This document shows, in pieces, positions 1 to 64,000 of a DNA stretch of 64,000 nt. The translations under genes were made by a program, and so were the position numbers. The stretch spans positions 55,384 to 119,383 of the forward strand of contig JANXNI010000061.1 in the NCBI GenBank assembly GCA_025354165.1. The letters run 5' to 3'. The notes beneath the pieces are model-generated. The model had not been told where the DNA came from and ran no database searches. It was given only the letters and a program-made list of their open reading frames with translations. Origin of the DNA: Burkholderiales bacterium (lineage in GTDB: Bacteria; Pseudomonadota; Gammaproteobacteria; Burkholderiales; Casimicrobiaceae). Numbering within the stretch: position 1 is the stretch's first letter; each line of letters opens with the position of its first letter.

Positions 1-479
1 GCGACCAACTCCGTGCGGTGGGCGAGAAACTCGGCGCTGATGTGCCGTTCTTCATTTTTGGACAGCCTGCGTTCGCGAGCGGCGTAGGTGAGCGCCTACT
101 CGCGGTTTCGCTCCCACTGAACCAATACGTCGTCGCCTTTCCCGGTATCTGCGTGGCGACCGCCGATGTGTTTGCGGAAACTGGCCTCACACGAAATACG
201 CCTAGGGCAGAAAGAAAAGTGTTCGCAGAAAACTTTGGCCACAACGATTTGCAGCCGGTCGCTGAGCGCCTGCAACCCCAAATTTCCTCGCTTTGTGGCG
301 CTTTCATTCGAGCGGGAGCCGCGCCGCGCATGAGCGGTTCAGGCGCTTGCGTGTTTGCGCCGACATCCGGTGCAATCGCCGCGCAGGCACTGGTCGCGCA
401 GCTACGCGGCGCGGGCTGGCAATGCTGGATCGTTAAATCAATCGCCCATCATCCGCTCATCGGCTTCGCCTCCGGTTGA
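1..479 (+). CDS. ispE: 4-diphosphocytidyl-2-C-methyl-D-erythritol kinase, C-terminal part (5' truncated by window)
   Basis: LGADVPFF and RMSGSGACVF GHMP-kinase motifs; directly upstream of tRNA-Gln and prs, the conserved arrangement. Confidence 0.93.
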   Translation, partial: DQLRAVGEKLGADVPFFIFGQPAFASGVGERLLAVSLPLNQYVVAFPGICVATADVFAETGLTRNTPRAERKVFAENFGHNDLQPVAERLQPQISSLCGAFIRAGAAPRMSGSGACVFAPTSGAIAAQALVAQLRGAGWQCWIVKSIAHHPLIGFASG

Positions 480-505
480 AATGTCCGGGTGACCGATGCT
501 ATAAT
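476..505 (+). promoter_or_regulatory. putative sigma70 promoter for tRNA-Gln/prs
   Basis: TTGAAA (476-481), 18 nt spacer, TATAAT (500-505) with TG at 497-498 (extended -10). Confidence 0.55.
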
Positions 506-557
506 TTAAGGCTTCCTGTGATGGTTTGACTTGTCGAGTCGTCGCAAGAAAAAGTGT

Positions 558-632
558 AGGGGAGTCGCCAAGTGGTAAGGCACCGGATTTTGATTCCGGT
601 ATACGTAGGTTCGATCCCTTCCTCCCCTGCCA
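558..632 (+). tRNA. tRNA-Gln (anticodon TTG)
   Basis: Acceptor stem AGGGGAG/CTCCCCT, anticodon arm CCGGA-TTTTGAT-TCCGG, GGTTCGATCC T-arm, encoded CCA end. Confidence 0.97.
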
Positions 633-644
633 CACATACATATC

Positions 645-684
645 AAAGCGGTCTTAGAGCTTCACTCCAAGGCCGCTTTTTTTT
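645..684 (+). terminator. rho-independent terminator-like hairpin after tRNA-Gln
   Basis: AAAGCGGTCTT...AAGGCCGCTTT stem followed by a T run. Confidence 0.6.
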
Positions 685-717
685 CGATAGTCCGCAAACG
701 ATAGTTTCGAGCCCGCC

Positions 718-1668
718 ATGAGTTTCCATGACATGATGGTCTTTACCGGCAACGCGAACGCCAAGCTGGCGCATTCGGTTGTTGAGCACCTGAGTTTGCG
801 GCTCGGCAAAGCGCAGGTCAGCAAGTTCTCTGACGGCGAGGTAAACGTTGAGATTCTCGAAAACGTTCGCGGTAAAGATGTGTTCGTGTTGCAGTCGACC
901 TGCGCGCCGACTAACGACAATTTGATGGAACTGGTGATCATGGTTGACGCACTAAAGCGTGCGTCGGCCGGGCGGATCACCGCCGCGATGCCGTATTTCG
1001 GCTACGCGCGTCAGGATCGCCGCCCGCGCTCCGCGCGTGTTGCGATTTCGGCGAAAGTTGTGGCCGACATGCTGTCGGCGGTGGGTGTGGATCGCGTGCT
1101 GACGATGGATTTGCACGCTGATCAGATTCAGGGTTTTTTCAATATTCCCGTTGACAATATTTACGCGACGCCGATTTTGCTCGCGGATATCTGGAAGCAG
1201 AAATACGAAAACCTCCTGGTCGTGTCGCCGGACGTCGGCGGTGTTGTTCGTGCGCGAGCTGTTGCCAAACGTCTCGACACAGACCTCGCAATCATCGACA
1301 AACGTCGGCCCAAAGCGAATGTCTCGGAAGTCATGAACATCATTGGCGATGTGGCGGGTCGTACCTGCCTCATCATGGACGACATCGTGGATACGGCGAA
1401 TACGCTGTGCAAAGGCGCGCAGGCGTTGAAGGACAACGGTGCGGTGAAGGTCATCGCGTATTGCACACACGCTGTGCTCTCGGGCGAAGCGGTGAATCGG
1501 ATATCAGGCGACGCGATTGATTCGCTGGTTGTCACCGACACGATTCCGCTGTCAAAAGAAGCGCAGGCGCTTGGCAAAATCCGCCAGATTTCCAGCGCGC
1601 AATTGATCGCCGAAACGATGCAGCGTATTAGTAATGAGGACAGCGTTTCGTCCTTATTCACAGAGTAA
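718..1668 (+). CDS. prs: ribose-phosphate pyrophosphokinase
   Basis: [26 protein letters not shown] and DDIVDTANT motifs; 316 aa. Confidence 0.98.
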
Positions 1669-1772
1669 TCTTACTCAAGAATTTTTCCCGCGCGCAATAA
1701 CGCGAGCGGGCTTTTAGCGTCACACTGGTCGCGGTGTCACGATTAAAAAAACCATCATTGGAGTTACAAAAA

Positions 1773-2477
1773 ATGGCAACCGAATTCACCGCGTTCTCGC
1801 GGTCAGCGCTGGGCAGTAGTGCGAGCCGCCGCCTGCGTCTTACGGCCAAAGTGCCGGGCATCGTCTATGGCGGTACCGATAAACCTGAAATGATCGAGCT
1901 CGATCACAACGCGCTGTGGCACGCCCTCAAGAAAGAGGACTTCCACAGCTCAATTCTCACGATGACCGTGGACAAAGCAAAGAGCCAGGTGCTCCTGCGC
2001 GACGTGCAATATCACCCGTTCAAACAGCTGATCCAGCACATCGATTTTCAGCGCGTTGACGCGGCCAAGAAAATTCACATGCGCGTGCCCGTTCACTTCG
2101 TGAATCAGGAGATCTCGCCTGCCGTGAAACTCTCCGGTGCCGTGGTCAACCATGTGCTCTCCGATGTTGAAATTTCTTGCCTGCCGAAAGACTTGCCGAA
2201 ATTCATCGAAGTAGATATGCAATCTCTCGTCGCTGGCTCGTCGATTCACGCCTCCAACGTGAAATTGCCCGAGGGCGTAGCGTTTGTGTTCCACGGGCGT
2301 AACAAGGATGTCGTGTTCGCCACTGCATCGACGGTCAAAGAAGAGGCCGCACCCGCTGACGGCGCACCCGTGGCCGCTGAAGTTGCAGCGTCCAAGCAGA
2401 AGGCTCCGGCCGCTCCTGCTGCTGTGCCAAACAAAGAAGGCGCGAACAAGGACAAGGATCTCAAGAAGAAGAAATAA
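1773..2477 (+). CDS. rplY: 50S ribosomal protein L25 / general stress protein Ctc
   Basis: KVPGIVYGG and HIDFQRV motifs; ATG at 1773 with GGAG at 1760-1763 (the ORF track start at 1734 is probably too long); sits between prs and pth. Confidence 0.96.
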
Positions 2478-2491
2478 TCTTCTACGGTTCG

Positions 2492-2520
2492 AAAAAGGCT
2501 CGCGTTTGCGGGCCTTTTTT
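2492..2520 (+). terminator. rho-independent terminator after rplY
   Basis: AAAAAGGCTCGC-GTTT-GCGGGCCTTTTTT. Confidence 0.85.
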
Positions 2521-2537
2521 ATTGGTATTGCGAGAAT

Positions 2538-2653
2538 CAGCTTTTTCGTGAATGCCAGTCTAATCGGGGGCTAGACGTCGTATTTGCCGAAAGTCGATAA
2601 ATAGACAAATTAACAATGAACCCCAGTGCAGTGGTCGTTTGAAGTAAAAGCTA
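2538..2653. repeat. 116-bp symmetric intergenic element, copy 1 (rplY-pth)
   Basis: CAGCTTTTT 2538, GGGGCT 2567, TCGA 2594, AACCCC 2619-2624, TAAAAGCTA 2645-2653; boxes mirror exactly about 2595/2596. Confidence 0.9.
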
Positions 2654-2707
2654 TTAACCAGCGTTTACACTGTAAAGCAGTAATTTTTTGCCTTAGTTAG
2701 CGCTTCC

Positions 2708-3343
2708 GTGACTTTCCCAAAACTACCCATCAAACTCGTCGTCGGGCTCGGTAATCCAGGCCCGGAATATGAGCGCACACGGCACAACGCGGGATTCTGG
2801 CTGGCCGAGGATGTGGCGCATGAAATTGGCGGCAGTTTTGCGAGTGAGAAAAAATTTGACGGCCTGATGGCGCGAGGTCAAGGTGCTGCAAGTGAAGTGC
2901 GGGTTCTCAAGCCGCAAAAGTACATGAACCTCTCAGGCCAAAGCGTTGCAGCCATAGCGAATTTCTACGCCGTTGCCCCCGCAGAAATTCTCGTCGCGCA
3001 TGATGAACTTGACCTCGACGCCGGTGACATCAAATTCAAATTCGGTGGCGGCCACGCCGGGCACAACGGTCTGCGCGACATTCAGGCGAAGCTTGGAACG
3101 GGGGACTACTGGCGCTTGCGCATTGGTATTGGCCATCCGCGCGACTCGTTGAATTCGCAGCAGGCTGTCGCCGACTGGGTGTTGCAGCGGCCACGCCGAG
3201 ACGAACAGAACGCGATTGAAACGGCAATTGAGCGCGCACTCGCCGTCTGGAAATTTCTCGCCGTGGGCGATACGGAAAGCGCAGTGAAGAATTTGCACAC
3301 AAAACCCAGGATGGACCAACCATCCGACAAGGCCCGCGCATGA
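2708..3343 (+). CDS. pth: peptidyl-tRNA hydrolase
   Basis: VGLGNPG, TRHNAGF, HDELD, GHNGL and RLRIGIGHP motifs. Confidence 0.97.
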   Translation: MTFPKLPIKLVVGLGNPGPEYERTRHNAGFWLAEDVAHEIGGSFASEKKFDGLMARGQGAASEVRVLKPQKYMNLSGQSVAAIANFYAVAPAEILVAHDELDLDAGDIKFKFGGGHAGHNGLRDIQAKLGTGDYWRLRIGIGHPRDSLNSQQAVADWVLQRPRRDEQNAIETAIERALAVWKFLAVGDTESAVKNLHTKPRMDQPSDKARA

Positions 3344-3365
3344 ACCCTCTCACGAAGGACGCGCC

Positions 3366-5186
3366 GTGAGCGCCCTGTCCACCGCCGCCGCGCTACTCGG
3401 AGCGGCCGTGCTACTCGTCCCGCTGTTCAAACGGCTGGGGCTGGGCTCGGTCATGGGCTATCTCGTGGCGGGCGTGCTCATCGGGCCGTCTGCATTCGCG
3501 GTCATCCACGAGCCTGAAGCCGTGCTGCGAACCGCCGAATTTGGCGTGACGCTGCTCATGTTCATCATCGGCCTGGAGCTGCAAACGGAGCGCTTGTGGG
3601 CGTTGCGCAAATCCGTGTTCGGGCTCGGCAGCTTGCACATGCTCGCCTGCACCTTGGTGCTTGCCGCCCTCGCATGGTCGTTCAACATTCTGGGCGTTGC
3701 GGCGATCATCGTAGGCATCGCGTTGACCATGACGTCGACCGCGTTCGCGTTGCCGTTACTTGCGGAGCGCGGTGAAATCGATTCGCAGTATGGCCGCGAA
3801 ACGTTCTCAGTGCTGCTGTTTCAGGACTTGAGCGTCATCCCGATCATCGCATTGGTTGGTCTTGTTGGCGCGACGGCCGGTGGCGGGGTCAAACTCGGCT
3901 GGCCCGCGTTGATTGCAGTCGTCGCCGTAGTGATTCTGGGCCGACCGGTTTTGTCGGTCATGTTCAAGTACGCCTCAAAATTCGGCTCCCACGAAATCTT
4001 CACCGCTGCGGCGCTGCTCACCACCGTTGGTTTGGCGTGGCTCATGACGAGTGTAGGTTTGTCGACGACGCTTGGCGTTTTTTTGGCGGGCGTTTTGTTA
4101 GCTGACTCGCAGTTTCGGCATCAACTGGAAGCGAGCATTGAGCCCTTTGAATCACTGCTCCTCGGTTTGTTTTTCATGGCCGTGGGTATGAGTGTGAACC
4201 TTGATTTGCTCAAGCGCGCGCCGCTTGCGCTGGTCGGTCTGGCCGCAGCGATTTTGCTGCTGAAGGCGGGGACCTTCTATATCGTCCGACGTTTCATCAC
4301 GCGAGCTGCCGACAAGCTCGCGCGGCCACAGGCGCTCGCGCTCGCGGTGGGCGGCGAATTCGCATTCGTGCTGATCAATGCGGCCACCGATGCCAGCCTG
4401 ATTTCGCCGCAAGAAAATGAAGTGCTCACGGTCGTCGTCGTACTGACCATGGTGCTTGCGCCACTTGCGTGGATATTCAATGACAAAGTGCTGACGCCCT
4501 GGCTCACGAGCGATGAAGAACCTGCGCCGTTTGACCGTATCGACGATCCGGGGACGCCGGTCATCATCGCTGGTTTCGGCCGCGTCGGCCAGATCATAGG
4601 CCGCGTGCTCAACATGAGACGTGTCGCGTTCACCGCAGTGGATGCGAGCCCGGACAATGTTGATTCTGTTCGCCGTTTTGGTAACAAAATTTACTACGGC
4701 GACGCGACACATCTGGACCTCCTGCGCGCCGCAAAAACGGAGAGAGCGAAGCTGTTTGTCGTGTGTATCGATGATGTCGAAGCGTCACTCGTTACGGTCA
4801 AGCTCGTACAGAAACATTTTCCGTCGGTGACCGTGCTCGCTCGTGCCCGGAACCGCACGCACCTCATGAAACTGCGCGAACTTGGCGTGGAATCACCGAT
4901 CCGCGAAACGTTTGCTGGCAGCGTTGAATTGTCGAAACTGGTGCTCGAGGGGTTGGGCGAAACCAGTGAGCAAATTGAAAAAACGCTCACCACTTTTGTG
5001 GAACACGACTTGGCCATGCTGGAGCGGCAACAGGCGGTGTTTCAGGATGAAGCCAAACTCATCGCCCTGTCAAAAACAGCGCGCGCGGAGCTCGACACCA
5101 TCCTGCGCGAAGACGCCGAAGCCGACGGTCGCAGCGATCAGTTAGCACCTGAAATGCAAAACCAAATTGAGGCAGTACGAACATGA
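3366..5186 (+). CDS. kefC: KefB/KefC-family monovalent cation:proton antiporter with C-terminal KTN domain
   Basis: Multiple TM helices, LLFQDL, and IIAGFGRVGQ / YYGDAT KTN motifs; kefB vs kefC not resolved. Confidence 0.85.
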   Translation: MSALSTAAALLGAAVLLVPLFKRLGLGSVMGYLVAGVLIGPSAFAVIHEPEAVLRTAEFGVTLLMFIIGLELQTERLWALRKSVFGLGSLHMLACTLVLAALAWSFNILGVAAIIVGIALTMTSTAFALPLLAERGEIDSQYGRETFSVLLFQDLSVIPIIALVGLVGATAGGGVKLGWPALIAVVAVVILGRPVLSVMFKYASKFGSHEIFTAAALLTTVGLAWLMTSVGLSTTLGVFLAGVLLADSQFRHQLEASIEPFESLLLGLFFMAVGMSVNLDLLKRAPLALVGLAAAILLLKAGTFYIVRRFITRAADKLARPQALALAVGGEFAFVLINAATDASLISPQENEVLTVVVVLTMVLAPLAWIFNDKVLTPWLTSDEEPAPFDRIDDPGTPVIIAGFGRVGQIIGRVLNMRRVAFTAVDASPDNVDSVRRFGNKIYYGDATHLDLLRAAKTERAKLFVVCIDDVEASLVTVKLVQKHFPSVTVLARARNRTHLMKLRELGVESPIRETFAGSVELSKLVLEGLGETSEQIEKTLTTFVEHDLAMLERQQAVFQDEAKLIALSKTARAELDTILREDAEADGRSDQLAPEMQNQIEAVRT

Positions 5187-6172
5187 ACCGTTGCAAAATC
5201 GCTGTGATCGGCGTGACGCTTGTTGCGCTGTCCGGGTGCGCAACACGGTTCGACTTGCAGGCACATCGCGGCGGACGCGGGCTCGCGCCTGAGAACACGT
5301 TGACGTCGTTTTCAAACGCGCTCGACATCGGAGTCAGCACGCTAGAGCTGGACGTCGGCATTACGAAAGACGGAGTGATGGTGATCTCGCACGATCGCTA
5401 CATGAACGCGGACATCACACGCGACGCCCAGGGTGCGTTCCTCGCTGAACGTGGTCCAACCATTGCGTCGTTGACTTTGGCTGAGCTGCAACGCTACGAC
5501 GTGGGTCGTCAAAATCCTGCCAGCAATTACGCCAAATCCTTCCCGCAGCAAAAGGGGACCGATGGCGAGCGCGTTCCGACTTTAGCGTCGCTATTTGATC
5601 TCGTCGCCAAGCGCGGCGCGACCAATGTGCGCTTCAACGTTGAAACCAAAATCTCACCGAACGCCGCCTCGGAGACGCTTGCGCCCGAGCCCTTTGTGCG
5701 TGCGCTGATTGCGGAGATTCGTAAAGCCGGACTCACCAGTCGCGCGACGATTCAATCGTTCGACTGGAGAACTTTGCTGATTGCTCAGCGTGAAGCGCCG
5801 GAGATCGTGACTGTGCATCTGACCAGCCAGCAAGGCGCGGGTGACATGGTGCAGGTGGGCAGACCGGGTGCGTCGCCGTGGCTCGCGGGATTTGATGTTG
5901 ACGATTACGCGGGTTCGGTGCCGAAACTGGTGAAAGCGGCAGGCGGCACGGTGTGGTCGCCGAATTACAAGGACGTGACCGACGCGCTGGTGCGAGAGGC
6001 GCAGTCGCTTGGGCTGAAAATTGTGCCGTGGACGGTGAATGACGACGCTGATCTTGCGCGTTTGCTCGACTGGAAAGTTGATGGCCTGATCACCGATTAC
6101 CCGGATCGCTTGCGTGCGCTCATGAAGGCCCGGGGGACGCCGTTGCCGACGCAGTATCCGGTGGCTAAATAG
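5183..6172 (+). CDS. glycerophosphodiester phosphodiesterase, putative lipoprotein
   Basis: AHRGG, PENTL, ELD, IQSFD, WTVND and ITDYP motifs; LSGC lipobox. Confidence 0.92.
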   Translation: MNRCKIAVIGVTLVALSGCATRFDLQAHRGGRGLAPENTLTSFSNALDIGVSTLELDVGITKDGVMVISHDRYMNADITRDAQGAFLAERGPTIASLTLAELQRYDVGRQNPASNYAKSFPQQKGTDGERVPTLASLFDLVAKRGATNVRFNVETKISPNAASETLAPEPFVRALIAEIRKAGLTSRATIQSFDWRTLLIAQREAPEIVTVHLTSQQGAGDMVQVGRPGASPWLAGFDVDDYAGSVPKLVKAAGGTVWSPNYKDVTDALVREAQSLGLKIVPWTVNDDADLARLLDWKVDGLITDYPDRLRALMKARGTPLPTQYPVAK

Positions 6173-6181
6173 CGTTGAACT

Positions 6182-6203
6182 GTAGGAGCGGCGAAAGCCG
6201 CGA
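6182..6203 (+). repeat. single GTAG-type REP
   Basis: GTAGGAGCGGCGAAAGCCGCGA between convergent stops; the same 22-mer recurs at 42317, 42359, 44165, 44207 and 50824. Confidence 0.85.
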
Positions 6204-6207
6204 AGGT

Positions 6208-6657
6208 TTACTTCTTCATCCGCGCGCGAATCGCGGGCAACAACTTCTCGTCAATATCTTCTTCGCCCAGCGCATACGCAACAAATTTGTCGCCCTCATA
6301 CAAACTGAAGCTCGGATAGCCCTTGATCTTGCCGTCGGTTTCGTTCTTCACGCGCGGCCAAAGCCATTGCTGATCTGGCTTGAAATCGTCTGCTGCAAAT
6401 GGTCGCGCGAGGGTCGGTTTTTTGACGATCATGTAGCGCACTGCTTTGCCCTCCGGGCTCTTCAGAAACTTCGCTTCACCGCCTGAACCTACGACCGAGC
6501 CTTCCCACCACGTACACCAGCGGCAATCTTTCGCCGACCAGTAGACGACTGTGAGCGGCTCCCCAGCCGCCCACGCGGGACTTACGCCGCTAGCGAAAAG
6601 CGCTGCACCAAGAATCGCGATGAGGTGTTTCGCAGTGTGTTTCATACGCACGACCAA
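6208..6657 (-). CDS. exported protein with CxxC motif, thioredoxin-like fold likely
   Basis: Signal peptide; YWSAKDCRWC; GYPSF resembles the cis-Pro loop; start may be ATG 6645. Confidence 0.65.
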   Translation of the reverse strand: MVVRMKHTAKHLIAILGAALFASGVSPAWAAGEPLTVVYWSAKDCRWCTWWEGSVVGSGGEAKFLKSPEGKAVRYMIVKKPTLARPFAADDFKPDQQWLWPRVKNETDGKIKGYPSFSLYEGDKFVAYALGEEDIDEKLLPAIRARMKK

Positions 6658-6662
6658 TCCTA

Positions 6663-6917
6663 TTACGCCAACAATTTCTTCACGTAAGCAACGTAGGCCT
6701 TCATCGCGTCATCATTGCTCGCACCCTTTTTCGTCGCCCAAGCGTCAAACTTTGCGCGTCCGACCGGATCCATGATGCCGGGACGTCGCCCTGCGGCATC
6801 GCCCTCTGTGCCTTGTTTGTAGAGCGCATACAGCTCCAGTAGCGTCGCGTTATCCGGCTTTTCTTTCAGCGTTTTAACGTCGGCTTGTGCTTTCTCGAAA
6901 TCGTCTTTAGTCGCCAT
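6663..6917 (-). CDS. acyl-CoA-binding protein (ACBP)
   Basis: LLELYALYKQGTEGD and KFDAW motifs; 84 aa. Confidence 0.93.
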   Translation of the reverse strand: MATKDDFEKAQADVKTLKEKPDNATLLELYALYKQGTEGDAAGRRPGIMDPVGRAKFDAWATKKGASNDDAMKAYVAYVKKLLA

Positions 6918-7022
6918 CGCTTATCTCCTTAATTTTGGGAACCTAGCGGCTATTATTGTTGATGCAAGGTGTCCGCCGCAAGCGGGAAAAAATTTTTGAG
7001 CTTTGCACCTAAGGAGTGGATC

Positions 7023-8648
7023 GTGGCCAAAGAAAAAATGAGCAGCGTCGACACCGCGTGGCTGCGGATGGATTCGACGACCAATCTGATGATGATCGTC
7101 GGCGTCATGATGTTCGACACACCGCTTGACGTGCCTCGATTGAAGGGCGCGCTTGAAGGTCGGCTGCTGGTATATCCGCGCTTCCGCCAATACGTGGTTG
7201 ATGATGGCATGTCAGCACACTGGATCGACGACGAATCGTTCGACATTGACGCGCACCTGCATCGTGTTCGGCTGCCCGGTGCAGGCGGTGAGCGCGAGCT
7301 ACAAGCGATGGTGGCGGATCTTGCGAGCGAACGGCTCGACAGAGGCAAACCGCTGTGGCAGATGCATCTGGTCGAGGGCTATCAGGGCGGCTCCGCACTT
7401 ATCACCCGAATACATCACTGTATTGCTGACGGCATCGCTCTGATCGGCGTGTTGCTCAATATGACCGAGGAAGATCCGGACGCGCCTGACACGCCGCGCG
7501 AAATGCCCGGCCCTGGCAAATCCAAAATCAGGAAATTTGCAAAGCGCAGCGAAAGTTCGTTCAATATTTTCGAGGCACTCGGCCCATTTGGTGCGCAGCT
7601 GCAAAGTAAGCTTGCTCCCGCCATGCACGCACTCGCCCCCGTCGCTGAAATCGCGCAAGCGGCGTTTAACAAACTCGGCCCGCTGAAGGCTCCGATTGAG
7701 TCTGCGCTAGACGACGGCGCGCGCATGGGCAGTCGCGTGGTCGCCAAATACAGCCGTTGGGTCGACGACCCGACGCAAGCGATGGATGCCGCGAAGGTCG
7801 CGGCTGGATTCGCGCAGGAGCTTGCCGCGCTGGCGCTGCTGCCGAACGACACGCCGACGAGACTCAAGGGTAAAACGGGCACCGTCAAATGCGTCGCGTG
7901 GAGCAACCCCATCGATCTCGTTCGCGTGAAGGACGTCGGCTACGTGCTCGGCTGTTCGGTCAACGACGTTTTGCTGGCATCGGTCGCGGGTGCAATTCGC
8001 AGCTATCTCGTTAGCAAAGGCGATAACGTGGAGAGTGACGCTGGGCTACGTGCATTCGTGCCGGTCAATCTACGTGCACCGGGTAAAGAACACAAGCTCG
8101 GCAATCATTTCGGACTCGTCGGGCTCGTATTGCCGATTGGTGAGGCTAATCCGATTGCGCGCGTGTTTGAGGTGCGTCGTCGCATGGGCGAGCTAAAGAC
8201 CGGATATCAGGCCGCCGTGAGCATGGCGCTGCTCGGCGTGCTCGGCTATGTACCAAAAGCGATTCAGCGACAGGCTTTGAGCCTGCTGAGCGACAAAGGC
8301 ACGGCTGTCATGACCAATGTTCCGGGTCCGGCGAAGCCGCTCTACCTTGCAGGCAGCAAAATTTCGCAAAACATGTTCTGGGTGCCGCAGAGCGGGCATG
8401 TCGGTATGGGCGTTTCGATTTTGTCGTACGCAGGTGGCGTTCAGTTTGGCCTGATCACTGATCGCAAACTCTGCCCTGATCCACAAGCAGTTATCAGCCA
8501 GTTTGAGCCTGAGTTCGAGAAGCTGATGACTTCGCTTATGTGGCTGGAAAAAGGCTATGTCGGCGCCGATTCGGGTGCGTTCGACGAAATGCTCACGGCA
8601 GAGGCGCCGGTCGCCATCAAAACGAAGCCAAAAGCGCGCAAGAAATAA
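7023..8648 (+). CDS. wax ester synthase / diacylglycerol acyltransferase (WS/DGAT)
   Basis: HHCIADG (HHxxxDG) catalytic motif, PLWQMH, TNVPGP; GTG 7023 follows AAGGAG (ORF track start 6969). Confidence 0.92.
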   Translation: MAKEKMSSVDTAWLRMDSTTNLMMIVGVMMFDTPLDVPRLKGALEGRLLVYPRFRQYVVDDGMSAHWIDDESFDIDAHLHRVRLPGAGGERELQAMVADLASERLDRGKPLWQMHLVEGYQGGSALITRIHHCIADGIALIGVLLNMTEEDPDAPDTPREMPGPGKSKIRKFAKRSESSFNIFEALGPFGAQLQSKLAPAMHALAPVAEIAQAAFNKLGPLKAPIESALDDGARMGSRVVAKYSRWVDDPTQAMDAAKVAAGFAQELAALALLPNDTPTRLKGKTGTVKCVAWSNPIDLVRVKDVGYVLGCSVNDVLLASVAGAIRSYLVSKGDNVESDAGLRAFVPVNLRAPGKEHKLGNHFGLVGLVLPIGEANPIARVFEVRRRMGELKTGYQAAVSMALLGVLGYVPKAIQRQALSLLSDKGTAVMTNVPGPAKPLYLAGSKISQNMFWVPQSGHVGMGVSILSYAGGVQFGLITDRKLCPDPQAVISQFEPEFEKLMTSLMWLEKGYVGADSGAFDEMLTAEAPVAIKTKPKARKK

Positions 8649-8743
8649 GCGGCACTGTTTTAGTGGCGACGGGCGCCAGCGCCAACCATCGTGACTAGAG
8701 ATCCCGCAGACCCCGACTGGCAAGACGCGCCGGTGCTTTCGAT

Positions 8744-10759
8744 CTATTGCTTGCCCAGCTGCGTTTCCAGAAACTCAAGAATCTGGCTGTACAGTTCGAC
8801 GCGATTTTCCAGCTTGCCAAAACCGTGGCCTTCCTGCGCCTTTACGACATAAGCTTTCGCTGGATTACCGGCATTTTTTAGCGCCCTGTCCATCGCGTTG
8901 ATCTGATCAATCGGCACCCGAATATCGTCGCGACCTGCGTAGAGAAAAACCGCGCCCTTGATTCTGCTGGCATTGTTAACCGGTGACAGATCTTTCACCA
9001 ACTGCGATCTCAGATCGGTCGTACCGATAATCCCTTTCCACAGATCCACTGCGGCGGGGTCGCTGACGTAGTCGGTGTCGAGCGAGGTATTTTGATAGAC
9101 CAGATCAGTCGGGGCATGACCTGCGATTGCGCACTTGAACATGTCCGGTGTTTTGACCATCGCCTGCAGCGCGGCGTACCCTCCATAGCTTGCTCCAGAA
9201 ATACAGACACGCTTCGGATCGGTGTAGCCCTGATCCACCGCCCACTTCAGCGCGTCCTCGTGATCCTCCGACATCTTGCGCCCGATAGCGCCGAAACCTG
9301 CCGTAAAGATTTTGTTACCCATGCCCGGCGTGATGCGGAAATTGGGCACGACGACCGCGTAGCCGCGTGACGCAAATAGCTGCGCCTCGATATAGCCGAA
9401 GCCCTGACCGAACTCGTCCGCGCGGACAGTGGGTCCACCGTGAATGTGCACGATGGTGGGCAGTCTGGTGCCGTCTTTGTAGCCCTTTGGCAGAAACAGA
9501 TAGGCAGGAATTTCCAGCCCGTCACGTGTCCTGAAGAAAAACGGACGCTGCTCAACGAGTTTGCCCTCGAGCCATGGACGCGATGAGCCTATCTCTTCCA
9601 GCGTGCGTTTGGTATCGTCGAAAAGGTACCAGCGCATCGGGCTTATATCCGAATACGACGTCACCAGCAGCCGCTTGCCGTCGGGCGTTCGCGAGAATGT
9701 ATTAATCATCCCCGGCAGCGCGCCATCCAGCGTGCGCTGTACCTTCGCGCGGGCCTCGTCAAGCCAGAACGTCGCAGGCTTTTCGGCGGCGACGCGGTAA
9801 CCGACAATGGCGTCGTCGGTCGAACTGACTAGCACCCCGGCGACACGATCACCCTGCGAATCCGCGCCCATGTCGTAGCGGGCGTGTTGCGCAACGATTG
9901 CACCCAATTTCTTCTGGTTCGGGTCGTAGCGATAAACCGCCATCGTGTCGCGTCCCTGATTGGTCGCGACCTGCAACATCTGATCGTCCGCTTCAAACAC
10001 CAGCGGCACAAACGCAGAGCCCTTGTCGAGCGAGTATCTGGCGATCTCCCCCCACGGTGCGTCCGCCGATTTGCGATAGTAAATAACGCGTGTCAATTCG
10101 TCTTTGACGCCGCTAACCACTACGCGTGGCACCAATTTGCTGTCGACCAACCACTCCAGCGTCAGCGAAGAAGGACGCCCGGCAGTGAGAATTGTCGTGC
10201 GCCCCGTGTTGAGATTCAACTGGTAGAGATCGACCGAATCCTCGCTCGTCAAATTGCCCTGAGCGATGACCTCATTTGTGTTGCCTGGAATCGTACGAAA
10301 CAGCGAGAGCCCGCGATAGACGTACTGATTTTTTGCCCGGGTTTCACGCACGGTGGCTGCCAGTCGACGTGCGTTCTGACCGTCTCGCCCCACCACGAAC
10401 AATCCACCGCCATCAAACTGACCCGCACCGGTCGGCGAGTTGGCCTGCCCCAGCGAAAAGAGCAGCCGCTCGTCGCCCACCCACGAAACGTTGATCACGT
10501 CGAAGTCGTCGAAGCTGGTGAGCAGGGTGCCCTTTCGGGTGTCCATGTCGAGCACCAGCAAGTTCATGCGCCCCTTCGATGGCGCGGTCGCAGCCAGATA
10601 TTTTCCGCTGCGCGACAGCGTCGGGTTAGCCAGTTGGGGGTTCTTCCAGATGTCCTCGATGGTGAGCGGTTTGGCCGGTGCCATTTGTGGCTTGGGAGAG
10701 GTTTGCGCATGGGCAATCGTCGCAAACGTCAATAGAGATGCAAAAAGGAATCGCCACAT
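8744..10759 (-). CDS. S9-family (prolyl oligopeptidase-like) secreted peptidase
   Basis: IHGGP, GASYGG nucleophile, EGHGF; signal peptide from ATG 10759 with GGAGG upstream. Confidence 0.92.
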   Translation of the reverse strand: MWRFLFASLLTFATIAHAQTSPKPQMAPAKPLTIEDIWKNPQLANPTLSRSGKYLAATAPSKGRMNLLVLDMDTRKGTLLTSFDDFDVINVSWVGDERLLFSLGQANSPTGAGQFDGGGLFVVGRDGQNARRLAATVRETRAKNQYVYRGLSLFRTIPGNTNEVIAQGNLTSEDSVDLYQLNLNTGRTTILTAGRPSSLTLEWLVDSKLVPRVVVSGVKDELTRVIYYRKSADAPWGEIARYSLDKGSAFVPLVFEADDQMLQVATNQGRDTMAVYRYDPNQKKLGAIVAQHARYDMGADSQGDRVAGVLVSSTDDAIVGYRVAAEKPATFWLDEARAKVQRTLDGALPGMINTFSRTPDGKRLLVTSYSDISPMRWYLFDDTKRTLEEIGSSRPWLEGKLVEQRPFFFRTRDGLEIPAYLFLPKGYKDGTRLPTIVHIHGGPTVRADEFGQGFGYIEAQLFASRGYAVVVPNFRITPGMGNKIFTAGFGAIGRKMSEDHEDALKWAVDQGYTDPKRVCISGASYGGYAALQAMVKTPDMFKCAIAGHAPTDLVYQNTSLDTDYVSDPAAVDLWKGIIGTTDLRSQLVKDLSPVNNASRIKGAVFLYAGRDDIRVPIDQINAMDRALKNAGNPAKAYVVKAQEGHGFGKLENRVELYSQILEFLETQLGKQ

Positions 10760-10948
10760 AAAACCTCCGAAATGGACTGGATTTAGACGTAAAGTTAGTG
10801 GATTGAACGGCCAACCGAACCACTGGGCGGAAACACCACCGGGTTGCGGGTAGATTAGCAAAACTCGGCAATCCGCGCTAACAATCGAAAAACAACTTAA
10901 TATCGAACCAGTAATCAAATTTTACGAACATAAGCAGGTCGCAAAAAT

Positions 10949-11902
10949 ATGGCCGCACTGCCTTCATTGCAGCAGCTCCGCTACCTCATCGCCCTTCAGG
11001 AGGAGGGGCATTTCGGTCGCGCCGCCGAAAAATGTTTCATTACGCAAAGTACGCTCTCGGCCAGTCTGCGCGATTTGGAGAGTACGCTGGACGTCACACT
11101 CGTGGAGCGTGACCGGCGGCATGTGGCCTTCACCGCCATTGGCGACGCGGTGGTGGCACGGGCGCGTGATCTGGTGGCGCAAGCCAGCGATCTGGTCGAG
11201 TTGTGCGCCTCGTCGCGGCATCCGCTGACAGGCACGTTCCGGCTCGGCGTCATTCCGACCATCGCGCCGTTTGCGCTGCCGTCATCGCTCGCGACGTTGC
11301 GCACGCAATATCCCAAGCTGAAACTGCTACTGCGCGAAGACTTGACCGCGATTTGTCTGGACAGGCTGCTCGCCAGCTCGCTCGATGCGGCGCTGATCGC
11401 GCTGCCGTATGACCTGCCGGCGGGTATCGAAACACTTTCGTTGTTCGATGACGAATTTTTGTTCGTCACTGCGGATCCAAAGCTCGGCGCTGCGCAATCG
11501 CCAATGCCGATTGAAAAAATCGATCCTGATCAGTTGCTCTTGCTGGAGGACGGCCACTGCCTGCGCGAGCACGCGATTGCCGCCTGTTCCCTCCAGAGCG
11601 CGAAGACCAATCGATCGCTTGCCGCCACCAGCCTGATCACGCTCACGCATATGGTGCAGAGCGGTCTGGGGCACACGTTGTTACCCGAGCTGGCCATTGC
11701 CGGTGGCGTGCTGTCCGGGTCAAGCCTCTACGCCCGCCGATTTACGCCGCGCGGGCCGTCGCGCACCATTGCTCTAGCTTTCCGTAAAACCTCCGCGCGT
11801 CGCGAAGAGATCGCCGAACTTGGGAAAATTTTCGCGCAAAGCAAAGGCTTTACGGGAGCGGCGAGGGCGAAGACCGCGAGGCAGGCAAGAACCCGCAAAT
11901 AG
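10949..11902 (+). CDS. oxyR: OxyR-type LysR regulator
   Basis: LysR HTH, GVIPTIAP, and LLLLEDGHCLREHAIAAC carrying both redox cysteines. Confidence 0.82.
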   Translation: MAALPSLQQLRYLIALQEEGHFGRAAEKCFITQSTLSASLRDLESTLDVTLVERDRRHVAFTAIGDAVVARARDLVAQASDLVELCASSRHPLTGTFRLGVIPTIAPFALPSSLATLRTQYPKLKLLLREDLTAICLDRLLASSLDAALIALPYDLPAGIETLSLFDDEFLFVTADPKLGAAQSPMPIEKIDPDQLLLLEDGHCLREHAIAACSLQSAKTNRSLAATSLITLTHMVQSGLGHTLLPELAIAGGVLSGSSLYARRFTPRGPSRTIALAFRKTSARREEIAELGKIFAQSKGFTGAARAKTARQARTRK

Positions 11903-11998
11903 TGTTTTCCGTCGGAACCTGTACGACACTGCAGAATGCCGCGCTAGGCGGTCGCTGGGCCGTGTCAACTCCATCAAATCATCAGGATCACGAATTTT

Positions 11999-14254
11999 GT
12001 GAAATCTCGCCATGGTAGTAGTTCTGTGTCGCCGCTGCTTGCCGCTGCTATCCATATCATCTGCGCGAACACCATTGCGTTCGCACACATCGCTCACGCA
12101 CAGACTCCAACGCCAACGCCAACTCCCGCAGCCACGCCGATAACGGGCGCCACGTCCGACGACAAAGAGGAAACGAAAGCGAAGACACCTCAAGTCATCG
12201 ACAAGGTTGAGATCAAGGGATCGCAATCGGACTATGACGAGCGCCGTGAGGACACCGCGACCAAGATCGTGGTGACCTCGGAAGAAATCCGCAAATTCGG
12301 CGACACGCAAATTCTCGACGTGATGAAACGATTGCCTGGCGTGACGGTGCAGAACAACGCCATTCGTCTGCGCGGCCTCGGCAGTGGTTATACGCAAATT
12401 CTCATTGACGGTGAGCGACCACCACCGGGTTTCTCGATTGACAACTTGTCGCCCGATCTAGTGGAGCGCATCGAAATCATTCGCGCCGCAACGGCGGAAT
12501 ACAGCACGCAAGCGGTGGCCGGCACGGTCAACATCGTGATGAGGAAAAAATTCAGCGTGTCAAAGCGCGACGTCAACGCCGGGTGGTACAGCGGAACGGG
12601 CTACACGTCGCAGCGTGTCGGATTCAGTATCGCGGACAAGGTCGATCAACTGGCATTTTCAGTGGGTGGATATGGTGGACGCGGCACGTTTGACTATGCC
12701 TCGATCGGCAGCACGATTGGCCTGGACCCGAACGGCCAGCGCGTGATGCAGCGGACTTCAAGTGTCGCTAGCTTCGGGGACAACCGGTATGCGGGGCTCT
12801 ACTCAACCCTCGCCTGGACCCTGGCGGGCGGTGACTCGTTCACCATGAACCCGTCGCTCAATTTCAGCCAATACAACTCGCAATTTCACTCACGCACTGA
12901 TTATCTGCTGGGCGACAGCACGATCTATCCGATTTCCGATGGCCGCAATCGCGGCAGTAACTGGAATGTCGGCAACAGCGCCAACTGGATTCTCAAGGGG
13001 CAGAGCGGCGCAAAATTGGACTTGAAGATAAGCGCAAGTGTCGGCGCACGCAACAGCGATTCCTTCAGTCATTCGTTTGACTATGACAACACGCCCACCC
13101 TTGCGCGCAGTACGCTCGGGCCGACGCGGGATAGTCGCGCCGCAATCGTCGGAAAATATGCCACCCCCATCGTCGAAGGGCATTCGTTACTCGCGGGGTG
13201 GGATATTGGATTCAATCGCAGCAACTCATCGCTTCGGGTGATCGAAACCAACGTCGCGGCCGATCCCATCGATACCCTCGAAGACTATGTAGCCAGCGTA
13301 CGAAAGTTCGCCTTGTTTGCTCAGGATGAATGGAGCGTCACGCCGAACTGGTCGGTGTATTTGGGTTTGCGCTGGGAGGGCATTGACACCACGAGTGATG
13401 GCACGGGCGTGGCCACTACGACCAATCGCTCAAGTGTTGTCAGTCCGCTGTTTCAGACCTTGTGGAAGTTCCCCGACAAATCCGGACGACAGTTTCGGCT
13501 GGCGCTGACGCGCACCTACAAAGCCCCCGAAACCTACAACCTGGTGCCGCGCATTTATCGAACGACGGTGAACACGTCAACTACGCCGGATTACCAGACC
13601 GGAAACAGTAGCCTGAAGCCTGAGCTCGCCACCGGCGTTGACATCGCGTACGAGCACTTCTTCGCAAAAGGTGCATCGATGAGCTTGAGCGGCAGTGTGC
13701 GGGCATTGACTGAGTACAACACGCGCGGCACCTTTTTGATCAATGATCGTTGGGTGAACAAGCCCATCAACAACGGCAACGCGACCTCACGCAGCATTGA
13801 GTTTGACGCCAAGTTTCCGCTGCAATCCATCTACGGCGGCGCTCCGCCGATTGACTTCCGCTTCAACATTGCGCGCAATTTTTCGCGCGTCGAAGAAGTA
13901 CCAGGCCCGAACAACCGTCTCGACCAGCAGGCTCCGCTGAGCGGCACCTTCGGTCTTGACTACCGCATGCGTGGCGGCATCGTGGTGGCCGGGGCGAGCT
14001 ACAGTTTTAAAGGCGGCGGTGACGTGCGGCTCGCGGTCAACCAGATCAACTATTCGGCAACGACGCGTGAGCTGGAAATGTATGTGCTCTACAAATACAC
14101 GCCGAAGCTGCAATTTCAACTCCGTCTGACCAACGTACTGCGCCGGGATCTGGTCACCGCGTCCACCTACTTCGATGACACCGGCAGCACCCGATCAAGC
14201 AGTATCCGCCCGACGCAAATGAATATCGGGGCCAACATGAAGCTGGAGTTTTAG
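11999..14254 (+). CDS. TonB-dependent outer-membrane receptor
   Basis: Signal peptide, plug motifs (LPGV, ILIDG, IEII), beta-barrel pattern, C-terminal Phe; Thr-Pro linker near the N-terminus. Confidence 0.93.
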   Translation: MKSRHGSSSVSPLLAAAIHIICANTIAFAHIAHAQTPTPTPTPAATPITGATSDDKEETKAKTPQVIDKVEIKGSQSDYDERREDTATKIVVTSEEIRKFGDTQILDVMKRLPGVTVQNNAIRLRGLGSGYTQILIDGERPPPGFSIDNLSPDLVERIEIIRAATAEYSTQAVAGTVNIVMRKKFSVSKRDVNAGWYSGTGYTSQRVGFSIADKVDQLAFSVGGYGGRGTFDYASIGSTIGLDPNGQRVMQRTSSVASFGDNRYAGLYSTLAWTLAGGDSFTMNPSLNFSQYNSQFHSRTDYLLGDSTIYPISDGRNRGSNWNVGNSANWILKGQSGAKLDLKISASVGARNSDSFSHSFDYDNTPTLARSTLGPTRDSRAAIVGKYATPIVEGHSLLAGWDIGFNRSNSSLRVIETNVAADPIDTLEDYVASVRKFALFAQDEWSVTPNWSVYLGLRWEGIDTTSDGTGVATTTNRSSVVSPLFQTLWKFPDKSGRQFRLALTRTYKAPETYNLVPRIYRTTVNTSTTPDYQTGNSSLKPELATGVDIAYEHFFAKGASMSLSGSVRALTEYNTRGTFLINDRWVNKPINNGNATSRSIEFDAKFPLQSIYGGAPPIDFRFNIARNFSRVEEVPGPNNRLDQQAPLSGTFGLDYRMRGGIVVAGASYSFKGGGDVRLAVNQINYSATTRELEMYVLYKYTPKLQFQLRLTNVLRRDLVTASTYFDDTGSTRSSSIRPTQMNIGANMKLEF

Positions 14255-14346
14255 CGACATTACGAAGGCGTGCGGAACGCATGATCTGAAAAATCGGTCC
14301 GCCCATTGGCTTAAACGGAACGCAGGTTAAAGGTAGAAGAGCGATA

Positions 14347-14462
14347 CAGCTTTTTGCTGCACATCATACTTTACCGGGGATAGGCGTCGTTTTTACTATT
14401 TATCGATAATTGTATTGTTTAAACGGCAGCCCTTATGCAGTGGGTATTGCAGCGATAAGCTG
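14347..14462. repeat. 116-bp symmetric intergenic element, copy 2 (TBDR-ppc)
   Basis: CAGCTTTTT 14347, GGGGAT 14376, TTATCGATAA with TCGA at 14403, AGCCCT 14428-14433, GATAAGCTG 14454-14462; same offsets as copy 1. Confidence 0.88.
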
Positions 14463-14538
14463 ATTCGCTTTTCACGCCAATAAATTTGCGCGGAAACGCG
14501 TAGCGTGCGGTAGTTCCGCAGTGCAGCATAATGCTTCG

Positions 14539-17271
14539 ATGGATGATAAAAATTCCCCCACCGAAGACAAAGACGCGCCGCTCAAATCGGACACGCGTCT
14601 GCTGGGCCGATTGCTGGGTGACGTCATTCGTGCGCAGCGCGGCGACGCCACGTTCGAGAAGGTGGAATCGATTCGTCAGGAGTCCGTGCGTTTCCATCGC
14701 GAGGGCGCCTCGCATCGCCTGCTCGACGCCACACTCACTGACTTAAGCGTTGAGGAAGCGCTTGATGTGGTGCGTGCCTTCACCTACTTTTCACACCTCG
14801 CGAATATCGCGGAAGATGTGCAGCAAAATCGCCGTCGTCGCCATCATAAAAAGCGTGGCTCCGCGCCGCAGCCGGGTTCGCTTGCCGCAGCGTTCGGTCA
14901 TCTGAAAGCCGCCAATATCAGCGGCAATGAGATCTGGCATTGTCTCGCCCGCGCGACTATCAGCCCCACGCTCACCGCGCATCCAACCGAGATCAAACGG
15001 CAGAGCACGCTCGACGCTGAGCGTGCGATTGCCAGGGCCTTGTCGCTCGACGAGGATGATCGCGAAGTTCATCTGCATCGAATGATTTTGCAGCTCTGGC
15101 AGACGGCGATGTTGCGTCTGACCAAGCTGCGCGTGCGCGACGAAATCGACAATGCGCTGAACTATTTCCGCGCGAGTTTTTTGTCGGAAGTGCCGCGTCT
15201 CACCGGCAACACTTTAGCCGCACTCGAGGCGCACGACGGAACGTTGGCGCAGCTTCCCGCGTTCCTGAAAATCGGCATGTGGATTGGCGGGGATCGCGAC
15301 GGCAACCCGTTCGTCAACGCCGACACACTCGACTACGTGATCGACACTCAGTCCGAGTTGGCGCTTTCGCATTACCTCGCCGAAGTGCACACGTTGGGCG
15401 CAGAGCTTGCGATGTCGAGCCGACTGGTCGAAGTTTCGCCCGCATTGAACGATCTCGCCGAGCGTGCAGGCGATGGGTCGCGCTTTCGTATCGATGAGCC
15501 GTATCGTCGCGCACTTTCGGGCATTTACAGCCGACTCGCTGCCACTTATCGTAGCGTGACGGGCGAAACGACGGCCCGCAAGCCGCACAACCCGGACGCG
15601 TCGCCGTACGTCACACCTGATGAGCTGTCCGACGATCTGGAGGTCATCGCCGAATCGCTTGCGCAACATGGTTCTGGCGTGATCGCCGATGCGCGCGTGA
15701 TGCCGCTCAAGCGCGCGGTGCAAACGTTTGGCTTTCACCTCGCGCCGGTCGATTTGCGGCAGAACTCGGCTGTGCATGAATCGGTCATCACCGAACTGCT
15801 CGCGGGTTGTGGACTGTGTGCCGACTACGCAGCGCTGAACGAAGGCGAAAAAGTCGCGCTGCTCAGCCGCGAGCTGGAAAGCGCAAGGCTTCTTGCGTCC
15901 CCGTACATGAAGCTTTCAGAGACCGCGCTGTCCGAACTCGCGATCTTTCGCAAAGCAGCTGAAGTGCATTCGCGGTTCGGTGCGGCAGCGCTGCCGCGCA
16001 TGATTATTTCGATGGGTGAATCGTTGTCAGATTTGCTCGAAGTGGCGACGCTGTGCAAAGAGGTCGGCCTCGCACGCGGCGGCGAAGTGCCGCATTTGGC
16101 GGTTGCCATCGTGCCGCTGTTCGAGACGATTGAGGATTTACAGAACGCACCTACTGTGATGTCCGCAGCCTTTGCCCATCCGCTCTATCGCCGCTGGATC
16201 AAGGCACAGAACGACGCGCAGGAAATCATGCTCGGCTACAGCGATAGCAACAAAGATGGCGGCTATTTCACTGCCAATTGGTCGCTGTATCGCGCGCAGC
16301 AAGCGCTCGTTTCAAGTTTTGCCAAACACGGAATCCGCCTCTGCCTGTTCCACGGTCGTGGCGGCAGCATCGGGCGCGGTGGTGGCCCAAGCTATGAGGC
16401 CATTCGCGCGCAACCCGCCGGCGCGGTCAATGGCTTTTTGCGATTGACCGAACAGGGCGAAATCATCTCCAGTAAATACGGCGACCCTGAGCTCGCGCAA
16501 CGCAATCTGGAGACGTTGTTGGCGGCGGTGCTGGAGAGCACGCTGTTGCCCAATATCTCGGGCGACTCCGCGCAGCAAGTTCGCTTTGAGGCGATTGCAG
16601 ATCGCTTGAGCGAGCACGCCTTCACCGCGTATCGCGCGCTGGTTTACGGGGACGATGGTTTCGTCACGTATTTCCGCGAAAGCACACCAATCAAAGAAAT
16701 CGCGGAACTCAATATTGGCTCGCGCCCCGCATCGCGAAAGGCCAGCACTCGCATCGAAGATTTGCGGGCGATTCCGTGGGTGTTTAGCTGGGCGCAAGCG
16801 CGCGTATCGCTGCCCGGTTGGTATGGGTTTGGGAGCGCAATCGCCAAGTTGATTGAAGAAGCACCCGCAGTGATGGACGAGCTGCGCCAGATGGCGAAAG
16901 ACTGGCCGTTCTTCGCCACCGTCCTCTCAAACCTTGGAATGGTCCTGGCCAAGACGGACATGCAAATCGCCGCTGCCTACGGCTCGCTGGTGCTAGACCG
17001 TACGATTCGCGAACGCGTCGGCGGGCAGATTCATGCCGAATGGGAGCGCACAAAAAATGCGTACGAATCGATTGTGGGCGCGGCACCGCTGGCCGACAAC
17101 CCAACGCTTGCGCGCTCGATTCGTAACCGCTTTCCGTATCTCGATCCATTGAATCATTTACAAATCGAACTCATTCGCCGCGTGCGCTCAGGCGACGTGG
17201 AGGAGCGCACGCGGCGGGCATTGCACCTGACGATTAACGGGTTGGCGGCGGGACTTCGGAACACGGGGTAA
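14539..17271 (+). CDS. ppc: phosphoenolpyruvate carboxylase
   Basis: LTAHPTE, WIGGDRDGNP, MLGYSDSNKDGG, FHGRGGSIGRGGGP and LRAIPWVFSW motifs; alternative start GTG 14521. Confidence 0.97.
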   Translation: MDDKNSPTEDKDAPLKSDTRLLGRLLGDVIRAQRGDATFEKVESIRQESVRFHREGASHRLLDATLTDLSVEEALDVVRAFTYFSHLANIAEDVQQNRRRRHHKKRGSAPQPGSLAAAFGHLKAANISGNEIWHCLARATISPTLTAHPTEIKRQSTLDAERAIARALSLDEDDREVHLHRMILQLWQTAMLRLTKLRVRDEIDNALNYFRASFLSEVPRLTGNTLAALEAHDGTLAQLPAFLKIGMWIGGDRDGNPFVNADTLDYVIDTQSELALSHYLAEVHTLGAELAMSSRLVEVSPALNDLAERAGDGSRFRIDEPYRRALSGIYSRLAATYRSVTGETTARKPHNPDASPYVTPDELSDDLEVIAESLAQHGSGVIADARVMPLKRAVQTFGFHLAPVDLRQNSAVHESVITELLAGCGLCADYAALNEGEKVALLSRELESARLLASPYMKLSETALSELAIFRKAAEVHSRFGAAALPRMIISMGESLSDLLEVATLCKEVGLARGGEVPHLAVAIVPLFETIEDLQNAPTVMSAAFAHPLYRRWIKAQNDAQEIMLGYSDSNKDGGYFTANWSLYRAQQALVSSFAKHGIRLCLFHGRGGSIGRGGGPSYEAIRAQPAGAVNGFLRLTEQGEIISSKYGDPELAQRNLETLLAAVLESTLLPNISGDSAQQVRFEAIADRLSEHAFTAYRALVYGDDGFVTYFRESTPIKEIAELNIGSRPASRKASTRIEDLRAIPWVFSWAQARVSLPGWYGFGSAIAKLIEEAPAVMDELRQMAKDWPFFATVLSNLGMVLAKTDMQIAAAYGSLVLDRTIRERVGGQIHAEWERTKNAYESIVGAAPLADNPTLARSIRNRFPYLDPLNHLQIELIRRVRSGDVEERTRRALHLTINGLAAGLRNTG

Positions 17272-17349
17272 CGGTTTGCGACAGCGGTTGTTTGCAGCAC
17301 AGCCGCAAATGCCTGAAAATAGGGGCTTCAGCCCTAAAGCATTCCCGAT

Positions 17350-18345
17350 TTGACTACCACCACGCTCGATCTTTCTCTCGAGCCCATTGATAACGCAACG
17401 CTCGCCACGGTCTGTGGCGCGATGGATGACAACATTCGTCGGGTTGCCGCCGCGTTCTCGATCACCATTAATCGCCGGGTCGGCATGCTTCGTTTTGAAG
17501 GCGAAGCGGCGGCGGCGTCTGCCGCAAAAAAAGCGATTGAACGCTTTCGCTACATGGCAAAGCAGGGCAAGCGCGATTTGACGGAAGAGGACATCGAGCT
17601 CACGCTGGCCGAGCTTAAATTGCCAGTTGCACCGAATGGCGTTTCGACGTTCCAGCAGCTCGAAGCAGCAGCCGCTTCGATCCCGCTGAAAGTGAAGCGC
17701 ACCGATCTCGTGGCGCGCACACCAACGCAGCTGACTTATCTGCAAAACATTCGTGATCACGACATCACGTTTGGCATTGGCCCCGCCGGGACTGGAAAGA
17801 CCTTTCTCGCGGTTGCGTGCGCGGTGGATGCGTTTGAGCGCGATCTGATCAAACGCATCGTGCTGGTTCGACCGGCGGTTGAGGCAGGTGAGCGCCTGGG
17901 CTTTTTGCCTGGTGATCTGATTCAGAAGGTCGATCCGTATTTGCGTCCGCTCTACGACGCGCTGTTCGAACTGATGGGGCTCGAAAAAACGACCAAACTC
18001 ATGGAGCGCGGCACCATCGAAGTCGCGCCGCTCGCCTTTATGCGCGGGCGTACGCTCAACGGTGCGTTCATCATTCTGGACGAGGCACAAAACACCACGC
18101 CCGAGCAGATGAAGATGTTTTTGACGCGCATCGGTTACGGCACTAAAACCGTGGTGACCGGCGATCCGACGCAGAACGATTTGCACAAAAATCAGAAGAG
18201 TGGCCTGCATGATGCGCAGCATGTCTTGCATGGCGTGCCGGGTATCGCGTTCACGCGATTTACCAGCATTGACGTGGTGCGGCATCCGCTGGTGCAAAAA
18301 ATCGTAAACGCGTACGAGCGCCAGAGCACGCAGGACAATTCGTGA
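17350..18345 (+). CDS. phoH: PhoH-family ATPase
   Basis: GPAGTGKT, RPAVEAGERLGFLPGD, RGRTL and DEAQN motifs (ybeZ-type). Confidence 0.93.
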   Translation: MTTTTLDLSLEPIDNATLATVCGAMDDNIRRVAAAFSITINRRVGMLRFEGEAAAASAAKKAIERFRYMAKQGKRDLTEEDIELTLAELKLPVAPNGVSTFQQLEAAAASIPLKVKRTDLVARTPTQLTYLQNIRDHDITFGIGPAGTGKTFLAVACAVDAFERDLIKRIVLVRPAVEAGERLGFLPGDLIQKVDPYLRPLYDALFELMGLEKTTKLMERGTIEVAPLAFMRGRTLNGAFIILDEAQNTTPEQMKMFLTRIGYGTKTVVTGDPTQNDLHKNQKSGLHDAQHVLHGVPGIAFTRFTSIDVVRHPLVQKIVNAYERQSTQDNS

Positions 18346-18806
18346 CGCTGTCGGTGTCCGTGCAATTTGCTTCGGTGGCGAAACATTTGCCACAGCGCGC
18401 TCAAGTGCGCCGCTGGGCGCTCGCGGCGCATCGTGAGGCTGATACAGACGGTGAAGTCACTATTCGCTACGTCGACGAGAAAGAAGGGCGCACACTACAT
18501 CGGGATTTTCGCGGCAAGGATTACGCGACCAATGTGTTGACGTTTGTGCACGAACCGTCGCCGTTTCAGCCGAAAGCGGCGCGAAATTACGCTGCCGATA
18601 TCGTCATCTGCGCACCTGTCATCGCCCGTGAAGCGCGCGAGCAGAAGAAGCCGCTCGCGGCACATCACGGTCATATGGTTTTGCACGGCATGCTGCACGC
18701 GCAAGGCTTTGATCATGAAGTCGAAGCAGAAGCCAACGCGATGGAGGCTATTGAGATTGCACTGTTACGCCGATTTCGTATAAAAAACCCCTATGAAATT
18801 GAATGA
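18342..18806 (+). CDS. ybeY: rRNA maturation endoribonuclease YbeY
   Basis: FRGKDYATNVLTF and HGMLHAQGFDH metal motif. Confidence 0.95.
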   Translation: MTLSVSVQFASVAKHLPQRAQVRRWALAAHREADTDGEVTIRYVDEKEGRTLHRDFRGKDYATNVLTFVHEPSPFQPKAARNYAADIVICAPVIAREAREQKKPLAAHHGHMVLHGMLHAQGFDHEVEAEANAMEAIEIALLRRFRIKNPYEIE

Positions 18807-18817
18807 AGTGTGGTCAT

Positions 18818-18933
18818 CAGCTTTTCGCTCCAAACGCCTCTACATAGGGGCTATCTGTGATTAACGCAGAAAGTCGGCTTATTACGAATTCGCCTGGTAT
18901 CCCAAATAGGCGCGTCGTTTTGCGAAAAAGCTA
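18818..18933. repeat. 116-bp symmetric intergenic element, copy 3 (ybeY-corC)
   Basis: CAGCTTTTC 18818, GGGGCT 18847, AAGTCGGCTT centre (18874), ATCCCA 18899-18904, AAAAAGCTA 18925-18933. Confidence 0.88.
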
Positions 18934-18963
18934 TATGCCTTTGATAATCCTGATTCGCGGCGT

Positions 18964-19791
18964 ATGAGCGAAGCTGAGCCGCGCCCGAAACCGTCGCTGT
19001 TTGAGCGTCTGTCGACGATGCTTTCGGGCGCGCCGGAGGATCGCGAAGACCTCCTGGACATGCTGCGCGATGCGCATGAACGCAAACTGCTCGATGCCGA
19101 TGCGTTATCGATTTTCGAAGGTGCGCTCGAAGTCGCCGAAATGACCGTGTCAGACGTCATGGTGCCGCGATCACAGATGGACGTGATTGAGCTCGACGAT
19201 GAGCCCGCCGCCATCATCACTGAAATGGTCGAGACGCGGCACTCGCGCTACCCCGTGATTGGCGCAGATCGCGACGAAGTGGTGGGCGTGCTGCTCGCCA
19301 AAGATCTGCTCGCGTATCTTGTGAATGCCGAAGCGTTTTCGCTCAAGGCCGTGCTGCGGGCGCCGGTGTTTGTGCCGGAGACGAAGCGGTTGAATGTGCT
19401 TTTGCGTGAGTTTCGTTCGCAGCGAAATCACATGGCGATTGTGATCGATGAGCATGGCTCCGTTGCTGGCCTCGTCACCATTGAGGACGTGCTCGAACAA
19501 ATCGTTGGCGAGATCATCGACGAATACGACTACGATGAAGAAGCCGACAACATCATCGCCGAGACCGCGACCAAATGGCGCGTGAAAGCCTCGACTGAAA
19601 TTGATGCTTTCAATGAAAAATTCGGCACTGAATTCAGCGACGATGAATCGGGCACGGTCGGCGGGCTGCTGATGCAGAAATTTGCGCGGGTGCCACATCG
19701 CGGTGAGACCATTGCACTGGGCGGCTTCAAATTCACCGTGCTGCGCGCCGACGGTCGACGCGTCTGGCTGATGACGGTAGAGCGGGCTTGA
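18964..19791 (+). CDS. corC: CBS-domain Mg/Co transport-associated protein CorC (YbeX)
   Basis: MVPRSQM, HSRYPV, tandem CBS domains, VTIEDVLEQIVGEI; located between ybeY and lnt. Confidence 0.93.
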   Translation: MSEAEPRPKPSLFERLSTMLSGAPEDREDLLDMLRDAHERKLLDADALSIFEGALEVAEMTVSDVMVPRSQMDVIELDDEPAAIITEMVETRHSRYPVIGADRDEVVGVLLAKDLLAYLVNAEAFSLKAVLRAPVFVPETKRLNVLLREFRSQRNHMAIVIDEHGSVAGLVTIEDVLEQIVGEIIDEYDYDEEADNIIAETATKWRVKASTEIDAFNEKFGTEFSDDESGTVGGLLMQKFARVPHRGETIALGGFKFTVLRADGRRVWLMTVERA

Positions 19792-21332
19792 TCGCTCGTT
19801 TGTGGGCTCCGGTGGCTGCTGCGACGGTCGGTGCGCTAACGGCTTGGCTTGGGTTCGCGCCCATTGGCTGGTGGTGGTTTCCGTTCATCGGATTTGCCGT
19901 GCTCGCAGCATTAATCGGGCGTGCGCCAACGGTTAAACATGGTGCGATGATCGGATTTTTGTTTGGCCTCGGTTACTTCCTTGCGGGTGTCGCGTGGGTG
20001 CGCATTAGCCTCAATGAATTTGGTGGGATGCCATTGCCGATGGCGTGGCTGGCAGCGTTTTTGTTTTGCGCTTTTCTCTCGCTGTATCCGATGCTGGCGG
20101 GCGCGTTCAGCGCTTGGGCGAAACCGAAACATCCGTTGTTCTTCGCGTTTGTGTTTGCGTCCGCGTGGACGTTTGCCGAGTATTTGCGGGCGCACTTGTT
20201 CACGGGGTTTGAGTGGTTAAGCGTTGGGGTGTCGCAAGCGCCGCTGGGTTTGATGAAAGGTGTTGCTGCGTTGTTTGGGTCGTTTGGCGTCACCTTTGTT
20301 GTCGTGCTGTTCGCGGCCCTGCTAACCCGGATATTGCCGTGGATACTTAAGCCGGACGCATCGATCCGGCGCGGCATTTTTTGGCGAGCGTTTCGTCTGG
20401 ATCTGCGATCCGAACTGGCGCTGGCCGGACTGATCGCCCTCGTGGCGATCGGCTACGCCATCGGCGATCTCTCATTCAGCGAAGCCACAGGTAGCCCTGT
20501 CAAAGTATCGCTACTTCAGGGCAATGTCGCGCAATCCATGAAGTGGGAACCCGAAAAATTCGCCGACACGCTGGTACTTTACGAGCGACTGATCGAGCGT
20601 GCAAAGGGCGAGCTGATCATCCTGCCCGAGACTGCTTTCCCGGCACCGCTTTCGCGCATTCCACCCGAGTACATCGCGCGGCTCGAAGCGACGGCAAAAG
20701 CGAAAAACGCGAACCTCGTGATCGGCGTGCCATTGCAAGAACAAGGCAAGTTCTATAACGGCGCGATCTCGTTAGGTGTCGATCCGGCGCAGCAATACCA
20801 GAAAGCGCATCTCGTGCCGTTCGGCGAATACATGCCTTTGCGTGGATTGTTGGGCTGGTTTTACGCGAACCTCACGATTCCAATGAGTGATTTTTCGAGC
20901 GGCGACGTTGTGCAGCCGGTGATGAAACTCAATGGTCAATCGCTCGGCATTTCCATTTGTTACGAAGATGCTTTTGCGCGTGACGTGTACCGGACATTGC
21001 CCGACGCAACGCTGCTCGTGAACATCAGCAACGATGCGTGGTTTGGCAAAAGTGCCGCCGCCGAGCAACATTTGCAGCTCTCGCAAATGCGCGCCATCGA
21101 ATTTGCGCGCCCGATGCTGCGGGCAAACAACACCGGTATCACCGCCGTGATTGATGAGAAAGGCCGTGTCACACAACGGCTGGAGCCGTTCACCGAAGGT
21201 ATTCTCGAAACGACAGTGCGGGGCCGCAAGGGCTACACGCCCTACATCGCGTGGGGCGATTTGCCGATTCTTCTGATCTGTCTCGCCGGTATTGGCATCG
21301 GACTCGGGCAGCGTTTAAGGCGCGGCAGTTAG
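19788..21332 (+). CDS. lnt: apolipoprotein N-acyltransferase
   Basis: LPETA, YQKAHLVPFGEY, SICYED and NISNDAWFG nitrilase-fold triad motifs. Confidence 0.96.
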   Translation: MIARLWAPVAAATVGALTAWLGFAPIGWWWFPFIGFAVLAALIGRAPTVKHGAMIGFLFGLGYFLAGVAWVRISLNEFGGMPLPMAWLAAFLFCAFLSLYPMLAGAFSAWAKPKHPLFFAFVFASAWTFAEYLRAHLFTGFEWLSVGVSQAPLGLMKGVAALFGSFGVTFVVVLFAALLTRILPWILKPDASIRRGIFWRAFRLDLRSELALAGLIALVAIGYAIGDLSFSEATGSPVKVSLLQGNVAQSMKWEPEKFADTLVLYERLIERAKGELIILPETAFPAPLSRIPPEYIARLEATAKAKNANLVIGVPLQEQGKFYNGAISLGVDPAQQYQKAHLVPFGEYMPLRGLLGWFYANLTIPMSDFSSGDVVQPVMKLNGQSLGISICYEDAFARDVYRTLPDATLLVNISNDAWFGKSAAAEQHLQLSQMRAIEFARPMLRANNTGITAVIDEKGRVTQRLEPFTEGILETTVRGRKGYTPYIAWGDLPILLICLAGIGIGLGQRLRRGS

Positions 21333-21333
21333 A

Positions 21334-22461
21334 GTGAACGCCACACGCGCCGCGTTTGTCAACCGAAATACTGGCCTTGATCTACTGCGGGCGCTGGCGA
21401 TTTGCCTGACCTGTGCAATGCATTTCGTGTGGGCGACCGGCGCGTGGCAATATCAACGCGACTTCGAGCTGCATCCCGTGTCTGCGGCACGGTCATGGCA
21501 CGAGGGCGCGTGGATGTGGCTTTATCACTCGCAGCACGGTGTGTATCTGTTCTTTGTGCTGAGCGGTTATCTCTTGTCGCAGCGCTGGCTGGTCGCACAG
21601 AACACACAGTTGCGGCCGTACCTGACCGATCGTGCACTGCGCACGCTGCCCGGTGCGTGGTTAGCGCTTTTGGTGGCCTTGGGATTGCTGTATTTGGACA
21701 ATAAGATGCCCGAGCATTCCGGGTTACGCTGGCTTGAAAACGCGTTTTTTCTGAACTGGTTTCGCTACGATGACACCCATCATCTGTTGATCGTGACCTG
21801 GTCGCTGCAAGCTGAATGGTTGTTTTATGTGTCGCTTCCCATCGTGGCGTGGTGTGCGCGAACGTTGGGAAATTCGCAGCGGCAGCGTCTGATCGCCGTG
21901 CTCGCATGCGGCTTTTTGGCGATGGCACTGCTCAAAGTCACAAGCATTCGCGGCGCAGCGTACGCACTTTTCTTCACGACCGGCGCAGTTTGCGCGTTGA
22001 AGCAAAACGACTGGCGCACGACGATTCAAAAGACGCCGTGGTGGCTGGCTCTCACCCTGTATGTCGTGGTCAATTTCGTCTATGCGTGGACGACCGCCAC
22101 CGCTGCACGCCTTCAGGCAAGCGGATTCGGGCCCTTCGAGTGGCACGCAATCGCCTTCGCGCTCGTGTCCGGCGCGCTACTGCTTAAGACAGCTGAGCAC
22201 ACGTTCGACGACAGCCTGATTGTGCGCATCGGGCGCTACATTGGGCGCATTTCGTACTCGATTTATCTGTGGCATTTGCTGGTGTTGATCGCGTTCGCTC
22301 AATTACTGGGTCTTCCGAAGCGACTGGAAATCTTGCCCAATCCCGTCGCTATCGCGCTCTATCTTTCGGCGTTGGTCGCCGCGACGTGGTTCATCTCGGT
22401 CGCTTCGTTTTATGTCGTCGAGAAGCCTTATTTTTCGCGCCGCCGTGTCGACAAACAATAA
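21334..22461 (+). CDS. acyltransferase-3 (OafA/YrhL-like) membrane O-acyltransferase
   Basis: GLDLLRALA, GVYLFFVLSGYL, WSLQAEW, GRISYSIYLWH and VEKP motifs. Confidence 0.88.
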   Translation: MNATRAAFVNRNTGLDLLRALAICLTCAMHFVWATGAWQYQRDFELHPVSAARSWHEGAWMWLYHSQHGVYLFFVLSGYLLSQRWLVAQNTQLRPYLTDRALRTLPGAWLALLVALGLLYLDNKMPEHSGLRWLENAFFLNWFRYDDTHHLLIVTWSLQAEWLFYVSLPIVAWCARTLGNSQRQRLIAVLACGFLAMALLKVTSIRGAAYALFFTTGAVCALKQNDWRTTIQKTPWWLALTLYVVVNFVYAWTTATAARLQASGFGPFEWHAIAFALVSGALLLKTAEHTFDDSLIVRIGRYIGRISYSIYLWHLLVLIAFAQLLGLPKRLEILPNPVAIALYLSALVAATWFISVASFYVVEKPYFSRRRVDKQ

Positions 22462-22533
22462 AATAGCACTACCCCGTATTTTGTTGCCGTCCGCACTCGT
22501 TGTGAGGCGGCAAGTGCGTATCTCACGACCCTA

Positions 22534-23457
22534 ATGATTACCTTTCAAGAAGCCATCCTCCGCCTGCAAACCTACTGGAATGATCAGGGCTGCGCACTGT
22601 TGCAACCGATTGATCTGGAAGTGGGGGCCGGTACGTCGCACACGGCGACGTTTCTGCGCGCACTGGGGCCAGAGCCGTGGCGCGCAGCCTACGTGCAGCC
22701 GTCGCGTCGTCCGAAGGATGGCCGTTACGGCGAAAATCCGAACCGCTTGCATCAACATCATCAGTACCAGGTCGTGCTCAAACCGTCGCCACCGAACATC
22801 CTTGAGCTATACCTCGGCTCGCTCACGGCGCTCGGTTTTGATCTTCAGGAAAACGATGTGCGCTTTGTTGAGGACGACTGGGAGAACCCAACGCTCGGTG
22901 CGTGGGGGCTCGGTTGGGAGGTATGGATGAACGGCATGGAGATTACGCAGTTCACCTATTTTCAGCAGGTTGGTGGCTTGCCGTGCAAACCCATCACGGG
23001 CGAAATCACATACGGGCTCGAGCGCCTGTGTATGTATTTGCAGGGGGTCGAAAACGTCTATGACCTCGTTTATGCGCGAACGGTAATTGACGGCGTGGAA
23101 AACCTGATTTCCTATGGCGACGTGTGGCATCAAAACGAAGTTGAACAATCCACCTACAGCTTTGAGGCAGCTGATGCGCAGGTTCTGCTCGCGCTATTCA
23201 CTACCTTTGAGGCAGAGGCCAAGCGCCTAATGGAATTGTCGTTGGCGCTCCCGGCATATGAGATGGTGTTGAAAGCGGGCAATGTGTTTAACCTGCTGGA
23301 CGCACGCGGCGCGATCAGCGTAACCGAGCGAGCTGCCTATATTGGGCGTATTCGCAACATTTCTCGCAGCGTGGCGCAGAGTTATTTTGAAAGTCGCGAA
23401 CGACTGGGTTTTCCGATGCTGCATAAAGCGGTTGCTGCTGAAAAGGCGGCAGCATGA
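22534..23457 (+). CDS. glyQ: glycine--tRNA ligase alpha subunit
   Basis: [24 protein letters not shown] and [12 protein letters not shown] motifs. Confidence 0.98.
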
Positions 23458-25595
23458 GTGCGAAACCTTTGTTGATTGAACTCTTCACGGAAGAGTTGCC
23501 GCCGAAGGCGCTCAAAAAACTGGGTGAAGCATTTGCCTCGGGGATCGAAGCGAGTTTGCGATCTGACGGATTGCTGGCTGAGGGCGCGTCAGCCGTGTCT
23601 TTTGCTACACCGCGCCGACTGGGTGTTCGGATTGACGCGGTACTCAGTGAAGCGCCAGCCAAAGCCATCAAAGAAAAACTGATGCCAATGTTGGTGGCAA
23701 GAGACGCGACGGGTGCTGCGTCTGTGGCTTTGAAAAAGAAGCTGACGAGCCTGGGGCGCGAAGCTCTGATTGAAGGCTTTCCCGACACCACCAGCGGATC
23801 CGATTCGATTGTGGTCGAGAGCGACGGCAAGGCAGAGTATGTTTATCTCGTCGGTCGGGCGCCGGGCCGCACCATCGCGCTCGGCGTTCAAGCTGCGATT
23901 GATGCAACGCTCGCGAAGCTGCCGATTCCGAAAGTGATGACCTATCAACTCGCCGATGGTCAAACTGACGTGAGCTTCGTGCGTCCAGCGCATGGGCTGG
24001 TGGTGCTGCACGGCGATGATGTCATCGAAGCCAGCACGCTCGGTCTGACGTCGGGTCGCATCACTCATGGGCATCGCTTTCAGGGTGCAAACAACATAGA
24101 ACTCGATACGGCTTCGCGCTACGAAGAATTGTTGCGTCAACACGGTAAGGTTGAGCCTGTCTTCGCCAAGCGTCGCAACATGATCCTGTCACAACTCGAA
24201 GCAAAAGCCAGCGCACTCGGAGCAACGCTCGGCAGCGCCGAGAGTTATGCGGACTTGCTTGACGAAGTGAATTCACTCGTCGAATGGCCAACGGTCTACG
24301 TCTGCCAGTTCGAGTCAGAATTCCTCGCTGTGCCGCAGGAATGCCTGATTCTGACGATGAAGACGAATCAGAAATATTTCCCGCTGTTCGATGCCGAAGG
24401 CAAGCTCAAGAATCAGTTTCTGATCGTCTCCAACATGGAGTTGGCCAATCCGAAAAAGGTCATCGAAGGTAACGAGCGCGTGGTTCGCCCGCGTTTGGCG
24501 GATGCCCGATTCTTTTTCGAGACCGACAAGAAGACCAAACTCGAAGCGCGAATTCCCGACCTGTCCAAGGTCGTCTACCACAACAAACTGGGTACTTTGG
24601 GCGAACGCGTTGCTCGCGTAGCCAAACTAGCAGGTGAAATCGCCGTATTGATCGGTGCCGACAAGGCGCGCTCCGAACGGGCGGCCATGCTTGCTAAAGC
24701 AGATTTGCTCACGCTGATGGTCGGCGAATTTCCTGAGTTGCAAGGCACGATGGGGCGCTACTACGCGTTACATGACGGCGAACCCGCTGATGTAGCCGCT
24801 GCGTGTGCGGAGCATTATCAACCGCGTTTTGCGGGTGACGTGTTGCCTTCCGAGGGTGTTCCTACTGCGGTTGCTCTGGCGGACAAGCTGGAGACACTGG
24901 CTGGGATGTTTGGCATCGGGCAGACTCCAACCGGCGATAAGGATCCGTTTGCGCTGCGGAGGCATGCATTAGGTGTCATTCGCATCCTGGTTGAGCAGAA
25001 GCTGAGTGTTGACGTCCATCAATTGTTGGACACTGCTTGCGCGGTCTTTCCAACTTTGTATTTGGGGACCGAAAGTCTTCGCAAAATCGCTTTAGCCGCC
25101 TATTTTTATGATCGCCTGCCGAACTACTTCCGGGACTTGGGTTTCGAGACACGCGAAGTTATGGCAGTAGCCGATTCAAATCCTCGTTGCATCGATGACC
25201 TTCCAGCTCGACTCGCTGCCGTTCGCGAATTCGCAAAGCTGCCGGAAGCTGCGAGTCTGAGCGCAGCTAACAAGCGCGTCGCAAATATTCTGGGTAAAGC
25301 CGAGGATGCGGGGGACGAAATCAATGCCAACGGAGCAGTCAGAGAGCCCGCTGAAGAAGCGCTACGCGCTGCGCTTGATGCGGTAACCCCTTCTGCGACT
25401 GCCTTATTCGCCGGAAGCGATTTCACCGGCTATCTGAAGTCGTTCGCCGCGCTCAAAGCCCCTGTCGATGAGTTCTTCGATAAGGTGATGGTGATGGCTG
25501 AGGACAAAGCAGTTCGCGCCAATCGTCTAGCGTTGCTTAGCGACTTACGTACCGCAATGAATAAAGTCGCTGATCTGTCCAAATTAGCGGCTTAG
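23454..25595 (+). CDS. glyS: glycine--tRNA ligase beta subunit
   Basis: [28 protein letters not shown] and DPFALRR motifs; follows glyQ. Confidence 0.97.
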
Positions 25596-25608
25596 CCGAA
25601 GGAAAGTC

Positions 25609-26148
25609 TTGAAGCTCGTCATCCTCGACCGTGACGGAACGATCAACTTTGACAGTGATCGTTTCATCAAATCGCCTGACGAATGGCGTCCGCTACCGGG
25701 CGCTTTGGAGGCAATTGCGCGGCTGAATGGCGCGGGCTATCACGTTGCGGTGGCGACCAATCAGAGCGGTATTGAGCGTGGTCTGCTCGATATGAACGCG
25801 CTCAACGCCATTCATGCCAAGATGCTCAAGGCAGTGCAGCAAGCGGGTGGTCACATCGACGTGATTTATTACTGCCCGCATTCGGGCGACGCGGATTGTC
25901 GTTGCCGCAAGCCGTCGCCGGGGATGTTTGTGGACATCGGTCAGCGCCTGAATGTGTCGATGGCTGGCGTGCCGTGTATCGGTGATGGCCTGCGTGATTT
26001 GCAGGCGGCCGAAGCAGCGGGCGGCAAACCCATGCTGGTGCTCACGGGCAAGGGGGCGATCACGCTCGCCGGTGGTGGATTGCCGAAAGGCACGCAGACG
26101 TTTGCTGATTTGTCAGCCGCCGTGGACGCCATTCTTGACACTGCCTGA
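25609..26148 (+). CDS. gmhB: D-glycero-D-manno-heptose-1,7-bisphosphate phosphatase
   Basis: LDRDGTIN HAD motif, TNQSG, CPH...CRCRKP. Confidence 0.94.
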   Translation: MKLVILDRDGTINFDSDRFIKSPDEWRPLPGALEAIARLNGAGYHVAVATNQSGIERGLLDMNALNAIHAKMLKAVQQAGGHIDVIYYCPHSGDADCRCRKPSPGMFVDIGQRLNVSMAGVPCIGDGLRDLQAAEAAGGKPMLVLTGKGAITLAGGGLPKGTQTFADLSAAVDAILDTA

Positions 26149-26160
26149 ATCTAGATTGAA

Positions 26161-26898
26161 TTGATCATGCAAACCCTCCGCAACATTACCTACGTCCTGC
26201 TGCAACTTTTGCTGACACCGGTTTTCGCGTTCATCATTTGCGCTTCGTTTTGGACTCCACCGAAGGTGCGGAATGAGCTATGCGCCTGGTACACACGACT
26301 CTTTGTCTGGTTGGCAAAGCATCTCTGCCGCATCAACTACGTTGTTGAAGGCTGGCAGAACGTGCCGAAGACGCCGTTTATCGTGCTCTCGAAACATTCC
26401 TCAACGTGGGAAACGCTGATGCTCGAAAGCGTGTTCACGCCGGGCAGTTTCGTGGCGAAGAAAGAGTTGCTCTGGGTGCCGTTCTTCGGCTGGGGTTTTG
26501 CGTTGTCGTCCCCGATCACGATTGATCGCAAAGCGGGGGCGAAGTCGATGGACAAGATGATCGAACAGGGGAAGGAGCGGCTCAACAAGCGCGGTTTCAC
26601 CATTGTCATTTTCCCCGAAGGCACGCGTATTCCTGCGGGCACCAAGGGGCGCTACAAGACAGGCGGTGCGCGGTTGGCGATTGGCTGCAACGTGCCGGTG
26701 CTGCCGATTGCGCACAATGCCGGCTACTGCTGGCCGCGTCATCCCTGGAAAAAATATCCGGGCACGGTCACGATGTCCGTTTTGCCGCCTATTGATCCGG
26801 CAGGGCGTTCGCTCAATGAGCTGAACGAGCTGGTCGAGCGTGTGATTGAGACGGAAGTGGCGCGACTGGGCGACCCCCGGACGAGCGTGAGCGCCTGA
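26161..26898 (+). CDS. plsC: 1-acyl-sn-glycerol-3-phosphate acyltransferase
   Basis: KHSSTWET (HxxxxE/D variant) and IFPEGTR; conserved position after gmhB. Confidence 0.88.
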   Translation: MIMQTLRNITYVLLQLLLTPVFAFIICASFWTPPKVRNELCAWYTRLFVWLAKHLCRINYVVEGWQNVPKTPFIVLSKHSSTWETLMLESVFTPGSFVAKKELLWVPFFGWGFALSSPITIDRKAGAKSMDKMIEQGKERLNKRGFTIVIFPEGTRIPAGTKGRYKTGGARLAIGCNVPVLPIAHNAGYCWPRHPWKKYPGTVTMSVLPPIDPAGRSLNELNELVERVIETEVARLGDPRTSVSA

Positions 26899-26908
26899 TC
26901 GGATAGCT

Positions 26909-27685
26909 GTGGGCTTCTGGACGGCACTCTTTTCTCCACCCGCCTCGCCGACGCAGCGTCCCCGTGGTCGAGCAACGCGCGGGTCAGTCAACACCGCTGA
27001 CGACAAGCCGAGACGTAGCTCTTCGGGGCTTGACTATCGGCTGGAGCGGGCGCGGCGAAAATCCATCGGGCTGATCATCACGACCGAAGGGCTGTTGATT
27101 CGTGCGCCGAAGTGGACACCGTTGTATGAGATTGACGCTGCGATCGCCGAGCGCAACGACTGGATCGTGTCGGCGTTGGCACGACAGGGCACAAGGCTCG
27201 CACAGCTGGCCGCATATCGCGATGGTGGTCACGTGCTGTTTCGCGGCAACAAGCTCAAGGTGGAGGTGCGCCAGGGTTTGTTTGATTCAATCGATTTGAC
27301 CGAGAAGCATTGCATCGTGACCACGCTCGACGGTATGTTCAATGCGGATGCGTTTGGTGAAGAGTTGAAGCGGATCGCCCGTCTGGAATTACCACAAATC
27401 GCGCGAAATATGGCAATCGACGCCGGATTGCCGCTCGCTTCAGTGACGCTTAGCAGTGCTCGCACGATGTGGGGTAGCTGCACTTCTACGGGCCGGGTGC
27501 GGCTGAATTTCCGCCTGTTGCAGCTGGCACCGGAGTTGATGCGCCACGTCGTCGCCCATGAGTTAGCGCATCTCGTAGAGTTCAATCACTCGAAGCGGTT
27601 CTGGGCCATCGTAGAGGGGCTCGATCCCAACACCAAAGCGCACAGGCGGGCGATCAAAGGATACGCAGTGTTGCTAGAACTCTAG
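26909..27685 (+). CDS. M48/YgjP-like zinc metallopeptidase
   Basis: WGSC, VVAHELAHL and NHSKRFW motifs. Confidence 0.88.
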   Translation: MGFWTALFSPPASPTQRPRGRATRGSVNTADDKPRRSSSGLDYRLERARRKSIGLIITTEGLLIRAPKWTPLYEIDAAIAERNDWIVSALARQGTRLAQLAAYRDGGHVLFRGNKLKVEVRQGLFDSIDLTEKHCIVTTLDGMFNADAFGEELKRIARLELPQIARNMAIDAGLPLASVTLSSARTMWGSCTSTGRVRLNFRLLQLAPELMRHVVAHELAHLVEFNHSKRFWAIVEGLDPNTKAHRRAIKGYAVLLEL

Positions 27686-27691
27686 GCAGCC

Positions 27692-28021
27692 CTAGTCGAA
27701 CGAGACGTGTTGCCCAGTCTGTTCAAACACAACTCGCGAGATCGCATCCGACAGCGGCTCTCCGCTGCGAGTGTCTATCCAAACGCCATCGGCCCATCGA
27801 AAATGATAACCCCCGCTCTTCGCCGCAACCCAGATTTCCTGCGTCGGTGCGTGGCGATTGATGATGATTTTTGATTTGACACCTAGCGCATCAAGGCACG
27901 TAATTTCCAGCACACCTTGATTAAGCTCGACATCGTCCGCCGCCTCAGACTCGTCAATCGTCTCGACGATTTGATCGAAGAATGCGTCGACCGTTTCATT
28001 GAATTCGGTGGCAGAAATCAT
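27692..28021 (-). CDS. cyaY: iron donor protein CyaY (frataxin)
   Basis: IIINRHAPTQEIWVAAKSGGYHF signature; divergent from lptM-lysA. Confidence 0.95.
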   Translation of the reverse strand: MISATEFNETVDAFFDQIVETIDESEAADDVELNQGVLEITCLDALGVKSKIIINRHAPTQEIWVAAKSGGYHFRWADGVWIDTRSGEPLSDAISRVVFEQTGQHVSFD

Positions 28022-28059
28022 TTGCTATTATCGGATTGAAATTATCAATTGGGAAGTCT

Positions 28060-28194
28060 ATGCGCACACGCCCCGCCGCCACACTTGTTCTTGCCATCGT
28101 GCTGCTAGCACCTGGACTGTCCGGGTGCGGTCAAAAAGGACCGCTCGTGCCACCGAAGGCAAGCTTCGCTACTACTTACATTTCCGTTCGCTAA
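28060..28194 (+). CDS. lptM: small lipoprotein, LptM/YifL family (absent from the ORF track)
   Basis: My translation: MRTRPAATLVLAIVLLAPGLSGCGQKGPLVPPKASFATTYISVR; lipobox LSGC plus the CGQKGPL signature; between cyaY and lysA. Confidence 0.85.
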   Translation: MRTRPAATLVLAIVLLAPGLSGCGQKGPLVPPKASFATTYISVR

Positions 28195-28207
28195 CCACTG
28201 AATCTCC

Positions 28208-29461
28208 ATGCTGACCCCGCACTTAAATCGCCTCTCCGACGGTGAACTTGTCTATGAAGGCGTTCGCCTCGCAGACATCGCTCGCCAGTTCGGCACGCCG
28301 ACCTATGTCTATTCCCGCGCCACGATTGTTGAAAATTTTCGCGCGTACCAGAGCGCATTCGCCGCGTCGAAACCGCTCATTTGTTATGCGGTTAAAGCGA
28401 ACTCGACGCTCAGCGTGCTGGCGCTTCTGGCCTCTGAAGGCGCTGGTTTCGACATCGTTTCTGCGGGTGAATTGCAGCGGGTGATTGCAGCAGGTGGGGA
28501 CGCGAGCAAGGTCATTTTCTCTGGCGTGGCGAAGCGCAGCGAAGAGATCGCGCTGGCGCTGTCACACAACATTCATTGCTTCAACGTTGAGTCCGAGGCC
28601 GAGCTGTATCGCGTCAATGAGATCGCAATCGCGGCGGGCAAGCGTGCGCCAATCGCATTCCGCATCAACCCCGACGTCGACGCGAAGACGCATCCGTACA
28701 TTTCCACCGGCCTTAAGTCGAACAAATTTGGAGTCGCGCACCTTGATGCAGTTCGGCTTTACATGTTGGCTGCCAGCATGCGTGGCATCGAAGTGCACGG
28801 CATCGAGTGTCACATCGGTTCTCAGATCACGGAGCTGTCACCGTACGTTGATGCGCTGCGTCGATTGTTGTCGCTTGTTGACGACTTGTCGGCGCGAGGA
28901 ATTCATCTGCATCACATCGATGTGGGTGGCGGACGTGGCATCACGTATCAGGACGAAACGATGTTTTCGATGAACGATTTTGCGCAAGCGGTTGAGCGCG
29001 AAATCGCGGGCCATCATCTTGATCTTTTGCTGGAGCCCGGTCGTTCAATCGTTGGCGATGCGGGTTTGCTTTTGACGCGTGTTGAATTCCTGAAACCTGG
29101 CGAGACTAAAAACTTCGCGCTCGTTGATGCAGGCATGAACGATCTCATTCGTCCAACGCTGTACGACGCGTATCACCCGGTCACGGCGGTGCTCGCGCGC
29201 GGTGGCGCGCCGACAATTTACGACGTTGTGGGCCCAGTGTGCGAGAGCGGAGACTGGCTTGCACGGGAGCGTGCGCTCGTGTTGGAGCAAGGCGATCTGC
29301 TTGCCGTTCTATGCGCGGGTGCTTACGGTATGACGATGGCGTCGAACTACAACACGCGGGGTCGTCCGTGTGAAGTTATGGTGGATCGTGATGAAGCGCA
29401 CCTCATTCGCGAACGTGAACGCTTTGAAGATTTGATCGCACATGAGCGCATCATCATTTGA
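28208..29461 (+). CDS. lysA: diaminopimelate decarboxylase
   Basis: YAVKAN PLP lysine, HIGSQ, EPGR, GPVCESGD and MASNYN motifs. Confidence 0.97.
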   Translation: MLTPHLNRLSDGELVYEGVRLADIARQFGTPTYVYSRATIVENFRAYQSAFAASKPLICYAVKANSTLSVLALLASEGAGFDIVSAGELQRVIAAGGDASKVIFSGVAKRSEEIALALSHNIHCFNVESEAELYRVNEIAIAAGKRAPIAFRINPDVDAKTHPYISTGLKSNKFGVAHLDAVRLYMLAASMRGIEVHGIECHIGSQITELSPYVDALRRLLSLVDDLSARGIHLHHIDVGGGRGITYQDETMFSMNDFAQAVEREIAGHHLDLLLEPGRSIVGDAGLLLTRVEFLKPGETKNFALVDAGMNDLIRPTLYDAYHPVTAVLARGGAPTIYDVVGPVCESGDWLARERALVLEQGDLLAVLCAGAYGMTMASNYNTRGRPCEVMVDRDEAHLIRERERFEDLIAHERIII

Positions 29462-29813
29462 TTTTTCCTGCACACGATGCGGTTTTTTTTGGTCTCAAAT
29501 GTGCGTGCAACACGCGTAATCGCGGCGCAAATTTAGTGCAACAAAACAACACAGCGATACGTGCGCGTGAATGCGCACGCGTGTAGTCTTGTTCGCGAAA
29601 AAAATCAAGCTAGAATTCGCGCATCAGGTAGAAATGTTGTAAACAAGTTCGTGTGCCTTGAACGTTTGCAACGATGCCTGACACTGAGGTGTTTTGTGTT
29701 GTAGCGCTGATTGTTTTCGATGATTTTTCGTCGCAAGCCATGCGCGAGATGACGCAAATGATCGCCTCAAGTGATGTTTAAAAACTGTGAGAGTCAATCC
29801 TTAGGAGACCACT

Positions 29814-30239
29814 ATGAGCGACATGATGACGATGGCGGCCCCGGCTGCAGCTGCAGCCCCTGCCAAGAAAAAACCCGCTGCTAAAAAACCAGCCGCAAAA
29901 AAGCCAGCTGCCAAAAAAGCCGCTGCTAAAAAGCCAGCTGCCAAGAAACCAGCAGCCAAGAAACCAGCCGCCAAAAAGCCAGCCGCCAAAAAAGCAGCAG
30001 CCAAAAAGCCAGCCGCAAAAAAAGCAGCTGCTAAAAAGCCAGCCGCAAAAAAAGCAGCAGCCAAAAAGCCAGCCGCAAAAAAAGCAGCCGCCAAAAAGCC
30101 AGCCGCCAAAAAAGCAGTAGCCAAAAAGCCAGCCGCTAAAAAAGCAGCAGCCAAAAAGCCAGCCGCTAAAAAGCCAGCCGCCAAAAAAGCAGCAGCCAAA
30201 AAGCCAGCCGCCAAAAAACCAGCAGCCAAGAAGAAGTAA
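29814..30239 (+). CDS. histone H1-like basic protein, 24 tandem (P/A)AAKK pentamers
   Basis: AGGAG RBS, synonymous variation across the 15-bp repeats, downstream terminator. Confidence 0.9.
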
Positions 30240-30269
30240 TCTCCCTACGGAGATTTCTTGCTTCACATT

Positions 30270-30294
30270 AAACGGCGCGGCAACGCGCCGTTTT
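30270..30294 (+). terminator. rho-independent terminator after the H1-like gene
   Basis: AAACGGCGCG-GCAA-CGCGCCGTTTT. Confidence 0.8.
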
Positions 30295-30325
30295 CATTGG
30301 CGCTTAGCAATGTGCGTGTCGTGAC

Positions 30326-30625
30326 GTGCGTTCCAAAATGATTGCTTACGTAACCGAAGCACCTTTCAGATCCTCGTCGAAAAGGACCAACCTCAAAGGT
30401 TCGCCTAAATCAGGCCAAGGCAAGTCGCGTCCGGTGCCGTTTTCTACAACAGCAGTTGCACCACTTGTTATCGCCGCCAGCAAGCCTCGAAACCCCATCG
30501 CGGTGGATGCGTTGCTCAAAAAGTCCGGCCCGCACGACGACAAACGCCGCGCACAGAAAATGCGAGCGCAAGAGCAAATGCAGGTCGGCCTGGATGAAGT
30601 TCGAAAGCGAAGTGCTGACGACTGA
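30326..30625 (+). CDS. small basic hypothetical protein
   Basis: 99 aa ORF filling the gap after the terminator; KPRNPIAV...H-DK-RR stretch looks like a conserved small basic motif; start uncertain. Confidence 0.55.
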   Translation: MRSKMIAYVTEAPFRSSSKRTNLKGSPKSGQGKSRPVPFSTTAVAPLVIAASKPRNPIAVDALLKKSGPHDDKRRAQKMRAQEQMQVGLDEVRKRSADD

Positions 30626-30726
30626 TTCCATTTCTAAATCAATACTGGCTTAGTCGCCATCGCGCTACCGCGCTCACGCACTGTCTGCGGCTCGGCTTCG
30701 TGTCACTATTGATTTAGAAATGGAAT
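30625..30726. repeat. perfect 20-bp inverted repeat flanking a 62-bp spacer
   Basis: ATTCCATTTCTAAATCAATA (30625-30644) and TATTGATTTAGAAATGGAAT (30707-30726). Confidence 0.9.
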
Positions 30727-30898
30727 GAAGGACTACGCGATGGAGCGTGTCGTAGCCGCTGCTCTTTGCCTGTCCTCAGGAAAACCCTCGGCCGCGATTT
30801 TGCTAAACACTCGCCAACGCTCTTGCGGCTGAAGCAGCTGCCCGCTCGGGTTCGAGGTCGCCGCGAGCGCACGACGACCATTCTGGTAGAACCTGACG

Positions 30899-32719
30899 TT
30901 AACGCTTGTGCTTAACGATTTTCTTTGAAGCGATGACGCCACGCTTGCGCACCGGGCCAGCCTGACGTACGGCTTTAACCGTTTTGCCGCCACGTTTTAT
31001 GTAGACCACCCGGCCCGCTTTGGCGCTCGCCACTTGACGCACCGGTGCCGGGCCGGAGACATACAGCACCTGACCTGCGCGGGCGGTTTGTTTTCCCATC
31101 CGATTCCATTGCGCGAGGGTTGCCGGTTTGACACCGTATCGTTTGGCGATACCAGCGAACGTGTCACCGCGACGCACCTTGTGAACACGCGGAGGAACGT
31201 ATTCTGGAAACTTGGTGAACACCGCGTTTTGAATGCTGCCGAGCGCGTCTTCTGAAGGGCCGTCTGTCGGTACCAGCAAGTGATAACCGGCTGGTAGTGT
31301 TGGGGCAACCGAGCGGATGCCGTTGACTGATTTCAATGCGGTGACACTCGTGCCAAAGCGCTGGGCGAGCGCTTCAATCCGATCACCTGATCGCGTGCGG
31401 TAGGCCATCCATGACACACGCGGCTTTTCGTTGGTCTCAAGTCGCGCGAGGAAGGAGTCGGCTTTGTTTGCGGGTAATAACACCTGATATTCGCTACTGC
31501 CACCAATGACCGGGCGGTTGTGTGCGGGGTTGAGCGAGACGAAATCCGCTTCGGTCATCTCAGCAAGCTGCGCCGCGCGCTTCAAATCAATCGGATTGGC
31601 GAGTGTGATCGTTTTGAAATACGGTTCGTTTGGAACGGTGGCGATGGTGATGCCAAACGCTGCCGGATTGCGGATGATGTTCTTGACTGCCTGTAGCTTC
31701 GGCAAATAGTTACGCGTTTCTGCGGGCATGTCGAGCGACAGATACGAGCCATCCATGTTGCGCGCCTTTGCCTTTTGCACAGCCCGGCCCACCGAGCCTT
31801 CGCCCCAGTTGTACGATGCGAGCGCGAGCTGCCAATCGCCAAACATGCCGTGCAAATTGGAAAGATAGTCGAGCGCACCGTTGGTCGCTTTAACGATGTC
31901 GCGCCGCGAGTCGGACCACCAGTCCTGCTTCATGCCATAGCTGGTGCCAGTCGAGGGAATAAATTGCCAGATGCCAGAAGCTTTCGCACTCGAATTTGCG
32001 ATGGGGTTGAACGCGCTCTCGATCATCGGCAAGAGCGCGATCTCAAGCGGCATGCCTCGACGCTCAAGTTCGGTGACGATGTAGAACATGTACTTGCCGG
32101 ATCGATCTACGATGCGTGCCATGTACTCAGGGCGTTCTGAATAAAACTTTTCCCATTTAGTTACCAGCGGATCGTCGAGATCGGGCATGGCGTAACCGGC
32201 ACGAATGCGATCCCACAAATCGCTCGGTGGGAGTTCGGCAATCGGGTCGCCGACCACGCCAATCAGTGGCGCTTCTTTTGTCAATTCGGCCGCTTGTACG
32301 CTTTGCCGGGGAGGCTGGACAGGGGCAGTTGCGCCGACGTTGATCGCCGTCAGTGGCGCGATAATGGATGAAGGCGTCGTCGCTGATTGCGCCGGGGCGG
32401 TGGCCACAGCTGGGGGCATGGCATAGGCGCTTAGCGCGGGCACGGTGGCCTGCTGATCGGCATTGTTGGTCGGCCGTGCCACGGCGGCACCGCTAAGCGC
32501 GCCCGCCGTGATAGCGGTTGTGATGCTCGCGGTGTCCGATTGAACTTGCGCGGACGCATTGCCCATCATGATCGCGCCACAAAGCGCCGCCATCGCCAGG
32601 GGGGACGTTTTACATTGAGTGGGGAATTGACCGAGTGCTGCGGGGGCCCCATGCGGGCTGGCAAGGGCGGAAAGAATTGAGCGGCGAAGTAACGTGAAAT
32701 GGGTGTGTATGCGTTGCAC
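30899..32719 (-). CDS. mltD: membrane-bound lytic murein transglycosylase D (SLT + LysM domains)
   Basis: LPMIESAF, GIWQFIPSTG, ASYNWGEG, ETRNY, two LysM repeats; next to gloB; start uncertain. Confidence 0.92.
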   Translation of the reverse strand: MQRIHTHFTLLRRSILSALASPHGAPAALGQFPTQCKTSPLAMAALCGAIMMGNASAQVQSDTASITTAITAGALSGAAVARPTNNADQQATVPALSAYAMPPAVATAPAQSATTPSSIIAPLTAINVGATAPVQPPRQSVQAAELTKEAPLIGVVGDPIAELPPSDLWDRIRAGYAMPDLDDPLVTKWEKFYSERPEYMARIVDRSGKYMFYIVTELERRGMPLEIALLPMIESAFNPIANSSAKASGIWQFIPSTGTSYGMKQDWWSDSRRDIVKATNGALDYLSNLHGMFGDWQLALASYNWGEGSVGRAVQKAKARNMDGSYLSLDMPAETRNYLPKLQAVKNIIRNPAAFGITIATVPNEPYFKTITLANPIDLKRAAQLAEMTEADFVSLNPAHNRPVIGGSSEYQVLLPANKADSFLARLETNEKPRVSWMAYRTRSGDRIEALAQRFGTSVTALKSVNGIRSVAPTLPAGYHLLVPTDGPSEDALGSIQNAVFTKFPEYVPPRVHKVRRGDTFAGIAKRYGVKPATLAQWNRMGKQTARAGQVLYVSGPAPVRQVASAKAGRVVYIKRGGKTVKAVRQAGPVRKRGVIASKKIVKHKR

Positions 32720-32868
32720 GCTTCATCCTAAACAAAAAATGGTGTTAGTCAGTGAATCAACGAACCTGATTGATGACTCAATCAGGTGTGCGTGAACTAA
32801 CCAAAAATCTCGCGCGATGCTACTCATTTAGCGGGCTGAGGTCAAATGCGCTGACGCAAACGCCATCA

Positions 32869-33666
32869 TCAGCGATAGTCGTTTTTCCATTGTCGCAACA
32901 CCGCAAACACGTCGGTCGGAGTCGACAATTCAGCGGGCTGCGCATGTGCGTGATCGCGCGCGCTGTGTATTAGCGCGGGTTCGGCACAGCGCAAAAAAGG
33001 GTTGGTCGCACGCTCGAGTGCGATGTTTGACGGCAACGTTGGAACGCCGCGCGAGCGCCGTTCTTGTTCAACAAAGCTGCGCTCGACGAGCTCGCCGTTA
33101 TCACCATCCACGGCAAGCGCAAAGCGCAGATTCGACAACGTGTATTCATGCGTACAAAAGACGCGTGAAGTGTCCGGCAACGCCGCCAGTCGCATCAGCG
33201 AAGTGTGCAATTGCTGGGCCGTACCTTCAAATAGGCGGCCGCAACCCGCTGCGAACAAAGTGTCACCACAAAACAAAATGTCACCGCTCACGTAGGCGAT
33301 GTGTCCGCTCGTGTGACCTGGTACTTCCATCACGCGAAAGGGTTCCGAGACAAAATTCGGCAGTGCAACGTGATCGTTTTCGCGCAGTGCATGCGTCACG
33401 CCCTTGATATTTTCCGCTGCCGGACCGTACACGGGAACGGGCCAGCGCGCCGTGAGCGCCGCAATACCGCCGACGTGATCCGCATGGTGATGCGTGATGA
33501 GAATCGCATCGAGCGTCAAATGGCGTGCCGCCAAAAACGCGATCACAGGTGCCGCATCGCCCGGATCCACCACGACACAATGATCGTCACGCAGCAACGC
33601 CCAGATATAGTTGTCGGCAAATGCCGGAATCGGCACAATTTCGAGCATCGAATTTTTGGTAGACAT
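32869..33666 (-). CDS. gloB: hydroxyacylglutathione hydrolase
   Basis: THHHADHVGG, PGHTSGH, GDTLF and HEYT motifs. Confidence 0.96.
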   Translation of the reverse strand: MSTKNSMLEIVPIPAFADNYIWALLRDDHCVVVDPGDAAPVIAFLAARHLTLDAILITHHHADHVGGIAALTARWPVPVYGPAAENIKGVTHALRENDHVALPNFVSEPFRVMEVPGHTSGHIAYVSGDILFCGDTLFAAGCGRLFEGTAQQLHTSLMRLAALPDTSRVFCTHEYTLSNLRFALAVDGDNGELVERSFVEQERRSRGVPTLPSNIALERATNPFLRCAEPALIHSARDHAHAQPAELSTPTDVFAVLRQWKNDYR

Positions 33667-34427
33667 TGGACTCTTCGACTTTACCGACAGACTTGGAAAC
33701 TTTTGACGAGTGGCTCGATACGCCGCTAGGTCATTATGTGGTCGCGCGCGAACAGGCGATTTACGACCGTGTGCTGCCTGATCTCTTTGGATTTTATGCG
33801 TTGCAAATGGGCGCAGCTACGGTGCCCCTTTTACAGACCAGCCGCGTGACGCACAAGTTCACTTTGGCGTGGGACACGACGGCCTTGTTGCTCGCCGAGC
33901 CCGACCAATTGCCATTTGCCGAAAATCAGTTTGACGTGATCGTGTTGCCGCACACGCTGGAGTTTCAGGCGCTGCCGCATGAGGTGTTGCGCGAGGCGTT
34001 TCGGGTGTTGCGGCCCGAGGGAAGGCTATTGATTTCGGGCTTCAATCCGTATTCTTTGTTTGGCGTAAAGCGTTATTTTGGGCGTGATCGACGCGGCCCG
34101 TGGGGCGGTGAATTTATATCGTTATCGCGCGCCAAGGACTGGCTCACGCTGTTGGGTTTTGATCTGGTCGACGCGCAGCTCGATTGCTTCAATTTGCCTG
34201 CACAAAATGAGAAGACGCTGCAGCGGCTCGCGGGACTTGAGCGCGCGGGTGATAGCTGGTGGCCATTTGCGGGCGGCGTGTATTTTTTGCACGCAGTGAA
34301 GCGGGTGGCCGGGGTTCGTCTGATCAAACCGGATTGGGCGCGGGCGGGTCGCCGTAAACGCGCCGCAGCCGCCGTTCCAACTCGGGCCCATAAAGAATTG
34401 AATTTGACTCAGAACGATAAGAAATAG
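33666..34427 (+). CDS. class I SAM-dependent methyltransferase (YafS-like)
   Basis: LPHTLEF, LRPEG, FNPYSL; conserved position between gloB and rnhA. Confidence 0.88.
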   Translation: MDSSTLPTDLETFDEWLDTPLGHYVVAREQAIYDRVLPDLFGFYALQMGAATVPLLQTSRVTHKFTLAWDTTALLLAEPDQLPFAENQFDVIVLPHTLEFQALPHEVLREAFRVLRPEGRLLISGFNPYSLFGVKRYFGRDRRGPWGGEFISLSRAKDWLTLLGFDLVDAQLDCFNLPAQNEKTLQRLAGLERAGDSWWPFAGGVYFLHAVKRVAGVRLIKPDWARAGRRKRAAAAVPTRAHKELNLTQNDKK

Positions 34428-34862
34428 ATGCAAGAACCCGAAGTCATTATCTACACCGATGGCGCCTGCAAAGGCAACCCCGGCCCCGGCGGTTGGGGCG
34501 TGCTCATGATCGCAGGTGTTCATCGTCGTGAGCTGTGTGGCGGTGAACGTTTGACCACCAACAATCGCATGGAGTTGATGGCAGCGATTGAGGCGCTGCG
34601 GGCACTCAAGCGCAGAAGCAGCGTGCGACTGATCACCGACTCAAGTTATGTGAAGCAGGGCATCGAAACCTGGATTCACGGCTGGAAGAGGAACGGCTGG
34701 CGCACGGCGGCTAAAGCGCCAGTCAAAAACTGCGACCTGTGGCAGGCGCTGGATGAGCTCAACGCCGCGCACGACGTTGAGTGGCGTTGGGTCAAGGGAC
34801 ACTCCGGCGATCCGGGCAATGAGCGGGCCGATCAGCTGTCGAATGACGGGATTCCGAATTAG
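34428..34862 (+). CDS. rnhA: ribonuclease HI
   Basis: [24 protein letters not shown] and WVKGHSG...NERAD motifs. Confidence 0.98.
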
Positions 34863-34868
34863 CGTTGC

Positions 34869-35537
34869 TTAGCCGGTTGTCGCGAAAAGTGCTTGCTCAA
34901 TGCCATCAACGGTACTGATCGAGCCGCACATTTGTGCAACGTATTTCAACGCGAAGCGGTGCTCATCCTCGCTGTAGTCGCCCAACGCATCGGCCACCAG
35001 CGTCATCTGAAAATTGCGCATGTAGCCGTCGATGGTCGAAACCATCACGCCGTGATGCGCAAACACGCCGCACACCACGACCTGGTCGCGATTCATCTTG
35101 CGCAGCAGTTCTTCGAGCGGCGTTTTGAAGAATGCACTGTGGCGTGATTTTTCGATCAGATAGGATTCAGCGTCGGGCGCAACTGCATTGGCGATTTCGC
35201 AATCATGTTCAGTGACGTGAGCGGCGTTGAGGCCATCGCCCCAAACTGTCAGGCCAAGTCCTCGCTCAAACCGCGTTTGCGCCCGCTCGCCTCGGCAATA
35301 CACCACGGGCAACCTTGCATCGCGAAACGGTTTCAGCAGGCGCGCTACCGGGTTGATCACCGAATCTTTGTCCTCAAACAAATCGAGCCAATAGTTTTGC
35401 ATGTCATGCACCAGAAGCACGGCGCGATCCAGCGACAGCGGCCAGGTGATTTTGTTGTAAGCCAGACATTCGCTCGACGGTAGCGTGTATGGCGTGATCG
35501 GCACGCGGGCGAGGCTGCGGTGGGTGTTCATGGTCAT
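34869..35537 (-). CDS. isochorismatase, EntB/PhzD-like, stand-alone
   Basis: AVLLVHDMQNY, KSRHSAFF and CGVFAHHGV resemble PhzD/EntB; no aryl-carrier domain. Confidence 0.85.
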   Translation of the reverse strand: MTMNTHRSLARVPITPYTLPSSECLAYNKITWPLSLDRAVLLVHDMQNYWLDLFEDKDSVINPVARLLKPFRDARLPVVYCRGERAQTRFERGLGLTVWGDGLNAAHVTEHDCEIANAVAPDAESYLIEKSRHSAFFKTPLEELLRKMNRDQVVVCGVFAHHGVMVSTIDGYMRNFQMTLVADALGDYSEDEHRFALKYVAQMCGSISTVDGIEQALFATTG

Positions 35538-35722
35538 GCGTGGCGCGCTCCGTTGTTTGCAGGATTGTCGATCCGGAAAAACCGAATGCCCTGAATGCTA
35601 CGAGGCGGACGCAGCGCACTCAGTGACAAGGGCCGTCCAGCGACGAGGGCGAAGCGGTGTCGGTCATCATAGCCGCAGGTATTTCACGCTTTCTTGTATT
35701 TTTTGCGCATCGCGATCCGATA

Positions 35723-35837
35723 CAGCTTTTTCTTGTAATGACGTATTCATAGGGGCTAGGCGCAAATTAACCCAATAGTCGATAAAGTGAAATTATTCGA
35801 ATAAGCCCCGATGCAGCAGTCGTTTCAATAAAAAGCT
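35723..35837. repeat. 116-bp symmetric intergenic element, copy 4 (115 bp; radC-isochorismatase)
   Basis: CAGCTTTTT 35723, GGGGCT 35752, TCGA 35779, AGCCCC 35804-35809, TAAAAGCTG 35829-35837; 1 nt shorter in the last spacer. Confidence 0.9.
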
Positions 35838-35844
35838 GATAGTG

Positions 35845-36531
35845 CTACATATCCCCCATCATTGCCATTGAGCGCACCGCCGAATGCGTCTCGCCACGAC
35901 CGACGATGCAGTGATCAAGGACGGTGACATCGACCAGCGCCAGCGCACTCTTGAGCACCTGCGTCAATGAGCGATCCGCCTGACTGGGGGCCGTCGAGCC
36001 GGACGGATGATTGTGCGCAAGGATCACGGCCGCGGCGTTTTTCGCGAGCGCGGCACGTACCACTTCGCGTGGATAAACGCTCGTCTGCGTGAGCGTGCCA
36101 CGAAATAGTATCTGCATTTCAATCAGGCGATGCTGCGCGTCGAGCCACAACGCGACGAATACTTCCACGCGTTCATGCCCTAGCGACAGACGCAGGTAGT
36201 CTTTCACGATGTCCGGCGTATTGAGCACCGGCCGTTCGCTCATCGCGCTCGCCAGCGCGCGCCGCGCCAGCTCAATGCTCGCCTGAAACTGCACAAATTT
36301 CGCCTCACCCATGCCATGCACCGCGCAAAATTCATCGTGCGGCGCAGACACGATGCCAGCGACTGAGCCAAAGCGTTGCAGCAGTTCGCGCGCCAGTTCG
36401 ACCGCGCTTTTTCCGACTACTCCCACTCGCAAAAAGATGGCCAGCAATTCCGCATCGCTCAAGGCATCGGCACCCAGCGCCAGCAGCTTCTCGCGAGGGC
36501 GGTCGTCGGTGGGCCAGTCTTTGATGCTCAT
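35845..36531 (-). CDS. radC: RadC/JAB-domain protein (full-length chromosomal type)
   Basis: [27 protein letters not shown] and LDH motifs. Confidence 0.95.
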
Positions 36532-36549
36532 GATTCGCTCTCCGAACAG

Positions 36550-37101
36550 CTAGCTCTTAAACTTGGTGCGCAGCCAGTCGAGCACCGCGCGTTGATCGGT
36601 GGCCGTCGCACGGCGCACTTGAACGAGGAGTTTCTGCAAATCAGGCCGTGGCAATGTGATGTTTGTCGCGCCCTCATTACACACCGAACAGATGGCACGA
36701 AGGTTCGCTGGTTCGTCGCTGCCGCCGAGACTTTTGTCGATGATATGGCCGATATGCAATCGTGTTTTGCGACCCGGATCAAACGGATGCGGTTCGCCCG
36801 CAACGGCACCGCACATCTGGCAGGTAAATCCGTTGCGATCCAGAATAAAAGCGCGTGTTTCCTTGCTCATTTCGCGAGCGAATGCAGGCCGCGGCTTCGG
36901 GTTATCGAGCACGTATTCACCGGGCTTCAGATCATCGCGATCATTGTGCGTGAGAATCTGAAAGCCTTCTTCGTTGCGTAATTCGCGGACGCGGCGCGCC
37001 CATTCGCTGATGCCGCCAGCGACGCGCTGCAGTTCCTCAGTCGCCATTACTCGCCCGAGGTTGGACAAAAAGTGTGCGCGGAGTTGGTCACGAGCTCCCA
37101 T
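36550..37101 (-). CDS. HNH endonuclease, probable restriction component
   Basis: CQMC...HIGHIIDKSLGGSDEPANLRAICSVCN (Zn-binding HNH); 6 nt downstream of a C5 MTase. Confidence 0.85.
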   Translation of the reverse strand: MGARDQLRAHFLSNLGRVMATEELQRVAGGISEWARRVRELRNEEGFQILTHNDRDDLKPGEYVLDNPKPRPAFAREMSKETRAFILDRNGFTCQMCGAVAGEPHPFDPGRKTRLHIGHIIDKSLGGSDEPANLRAICSVCNEGATNITLPRPDLQKLLVQVRRATATDQRAVLDWLRTKFKS

Positions 37102-37107
37102 GAAACG

Positions 37108-38076
37108 CTACGCCGCTACCAGTGAGTTTGAGCGCATCGCCGCGATTGCCTGCGCATTGAGCGCACGGGCAACGCTTTCGCCCACGGCCCTCGCCACCGG
37201 TGGTGGAAACGCGTTGCCGATCTGGCGATAGGCGGGTGTTTTCTTGCCGACGAATGTCCACTCGTCCGGAAAGCCTTGCACACGGGCACACATGCGCACC
37301 GTGAGCTTGGGCATGCCAACAAAATCAGGCTCAGGAGGTTCGTTCGCAATGCCTCGCCCATCGACGCCAAGCACTTGCCACGCAGCACGGGCGCGGGTTG
37401 GCCCAAGATCAGGCCCGCCGTGCTTTTTACTGCCGCCGACGAGCGTTGGCGCAATTTGGCAGGCGCGCTTTGACCACGCCTGCGCACCGCGCCAACTGTT
37501 AGCCGCCATCAAATCAACCAATAGCTCGCCCACGGAGGGTGCGAGACGCATCGAAGGCGCTGGCCATGAAAAGTGCTTGGCAAGCTCATGTTTGAGCGCC
37601 ACAAAAATGACGCGCGGACGCAACTGTGAAACTCCGAAATCAGCGGAGTTCAACAAATGCCAGCCGCTCCAGTAGCCCAGAGCATGTAGTTCAGCGGATA
37701 TTGATTCCCTGTATTCACTAAACACTGGATCAAGCAACCCACGGACATTTTCGAGAATGACCGCGTTGGGGCGGGCCTCGTCAACGATACGCACGGCCTC
37801 AGGAAAGAGATTCCGCTCATCGTCGGCACCAAGCTGCTTACCTGCTTTGGAGAACGGCGGACAGGGCACGCCCCCGGCAACCAAATCAATGCCGCGATAA
37901 GCGGTCGCATTAAATTGCGTCAGATCACCTTCAGTCACATTCCAGCGCGGGCGATTAGCGCGCAGTGTCGCGCAAGCGGGGCCATCAATCTCCACGAGGT
38001 TCGCGTGATTGAAGCCCGCCATTTCAAGCCCAAGCGCTTGACCGCCACCGCCTGCACAAAGCTCAAGAGAGTCCAT
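37108..38076 (-). CDS. DNA (cytosine-5) methyltransferase, M.NgoMIV/M.NaeI-like
   Basis: CAGGGG (motif I), GGVPCPPFS (IV), ENVRG (VI), QLRPR (VIII), RQIGNAFPP (X); TRD APTLVGGSKKHGGPDLGPTRARAAW matches my recollection of M.NgoMIV; start ATG 38076. Confidence 0.93.
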   Translation of the reverse strand: MDSLELCAGGGGQALGLEMAGFNHANLVEIDGPACATLRANRPRWNVTEGDLTQFNATAYRGIDLVAGGVPCPPFSKAGKQLGADDERNLFPEAVRIVDEARPNAVILENVRGLLDPVFSEYRESISAELHALGYWSGWHLLNSADFGVSQLRPRVIFVALKHELAKHFSWPAPSMRLAPSVGELLVDLMAANSWRGAQAWSKRACQIAPTLVGGSKKHGGPDLGPTRARAAWQVLGVDGRGIANEPPEPDFVGMPKLTVRMCARVQGFPDEWTFVGKKTPAYRQIGNAFPPPVARAVGESVARALNAQAIAAMRSNSLVAA

Positions 38077-38140
38077 TTTGCAATTATGTACGCAAATACA
38101 GTATTTGCCAAATTTTCGGCACTCGTATTTGTAGTGAGAA

Positions 38141-39361
38141 TTACCGCGAAACGTATTTCCCCAACTCCGACTTGGCAATCGCTGCACGATGCACTTCATC
38201 CGGACCGTCGGCGAAGCGTAGCGTGCGCGCGGCGGCGTAGGCGTACGCAAGCGGGAAATCGCCGCTCATGCCGCCGCCGCCGTGCGCCTGCATCGCCCAG
38301 TCGATGACCTGGCAGGCGACATTTGGCGCGACAACCTTGATCATGGCGATGTTCTGTTTAGCGACTTTATTGCCTGCGACGTCCATCATCCATGCCGCGT
38401 TCAGCGTGAGCAGGCGGGCCTGATCAATCATGCAGCGCGATTCGCCGATGCGCTCGTGCCAGACCGTCTGCGATGCGATGGGTTTGCCGAAAGCGACGCG
38501 TTGCGTCAGGCGCTTGCACATGAGTTCCAGCGCGCGCTCTGACAGGCCGATCAGGCGCATGCAATGATGAATGCGGCCCGGCCCGAGGCGACCTTGCGCA
38601 ATCTCAAAGCCGCGACCTTCACCGAGCAACATATTGGCAGCTGGCACACGCACGTTCTCGAACGTCATCTCGCAATGGCCGTGCGGCGCGTCGTCGTAAC
38701 CGAAGACTGTGAGCGGGCGCACCACGGTGACGCCGGGCGTGTTGGCGGGCACCAAAATCATCGACTGCTGCAAATGCTTCGGCGCGGACGCGTCGCTCTT
38801 GCCCATCACGATGTACACCGCGCAGCGCGGATCGCCGGCGCCGGAAATCCACCACTTGCGGCCATTGATCACGTAATCATCGCCGTCACGAATGATCGAG
38901 GTTTCGATGTTCGTCGCGTCGCTTGAGGCTACGCCCGGTTCAGTCATCGCGAATGCGGAACGAATTTCACCGGCGAGCAAGCGCGGTAACCACTCTGCCT
39001 TTTTCTCAGCGCTGGCGTACTGGATGATGGTTTCCATGTTGCCCGTGTCCGGCGCAGAGCAGTTGAAAACTTCGGGCGCCCAGGGCACCCGTCCTGTGAT
39101 TTCGGCGAGCGGCGCGTATTCCATATTGTTCAAACCAGCGCCATATTCGGGGTGTGGACAGAATAGATTCCACAGCCCTGCTTCGCGAGCAAGCGGCTTC
39201 AACTCTTCGATGATGCGGGTCGGTGTCCACCGCTTGCCTGCCGCCGTGTTGTCCGCAACATCCTGCTCGTAGCGATGCTCGTTCGGGTAAATGTGCTGAT
39301 CAAAGAAACGCAACAGTTCTGCCTGATAGTGTTTGACTTTGTCGCTGTACTGGAAATCCAT
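38141..39361 (-). CDS. acyl-CoA dehydrogenase
   Basis: [32 protein letters not shown] and ADGPDEVH motifs. Confidence 0.95.
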
Positions 39362-39376
39362 TGTCTTGCTCCTTCG

Positions 39377-40456
39377 TTATCGAATCTGTTGTGCCACGAG
39401 CCAACCCTGCTCCGCAATCGGTCGTGTTGATTTGCCCATTGCCACGGCCTGTGCGCTTGCGGCGGTTCCGTCGACGACGCGCTTCATGATGCCCTGCAAA
39501 ATGCCCGCCATTCGGAACATGTTGTACGCCATATAAAACTCAAAATTGGGGATGCCGTCCTGACGCCCGGTTCGCTCGCAATAGCGCGCGATGTAATCCT
39601 TCACGTTTGGAATTCCGCTGCCAGTGAGATCAACGCCGCCAAGGCCGCGCCCCGCGCCGGGCGGCAGATACCACGCCATACAGTGATAGGCGAAGTCGGC
39701 TAACGGATGTCCGAGCGTCGAGAGTTCCCAATCGAGCACCGCCAAAATGCGTGGTTCGGTCGCATGAAAAATCACGTTGTCGAGCCGGTAGTCGCCGTGC
39801 ACGATGCTGGTTTCCTCTCCCGCCGGAATGTGTGCGGGCAACCACGCGATCAGGGCATCCATCGCGGGGATCGATTCAGTTTCGGAGGCACGATACTGCT
39901 TGCTCCAGCGTGCGATTTGTCGCGCTAGATAACCTTCATGTTTGCCGTAATCAGATAAGCTCGCTGCCGCAAAATCCACCTTGTGCAGTGCGGCCATTAC
40001 TCGATTCATCTCATCGAAAATCGCACTGCGCTCCTCGGGTGTCATGTCCGGAAGCTGCGGATCCCACAGCACGCGGCCATCAACAAAATCCATCACGTAA
40101 AACGCGCGCCCGATGATCGACTCGTCCTCGCACAACGTGTGCATCTTCGCGACGGGCACATCACTTCCGGCAAGCCCGCTCATCACTCGAAATTCACGAT
40201 CAGTGGCATGCGCGGACGGCAGCAATTTGGCGGCGGGGCCGGGTTTTGAGCGCAACACGTAGGTTGTGCCCGGTGTGATGAGTTTGAACGTGGGATTGGA
40301 TTGGCCGCCCTTGAATTGCTCAACAGTCAGTGGCCCCGCAAATCCCGCTATGTGGGTGCGCAGATAGGACTCAAGCCCAACAACGTCGAAGCGTTGCCGC
40401 TCCGCCACCGGCATCGTGCCGGTGAACAATTCAGTTCGATTTAGCGTATCCGACAC
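39377..40456 (-). CDS. APH-family phosphotransferase (ACAD10/11-associated type)
   Basis: GGQSNPTF, HGDYRLDN and DWELSTLG motifs; adjacent to the acyl-CoA dehydrogenase. Confidence 0.92.
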   Translation of the reverse strand: MSDTLNRTELFTGTMPVAERQRFDVVGLESYLRTHIAGFAGPLTVEQFKGGQSNPTFKLITPGTTYVLRSKPGPAAKLLPSAHATDREFRVMSGLAGSDVPVAKMHTLCEDESIIGRAFYVMDFVDGRVLWDPQLPDMTPEERSAIFDEMNRVMAALHKVDFAAASLSDYGKHEGYLARQIARWSKQYRASETESIPAMDALIAWLPAHIPAGEETSIVHGDYRLDNVIFHATEPRILAVLDWELSTLGHPLADFAYHCMAWYLPPGAGRGLGGVDLTGSGIPNVKDYIARYCERTGRQDGIPNFEFYMAYNMFRMAGILQGIMKRVVDGTAASAQAVAMGKSTRPIAEQGWLVAQQIR

Positions 40457-40526
40457 AGTGCTCCTCCGGGCGTCATCATCGCGATGCTAGTCCACATGAA
40501 TCGAGCGTTCGCTCAACGGGAAAGCA

Positions 40527-41303
40527 CTATTGATCGTATCCGGGAAATTTGCGATCCAGCCGACGGAGCAACCCCGGCCAGCTAATCATGCCGCCCTTGC
40601 CTTTGGTCGCCTGTTTTGCCTGCGCCTGCGCCATGTCAATGATGGATTGCGGCACCATCAAAAGCTCGCCGCCGCCCGACTGCGCACGAACCTGAATCGT
40701 GCAGGTAGCCTCGAAAAAATACATCTGCTGAAACGCATCGGCAATCGTCGGCGCGACCGTCAGCAAACCATGATTGCGCAGCATCAAATAATTCTTGTTG
40801 CCAAGGTCGGTCACCAGTCGTGGCTTTTCGTCGTCCATCAGCGCCACGCCTTCGTAGCCGTGATAGGCGAGGCTCGCGAGGATAAAAATGGATTGCTGCG
40901 AGATTGGCAATACGCCACCCTTTTGCGCGCTCACGGCCACGCCATTCAGGCTGTGGGTATGCAACACACATTGTGCGTTCTCGCGCGCTGCATGCACCGC
41001 GCTGTGAATCACGAAACCTGCGGGATTGATCGGATGCGGATTGCCGTCCAACTTGTTGCCGTGCAGATCAATTTTTACGAGCGACGAAGCGGTGATTTCC
41101 TCAAACATCAGGCCGTAGGGATTGATCAGAAAATTATGGCCGTCACCCGGAATTTTCGCAGTGATGTGCGTGAACACCAGATCATCCCAACCCATCATTG
41201 CGACCGCGCGGTAACAGGCCGCGAGATCTACCCGCGTTTGCCATTCTTCGGGCGAAACACTCGCTTTGACTTGTGCGGCGTCCCATTCCAATCTTGCATT
41301 CAT
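40527..41303 (-). CDS. class II aldolase/adducin-family protein
   Basis: NPAGFVIHSAVH, HTH and LRNHG motifs. Confidence 0.92.
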   Translation of the reverse strand: MNARLEWDAAQVKASVSPEEWQTRVDLAACYRAVAMMGWDDLVFTHITAKIPGDGHNFLINPYGLMFEEITASSLVKIDLHGNKLDGNPHPINPAGFVIHSAVHAARENAQCVLHTHSLNGVAVSAQKGGVLPISQQSIFILASLAYHGYEGVALMDDEKPRLVTDLGNKNYLMLRNHGLLTVAPTIADAFQQMYFFEATCTIQVRAQSGGGELLMVPQSIIDMAQAQAKQATKGKGGMISWPGLLRRLDRKFPGYDQ

Positions 41304-41323
41304 TTTGAGCCTCCTTTAACGTT

Positions 41324-42295
41324 TCATTGGTCAATGTGCGCGCGAACAATGTCGTCAAAGCTCGCATCAGTCGTCATGCCTAATGATTTTCCTCGATCTG
41401 CCGTGAACGCTTGGGGCCATGATGACACCAGTCGATCCACGACCGGATCAAGCTGCCACGATACGCGTGCTGCAACAGTCTCGCCTGCGACCCGACGCAA
41501 GCTCTCCACCATCTCGCGAACGGACACCGTGATGCCGGGTACACTGATGCTGCGCGTGTAGGGCAATGCGCTGGCGGGCGCTTCGTGACCGATGATGATG
41601 TTGTCGACCACACGCGATGGACTCAGACACCACATCCTCGCATCGGGTGAAGCAGGGCAGACGGAATCAACCCCTGCCAGCGGTTCGCGGATAATGCCGC
41701 TGGCAAAGCTTGACGCCGCCTTGTTCGGTTTCCCGGGGCGCACGGTGACCGTTGGCAATCGCAGCGAACGACCGTCAATCATGCCGCGCCGCGACATGTC
41801 CGATACCAGTAATTCGCACATCGCTTTTTGCGCTCCATACGAGCCCTGCGGCGTCAGAATCTGATCGTCTGTTAGCACAGCGGGCAGCGCGCCGCCAAAC
41901 ACCGCGACGGAGCTGGTGAACACAAACTTTGGTGGCGCGGCTAACAGTCGTGTAAGTTCAAGCAGTGTTCGCGTCGAATCCACATTGACGCGCATGCCGA
42001 TGTCGAAGTCTGCTTCGGCCTGGCCGCTCACCACTGCGGCGAGATGAAAGATGCTGCCAGTGCTGGGTGTTACCGCGCTGGCCAGCACGTTGCGATCCGT
42101 GATGTCACCCACCACTTGCGTCACACGCCGATCATCGAGCCACGACTCGTTTTGAGCAGCGACGATATCGACTAATACCAGTTCGCTGATTTCGCGCACC
42201 TGCCCTGCTGCGTCGGTGAGCACACTGCGTTCGAGCAACTTGGCTGCGAGCAGTTTTCCGATAAACCCGGCACCGCCGGTGATGACTACACGCAT
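41324..42295 (-). CDS. denD: D-erythronate dehydrogenase-like NAD-dependent SDR
   Basis: TGGAGFIG, HLAAVVSGQAEADF, YGAQK and RPGKPNKAASSFAS motifs. Confidence 0.75.
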   Translation of the reverse strand: MRVVITGGAGFIGKLLAAKLLERSVLTDAAGQVREISELVLVDIVAAQNESWLDDRRVTQVVGDITDRNVLASAVTPSTGSIFHLAAVVSGQAEADFDIGMRVNVDSTRTLLELTRLLAAPPKFVFTSSVAVFGGALPAVLTDDQILTPQGSYGAQKAMCELLVSDMSRRGMIDGRSLRLPTVTVRPGKPNKAASSFASGIIREPLAGVDSVCPASPDARMWCLSPSRVVDNIIIGHEAPASALPYTRSISVPGITVSVREMVESLRRVAGETVAARVSWQLDPVVDRLVSSWPQAFTADRGKSLGMTTDASFDDIVRAHIDQ

Positions 42296-42316
42296 AGACT
42301 CCGCCTTGATTTGTTT

Positions 42317-42380
42317 GTAGGAGCGGCGAGAGCCGCGACAGCTCGTGGCACTGGCGGTTCGCGGCTTTCGCCGCTCCTAC
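42317..42380. repeat. REPIN: two inverted GTAG REPs with a 20-nt spacer
   Basis: GTAGGAGCGGCGAGAGCCGCGA ... TCGCGGCTTTCGCCGCTCCTAC. Confidence 0.9.
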
Positions 42381-42413
42381 AGGTAAAAGATGTCCTGATT
42401 CTAGAATCGACCG

Positions 42414-43040
42414 ATGCACACTGTCACCGAACAAATCACAAACGCACTTTCAACGACTGGGTGGTACGTCGGAGATTCGATTTTTTCAGCCTCGTTGACG
42501 AGTGATCTTTCAACTCAGGGGCATTCGCGCTCTAGCGCGGGTCAATTGCATGCGGCGCACGTGGGTCGGGCTGATGGCACGCAATTAAGCGAACGAAACC
42601 GCGGCGACGACACGCTCTGGCTCACCGACGCCCCGCACGACGCGTACGAGCGCGAGGCACTAGCCACGGTGAATACGCTGCGGACGGACTTGAATGAATC
42701 GCTTTATTTGGGCGCGCGATCAACGGAGTTGCATTTTGCGCGCTACGCGCCCGGCGCGATCTATGTCAAACATCGTGACCGATTTCGCGATAACGATGCG
42801 CGCGTGGTATCGATGGTGTTCTATCTCAACGAAACTTGGGCCGATGATGCGGGCGGCGAGCTGGTGATCTACGATGATGATGCTGACGGAACGCGGCTGG
42901 CTTGCGTATCGCCACGCAGCGGCACGATGGTCTGTTTTCTGAGTGATCGCTTTCCGCATGAAGTGTTGCCTGCGACGCGGGAGCGGCTTTCACTCACAGG
43001 ATGGTTGTCGCGCGACGGCCCTCAACCCCAGCATCAATAA
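42414..43040 (+). CDS. 2OG-Fe(II) oxygenase (prolyl-hydroxylase-like)
   Basis: HRD...YLN...GGEL...HEV...R triad pattern. Confidence 0.9.
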   Translation: MHTVTEQITNALSTTGWYVGDSIFSASLTSDLSTQGHSRSSAGQLHAAHVGRADGTQLSERNRGDDTLWLTDAPHDAYEREALATVNTLRTDLNESLYLGARSTELHFARYAPGAIYVKHRDRFRDNDARVVSMVFYLNETWADDAGGELVIYDDDADGTRLACVSPRSGTMVCFLSDRFPHEVLPATRERLSLTGWLSRDGPQPQHQ

Positions 43041-43049
43041 GATCGACGC

Positions 43050-43499
43050 ATGAGAGTTCTGATTCAACGTGTGGCGTCGGCCAACGTAGCCGTCGACGAA
43101 AAGGTCGCGGGCGCAATCGATGCCGGTCTGTTGCTGCTCGTCGGCATTACGCTGACCGACACCGAAGCCATCGAAGATCGAATGGCCGACAAGATCGTCA
43201 AGCTGCGTATTTTCAGCGATGATCTGGGCCTGATGAACAAGAGCGTGCTCGATGTGGGCGGCGGCCTGCTCGCAGTCAGCCAGTTCACGTTGTACGCCGA
43301 TGCCAGAAAAGGCAATCGCCCCAGCTATACCGATGCCGCCCGACCGGAGCAGGCGTCGCCTGCGTTTGATCGTTTCGTGGCAAAGCTTTCCGCACGAATT
43401 GGCAAAACCGTACCGACCGGTGTCTTCGGGGCTGACATGAAAGTTTCACTCGTTAACGATGGGCCAGTCACGATCTGGCTGGATTCAGAAACACTATGA
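43050..43499 (+). CDS. dtd: D-aminoacyl-tRNA deacylase
   Basis: [13 protein letters not shown] and NDGPVT motifs. Confidence 0.97.
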
Positions 43500-44158
43500 A
43501 CACAATTCGCACCGAGCTTGATCACATTGTTATTGCAGCGAAAGCGCTGACCATTGGCCGCACCTGGGCGCGTGAGATGCTGGGCGTCGACGCAGTCGGT
43601 GGCGGCAAGCATGACGGTCTCGCTACGCACAACACTTTGCTCAAACTCAATGGCAATCGCTACCTCGAAATCATCGCGATTGATCCCGACGCAGGCGCGC
43701 CGAATTTTCCGCGCTGGTTCGGGCTGGATACGGCGGAAGTGCAGCAGCTCATCGCGCACGGGCCGCGTCTGGTGGCGTGGGTTGCACGGGCCAACGGCGC
43801 TGACGACGCCATCGAACAACTGGCCTCATCACCGAATTACAGCGCGAACATTGTTCGCTCCGCAACGCGCGCCGACTTTCGCTGGCGATTTGCGTTTACG
43901 CCAGAAGGCGAACGCATCAACGGTGGCGTCTTGCCGCATTTGATTCAATGGGATTCGCCCGTGCATCCGTGTGAGCGATTGCCGGAGAGTGGTGTGTCAC
44001 TGATCGCTTTGGCGCTCGGTGCGCCTGAACCCGAGAGCACGACAAAGCTGCTTGAATCGTTTGCCTTCGCCGACGAATGGGTGCAGGTGGCCCAAAGCGT
44101 GTCGCCGCAGTTGGTGGCGGTGCTTAACACGCCGCTAGGGCGCGTCGTTCTCGATTAA
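43496..44158 (+). CDS. VOC/glyoxalase-like family protein
   Basis: LDHIVI, GGKH...[12 protein letters not shown] and LIQW motifs. Confidence 0.85.
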
Positions 44159-44164
44159 CAATCT

Positions 44165-44228
44165 GTAGGAGCGGCGAAAACCGCGAGCCTCGTGGCGCGC
44201 CACTATTCGCGGCGTTCGTCGCTCCTAA
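44165..44228. repeat. REPIN: two inverted GTAG REPs with a 20-nt spacer
   Basis: GTAGGAGCGGCGAAAACCGCGA ... TCGCGGCGTTCGTCGCTCCTAA; same 64-bp length as the 42317 copy. Confidence 0.88.
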
Positions 44229-44313
44229 AGCAGCTGCCTCCGTCATCGATTCCAGCGCGTGCCGCGTTATGCTCCCGCCACTTCATTTGTCGGCTTCAGG
44301 CCGGGAGACGTGA

Positions 44314-45321
44314 TTGAGAACCTTGCTTATCGCCGCCGGACTCGTCTGCCTCAGCAACGTAGCGCAGGCTGACCTCAATATCCTGTGCTCCACCGACCCC
44401 GACTGGTGCGAGAGCAAGGCGCGCGAGTTCTCGGTGCAGACGGGGATCAAGGTCAATCTTGCGCGCAAAGCCACTGGCGAGGTGTTCGCGCAACTCAAAG
44501 CTGAGTCTGCGAACCCGAAGGCGGACGTCTGGTACGGCGGCACCCATGACCCGCACTTGCAGGCGGCCAACGAGGGGCTGCTGCAAATCTACGTCAGCGC
44601 GAACATGAAAGATCAATACGCATGGTCAGCCGATCTGCTGGAGAAAAGCGGGAATCAGGTCGCGGGCATTTACCGCATCACGCTGGGCTTTGGTTACAAC
44701 CGCGATCTGCTCGTAAAGCGCAAGCTGACCGCGCCCGCGTGCTGGAGCGATCTCGTCAAGCTCGAATTCAAGGGCGATGTCGAAACATCAAACCCCGCCA
44801 CCAGTGGAACCGGGTACACCATTCTCGCCACACTCGTGCAATTGATGGGTGAGGATAGAGCGTTCGAGTATCTTCGCGCACTCAACAAAAACGTGAATCG
44901 ATACACCACCAGCGGCACCGCTCAACGGCAGAGCGTGGCGCGCGGAGAATCGCTCATTGGCATCACGTTTCTCGATGAATTCATTCCTGAGCTTTATGTC
45001 AACGCGCCCATCGAGATTGTGCTGCCGTGCGAAGGCACGGGCTACAGCGTTGGCGCGATGAGTATCGTCAAAGGCGCCCGCAATCTGGATGACGCGAAGA
45101 AGTTTTACGATTGGGCATTAACCGCCGACGCGCAAACCATTCGCGATCAAACCAAAGTCATCGCTATCCCATCGAACCGCACGGCCTACGCGCCGGAACG
45201 CGTTAAAGCACTCGAACGAGCAAAACTGATCAACTACGACTTCGCGAAATTCGGATCGAGCGCGGAGCGCAAACGGCTCATTGAAAGGTGGGATCGCGAA
45301 GTGAAAAACGCGGGGCGTTAG
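44314..45321 (+). CDS. ABC substrate-binding protein, Fe3+/AfuA-like cluster
   Basis: Signal peptide; NPKADVWYGG, NPATSGTGYT and PCEGTGY motifs. Confidence 0.88.
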   Translation: MRTLLIAAGLVCLSNVAQADLNILCSTDPDWCESKAREFSVQTGIKVNLARKATGEVFAQLKAESANPKADVWYGGTHDPHLQAANEGLLQIYVSANMKDQYAWSADLLEKSGNQVAGIYRITLGFGYNRDLLVKRKLTAPACWSDLVKLEFKGDVETSNPATSGTGYTILATLVQLMGEDRAFEYLRALNKNVNRYTTSGTAQRQSVARGESLIGITFLDEFIPELYVNAPIEIVLPCEGTGYSVGAMSIVKGARNLDDAKKFYDWALTADAQTIRDQTKVIAIPSNRTAYAPERVKALERAKLINYDFAKFGSSAERKRLIERWDREVKNAGR

Positions 45322-45424
45322 CCATCAGCGCGGGCGGGCGCGATTTTTCGCTATCCTTGAATGTTGTCCCTTTCGTTTCTCTCTCAGAATTTTTACTGCA
45401 CCACCCAAGCTCCAAAGGTAAGCC

Positions 45425-46453
45425 ATGAAGAAAACCCTACTCAAAATTAGTACCACCGCCCTCGCCGCAGGTGCCCTCGCCGCGCCTGCGTTCGCCCAAC
45501 AAGTCAACGCCTTCTGCTCTACCAATCAGGCCTGGTGCGAAATGGCGGCGACCGAATTCACCAAGTCGACCGGCATCAAAGTCGTGCAAACGCATCTGGG
45601 CACGGGCGAGGCACTCGTGCGCCTGAAAGCAGAAGCGGCCAATCCAAAAACCGATATCTGGTGGGGCGGCACCGGTGACCCGTTTCTCGCGGCGTCTGAA
45701 GAAAAACTACTCGATGCCTATCGCCCCGCCTACACCAAGGATTTGTACGACTGGAGCGTGCGCCAGTACGACATGAGCGGCAACATGGTTGGCGCGTTCT
45801 ACACGAGTTTTATCGGCATGGGCTGGAACGAAGAAACGCTCTCGAAAAAGAAACTCGCCGCACCGAAATGCTGGGCTGATCTGACCGATCCGAAATATAA
45901 AGGCGAGATCGAAATGGCGCATCCCGGCTCGTCGGGCGGCGCGTACACGATCGTCGCGGGACTCATTCAGTTGATGGGCGAGGACGCCGCTTTTGAATAC
46001 ATGAAAAAGCTGCACAAGAACATCACGAGCTATACGAAAAGCTCGCAAGCACAGGCGAAAAACGTCGCGCGCGGTGAAGCGGGTATCGGCATCTCCTTCC
46101 TGTTCGGTTTTGAAGAAGAGCGTCAGGCTGGATTCAAATCCGTGCGCTCGGCGGCGCCGTGTGAAGGCACTGCGTACGAACTCGGCGGCATCGCGCTCAT
46201 CAAGGGTTCACGCAACGGCGAAAACGCTAAAAAATATTACGACTGGCTCATGAGCCCGGTCGGTCAGGGCATCGGCGCCAAGGCCAATTCGCTGCAAAAC
46301 CCCGCCAACAAAACGTTCAAGCAGGACGCAAAAATCCCGGCGATGGACGGCGTAAAACTCATCAATTACGACTTCAAGAAATACGGCGCATCCGCAGAGC
46401 GCAAGCGCATTCTTGAAAAGTGGGAAAGGGAAATTAACTCGCTGCCACGCTAG
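45425..46453 (+). CDS. ABC substrate-binding protein, paralog of the preceding gene
   Basis: Signal peptide; NPKTDIWWGG, HPGSSGGAYT and PCEGTAY motifs; similar C-terminus. Confidence 0.9.
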   Translation: MKKTLLKISTTALAAGALAAPAFAQQVNAFCSTNQAWCEMAATEFTKSTGIKVVQTHLGTGEALVRLKAEAANPKTDIWWGGTGDPFLAASEEKLLDAYRPAYTKDLYDWSVRQYDMSGNMVGAFYTSFIGMGWNEETLSKKKLAAPKCWADLTDPKYKGEIEMAHPGSSGGAYTIVAGLIQLMGEDAAFEYMKKLHKNITSYTKSSQAQAKNVARGEAGIGISFLFGFEEERQAGFKSVRSAAPCEGTAYELGGIALIKGSRNGENAKKYYDWLMSPVGQGIGAKANSLQNPANKTFKQDAKIPAMDGVKLINYDFKKYGASAERKRILEKWEREINSLPR

Positions 46454-46488
46454 GCGCACAGAGCCTGAGCGCAGCCATTACGCAGATT

Positions 46489-46604
46489 CAGCTTTCTCGT
46501 AAAAGCAAGGACGCACAGGGGCTAATTGCGTAAAACGTGCGGAGTCGACTTATGGCCGATTACGTCTCTGGCCCCTATGAAACCGTGCTTTCAGCATAAA
46601 GTCA
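46489..46604. repeat. 116-bp symmetric intergenic element, copy 5 (between convergent genes)
   Basis: CAGCTTTCT 46489, GGGGCT 46518, AGTCGACT centre with TCGA at 46545, GGCCCC 46570-46575, ATAAAGTCA 46596-46604 (right end degenerate). Confidence 0.82.
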
Positions 46605-46659
46605 TACCCATAAATCCGCGCGGGGCTGTGTCCGCGTTACGCGAACGACCGAAGCACCG

Positions 46660-48441
46660 TCAACTCTTCGGACGTTTCGTCTCGTCAATATCCATCAAGT
46701 GCCAGAAGTGCTGGCGGTATGGAAGGCGTTTGTAGTTCAGCAACCAGGGCTGCGTGAGTACGTTTTGATAGCGGAAAACACCGGGTTGCCACACGGAATT
46801 CACGGTAGCCAGTTCGTTCATGGCTTTGTAAAGTGCCCAGCGCTCCGGCCCGATCGGAAGTGTCTGCGCCTTCTCGTAAATTTCATCGTATTGTTTGATG
46901 TTCATGCGTGCGAAGTTCGATTGGCCAATGCTTTTGCTGTACAAAAGCTGCAAGAACGAATTGCCGTCCGTGCTGGATTCGTTCCAGCCTAACCCCCAAA
47001 ACTGTAGCTGACCGGCGCGACCCTGCTTCAACAGGTCGGGCCATTTTTGCGTGTTGTAGGCGATCTTGATGCCAATTGAGTCGAGCGCCTTCTTCCACAG
47101 CTCATCGGATTCACGATCAATGGCTCGGGGGGACGACGAGCGCGTAATGACCAGTGGTTTGCCGTCGGGCATTTCGCGGAAACCATCCCCGTCACGATCC
47201 TTGTAACCAAATTTGTCGAGCAGCGCGTTCGCCAATGGCACGTCGTAACTGTTCAGGTTGGGCTTGTTGGGAATATGCCCGGTTTGCGTGGGCGGTAATA
47301 TTTGATTGGCGGGCGTGGCCTGATTGCGAAACACGATCCGCACGTAGTCATCAATCGGATAGGCCATGATGATGGCGCGACGCAACGCGATTTTCTCCGG
47401 CGTATATCCGCCGACTACCGGATCTTCCATGTTGAAGTAATCGAACGACAGTGCGGGTTCAAGCGCGCGCTGGTGCTTCACCCCTTTGGCCGCAAATTCC
47501 GGGGACAGTTTGCCGTTTATTACTACGTTGCCGATCAAATCCTGTCCGACGAACTCGTAGTCCAGCAGGCCCGATTTGAACGTCAGCAGGCGCGGGTTTG
47601 CCTCTTCAATGATGCTGATTTCTACATTGCCAACCAGCGGCATATCTTTGCCCTGATTCGAAGCGATGACGGCCTTGTCCTCTGCCGTCTCGCCTTCAGT
47701 CAGCGGGTACTTGCGAGCGTAATTCGGGTTCTTGGTCAGAATGACTTTGTTGCCTTTGATCCACTGCTTGATCATGTAGGGCCCGGCTCCGACGGGATTG
47801 CTCATGACGCGCCCGCCCGGATCGCGATAGGCCTCCACCACTTCGCGGGCAACCGGCGACCAGTTGTATCCCAGCATTAACTCAGTGAGGGTGTAGTCGG
47901 GCTGCTTGAGCTTCAACTGAACGGTGTAACGATCAATTGCCTTGAGGCCTTCAATCGGCTTGTCGTAGTCGAACTTGCCCGAAGCTTTTGCTTCTGCCAC
48001 GAGTTCATTGCCACCGATCAATTTGTTGTCAATGTGCCAGAGAGTCGGCGACGCCATCTTCGGGTCGAGCATGCGCTTCCACGAATAGACGAGATCCTCT
48101 GCGGTGACTTCGCGCTTCTTGCCCTTGAATACCGGGTCATCCGCGAAAAATGTACCCTTGCGCACACGAATTTTCCAGGTCAAACCATCTGCCGAAATTT
48201 CCGGCATCGCCTCGGCCAGCGCTGGACGCAAGCGGGCAGGGCGAACGTAGTAATCGAACTCGAATAGATTGGCAAAAATCGCGTTATTGACGTGGCCCGA
48301 GTACAAATCGTTAGTGGCTGCCGGATCAAAGCCGGTGACGTCCACAGGAAACGCCACACGAAGCGTCTTGGTCATGTCGGTCGCATGCGCGGGCAGAACA
48401 AGTGACACGCTGGCCAAACACGCAATGAGAATTCGCTTCAT
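46660..48441 (-). CDS. ABC substrate-binding protein family 5 (OppA/DppA-like)
   Basis: Signal peptide MKRILIACLA from ATG 48441; GFDPA, PVGAGPYM and ALRRAI motifs; ORF track start 48711 overlaps the upstream gene. Confidence 0.9.
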   Translation of the reverse strand: MKRILIACLASVSLVLPAHATDMTKTLRVAFPVDVTGFDPAATNDLYSGHVNNAIFANLFEFDYYVRPARLRPALAEAMPEISADGLTWKIRVRKGTFFADDPVFKGKKREVTAEDLVYSWKRMLDPKMASPTLWHIDNKLIGGNELVAEAKASGKFDYDKPIEGLKAIDRYTVQLKLKQPDYTLTELMLGYNWSPVAREVVEAYRDPGGRVMSNPVGAGPYMIKQWIKGNKVILTKNPNYARKYPLTEGETAEDKAVIASNQGKDMPLVGNVEISIIEEANPRLLTFKSGLLDYEFVGQDLIGNVVINGKLSPEFAAKGVKHQRALEPALSFDYFNMEDPVVGGYTPEKIALRRAIIMAYPIDDYVRIVFRNQATPANQILPPTQTGHIPNKPNLNSYDVPLANALLDKFGYKDRDGDGFREMPDGKPLVITRSSSPRAIDRESDELWKKALDSIGIKIAYNTQKWPDLLKQGRAGQLQFWGLGWNESSTDGNSFLQLLYSKSIGQSNFARMNIKQYDEIYEKAQTLPIGPERWALYKAMNELATVNSVWQPGVFRYQNVLTQPWLLNYKRLPYRQHFWHLMDIDETKRPKS

Positions 48442-48472
48442 ACAGACGCGCTTCAGAAAATTGAAGTCCCGA

Positions 48473-50275
48473 TTATCGCGAAACTTTGCCGTTGGCCGCC
48501 TTGTCGCGTGCTTTCTCGTCGATGTCGACGTATTTCCACGGCGTGCGCCAGAACGGATGCCGCTTGTAGCCGAGCAGCCAGGGCTGCGAAAGATCATTGG
48601 CGTAAGAGTGAATTCCAAAGTCGAGCACGCTATTGGCTGCCGCGAGCTCCGACAGCGCCCGGTAGACCTGATTCCGCGCAGGCCCAAGCGGCAGCTTTGC
48701 GCCTTCATCATACAAGCGGTCGTATTCGGGAAGCTTGAATTTCATGTCGTTGATCGCGTTGATATTGCGTGATACCAGAAGGCTCACAAAGCCATCTCCA
48801 CCCGGGCCACCCGCAATCCAGCTCCAACCCCACATCTGCAACTTCCCGGTGCGCGACATTTCGATTAGGTCGGGCCATTTTTGGCTGAAAAATTCAACAC
48901 GAATGCCAATCGCGTTCATACTTTTCTTCCAGATTTCTTCCTGAATTCGGCCGCGGCTGTCCGCAGTGGAACTTCGCGTGATCTTGAGCGGTTTGCAGTC
49001 CGGTGCTTCGCGGAAACCATCGCCATCGCAATCCTTGTAGCCAAAGCGATCCAGCAACGCGTTCGCCAACGCTGGGTCGAACGGTGGTCTAAGTCTCAGC
49101 TTTGGGTCATGGCCCGACAATCCCGGTGGCACGAGCTGTTGCGCCATCTCAGCCTGCCCCTTGAATACGGACGCAATTTCGCGATCCGTGTCGTAGGCAA
49201 GCAGAATTGCGCGGCGCAAGGCATTTTTTTCGAGGGAATAGCCGCCGACAACAGGGTCGTCCATGTTGAAGTAATTGAAGCCAAGTAGGGGCTCCAGCGC
49301 ACGTTGAGCGTTGATTCCTTTGGCGACGAACTCCGCCCTTAGTGCATTCTTCTCAAACATTCGATCTGTCAAATCGCGCGGTAATTCCAGGCGATCCAGT
49401 TCGCCATTCTGAAACGCCAGCACGCGCGGCAGACTTTCTTCAAGCACGTTGATGACGATGCGATCCACCAGCGGTGCGCGCTTGCCCGTCGTGGCTTGAG
49501 CAAGTTTTTTGTCGGCGTCTGTCGTGGGCGTCGGCACGAAATCTTCGCGATAGTCGGGATTGCGAATTAGCTCAACCTTTGCCGAGCGCTGCCATTGACC
49601 CAGCATGAACGGGCCCGTGCCCACAGGGTGCTCGCGTACACGATTTCGTTCGTCGCGATACTTCTCGATGACCTCGCGCGCAACCGCCGCAAAAGGCGTG
49701 GTGGTGAAGTTGTAGACAAACTCGAAATCGGGTTTATTGAGTTCGACGCGAAACGTATAGCGATCCAGCGCGCGCAGTCCAGCAATCTCCGCGTCGTAGT
49801 TGAAGCGGCCCGTTTTCTCGGCGTCTTTGCGTACTACGTCGGCACCGAGGAGTTTATTTTCGAAGAGGTAGTAATTCGGCGATGCTATTTTCGGATCGAG
49901 TAGCCGTTTGTACGAATACACGTAGTCTGCTGCGACCAATTCGCGTGGCTTGCCATTGAAAGCCGCGTCGGGCGTGAAGAAAATACCGTGCTTGACGCGC
50001 AGCGTGTACACCTTGCCGTCTGGGGACGATTCGATCAAGTCTGCTGTGCGCGCTGCGACTGCGACGGGACGCACGAAATAGTCGTACTGCAGCGGCGGTT
50101 CCATCATCATCACAGCGATGTCGCTGGATGGGATGTCGTCAATGGCGGCAGGATCGAACGTAGATTCGGCGGTACCTACTGAGAGATTGAGTGTCTTTAC
50201 CGCGAAGGCGTCGGTCGCTACAACAGCGGCACACGCCATCATCACTATCGTTCTCAAGGCACAAACGCCTCGCAT
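48473..50275 (-). CDS. ABC substrate-binding protein family 5, tandem paralog
   Basis: TFDPA, PVGTGPFM, DDPVVGGY and DRDGDG-like D/C loop shared with the neighbour. Confidence 0.9.
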   Translation of the reverse strand: MRGVCALRTIVMMACAAVVATDAFAVKTLNLSVGTAESTFDPAAIDDIPSSDIAVMMMEPPLQYDYFVRPVAVAARTADLIESSPDGKVYTLRVKHGIFFTPDAAFNGKPRELVAADYVYSYKRLLDPKIASPNYYLFENKLLGADVVRKDAEKTGRFNYDAEIAGLRALDRYTFRVELNKPDFEFVYNFTTTPFAAVAREVIEKYRDERNRVREHPVGTGPFMLGQWQRSAKVELIRNPDYREDFVPTPTTDADKKLAQATTGKRAPLVDRIVINVLEESLPRVLAFQNGELDRLELPRDLTDRMFEKNALRAEFVAKGINAQRALEPLLGFNYFNMDDPVVGGYSLEKNALRRAILLAYDTDREIASVFKGQAEMAQQLVPPGLSGHDPKLRLRPPFDPALANALLDRFGYKDCDGDGFREAPDCKPLKITRSSTADSRGRIQEEIWKKSMNAIGIRVEFFSQKWPDLIEMSRTGKLQMWGWSWIAGGPGGDGFVSLLVSRNINAINDMKFKLPEYDRLYDEGAKLPLGPARNQVYRALSELAAANSVLDFGIHSYANDLSQPWLLGYKRHPFWRTPWKYVDIDEKARDKAANGKVSR

Positions 50276-50277
50276 AT

Positions 50278-50757
50278 TTAGCTCAACGCTTTTTCGATAT
50301 CTTTCACGAGCGAGGCTGGCTCATCCTTCGGTGCGAAGCGTTTTACTTTGCCATCGGGCGTCACTAAAAACTTCGTGAAATTCCACTTCACCGTCTCGCT
50401 GCCGAGCAGGCCTGGCGCAGCTTTTTTCAAATGCTCGAACAGCGGTGCCGTGCTCTCGCCGTTCACATCCACCTTGGCGAACATCGGGAACGTAACACCG
50501 TAGTTAAGATCGCAAAAGCCCGCGATTTCGGCGGCGTCTCCGGGTTCCTGTTCACCAAACTGGTTGCACGGAAACCCCAGCACCGCCAAGCCCTCATCGT
50601 GATACGTTTCATGGAGCTTTTGCAGGCCTTCGTATTGCGGCGTAAAGCCGCATTTGCTCGCCGTGTTGACGATCAGAAGCGTCTTCCCCGAATACTGGGA
50701 AAGCTTCTGCTGTTTGCCATTGATGTCTTTGGCAGAAAAGTCGTAGGCTGTGGTCAT
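50278..50757 (-). CDS. glutathione peroxidase
   Basis: NTASKCGFTPQY, FPCNQF and WNFTKFL motifs. Confidence 0.96.
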   Translation of the reverse strand: MTTAYDFSAKDINGKQQKLSQYSGKTLLIVNTASKCGFTPQYEGLQKLHETYHDEGLAVLGFPCNQFGEQEPGDAAEIAGFCDLNYGVTFPMFAKVDVNGESTAPLFEHLKKAAPGLLGSETVKWNFTKFLVTPDGKVKRFAPKDEPASLVKDIEKALS

Positions 50758-50775
50758 AGTCTATTTCCTGTTTTT

Positions 50776-50845
50776 GTGGGAGCGGCGCTGCCGCAACCCA
50801 CGTTAAATATGCGCTAAGGTCGGGCGCGGCTTTCGCCGCTCCTAC
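50776..50845. repeat. REPIN, left arm degenerate; right arm overlaps the metC stop
   Basis: GTGGGAGCGGCGCTGCCGCAA (50776) ... GCGCGGCTTTCGCCGCTCCTAC (50824-50845). Confidence 0.8.
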
Positions 50846-52005
50846 AAGGCCGCGAATCCTTGCGCTAAATCATCGCGCAAATCACTCTCGTCTTCCAGTC
50901 CGATATTAAGCCGGATCAAAGCGCCTTTGTGCGGCCAGTTCGTCCTCGACTTCGCGAGGTCATAAGTCAGCGCGAGCGACCCGATGCCACCCCAGCTTGC
51001 GCCAACGCCGAAAAACTCAAGCGCATCGATAAATCGCGCTGCCGCATCCGCGTCGTATTGATCATGCAACACGAACGAGAACACGCCAGTCGAACCCGTG
51101 AAGTCGCGATTCCAAACTTCGTGCCCCGGACAGTCCGGTAATGCCGGATGCAGCACCAGTTTCACCGCAGGCTGGGTCGCAAGCCAGCGAGCCAAGTCGA
51201 GCGCAACACGCTCCGTATGTTGGATGCGGAGCGGCATCGTTGGTAATCCACGCAGCACCAGATAAATGTCGTCCGGCGCGCAGCATTGCCCCGTTTGCAG
51301 CGCCATGTCTTTCACACGTCGCCAGGTCGCCTCGTCTTTCGTCGTTATTGAGCCCATGACGAGATCGCTGTGGCCCGCCGGGTATTTCGTGAGCGCATGC
51401 ACCGAGATATCCGCGCCCAACTCGAACGCGCGCAGATACCAGCCAGCGCTATAGGTGTTGTCAATCGCCACCAGCGCGCCCGCCGCGTGCGCCGCCGCAG
51501 CAATTGCTGGCAAATCGCTCACTTCCATCGTGATTGAGCCTGGCGTTTCAACCCAGACGACTTTGGTGTTTGGCTTGATTTGTGCAGCAATGCCAGCGCC
51601 AACCAGCGGGTCGTATTGCTCGACCGTCACATTCATGCGTTTGAGCAATCCGTTAGCCAGCGTCTTCACCGGGTCGTACACATTCGACGGAATCAGCACG
51701 TGATCGCCGGGCTCGACAAAGGGCAGGAACGCATAGGCAACCGCGGCAAGGCCCGAGGGAAACAGCACCGTGTTGAATCCACCTTCCCATTCGGCGATCC
51801 GGTTTTGCAAATCGCGTGTGGTCGGCGTGCCGCTGGTGCCGTAGGTGTAGATCGACTCGTCGAAACCTGAGCGGGTTTTCCACTTGCCGGTGTTTTCAAA
51901 CAGCACCGTGGACGCGCGCTCTGTGCCTGGCACGAGCGAGCGGAAGCCGGGCGGCACCGTGCGCGATGGATGAATCAGTAGGGTGTTGGGGCTCTTCTTG
52001 GTCAT
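50842..52005 (-). CDS. metC: cystathionine beta-lyase
   Basis: YGTSGTPT, ETPGS, DNT, HALTKYPAGHSD (PLP Lys) and GASWGG motifs. Confidence 0.9.
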   Translation of the reverse strand: MTKKSPNTLLIHPSRTVPPGFRSLVPGTERASTVLFENTGKWKTRSGFDESIYTYGTSGTPTTRDLQNRIAEWEGGFNTVLFPSGLAAVAYAFLPFVEPGDHVLIPSNVYDPVKTLANGLLKRMNVTVEQYDPLVGAGIAAQIKPNTKVVWVETPGSITMEVSDLPAIAAAAHAAGALVAIDNTYSAGWYLRAFELGADISVHALTKYPAGHSDLVMGSITTKDEATWRRVKDMALQTGQCCAPDDIYLVLRGLPTMPLRIQHTERVALDLARWLATQPAVKLVLHPALPDCPGHEVWNRDFTGSTGVFSFVLHDQYDADAAARFIDALEFFGVGASWGGIGSLALTYDLAKSRTNWPHKGALIRLNIGLEDESDLRDDLAQGFAAL

Positions 52006-52033
52006 GGCGTTGTTGATAGTTTATTGGTGAAGC

Positions 52034-52903
52034 TTATGAGTGACACAGCGTTCGCGCATGATGCTCAAGATGATCATTGATGAAAGTAGAGATGAAGTAG
52101 TAGCCGTGGTCGTAGCCCGCATGGCGACGCATCAACAATGGCTGACCGACGTTTTGACAGGCTGCGTCAAAGTGTTCTGGGTGCAATTGTGTCGACAAAA
52201 ATTTGTCCGCAAGACCCTGATCAATCAGAATGCCGTCGGGGTAGGGCGCACCACTGCATCCAGACATCAGTGCAGAGGCGTCATGCGCCGCCCATTTCGT
52301 CGAATCGGGGCCAAGATAGCCATCGAAAGCTTTCTGTCCCCACGGGCACATCGTTGGCGCGCAGATCGGCGCGAACGCTGACAACGACTGAAACAAATCG
52401 CGGTGTCTGAGCGCCAGCGTGAGTGCGCCATGTCCACCCATTGAATGACCGAACAGGCCCAGGCGCGTCACATCGATTGGCAGTTGCGTTGCTACCAGCG
52501 AGACCAGCTCTGTAGTGAGATAAGTCTCCATGCGGTAGCGTTTTGACCAGGGCGGAACGGTTGCGTCAAGATAAAAGCTCGCAGCCACTCCGAAGTCCCA
52601 ACTGCCAATCTCGCCCGCGATACCTGCGCCACGCGGGCTCGTGTCGGGCGCTATGAGCGCAATGCCTAGCTCCGCTGCACGGCGCTGCGCTCCCGCTTTG
52701 GTGGGGAACGTTTCCTCATTGCAGGTCAGCCCCGCAAGGTACATCAGCGCGGGTACTTTCGCTGCATCGTGAGCAAGCGCAGCAGGCGGCAAAAACACCG
52801 AGAACCGCATCGGCAAACCGATGACCGCCGAATCGTGTTGATAGAAGCGCTGCACGCCGCCAAAGCAGGTGTGTTCGCTGAGGCGTTGGAGGGTGTTCGT
52901 CAT
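52034..52903 (-). CDS. fghA: S-formylglutathione hydrolase
   Basis: LAGLTC, GHSMGGHGAL and YDHGYYFI motifs. Confidence 0.95.
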   Translation of the reverse strand: MTNTLQRLSEHTCFGGVQRFYQHDSAVIGLPMRFSVFLPPAALAHDAAKVPALMYLAGLTCNEETFPTKAGAQRRAAELGIALIAPDTSPRGAGIAGEIGSWDFGVAASFYLDATVPPWSKRYRMETYLTTELVSLVATQLPIDVTRLGLFGHSMGGHGALTLALRHRDLFQSLSAFAPICAPTMCPWGQKAFDGYLGPDSTKWAAHDASALMSGCSGAPYPDGILIDQGLADKFLSTQLHPEHFDAACQNVGQPLLMRRHAGYDHGYYFISTFINDHLEHHARTLCHS

Positions 52904-52964
52904 ATCAAAGTAGCAAACCCATTACCTCTCTCCCGCAAAGGGAGCGGGAAGTATTAAAGACAAA

Positions 52965-54122
<1,158 letters not shown>

Positions 54123-54186
54123 TTAAGAGCACCATAGAATGGTTTCCGGTAGCGTAGACGGGTACGCAATTCCAAGGAGGACAAGA

Positions 54187-55884
54187 ATGAAATTACTAAG
54201 ACATCTGACGCTTACCACTGCCAGCGCCGCCATTGCGCTGCTGCATGGGCCTGTTAGCGCGGCCGCGCCGGCGAACGTTGCGGGCGGAATTGCGCCGCCC
54301 AAGTTGGTGGTGGTGGTCATCATTGACGGCTTGCCGCAGGAGCAAATCACCAAGAACTATGACCTGCTGGTGCCGAACGGGTTTCGACGGCTAATGGACA
54401 AGGGTGCGTGGTTCTCGGATGCTCATCAGGCACATGCGTTCACCGTTACTGCGGTGGGCCATGCCACCATTCTTTCGGGGGCTTTTCCCTATCAAACCGG
54501 CATCATCGCCAATGACTGGAAGACACGCGACGGAAAGAACGTTTACAACACGGCCGACACGGCGCATCGCTATCTCGACGGCACCGAAACGGGTGAAGAC
54601 GACGGGGTGAGTCCGAAAAATTTGCAGGTCAGCCTGGTCGGTGACGAACTGCGTTATTCGAACAACAACGCTAGCCGTGTCTTTGCAGTGTCGGGGAAGG
54701 ATCGTGGCGCCATTCTGCTGGCTGGCAAGACCGGCACGGCGTACATGTACTCCACAAAAACGGGACGCTTTACGAGCACCAGCTACTACATGCCGAAGCA
54801 TCCCGACTGGTGGGAAAAATACTACGCCAGCAACCCGCAAAATCAATACTTCCAGAAATCATGGAACCTGTTGCTGGAGCCAAAAGCGTATGAACGATCA
54901 GTGCCTGAGGGCCAGTCATGGGGCGCAATCTACAACGGCATGACCACCAAGATGGGCTACGTCTACGGCATCGGTGAAACTACGCCGGGGCGCACTTATT
55001 ACCGCATGCTGCTGCCCGGCCCGTACGGCGATCAGATGACTGCCGAATTCGCAACCACTCTGATGAAAAACGAATCGGTCGGGCGCAATCCGACCGGTGC
55101 TACCGACATTCTGGGTGTGAGTTTTTCGAGCCACGATTACATCAATCACAACTTTGGTCCCGAGAGCATTCAATCGCAGGATCACCTGTTGCGTCTGGAT
55201 CGCACGCTGGCCAAGTTCTTTAGCGATATCGACGCGCAAGTCGGTCGCGGCAACGTGTTGACCTTACTCTCGGCCGATCACGGCTTCATGAATGCGCCTG
55301 AGTACAGCGGCCCGCGTGGCTTTGATTCAGGACGTATCGATTCATCAGCAGTGCGAGCTGCGGTTAACGCTATGGCGGAGAAGAAGTATGGCATTCCGAA
55401 AGTGGCGTTTCAGCACATGGTCGGCGGCTGGACGCTGGATTACGCCGCCATCGACGCAAAAGGTTTGAACCGCGAAGAGGTTGAGACGTTTGTGGCGCAC
55501 GCTGCGCTTGAACAACGCGGCATTGGCTTTGCCTTTACGCGGACACAGCTTGAGCATGGTCAGATGCCGGCCACACGAGTAGGCCTGCTTACGCAGCGTG
55601 CCTGGCATCGGCAAATGGCCATTGATGTCGCCATTATCCAGAAGCCGTTCTACTACTTTCAATCCGGCGCTACGCCCGCGTCTTCGGTAGCGTCGCATGG
55701 CACGCCCTATAGTTACGACACGAACGTGCCACTATTGATCGAAGGCGGCAAATGGATCAAGTCGGGCCGCGTGACGGATTACGCTGAGACGGTAGATATT
55801 GCGCCGACGCTGTCGACTATTCTGAACGTCAGGCCGCCTAGCGCAAGCGAAGGTAAAGTCTTGACACAAGTTTTGCAGCGTTAG
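54187..55884 (+). CDS. alkaline phosphatase superfamily, PafA/PhoK-like
   Basis: IIDG, TAVGHAT (Thr nucleophile), GKDR, HDYINH and ADHG motifs; ATG 54187 after AAGGAGG. Confidence 0.88.
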   Translation: MKLLRHLTLTTASAAIALLHGPVSAAAPANVAGGIAPPKLVVVVIIDGLPQEQITKNYDLLVPNGFRRLMDKGAWFSDAHQAHAFTVTAVGHATILSGAFPYQTGIIANDWKTRDGKNVYNTADTAHRYLDGTETGEDDGVSPKNLQVSLVGDELRYSNNNASRVFAVSGKDRGAILLAGKTGTAYMYSTKTGRFTSTSYYMPKHPDWWEKYYASNPQNQYFQKSWNLLLEPKAYERSVPEGQSWGAIYNGMTTKMGYVYGIGETTPGRTYYRMLLPGPYGDQMTAEFATTLMKNESVGRNPTGATDILGVSFSSHDYINHNFGPESIQSQDHLLRLDRTLAKFFSDIDAQVGRGNVLTLLSADHGFMNAPEYSGPRGFDSGRIDSSAVRAAVNAMAEKKYGIPKVAFQHMVGGWTLDYAAIDAKGLNREEVETFVAHAALEQRGIGFAFTRTQLEHGQMPATRVGLLTQRAWHRQMAIDVAIIQKPFYYFQSGATPASSVASHGTPYSYDTNVPLLIEGGKWIKSGRVTDYAETVDIAPTLSTILNVRPPSASEGKVLTQVLQR

Positions 55885-55946
55885 CGATTCGGTTAAGCGA
55901 AGATACTTGACACAAAGCAAGCACTATCAAAAATTCAGGAGCCGCT

Positions 55947-56906
55947 ATGCGATATCTCGTTTCAGCCGTTTTCGCGGTGTTGGCTAGCGCCCCGCTATTG
56001 GCGCAGAACTATCCCGTGAAACCCGTAAGGATCATCGTCCCGTTCGCCACCGGTGGACCCGCAGACGTTTACGCGCGAACCGTTGCGCAGCGTCTCTCGG
56101 AGTCGCTCGGGCAAGCGTTCATCGTTGACAACCGTCCTGGAGCTGGTGCGGTGGTCGGCACCGACGTAGCCGCGAAGTCGGCGCCTGACGGCTACACATT
56201 GCTTATGATGTCGAACGCTCAAACCGTCAACGAAACGCTCATTCCGAACAAGCCGTACGCGCTGCTCCGAGACTTTGCGCCGATTGCGCCCGTCAACTAC
56301 TCCGACCTCGTGTTGGTCGCGCATCCGAGCGTCGCGGCCAACAATTTGCGCGAACTAATCGCGCTGGCGAAAGCAAGCCCAAAGCCAATGACCTTCGCAT
56401 CTAGCGGCCCCGGCACGCCGTATCACATGGCAGGCGAGCTCTTCAAATCGATGGCTGGAATTGACTTGCTGCATGTCCCATACAAAGGCAGCAGTGGTGC
56501 GCGTACCGATGTCGTTGCGGGTCACGTGAATATGATGTTCGACGCAATCACCACCATGAGTGCGCAGGTCAAAACAGGCAAGGTCAAAGCGATTGCCACT
56601 TCCGGAAGAACACGCTCCGCAGTGATGCCAGAAGTACCTACGCTTAATGAATCCGGCGTGCCGGGCTACGACGCCGTGATCTGGCTCGGCATCATGGCAC
56701 CGATCAACACCCCACGCGCCATCGTCAACAAACTCAATGCCGAAATCACCAAAGCCGTAGACCGCGCCGATGTCAAAGCTGAATGGGCGAAGCAGGGAGC
56801 AACCCCGATGCAAATGTCGCCGGACGCATTCGCCAAATACGTGCGTGAAGATATCGATAAATGGGCGCAAGTGGTCAAAGTTTCTGGCGCGAAATTTGAG
56901 GAATGA
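55947..56906 (+). CDS. tripartite tricarboxylate transporter substrate-binding protein (Bug/TctC)
   Basis: YPVKPVRIIVPFATGG, DNRPGAG, APDGYT and HVPYKG motifs. Confidence 0.95.
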   Translation: MRYLVSAVFAVLASAPLLAQNYPVKPVRIIVPFATGGPADVYARTVAQRLSESLGQAFIVDNRPGAGAVVGTDVAAKSAPDGYTLLMMSNAQTVNETLIPNKPYALLRDFAPIAPVNYSDLVLVAHPSVAANNLRELIALAKASPKPMTFASSGPGTPYHMAGELFKSMAGIDLLHVPYKGSSGARTDVVAGHVNMMFDAITTMSAQVKTGKVKAIATSGRTRSAVMPEVPTLNESGVPGYDAVIWLGIMAPINTPRAIVNKLNAEITKAVDRADVKAEWAKQGATPMQMSPDAFAKYVREDIDKWAQVVKVSGAKFEE

Positions 56907-56912
56907 GCGAAC

Positions 56913-57599
56913 ATGAACATTCTGAGTGCCGGTGCCGCCAAAGGGCTTTTGTACGCAATCGCCGAACGCGAATCGATCGCGTTGACGGGTGAATTCGGCG
57001 CAGTCGGCGCGATCTATGAACGATTGAAATCAGGCGCGACTTCCGATGTAGTCGTCCTTACGGCGGCGATGATTGCAGAGCTGGCTGCTAGAGATGAAGT
57101 GGACGCCTCAAGCGTGATCGCTTTGGGCGAAGTGCATACAGGCATTGCGCTTTTGAACGATGCGCCACTTATAAACGTCGACGACGTCGAGACGTTGAAG
57201 CAACTGCTCTCGAAAGCAAAAAAACTGTACTTCCCCGACCCGGCGCGCGCCACCGCTGGCATTCACTGCATGAAGATGCTCACAGCGTTGGGACTCGCAG
57301 AATCGCACCGCGAGCGCTTTGCGACCTATCCGAATGGCGCAACTGCAATGCGCGCGATGGCAGATTCTGGCGATATTGGCGCGGTGGGAATAACCCAGTG
57401 CTCGGAGATTCTGTATACCTATGGCGTGCGGTACGCGGGACCGTTACCGGGCCCGTTTCAGCTTGCCACGGTCTATTCAGCGGCGATGACGCAGCGCGTT
57501 GAGAATGTCGCCGAGGCGGTGAAATTGTTGAATGCGTTGTCGTCCTCGACCACCGAGCCAGCACGCCTTTCGGCGGGCTTCAAGCCGCTTGCTTCGTGA
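56913..57599 (+). CDS. ModA-like periplasmic substrate-binding protein
   Basis: ILSAGA start, PDPARATAGIH and TQCSEI motifs. Confidence 0.75.
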   Translation: MNILSAGAAKGLLYAIAERESIALTGEFGAVGAIYERLKSGATSDVVVLTAAMIAELAARDEVDASSVIALGEVHTGIALLNDAPLINVDDVETLKQLLSKAKKLYFPDPARATAGIHCMKMLTALGLAESHRERFATYPNGATAMRAMADSGDIGAVGITQCSEILYTYGVRYAGPLPGPFQLATVYSAAMTQRVENVAEAVKLLNALSSSTTEPARLSAGFKPLAS

Positions 57600-57625
57600 C
57601 GGCGCTGACGGCGATAAAGTGCAAG

Positions 57626-57702
57626 TGGTAGGCCGTAAAGGACTTGAACCTTTGACCAAAGGATTATGAGTCCTCTGCTCTAACCAACTGAGCTAACGGC
57701 CC
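57626..57702 (-). tRNA. tRNA with CAT anticodon, most likely tRNA-Ile2 (lysidine type)
   Basis: Reverse complement GGGCCGTTAGCTCAGTTGGTTAGAGCAGAGGACTCATAATCCTTTGGTCAAAGGTTCAAGTCCTTTACGGCCTACCA; typical position after rpoD. Confidence 0.92.
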
Positions 57703-57733
57703 ACTTGTACTGCTTCGACTTTGCAGAATGTAC

Positions 57734-57755
57734 AAACGGGCCCGCGAGCCCGTTT
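57734..57755 (-). terminator. hairpin between rpoD and the tRNA
   Basis: AAACGGGC-CCGCGA-GCCCGTTT; short U tail on the minus strand. Confidence 0.5.
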
Positions 57756-57800
57756 TATTCGTGCAGCCGCTAGTTTAGCGGCTTACGTTACCGAGGCTGA

Positions 57801-60680
57801 CTAAGCCTCGGTAACGAAACCTTTCAAACGCTCAGCACGGCTTGGGTGACGCAGCTTACGCAGCGCTTTCGCTTCGATCTGACGAATACGCTCGCGCGTT
57901 ACGTCGAACTGCTTGCCCACTTCTTCCAGCGTGTGGTCGGTGTTCATCTCGATGCCGAAGCGCATGCGTAGCACTTTAGCTTCGCGCGGCGTCAGGGTGT
58001 CGAGCACTTCCTTGCACAGGTCGCGCAGGCTGTCCTGCACGGCGGCGTCCATCGGTGTCAGCGTGTTGGTGTCTTCGATGAAATCGCCCAGATGGCTGTC
58101 ATCGTCGTCACCAATCGGCGTTTCCATGGAAATCGGCTCTTTGCTGATCTTCATGATGCGGCGGATTTTGTCTTCCGGAATTTCCATGCGCAGTGCGAGC
58201 GTTGGCGCGTCTGGCTCGATACCCGTTTCCTGCAGGATTTGCCGCGAAATGCGGTTCATCTTGTTGATCGTTTCGATCATGTGCACCGGGATACGGATTG
58301 TGCGCGCCTGATCAGCGATTGAACGCGTGATGGCCTGACGGATCCACCACGTGGCGTACGTCGAGAATTTGAAGCCGCGACGGAATTCAAATTTGTCGAC
58401 CGCTTTCATGAGACCGATGTTGCCCTCCTGAATCAGGTCGAGGAACTGCAAACCGCGGTTCGTGTATTTCTTGGCAATCGAGATCACGAGGCGCAAGTTG
58501 GCCTCGGTCATTTCTTTTTTCGCCTTACGCGACTTGGCTTCACCCGACGACATCTGTTTGTAGATGTCTTTGAAATCTTGCAGCGGCAGATTTACTTTTT
58601 TCTGGTGATCCAGAAGCGCTTCCTGACGCTCAACCAATGCCTGACGATTTTTCGCCATGACTTCGCTGTATGGCTTGCCGAGCGCGATTTCCTTGTCGAT
58701 CCAGGTCAGATCAAGCACACGCTCCGGAAAGGTTTTGAGGAAATGATCGCGCGGCATGTGGCACTTAAACACCAGCATTTCCTGCAACTTGCGCTCATGG
58801 CCACGAATGCGCTCGACTTCCGAGCGCACGGAGTCACAGAGCTGTTCGACGATCTTCGCGGCGAAGCGAATGTCCATCATCTCTTCGGTGATCTTTTTCT
58901 GGGCCTTGACGTAGCCTTCGCTCTTGTACTCACCTTTTTCGATGTGTACGAGGAGCTTCGCGTGGTTCTTGCGAATGATGGCAAACTTCTCAAGCGACAT
59001 GGCTTTGAGTTTGGCGAGGAGTTCAGCCGAAATAGCAGCGGTGGCTTCTTCGTCTTCTTCCTCTTCTTCGGCCTCTTCCTCGTCGCCCTCAGCATCATCA
59101 GCGACGACTGCCGCAGGTGCAGGCGCAGGTGGCTCAAGTCCTGCCAAACCGTCAACGATATCGTCAACGATAGCTTCGCCTTTTTCAATCTTGTCGGCGA
59201 GCAGAAGGATTTCGGTAATCGTCATCGGGCACGCGGAAATCGCGGTGACCATGTGCTTTAAACCGTCCTCGATGCGCTTGGCGATTTCGATTTCGCCTTC
59301 GCGCGTCAAGAGTTCAACGGTGCCCATTTCGCGCATGTACATGCGAACCGGGTCGGTCGTGCGGCCGAACTCACTGTCGAGCTGGGAGATGGCCTGTTCG
59401 GCCTCTTCGGCGACGTCATCGTCCGCCACCGCAGAGGCGGTTTCCGAAATGATCAATTCTTCGGCGGCGGGCGCTTCATCGAACACCTGAATGCCCATGT
59501 CGTTAATCATCGCGACGATGGACTCGATGGCCTCGGCATCAACCAGATCATCCGGCAAGTGGTCGTTAATCTCGGAATAGGTCAGATAGCCGCGATCTTT
59601 GCCGAGCGTGATCAGCGTTTTCAGGCGCAGACGACGGGTTTCGGCATCAACCGTTTTGAACGGTGCGAGCGCTTCGAGCAAGGCCTGTTGCTTCTTCTCA
59701 AGCAACAGTTGTTTGCGCGTTTTTGGCTTGCCGGTCAACGGGTTAATGGCGATGGCTGTTGGTGCGGCGGCGACTGCATCAGCGCCGGTTGCGTCGGCGT
59801 CTGTGGCGACTGGCGCTGCGGCAACCGCATTTTTAGGGGGACGACCGGGCTTGCCGGTTTTAACGGGAAGCGGCGCGGCGACTGCGAGGCTCGCGGCGGC
59901 AGCAGTTGCAGCAGCAGCGGCAGATTTAGCGGATACGGGTTTTGCAGGACTTTTTGCAGCGGTAGCTGCCGATGGGAGTACGGGGGCGGGTGACGCGGGA
60001 ATGGCGACACGTTTTGCTTGCTTCTCGATGGGAATCTTCTTTATTGATGTCTTGACGACCGGGGTTTCCGGAATCACCGAGGCCTTAACGGTCGGCTTGG
60101 TCGTTGCTTTTACTGGAGGCTTGGCGACCGCTTTTGCGACCACCTTCGGAATGGATTTGGCGACAGTGACAGCCGCCTTAGGCGAGGCCTTAGCGACGAC
60201 TTTGGCGACTACTTTCGCTTTGGCAGGCACGGGCTTGGCTACCACTTTGGCTGACGGCTTGGCCGTTTGCCTAGCTACAGTTTTGACTGCTGGCTTGGCA
60301 ACAGGTTTCGCGCTTTTTGCTTTCGGCACCGGTTTTGCGACAGGCTTTGCTGCCGGTTTCGCGATCGCCCTGGTTGTCGTCGACTTCTTGCTGACGGGCT
60401 TGGTCACCTTAACCGCTGATTTGGCGGCGGGCTTTGCTTTACTCACGGGTTTGGCCTTGACTGCCACTGCTTTTGCCGACTTCGGTGCGGGTTTGACCAC
60501 TTTGGCCTTCGCCGCCGTTTTCGAGACTGGCTTTGCTGGCTTCTTCACCGAGGTGACCGTGCGCGCCTTTGCCGCCGGCTTGGCGACAGGCTTCGCTTTG
60601 GCCGTTTTGCTGACGGCGCTTTTCGAGCCTTTGATGGCTTTCGCAACTTTAGTGGCGGGTTTAGATTTGGCTTTGACCAT
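57801..60680 (-). CDS. rpoD: primary sigma factor RpoD with a long Lys/Ala/Pro-rich N-terminal extension
   Basis: Region 1.1 ([13 protein letters not shown]), [37 protein letters not shown] and [20 protein letters not shown] motifs. Confidence 0.97.
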
Positions 60681-60895
60681 GATTCAAATTTCCAATGCAC
60701 AACGGGCAAACAAGCCCGGCAAGAGAGGCGGCAAATGAACGCAACTTCGCGTCAGTCGGTTGCAAGCCAATGGTCGAGTATTCATCCATCGTCATGCGAC
60801 TAACTGGTAAGCTAGGTGAGGGTAACCCTCGATTTTACCAGCGAGTCTCTTAGAAGAGCTGCTTTTTAAATCGAGCGAAATGTCGGAACGGGTAG

Positions 60896-61011
60896 CAGCT
60901 TTTTGTAAAAAAGACGCCTGTATAAGGGCTGAAGACAATAAACGGTATAAGTCGATAAGTAGCGAAATCGCCCATTAGCCCAAATGCCGCTGGACTTTTC
61001 TGAAAAAGCTG
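60896..61011. repeat. 116-bp symmetric intergenic element, copy 6 (between divergent rpoD and RND genes)
   Basis: CAGCTTTTT 60896, AGGGCT 60925, TCGA 60952, AGCCCA 60977-60982, AAAAAGCTG 61003-61011. Confidence 0.9.
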
Positions 61012-61154
61012 TTTCCGGAATAGCGCGCAAAATTTACCCGCAACTCGCGCCCAGATATGGGGGCTTTGTCGCACCATCCGTGCACGGCTACTACAAATAC
61101 CCTAGCCTTCATTCATCAAGAACACAGGGGACGGGCCACAAGCCCAAACGAGTC

Positions 61155-62357
61155 ATGCGAATCAAACGATGGATGGGAGTGACGCTGATCGCTCTGGCAG
61201 TGGTCGGTGTCGTCGGTGGCGGAGCCTGGGGCTACAAAGCGTATGCCGCCAAGCAGGCTGACGCGAGCTCCAGCGCGGGCAAAGATGGCAAAAATGGCAA
61301 GGACGGCAAGAAGGCTGACCCTGTTCTGGCGTTGGCGGTGGTGGACATCGCGACCGCTGGCCCGGCCACGCTGATCCAGTCATTTGCCGTTGCCGGTACC
61401 GTCGACGCCGCACGTCAGGCTGTCGTCCGCTCGCGTCACGCCGGTGCCGCGACCGGCATTACCAAGCGCGCTGGCGACATGGTGAAAACCGGTGAACGAC
61501 TGGCGGTGGTCGACAGCGACGAGTTGCGGCTGCGTCTCATTGAGCGCGAATCTACTGTGCGTCAAGCGCAGGCAGCGTTGACGGTGGCTGAGTCAGCTCG
61601 CGCACAACAGCGCTCCCTGGCGGATCGCGGCTTTATCTCCAAAGCCGCGCTTGATAGCGCCGAAAGCAGCTACGTGAGTGCCCGCTCGATGTTCGAGGCC
61701 GCCAAATCTCAACTCGATATGGCGAAATCGGCCATTGCGGAGACCGTGCTCATGGCACCGATCTCCGGCGTCATTTCGAAGCGTGCCATCGAGCCGGGCG
61801 AGCGGATCACGGGAGAGATGACTGTGTTCACGATTCTCGATCCGACATCGCTTGAGGTGATCGTTCCGGTCGCGGCGGAGCGCGTGGCCGAACTCAAGAT
61901 CGGCCAGAAGGCTAAATTTCAGCTGGATAGCAGCGGCGCGACCATCGAAGGTGTGCTGTCACGCATTATTCCCACGACCAGCAGCGCAGCGCGCACCGTC
62001 GAAACACGCTTTTCTTTACCTGCCGCGACCGGCGTGCCAGCAGGCGCTTTCCTGTCGGGGCAACTGGCGCTGGGGCAAAGCACCGCGCCGATTACGATTC
62101 CTCGGGTCGCGGTAAAGACGGATTTGAACGGTAATTACGTCTGGGTCGTCCGTGACAACAAAGCGCAAACCGTGCGCGTGAAGCTGGCCATCGGCGCCGA
62201 TGAATCAAATCCGTTGGTGCCGGTGACCGACGGCGTCGCGGTTGGCGCAACGGTTTTGACGCTGCGTGGCGTGGAGCCGAATGAAGGTCAGTCGGTAGTG
62301 ATGCCAGGAGCGTCGCCAACCGCCGCACCCGCCGCCGTCACGTCGGCATCGAAGTAG
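61155..62357 (+). CDS. RND efflux periplasmic adaptor (MFP)
   Basis: N-terminal TM anchor, lipoyl-like GDMVKTGERL, alpha-hairpin, APISGVI; start ATG 61155 preferred over 60984. Confidence 0.92.
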   Translation: MRIKRWMGVTLIALAVVGVVGGGAWGYKAYAAKQADASSSAGKDGKNGKDGKKADPVLALAVVDIATAGPATLIQSFAVAGTVDAARQAVVRSRHAGAATGITKRAGDMVKTGERLAVVDSDELRLRLIERESTVRQAQAALTVAESARAQQRSLADRGFISKAALDSAESSYVSARSMFEAAKSQLDMAKSAIAETVLMAPISGVISKRAIEPGERITGEMTVFTILDPTSLEVIVPVAAERVAELKIGQKAKFQLDSSGATIEGVLSRIIPTTSSAARTVETRFSLPAATGVPAGAFLSGQLALGQSTAPITIPRVAVKTDLNGNYVWVVRDNKAQTVRVKLAIGADESNPLVPVTDGVAVGATVLTLRGVEPNEGQSVVMPGASPTAAPAAVTSASK

Positions 62358-62372
62358 CGAAGGAATCACATC

Positions 62373-64000
62373 ATGTTCATGACTCGCGTTGCAATCAAAA
62401 ATCCGGTGTTCTGCACCATGGTGATGTTTGCGCTCATGGTGATGGGTGCGGTATCGTATTTTCGGCTGCCGATTGACGCGATGCCGGAAGTTAATCTGCC
62501 GTTCGCCTTCACGGTCGTACAGTACCCCGGAGCCAGCCCACAGGCGGTTGAGAGCGATCTCACCAAGCCGATTGAAAACGCACTCAACACGATTTCTGGT
62601 GTCAAGAAAATTACCTCACGTTCGCGTGAAAATTCGAGCCTCGTGATCGTCGAATTCGCGATGGGGACGGACATTAAAGTGGCGATGCAGGAAATGCGCG
62701 ACAAGCTCGCGCAGATTCGCTCCGGCTTCCCGAAAGAGGCGAAAGAGCCGTTCGTTTCACAGGCCAACCGCGACGATGATCGCGCCGTCGTGTCGTTGGG
62801 CGTGACGTCGAAGACGCGTACCCTGCCTGATCTTTCATACATGGTGGAAGAGGTGATCCGTCGTCGTATGGAAAACGTGACTGGTGTGGCCACTGTCAAT
62901 ATCAACGGCTCATCAACGCGCGAAATTCAGATCGAACCGGACACCGCGAAGTTGCGAGCACGTCGGATCGGGATCGACCAGCTGCTCGCGGCGTTGCGTA
63001 CTGACAATATCGACGCTCCCGTTGGCAATATCACCATCGGGCAGAACGACAAATCCGTACGTGTGGATGCGCGCTTCAAATCGGTCGCGGATTTCTCTAA
63101 TCTGGTGGTTGCGCGCCGCGATGGATTGCAGGTGAGATTGGGCGATATCGCCAACATCGTGGACGGCAGCAAGGAGCAAACCAGCTTTGCGCGGATCGAT
63201 GGTGTGCGCGCTATCAGCCTCGACATGCTCAAAGTGCGTGGCAGCAATACGGTTGAAGTGGGTGTCGGCGTGAAGGCCGCGATTGAGCGACTGAAACAGG
63301 AGCTGCCGAAAGACATTGAATTGTCGATTCTGTCGGATCAATCCAAATACGTAAAAGCCAGCGTTGATGGCGTCAAACGCACCATCATTGAAGGCGGTCT
63401 GCTCACCGTGTTTATTGTGTTTCTGTTCCTGTCGTCATGGCGCAGCACCATCATCACCGGGCTCACGCTGCCGATCTCGGTCATTGCAACATTCACTGCG
63501 CTTTACGCGTTCGGATTTACGCTGAACAACCTGACATTGATGGCGTTGTCGCTGTGTATCGGCTTGTTGATCGATGACGCGATTGTGGTGCGCGAAAACA
63601 TCGTTCGTCACCTGGCGCTCGGCAAATCACACAAACAGGCCGCGCTTGAAGCCACGCAGGAAATTGGCCTCGCCGTGCTGTCCACGACGCTCGCAATTGT
63701 GGCCGTATTTGCGCCGGTGGCGTTCATGGGCGGCATCATCGGATTGTTCTTCTTCCAGTTCGGTTTGACAGTGGTCGTCGCCGTGATGATCTCTTTGTTT
63801 GTGAGCTTCACGCTCGACCCGATGCTCTCGTCCGTATGGGCTGATCCTGCCGGAAATCGCTTCAAGCGTTTGCCGTGGCTCGGTAAATTCCTCGCTTGGT
63901 TTGATAGCAAGATGGAGGCGCTGCAACACCGCTATGAGCGCGTGATCCGCTGGTCGCTTGGACATCGCAAAACGGTGCTCGGCGTTGCGTTCGGATTGTT
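62373..64000 (+). CDS. RND efflux permease, AcrB/AcrD/AcrF family (3' truncated by window)
   Basis: My translation starts MFMTRVAIKNPVF, with YPGASPQAVE and GLLIDDAIVVREN further on; absent from the ORF track because no stop lies in the window. Confidence 0.93.
   Translation, partial: MFMTRVAIKNPVFCTMVMFALMVMGAVSYFRLPIDAMPEVNLPFAFTVVQYPGASPQAVESDLTKPIENALNTISGVKKITSRSRENSSLVIVEFAMGTDIKVAMQEMRDKLAQIRSGFPKEAKEPFVSQANRDDDRAVVSLGVTSKTRTLPDLSYMVEEVIRRRMENVTGVATVNINGSSTREIQIEPDTAKLRARRIGIDQLLAALRTDNIDAPVGNITIGQNDKSVRVDARFKSVADFSNLVVARRDGLQVRLGDIANIVDGSKEQTSFARIDGVRAISLDMLKVRGSNTVEVGVGVKAAIERLKQELPKDIELSILSDQSKYVKASVDGVKRTIIEGGLLTVFIVFLFLSSWRSTIITGLTLPISVIATFTALYAFGFTLNNLTLMALSLCIGLLIDDAIVVRENIVRHLALGKSHKQAALEATQEIGLAVLSTTLAIVAVFAPVAFMGGIIGLFFFQFGLTVVVAVMISLFVSFTLDPMLSSVWADPAGNRFKRLPWLGKFLAWFDSKMEALQHRYERVIRWSLGHRKTVLGVAFGL

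What the first reader, a model, noticed from the sequence alone, without database searches (positions are those of the whole stretch)
2538..61011. Unexplained family of six 116-bp dyad-symmetric intergenic elements with five boxes at fixed spacing, about one per 12 kb
SEEN: six intergenic segments align without gaps (one copy is 1 nt short). Copy1 2538: CAGCTTTTTCGTGAATGCCAGTCTAATCGGGGGCTAGACGTCGTATTTGCCGAAAGTCGATAAATAGACAAATTAACAATGAACCCCAGTGCAGTGGTCGTTTGAAGTAAAAGCTA. Copy6 60896: CAGCTTTTTGTAAAAAAGACGCCTGTATAAGGGCTGAAGACAATAAACGGTATAAGTCGATAAGTAGCGAAATCGCCCATTAGCCCAAATGCCGCTGGACTTTTCTGAAAAAGCTG. The others start at 14347, 18818, 35723 and 46489. Element positions 1-7 are CAGCTTT in 6/6. Positions 30-35 are GGGGCT (4/6), GGGGAT or AGGGCT. 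Positions 57-60 are TCGA (5/6) or TCGG. Positions 82-87 are AGCCCC-like (CCC core in 6/6). Positions 110-116 are AAAGCT(G/A) (4/6), TAAGCTG or AAAGTCA. The boxes mirror each other about the central TCGA at roughly -55, -27, 0, +27 and +55 bp. Weaker symmetric submotifs (AAAC-G..TGCAT on the left, ATGCA..GTCGTTT on the right) and short A/T tracts at roughly helical intervals lie between them. Spacers differ strongly between copies and mostly do not pair within a copy. Gaps between copies are 11.8, 4.5, 16.9, 10.8 and 14.4 kb. Copies sit between tandem, convergent and divergent genes. ESTABLISHED: long intergenic inverted-repeat families exist elsewhere (ERIC/IRU in enterobacteria, CIR in Caulobacter, RIME in rhizobia), and gyrase binding motifs are long, symmetric and periodic around a 4-bp core. 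INFERENCE: fixed geometry, free spacers and independence from gene orientation fit a dsDNA site bound or wrapped by a symmetric multimeric protein (chromosome organisation, topoisomerase or recombination site) better than a promoter, RNA hairpin or young MITE. I do not recognise the family, so it may be undescribed.
Basis: partly seen in the sequence, partly recalled or inferred. Interest (0 to 1): 0.92.

Follow-up and report, generated by a model that had tools for sequence, protein, structure and literature searches.

The report
Regularly spaced symmetric intergenic DNA repeat
The six look-alike stretches belong to a family of about 455 copies of a 116-base mirror-symmetric DNA element that lies between genes about every 9.5 kb in a Casimicrobium-like bacterium. 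The copies are kept intact by selection at the same places in related species, do not fold into hairpins, and have a centre that is methylated in a cultured relative, so the element is most likely a docking site for an unidentified symmetric protein.

Summary
The window has exactly six copies; the 4.72-Mb genome (an uncultured Burkholderiales MAG, Casimicrobium-like) has about 455, nearly all exactly 116 bp. The consensus is a near-perfect palindrome, but across 347 copies the two arms show no compensatory covariation, and neither do positions within an arm. It is therefore a symmetric dsDNA motif array, not a hairpin. There are no target-site duplications, subfamilies or young copies, and no intact RAYT gene. 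Copies are intergenic, lie close to stop codons, and occupy 23% of all convergent spacers. In 60 of 60 syntenic comparisons with congeners an element sits in the orthologous spacer. Between orthologues the boxes stay 96% identical while free positions fall to 41% (background 31%), which indicates purifying selection in place. Spacing is regular: CV 0.66 against 0.95 for random placement. More distant congeners carry variant boxes at the same loci. The central octamer AGTCGACT is a published 6mA motif in C. huifangae SJ-1. It is also the exclusive target of an IS1595-family insertion sequence in this genome. The best reading is a selectively maintained binding module for a symmetric protein, possibly one that structures the chromosome. 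The protein is unidentified.

The parts
2538..2653 (.). Element copy 1. Tandem context: 60 bp after the stop of the gene ending at 2477, and just downstream of a canonical terminator at 2491-2520.
   Evidence: Alignment A1; full-profile hit E=4.7e-21; terminator scan
14347..14462 (.). Element copy 2, between the gene ending at 14254 and the gene starting at 14521.
   Evidence: E=9.9e-16; gene calls
18818..18933 (.). Element copy 3, starting 12 bp after the stop at 18806. The orthologous spacer carries the element or a lineage variant in 18 of 20 congeners.
   Evidence: E=4.7e-17
35723..35838 (.). Element copy 4, the best-scoring copy in the window, between two minus-strand genes.
   Evidence: E=9.5e-23, 82 bits
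46489..46604 (.). Element copy 5, in a convergent spacer (genes ending at 46453 and 46660). Its right terminus is degenerate (AAAGTCA).
   Evidence: E=1.8e-19, model positions 1-113
60896..61011 (.). Element copy 6, in a divergent spacer (genes starting at 60680 on the minus strand and 60984 on the plus strand).
   Evidence: E=1.2e-17
35723..35730 (.). Left terminal box CAGCTTTT (element positions 1-8). Its mirror AAAAGCTG is at 35831-35838.
   Evidence: Positions 1-7 are 82-99% conserved in 347 copies
35734..35745 (.). Left A box (positions 12-23, consensus TGAAAcgACCac). Its mirror is at 35816-35827. The AACGACC core is shared with the G093 variant.
35752..35758 (.). Left B box GGGGCTA (positions 30-36). 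Its mirror TAGCCCC is at 35803-35809. This is the box that differs between lineages.
   Evidence: 94-96% G at positions 31-33; variants in G093/G084 and in G008/G141
35777..35784 (.). Central octamer (positions 55-62, consensus AGTCGACT; AGTCGATA in this copy). It is a 6mA motif in C. huifangae SJ-1 and the 8-bp target duplicated by the IS1595-family IS.

Best explanation
The element is a genus-wide, vertically inherited cis-element read as double-stranded DNA. Each copy is a 116-120-bp array of boxes at fixed distances on both sides of a central AGTCGACT: terminal CAGCTTTT, an A box TGAAAcgACC, TGCAT, and a B box GGGGCTA. Between the boxes are A/T tracts whose orientation is free. I infer that a two-fold symmetric protein assembly contacts each arm independently and bends or wraps about 11 helical turns of DNA. 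Host-level purifying selection keeps the boxes and the exact spacing while the rest of the sequence drifts. Copies sit just beyond the ends of transcription units and keep their distance from one another, about one per 7 genes or 9.5 kb. This fits a chromosome-structuring or topological role, such as a domain barrier or a topoisomerase or condensin entry point, better than a gene-specific one. The central adenine is methylated in at least one congener, so binding may be sensitive to methylation or replication. The family probably began as a mobile REPIN/MITE-like repeat and was retained. Shown here: the anatomy, the absence of pairing, selection in place, the spacing, methylation of the centre motif in a relative, and IS targeting. 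Inferred: the protein, the wrapping and the function.
For: The consensus is palindromic at 108 of 116 positions. At all 58 arm pairs the observed Watson-Crick fraction equals the expectation from column frequencies (MI <= 0.04), and within-arm pairing shows the same. This was replicated in 47 copies of the G093 variant. Positions 45-47 and 70-72 are A or T at about 50/50, with AAA/TTT runs independent between arms, which points to shape readout. Length is exactly 116 bp in 328 of 372 copies. Pairwise identity equals the column-shuffled control at 0.526. An element occupies 60 of 60 syntenic orthologous spacers. Orthologue identity is 0.96 at high-information positions, against 0.41 at free ones and a 0.31 baseline. 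In the reciprocal test 58 loci had the element and 4 did not. 370 of 434 copies have no gene overlap, and copies lie a median 26 bp from stops. Neighbour distances have CV 0.66 against 0.95+-0.05, and 2.2% are under 2 kb against 14-15+-1.8%. On G093 contig C5, 18 gaps have a minimum of 5.2 kb (coordinates). AGTCGACT is 6mA at 329 of 332 sites in C. huifangae SJ-1 (PMC13515534). 89 of 114 AGTCGACT sites in G000 and 15 of 20 sampled in G008 are element centres. The octamer is enriched only in species whose elements have a GTCGAC centre.
Against: No binding protein was identified. The methylation evidence comes from another species, its methyltransferase is unassigned, and three MTase classes do not track the clade, so it could belong to a strain-specific R-M system. 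The family is absent from two small-genome congeners and from 11 other genera of the family, so the function cannot be essential. The B box differs between lineages at orthologous loci. Simple in-place conservation does not easily explain this; it suggests copy replacement or spread by a mobile mechanism. Regular spacing could also be a relic of transposition target immunity. Gene calls came from a crude home-made caller. The genome is a 97-contig MAG.
Confidence: 0.5

Rival explanations
1. It is a relic non-autonomous mobile element (REPIN- or MITE-like) that spread in the ancestor of the genus and now merely persists. The boxes are former transposase-binding sites, and the spacing reflects target immunity during the spread.
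For: The boxes are arranged like multi-site transposon ends. Consensus differs by lineage, i.e. concerted evolution. The G093 arms are 21-bp REP-like palindromes. RAYT-like Y1 genes occur in 19 of 21 congeners and are missing in the two element-free genomes. Presence/absence polymorphism is rare but real.
Against: Neutral relics would decay evenly, yet boxes stay 96% identical while free positions are near saturation at orthologous loci, and few degenerate copies exist. There are no TSDs, no subfamilies or young copies, and no solo ends enclosing a gene. G000's only RAYT is a pseudogene that is not flanked by elements, yet its boxes remain conserved. RAYT genes in G012, G014, G020 and G093 are not flanked either. 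No hairpin is selected.
Confidence: 0.2
2. It is specifically a strong DNA gyrase or topoisomerase IV site. The enzyme would cleave with a 4-bp stagger at the central TCGA and wrap the arms, relieving positive supercoils at the ends of transcription units, as proposed for BIME-2 in E. coli.
For: The element is about 120 bp, dyad-symmetric and built around a 4-bp core. It is enriched near 3' ends and in convergent spacers. Its roughly 10-kb regular spacing resembles supercoil-domain size. About 13 half copies are truncated exactly at the centre, as expected from breakage there.
Against: The outer boxes are conserved base by base at 95-99%, unlike the shape-based periodic flanks of known gyrase motifs. 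TCGA does not fit the E. coli core GRYC (from memory, not tested here). The boxes change between congeners although gyrase is highly conserved. The half copies could equally result from IS-mediated rearrangements.
Confidence: 0.12
3. It is primarily an epigenetic or restriction-modification-linked site. The element exists to present the methylatable octamer AGTCGACT, for example as a hemimethylation sensor after replication or a self-mark. The other boxes would position a methylation-sensitive reader.
For: AGTCGACT is a fully methylated 6mA motif in SJ-1. It is one of only 256 possible palindromic octamers, and 75-78% of its genomic sites are element centres.
Against: Only 89 of about 455 G000 elements carry the perfect octamer; most have variants such as AATCGACT or AGTCGATA. 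No conserved methyltransferase tracks the clade. Distant congeners have elements with a different centre and no octamer enrichment.
Confidence: 0.1
4. It acts as RNA: a structured 3' UTR element, an sRNA, or a bidirectional terminator whose U-tail is the terminal CAGCUUUUU.
For: Copies lie close to stop codons. Some fold with z down to -4. Both strands start with CAGCTTTTT.
Against: There is no covariation at any scale. Folds are weak, -10 to -19.5 kcal/mol for 116 nt, and use only the palindromic boxes. Flank plus CAGC folds no better than shuffles (-7.15 against -6.76), and CAGC is paired less often than in shuffles. Copy 1 lies downstream of a separate canonical terminator. 71 copies are in divergent spacers. 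Rfam has no match.
Confidence: 0.04

Closest known systems
REP/BIME elements of enterobacteria (bind gyrase, IHF, Pol I; background in PMC2817692 and from memory)
   Same: Both have hundreds of intergenic copies at roughly one per 10 kb. Both lie mostly after the 3' ends of transcription units and are thought to act as protein-binding sites on the chromosome. Both are hot spots for specific insertion sequences.
   Different: REPs are 20-40-nt imperfect palindromes that form hairpins, and they are combined in variable mosaics. This element is one rigid 116-bp unit in which no hairpin is selected. It has no sequence similarity to anything in 5,426 E. coli genomes.
REPIN-RAYT systems (REP doublets maintained with a domesticated Y1 transposase)
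   Same: Both are about 100 bp with two inverted arms. Both have a species-specific consensus, are inherited vertically over long periods, and stay at orthologous positions. RAYT-like genes are present in the genus.
   Different: REPIN arms pair into a long hairpin, and the RAYT gene is flanked by its REPs. Here the arms do not co-vary, G000 has only a RAYT pseudogene, and no RAYT gene examined is flanked by elements.
Bacterial MITEs such as Correia elements (Neisseria) and ERIC/IRU
   Same: All are 100-150-bp intergenic repeats with inverted ends and a central protein-binding region (IHF in Correia elements).
   Different: MITEs have TSDs, paired inverted ends, subfamilies, and frequent filled and empty sites. 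None of these is seen here; only about 5% of loci differ between species.
HIP1 (GCGATCGC) of cyanobacteria (PMC5861425)
   Same: Both involve an over-represented, methylated palindromic octamer of unknown function that is spread over the chromosome and under selection.
   Different: HIP1 is a free-standing 8-mer that also occurs inside genes. Here the octamer is the centre of a 116-bp intergenic module with further boxes.
Insertion sequences that target dispersed repeats (IS1397/ISKpn1 in BIMEs, IS621 and other IS110-family members in REPs; from memory)
   Same: An IS inserts only into one fixed point of a host repeat family.
   Different: Here the IS is of the IS1595 family and duplicates the central palindromic 8 bp. 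I know of no earlier report of this for that family.

Membership tests
REP / REPIN-RAYT | Each repeat, or the doublet, forms a hairpin maintained by compensatory changes | tested here: not met
   Observed pairing equals expected pairing for all arm-arm and within-arm pairs in 347 G000 copies and 47 G093 copies
REP / REPIN-RAYT | An intact RAYT (Y1 transposase) gene is present in the genome | tested here: not met
   G000 has a single PF01797 hit, at C58:~14268-14981, which is frameshifted and carries a premature TAA. Intact genes exist in congeners.
REP / REPIN-RAYT | The RAYT gene is flanked by copies of its repeat | tested here: not met
   The nearest element is 6.6 kb away in G000. There is none within about 1.3 kb in G014 or G020 (for G020 only the G000 and G093 profiles were used), and one lies 116 bp downstream in G012. 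None is adjacent in three G093 loci.
MITE | Target-site duplications flank the copies | tested here: not met
   No copy has equal flanking 4-9-mers. Equal 2-mers occur in 19% of copies, against about 16% expected from the A/T-rich flanks.
MITE | A parent IS or transposase shares the termini | tested here: not met
   No solo ends enclose a gene. The only associated IS has unrelated 26-bp inverted repeats.
MITE | Subfamilies, recent near-identical copies, and frequent empty orthologous sites | tested here: not met
   Pairwise identity equals the shuffled control. The one similar cluster is a segmental gene duplication. 60 of 60 and 58 of 62 orthologous sites are filled.
ERIC/IRU, BoxC, RSA and other enterobacterial repeats | Sequence similarity to the family consensus | tested here: not met
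   blastn of the consensus against 5,426 E. coli genomes found no match at E<=0.01, and none in 72,556 plasmids
Any Rfam RNA family | A covariance-model match | tested here: not met
   At gathering threshold the window gives only two tRNAs. There is no hit at E<=1 over copy 4.
Intrinsic terminator | A G+C-rich hairpin immediately before the T-run | tested here: not met
   Flank plus CAGC has MFE -7.15 against -6.76 for shuffles, and CAGC is paired less often than in shuffles. A separate terminator lies upstream of copy 1.
Gyrase site (BIME-2 / Mu SGS type) | Quinolone-induced cleavage with a 4-bp stagger at the centre | not testable with these tools
   This needs Topo-seq. Only indirect hints exist: half copies end at the centre and copies are biased toward 3' ends.
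Protein-bound dsDNA cis-element (operator-like array) | Position-specific conservation without pairing, maintained at orthologous loci | tested here: met
Protein-bound dsDNA cis-element (operator-like array) | A cognate binding protein has been identified | tested here: inconclusive
   Only recognition of the centre by a methyltransferase in a congener is documented. The enzyme is not identified.

The most novel reading that the evidence does not exclude
This would be a previously unknown chromosome-organising system. About 450 rigid 116-bp nucleoprotein sites would be spaced about every 9.5 kb at the ends of transcription units. Each would be bound by a two-fold symmetric complex whose specificity co-evolves with its sites across the genus. 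A methylated central octamer would couple occupancy to replication. Together they would act as built-in domain boundaries or topoisomerase or condensin loading points.
Probability: 0.3. Interest if true: 0.9.

Novelty: new variant of a known kind. Interest (0 to 1): 0.78.

Why it matters
Whether dispersed intergenic repeats in bacteria are junk, parasites or chromosome architecture has been argued since REP/BIME elements were found. In those families hairpin formation, mobility and function are hard to separate. Here they come apart: no hairpin is selected, nothing is moving, and yet boxes, exact length and genomic positions are held by selection and the copies are evenly spaced. This makes a clean case for a DNA-level host function. 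It is also testable, because the type species C. huifangae SJ-1 is cultured, has a published methylome that already shows the element's centre as a 6mA motif, and can now be transformed (PMC13515534). The lineage-specific box variants at fixed loci offer a natural experiment in co-evolution between a protein and hundreds of sites. The IS1595 element that inserts only at the centre is a new example of repeat-targeted transposition.

Tried and rejected
1. My first box pattern had one N too many and found only 117-bp variants. I corrected it.
2. TSD search at seven word lengths and seven boundary offsets: nothing.
3. Arm-arm hairpin, within-arm hairpin, and a scan of every possible local palindrome centre: no excess pairing, and the same in G093.
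4. The only cluster of similar copies turned out to be a duplicated peptidase operon, not transposition.
5. Search for solo half-sites enclosing a transposase: none.
6. Non-IS half copies as ends of inserted islands: the sequence beyond the centre is mostly unique genes. The pair on C81, 40 kb apart, has no matching duplication. Not pursued further.
7. RAYT association: rejected.
8. Methyltransferase hunt: the beta-class enzyme at C8:108248 is shared only with G019. TaqI_C and D12 domains do not track the clade. The D12-like gene at C74:2706-4043 was covered only by the family-level search.
9. Terminator hypothesis: rejected.
10. Filled-versus-empty alignments to define insertion boundaries: the three variable loci have non-homologous spacers, so no clean empty site was found.
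11. Earlier scan notes gave only irrelevant hits.
13. I could not prove that G008 is strain SJ-1. Motif counts agree within 2-3%.


Full report
OBSERVATION. The six segments align without a single gap over 156 columns, with 25 invariant columns. Rfam finds only two tRNAs in the window. The window is C35:55384-119383 of a 4.72-Mb, 97-contig assembly with 57.7% G+C. An nhmmer profile built from the six copies finds 907 hits on the two strands. These collapse to 460 loci, 434 at E<=1e-3. Of 372 full-length hits, 328 are exactly 116 bp, 31 are 117, 7 are 118 and 5 are 115. A profile rebuilt from 347 copies gives about 455 loci at E<=1e-3, about 1.1% of the genome. It finds exactly the six reported copies in the window and 12 on contig C35. 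A 24-base box pattern with up to 3 mismatches hits 328 sites, while its reversed control hits none in any of 151 genomes.

ANATOMY. The consensus is CAGCTTTTtgcTGAAAgCaCcacTgcATaGGGGCTAaagGCgaATTttgccaAAAGTCGACTttTGgcaAAATtgggcttTAGCCCCtATGCAgtgGTcgTTTCAgcaAAAAGCTG. It equals its own reverse complement at 108 of 116 positions. Information content is concentrated in a few boxes. These are the termini (1-8 and 109-116), an A box (12-23; mirror 94-105), TGCAT (24-28), a B box GGGGCTA (30-36; mirror 81-87) and the centre AAAGTCGACTTT (53-64). Other positions are almost random. Positions 45-47 and 70-72 are A or T at about 50/50 and occur as AAA or TTT runs. Two more A/T bases on each side extend the palindrome to about 120 bp, and there is no target-site duplication.

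NOT A HAIRPIN. If the palindrome existed because the arms pair, a change in one arm would be compensated in the other. At all 58 pairs (i, 117-i) the observed Watson-Crick fraction equals the value expected from column frequencies. MI is at most 0.04, and the only appreciable MI is between adjacent positions. This holds even inside the boxes, for example 0.67 against 0.65 at pair 34/83. A scan of every possible local palindrome centre within the arms shows no excess pairing either. Folded as single strands, the six window copies reach only -10 to -19.5 kcal/mol (z from -0.1 to -4.1) and use just the palindromic boxes. A permissive Rfam scan over copy 4 finds nothing. The symmetry therefore belongs to the motif, not to the molecule. 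That is what recognition of each arm of duplex DNA by a two-fold symmetric protein would produce.

NOT A YOUNG OR ACTIVE MOBILE ELEMENT. Pairwise identity among copies averages 0.526, identical to a column-shuffled control, so there are no subfamilies. The only similar copies (79-91% identical) lie downstream of segmentally duplicated peptidase genes and were copied along with them. No solo ends enclose a gene. The consensus has no similarity to anything in 5,426 E. coli genomes, which carry ERIC, REP/BIME, BoxC and RSA, or in 72,556 plasmids.

CONTEXT. These figures use a simple codon-usage gene caller. 370 of 434 copies do not touch a gene. 212 lie in tandem spacers, 119 in convergent spacers and 71 in divergent spacers. 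That is 8%, 23% and 14% of all spacers of each kind, and half of the convergent spacers of at least 120 bp. The median distance is 26 bp to a stop codon and 105 bp to a start. The elements are not terminators. Copy 1 lies just after a separate 13-bp-stem terminator at 2491-2520. Genome-wide, flank plus terminal CAGC folds no better than shuffles (-7.15 against -6.76 kcal/mol), and CAGC is paired less often than in shuffles.

HOST AND DISTRIBUTION. An exact-pattern scan of named genomes returns only Burkholderiales MAGs from glacier-fed streams and lakes, some labelled Casimicrobium sp.. Within the GTDB family, hits are confined to one of 12 genera, with 0 to 328 pattern hits per species.

SELECTION IN PLACE. 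The pattern scan fetched about 100 loci from relatives that are 75-88% identical in genes. In all 60 cases where both flanks are collinear with this genome, the orthologous spacer here also carries an element. Between orthologous copies, identity is 0.96 at positions above 1.5 bits, 0.83 at 1.0-1.5 bits, 0.65 at 0.5-1.0 bits, and 0.41-0.46 at free positions. Non-orthologous pairs give 0.31-0.37 at free positions. The correlation between information content and orthologue identity is 0.94. The 116-bp register is kept throughout. Free positions are thus almost saturated while boxes and spacing are held, which is purifying selection acting at each locus. In the reciprocal test 58 loci had the element and 4 did not, representing 3 distinct loci. 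In those loci the spacers are not homologous, so no clean empty site was available.

REGULAR SPACING. Neighbour distances on contigs average 9.5 kb (median 8.3 kb, about 7 genes) with CV 0.66. Random placement among eligible spacers, matched for spacer type and minimum length, gives CV 0.95+-0.05. Only 2.2% of neighbours are closer than 2 kb against 14-15+-1.8% expected, and 6.7% are closer than 3 kb against 24-25+-2%. On a 219-kb contig of species G093, 19 elements leave 18 gaps of 5.2-26.5 kb, with CV about 0.48 (my hand calculation from the coordinates). The copies keep away from each other.

LINEAGE VARIANTS AT FIXED LOCI. Species scored as zero-copy by the pattern are not empty. The spacer orthologous to window copy 3 is 140-213 bp in 8 such species, and is only 16 and 2 bp in the two most distant, small genomes. 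G093 and G084 keep the AGCTTTT termini and the GTCGAC centre. Their B box, however, reads GGCGGTCGTT on the left and its complement on the right, an inverted copy of the A box AACGACCGCC. G093 has 49 such copies in 552 kb, about one per 11 kb. They again show no covariation and no subfamilies, and they lie at the same orthologous spacers as G000 copies in at least 3, probably 4, of 5 resolvable cases. G008, G022 and G141 have a third B-box type, GGGCTT or GGGCAT. More distant species differ at the centre as well. How boxes change in concert at hundreds of fixed loci is unexplained. The options are co-evolution with the binding protein or replacement by a mobile mechanism.

RAYT TEST. Y1-transposase homologues occur in 19 of 21 congeners and are missing in the two element-free genomes. 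However, G000's only copy is a pseudogene with a 17-bp duplication and a premature TAA, 6.6 kb from the nearest element. Intact genes in G012, G014, G020 and G093 are not flanked by elements. Relatives carry a different, hairpin-forming short repeat (GGTTCCACC...GGTGGAACC) in some spacers, and this may be the RAYT's true partner. REP/REPIN membership fails on all three defining features.

THE CENTRE IS A HOT SPOT. About 22 of 53 partial hits end within a few bases of the centre. Nine of these, plus two degenerate ones, abut a 1,041-bp insertion sequence. It has 26-bp perfect inverted repeats (CCTGATTAGCAAGCTGTCTCAGGAAG) and one ORF with the DDE_Tnp_IS1595 and Zn_ribbon_IS1595 domains. All 12 IS ends found, representing at least 6 copies, join element position 62. 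In the one complete copy (C96:145145-146185) the flanks imply an 8-bp duplication of positions 55-62, AGTCGAYW. From memory, 8 bp is typical of this IS family. Only 23% of genomic sites matching WRTCGAYW lie in elements, but 47 of 50 AAGTCGACTT sites do, so a 10-12-bp target preference would be enough to explain the specificity. About 13 other half copies run straight into unique genes. This suggests breakage or recombination at the centre.

METHYLATION. The SMRT methylome of C. huifangae SJ-1 lists AGTCGACT as a 6mA motif, modified at position 6, at 329 of 332 sites. No enzyme is assigned to it (PMC13515534, Table 3). AGTCGACT is exactly element positions 55-62. It is enriched over its reversed control only in species whose elements have a GTCGAC centre: G000 114 against 42, G022 203 against 12, G008 161 against 38, and G084 140 against 25. 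It is not enriched in the distant or element-free species. G008 is a closed 4,465,898-bp genome whose counts of two published motifs are within 2-3% of those reported for SJ-1. In G008, 15 of the first 20 AGTCGACT sites are element centres. In G000 the figure is 89 of 114. So in at least one congener a sequence-specific enzyme reads the centre as duplex DNA. I could not find the enzyme. A beta-class MTase of G000 is shared only with G019, and TaqI_C and D12 domains do not track the clade.

CONCLUSION. The element is a new family of dispersed intergenic repeat. It is closest in kind to REP/BIME and REPIN elements, but it fails their defining tests and those of MITEs. The best-supported reading is a selectively maintained, evenly spaced dsDNA binding module for an unidentified two-fold symmetric protein, possibly with a chromosome-structuring or topological role. 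It probably has a mobile origin. The protein, any wrapping and the function are inferred, not shown.

Noticed in passing
G000 contig C96:145145-146185 (outside the window). Further ends on C5, C7, C15, C17, C34 and on C8, C21, C68, C77, C78. A diverged relative lies at C9:287-1248.: A 1,041-bp IS1595-family insertion sequence with 26-bp perfect inverted repeats and at least 6 copies. Every copy is inserted at the exact centre of a 116-bp element, and most break the assembly into contig ends.
   Followed up: yes
G000 contig C58:~14268-14981: A RAYT-like (COG1943-type) Y1 transposase pseudogene, with a 17-bp duplication causing a frameshift plus a premature TAA. It lies inside a cluster of three type IV pilin paralogues (11167-14135).
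   Followed up: partly
window 2491-2520 (+): A strong canonical intrinsic terminator (13-bp stem plus T-run) lies between the stop codon at 2477 and element copy 1. The order there is stop, terminator, element.
   Followed up: partly
window 558-629 (+) and 57629-57702 (-): Two tRNA genes, the only Rfam matches in the window.
   Followed up: no
G000 C72:223582 onward, with relatives on C38, C39, C96 (two), C55 and C37: A second short dispersed repeat (...AAAACGACGTCA...) lies next to a half copy of the element.
   Followed up: no
L094:~3520-3620 and L026 (relatives' spacers orthologous to G000 C30:1494): Where the 116-bp element is absent, the convergent spacer holds a different, hairpin-forming short repeat (GGTTCCACC...GGTGGAACC). 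This may be the REP partner of the genus's RAYT genes.
   Followed up: no
G000 C24:46029-51812, C32:252-3088, C10:46736: A segmentally duplicated operon (a subtilisin-like peptidase plus a partner gene). Its downstream 116-bp element was copied with it, which accounts for the only near-identical element copies in the genome.
   Followed up: yes
G000 C8:108248-109249; C74:2417-4043; C35:15115-16650: DNA methyltransferase genes: a beta-class N6/N4 enzyme shared only with congener G019, a D12-like enzyme next to another MTase fragment, and a Type I HsdM. None tracks the element clade.
   Followed up: partly
G000 C81:40288-40347 and C81:80243-80303: Two half copies in the orientation of a split element lie 40 kb apart, as if an island had been inserted at the centre. 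They have no matching 8-bp duplication. The gene content between them was not examined.
   Followed up: no
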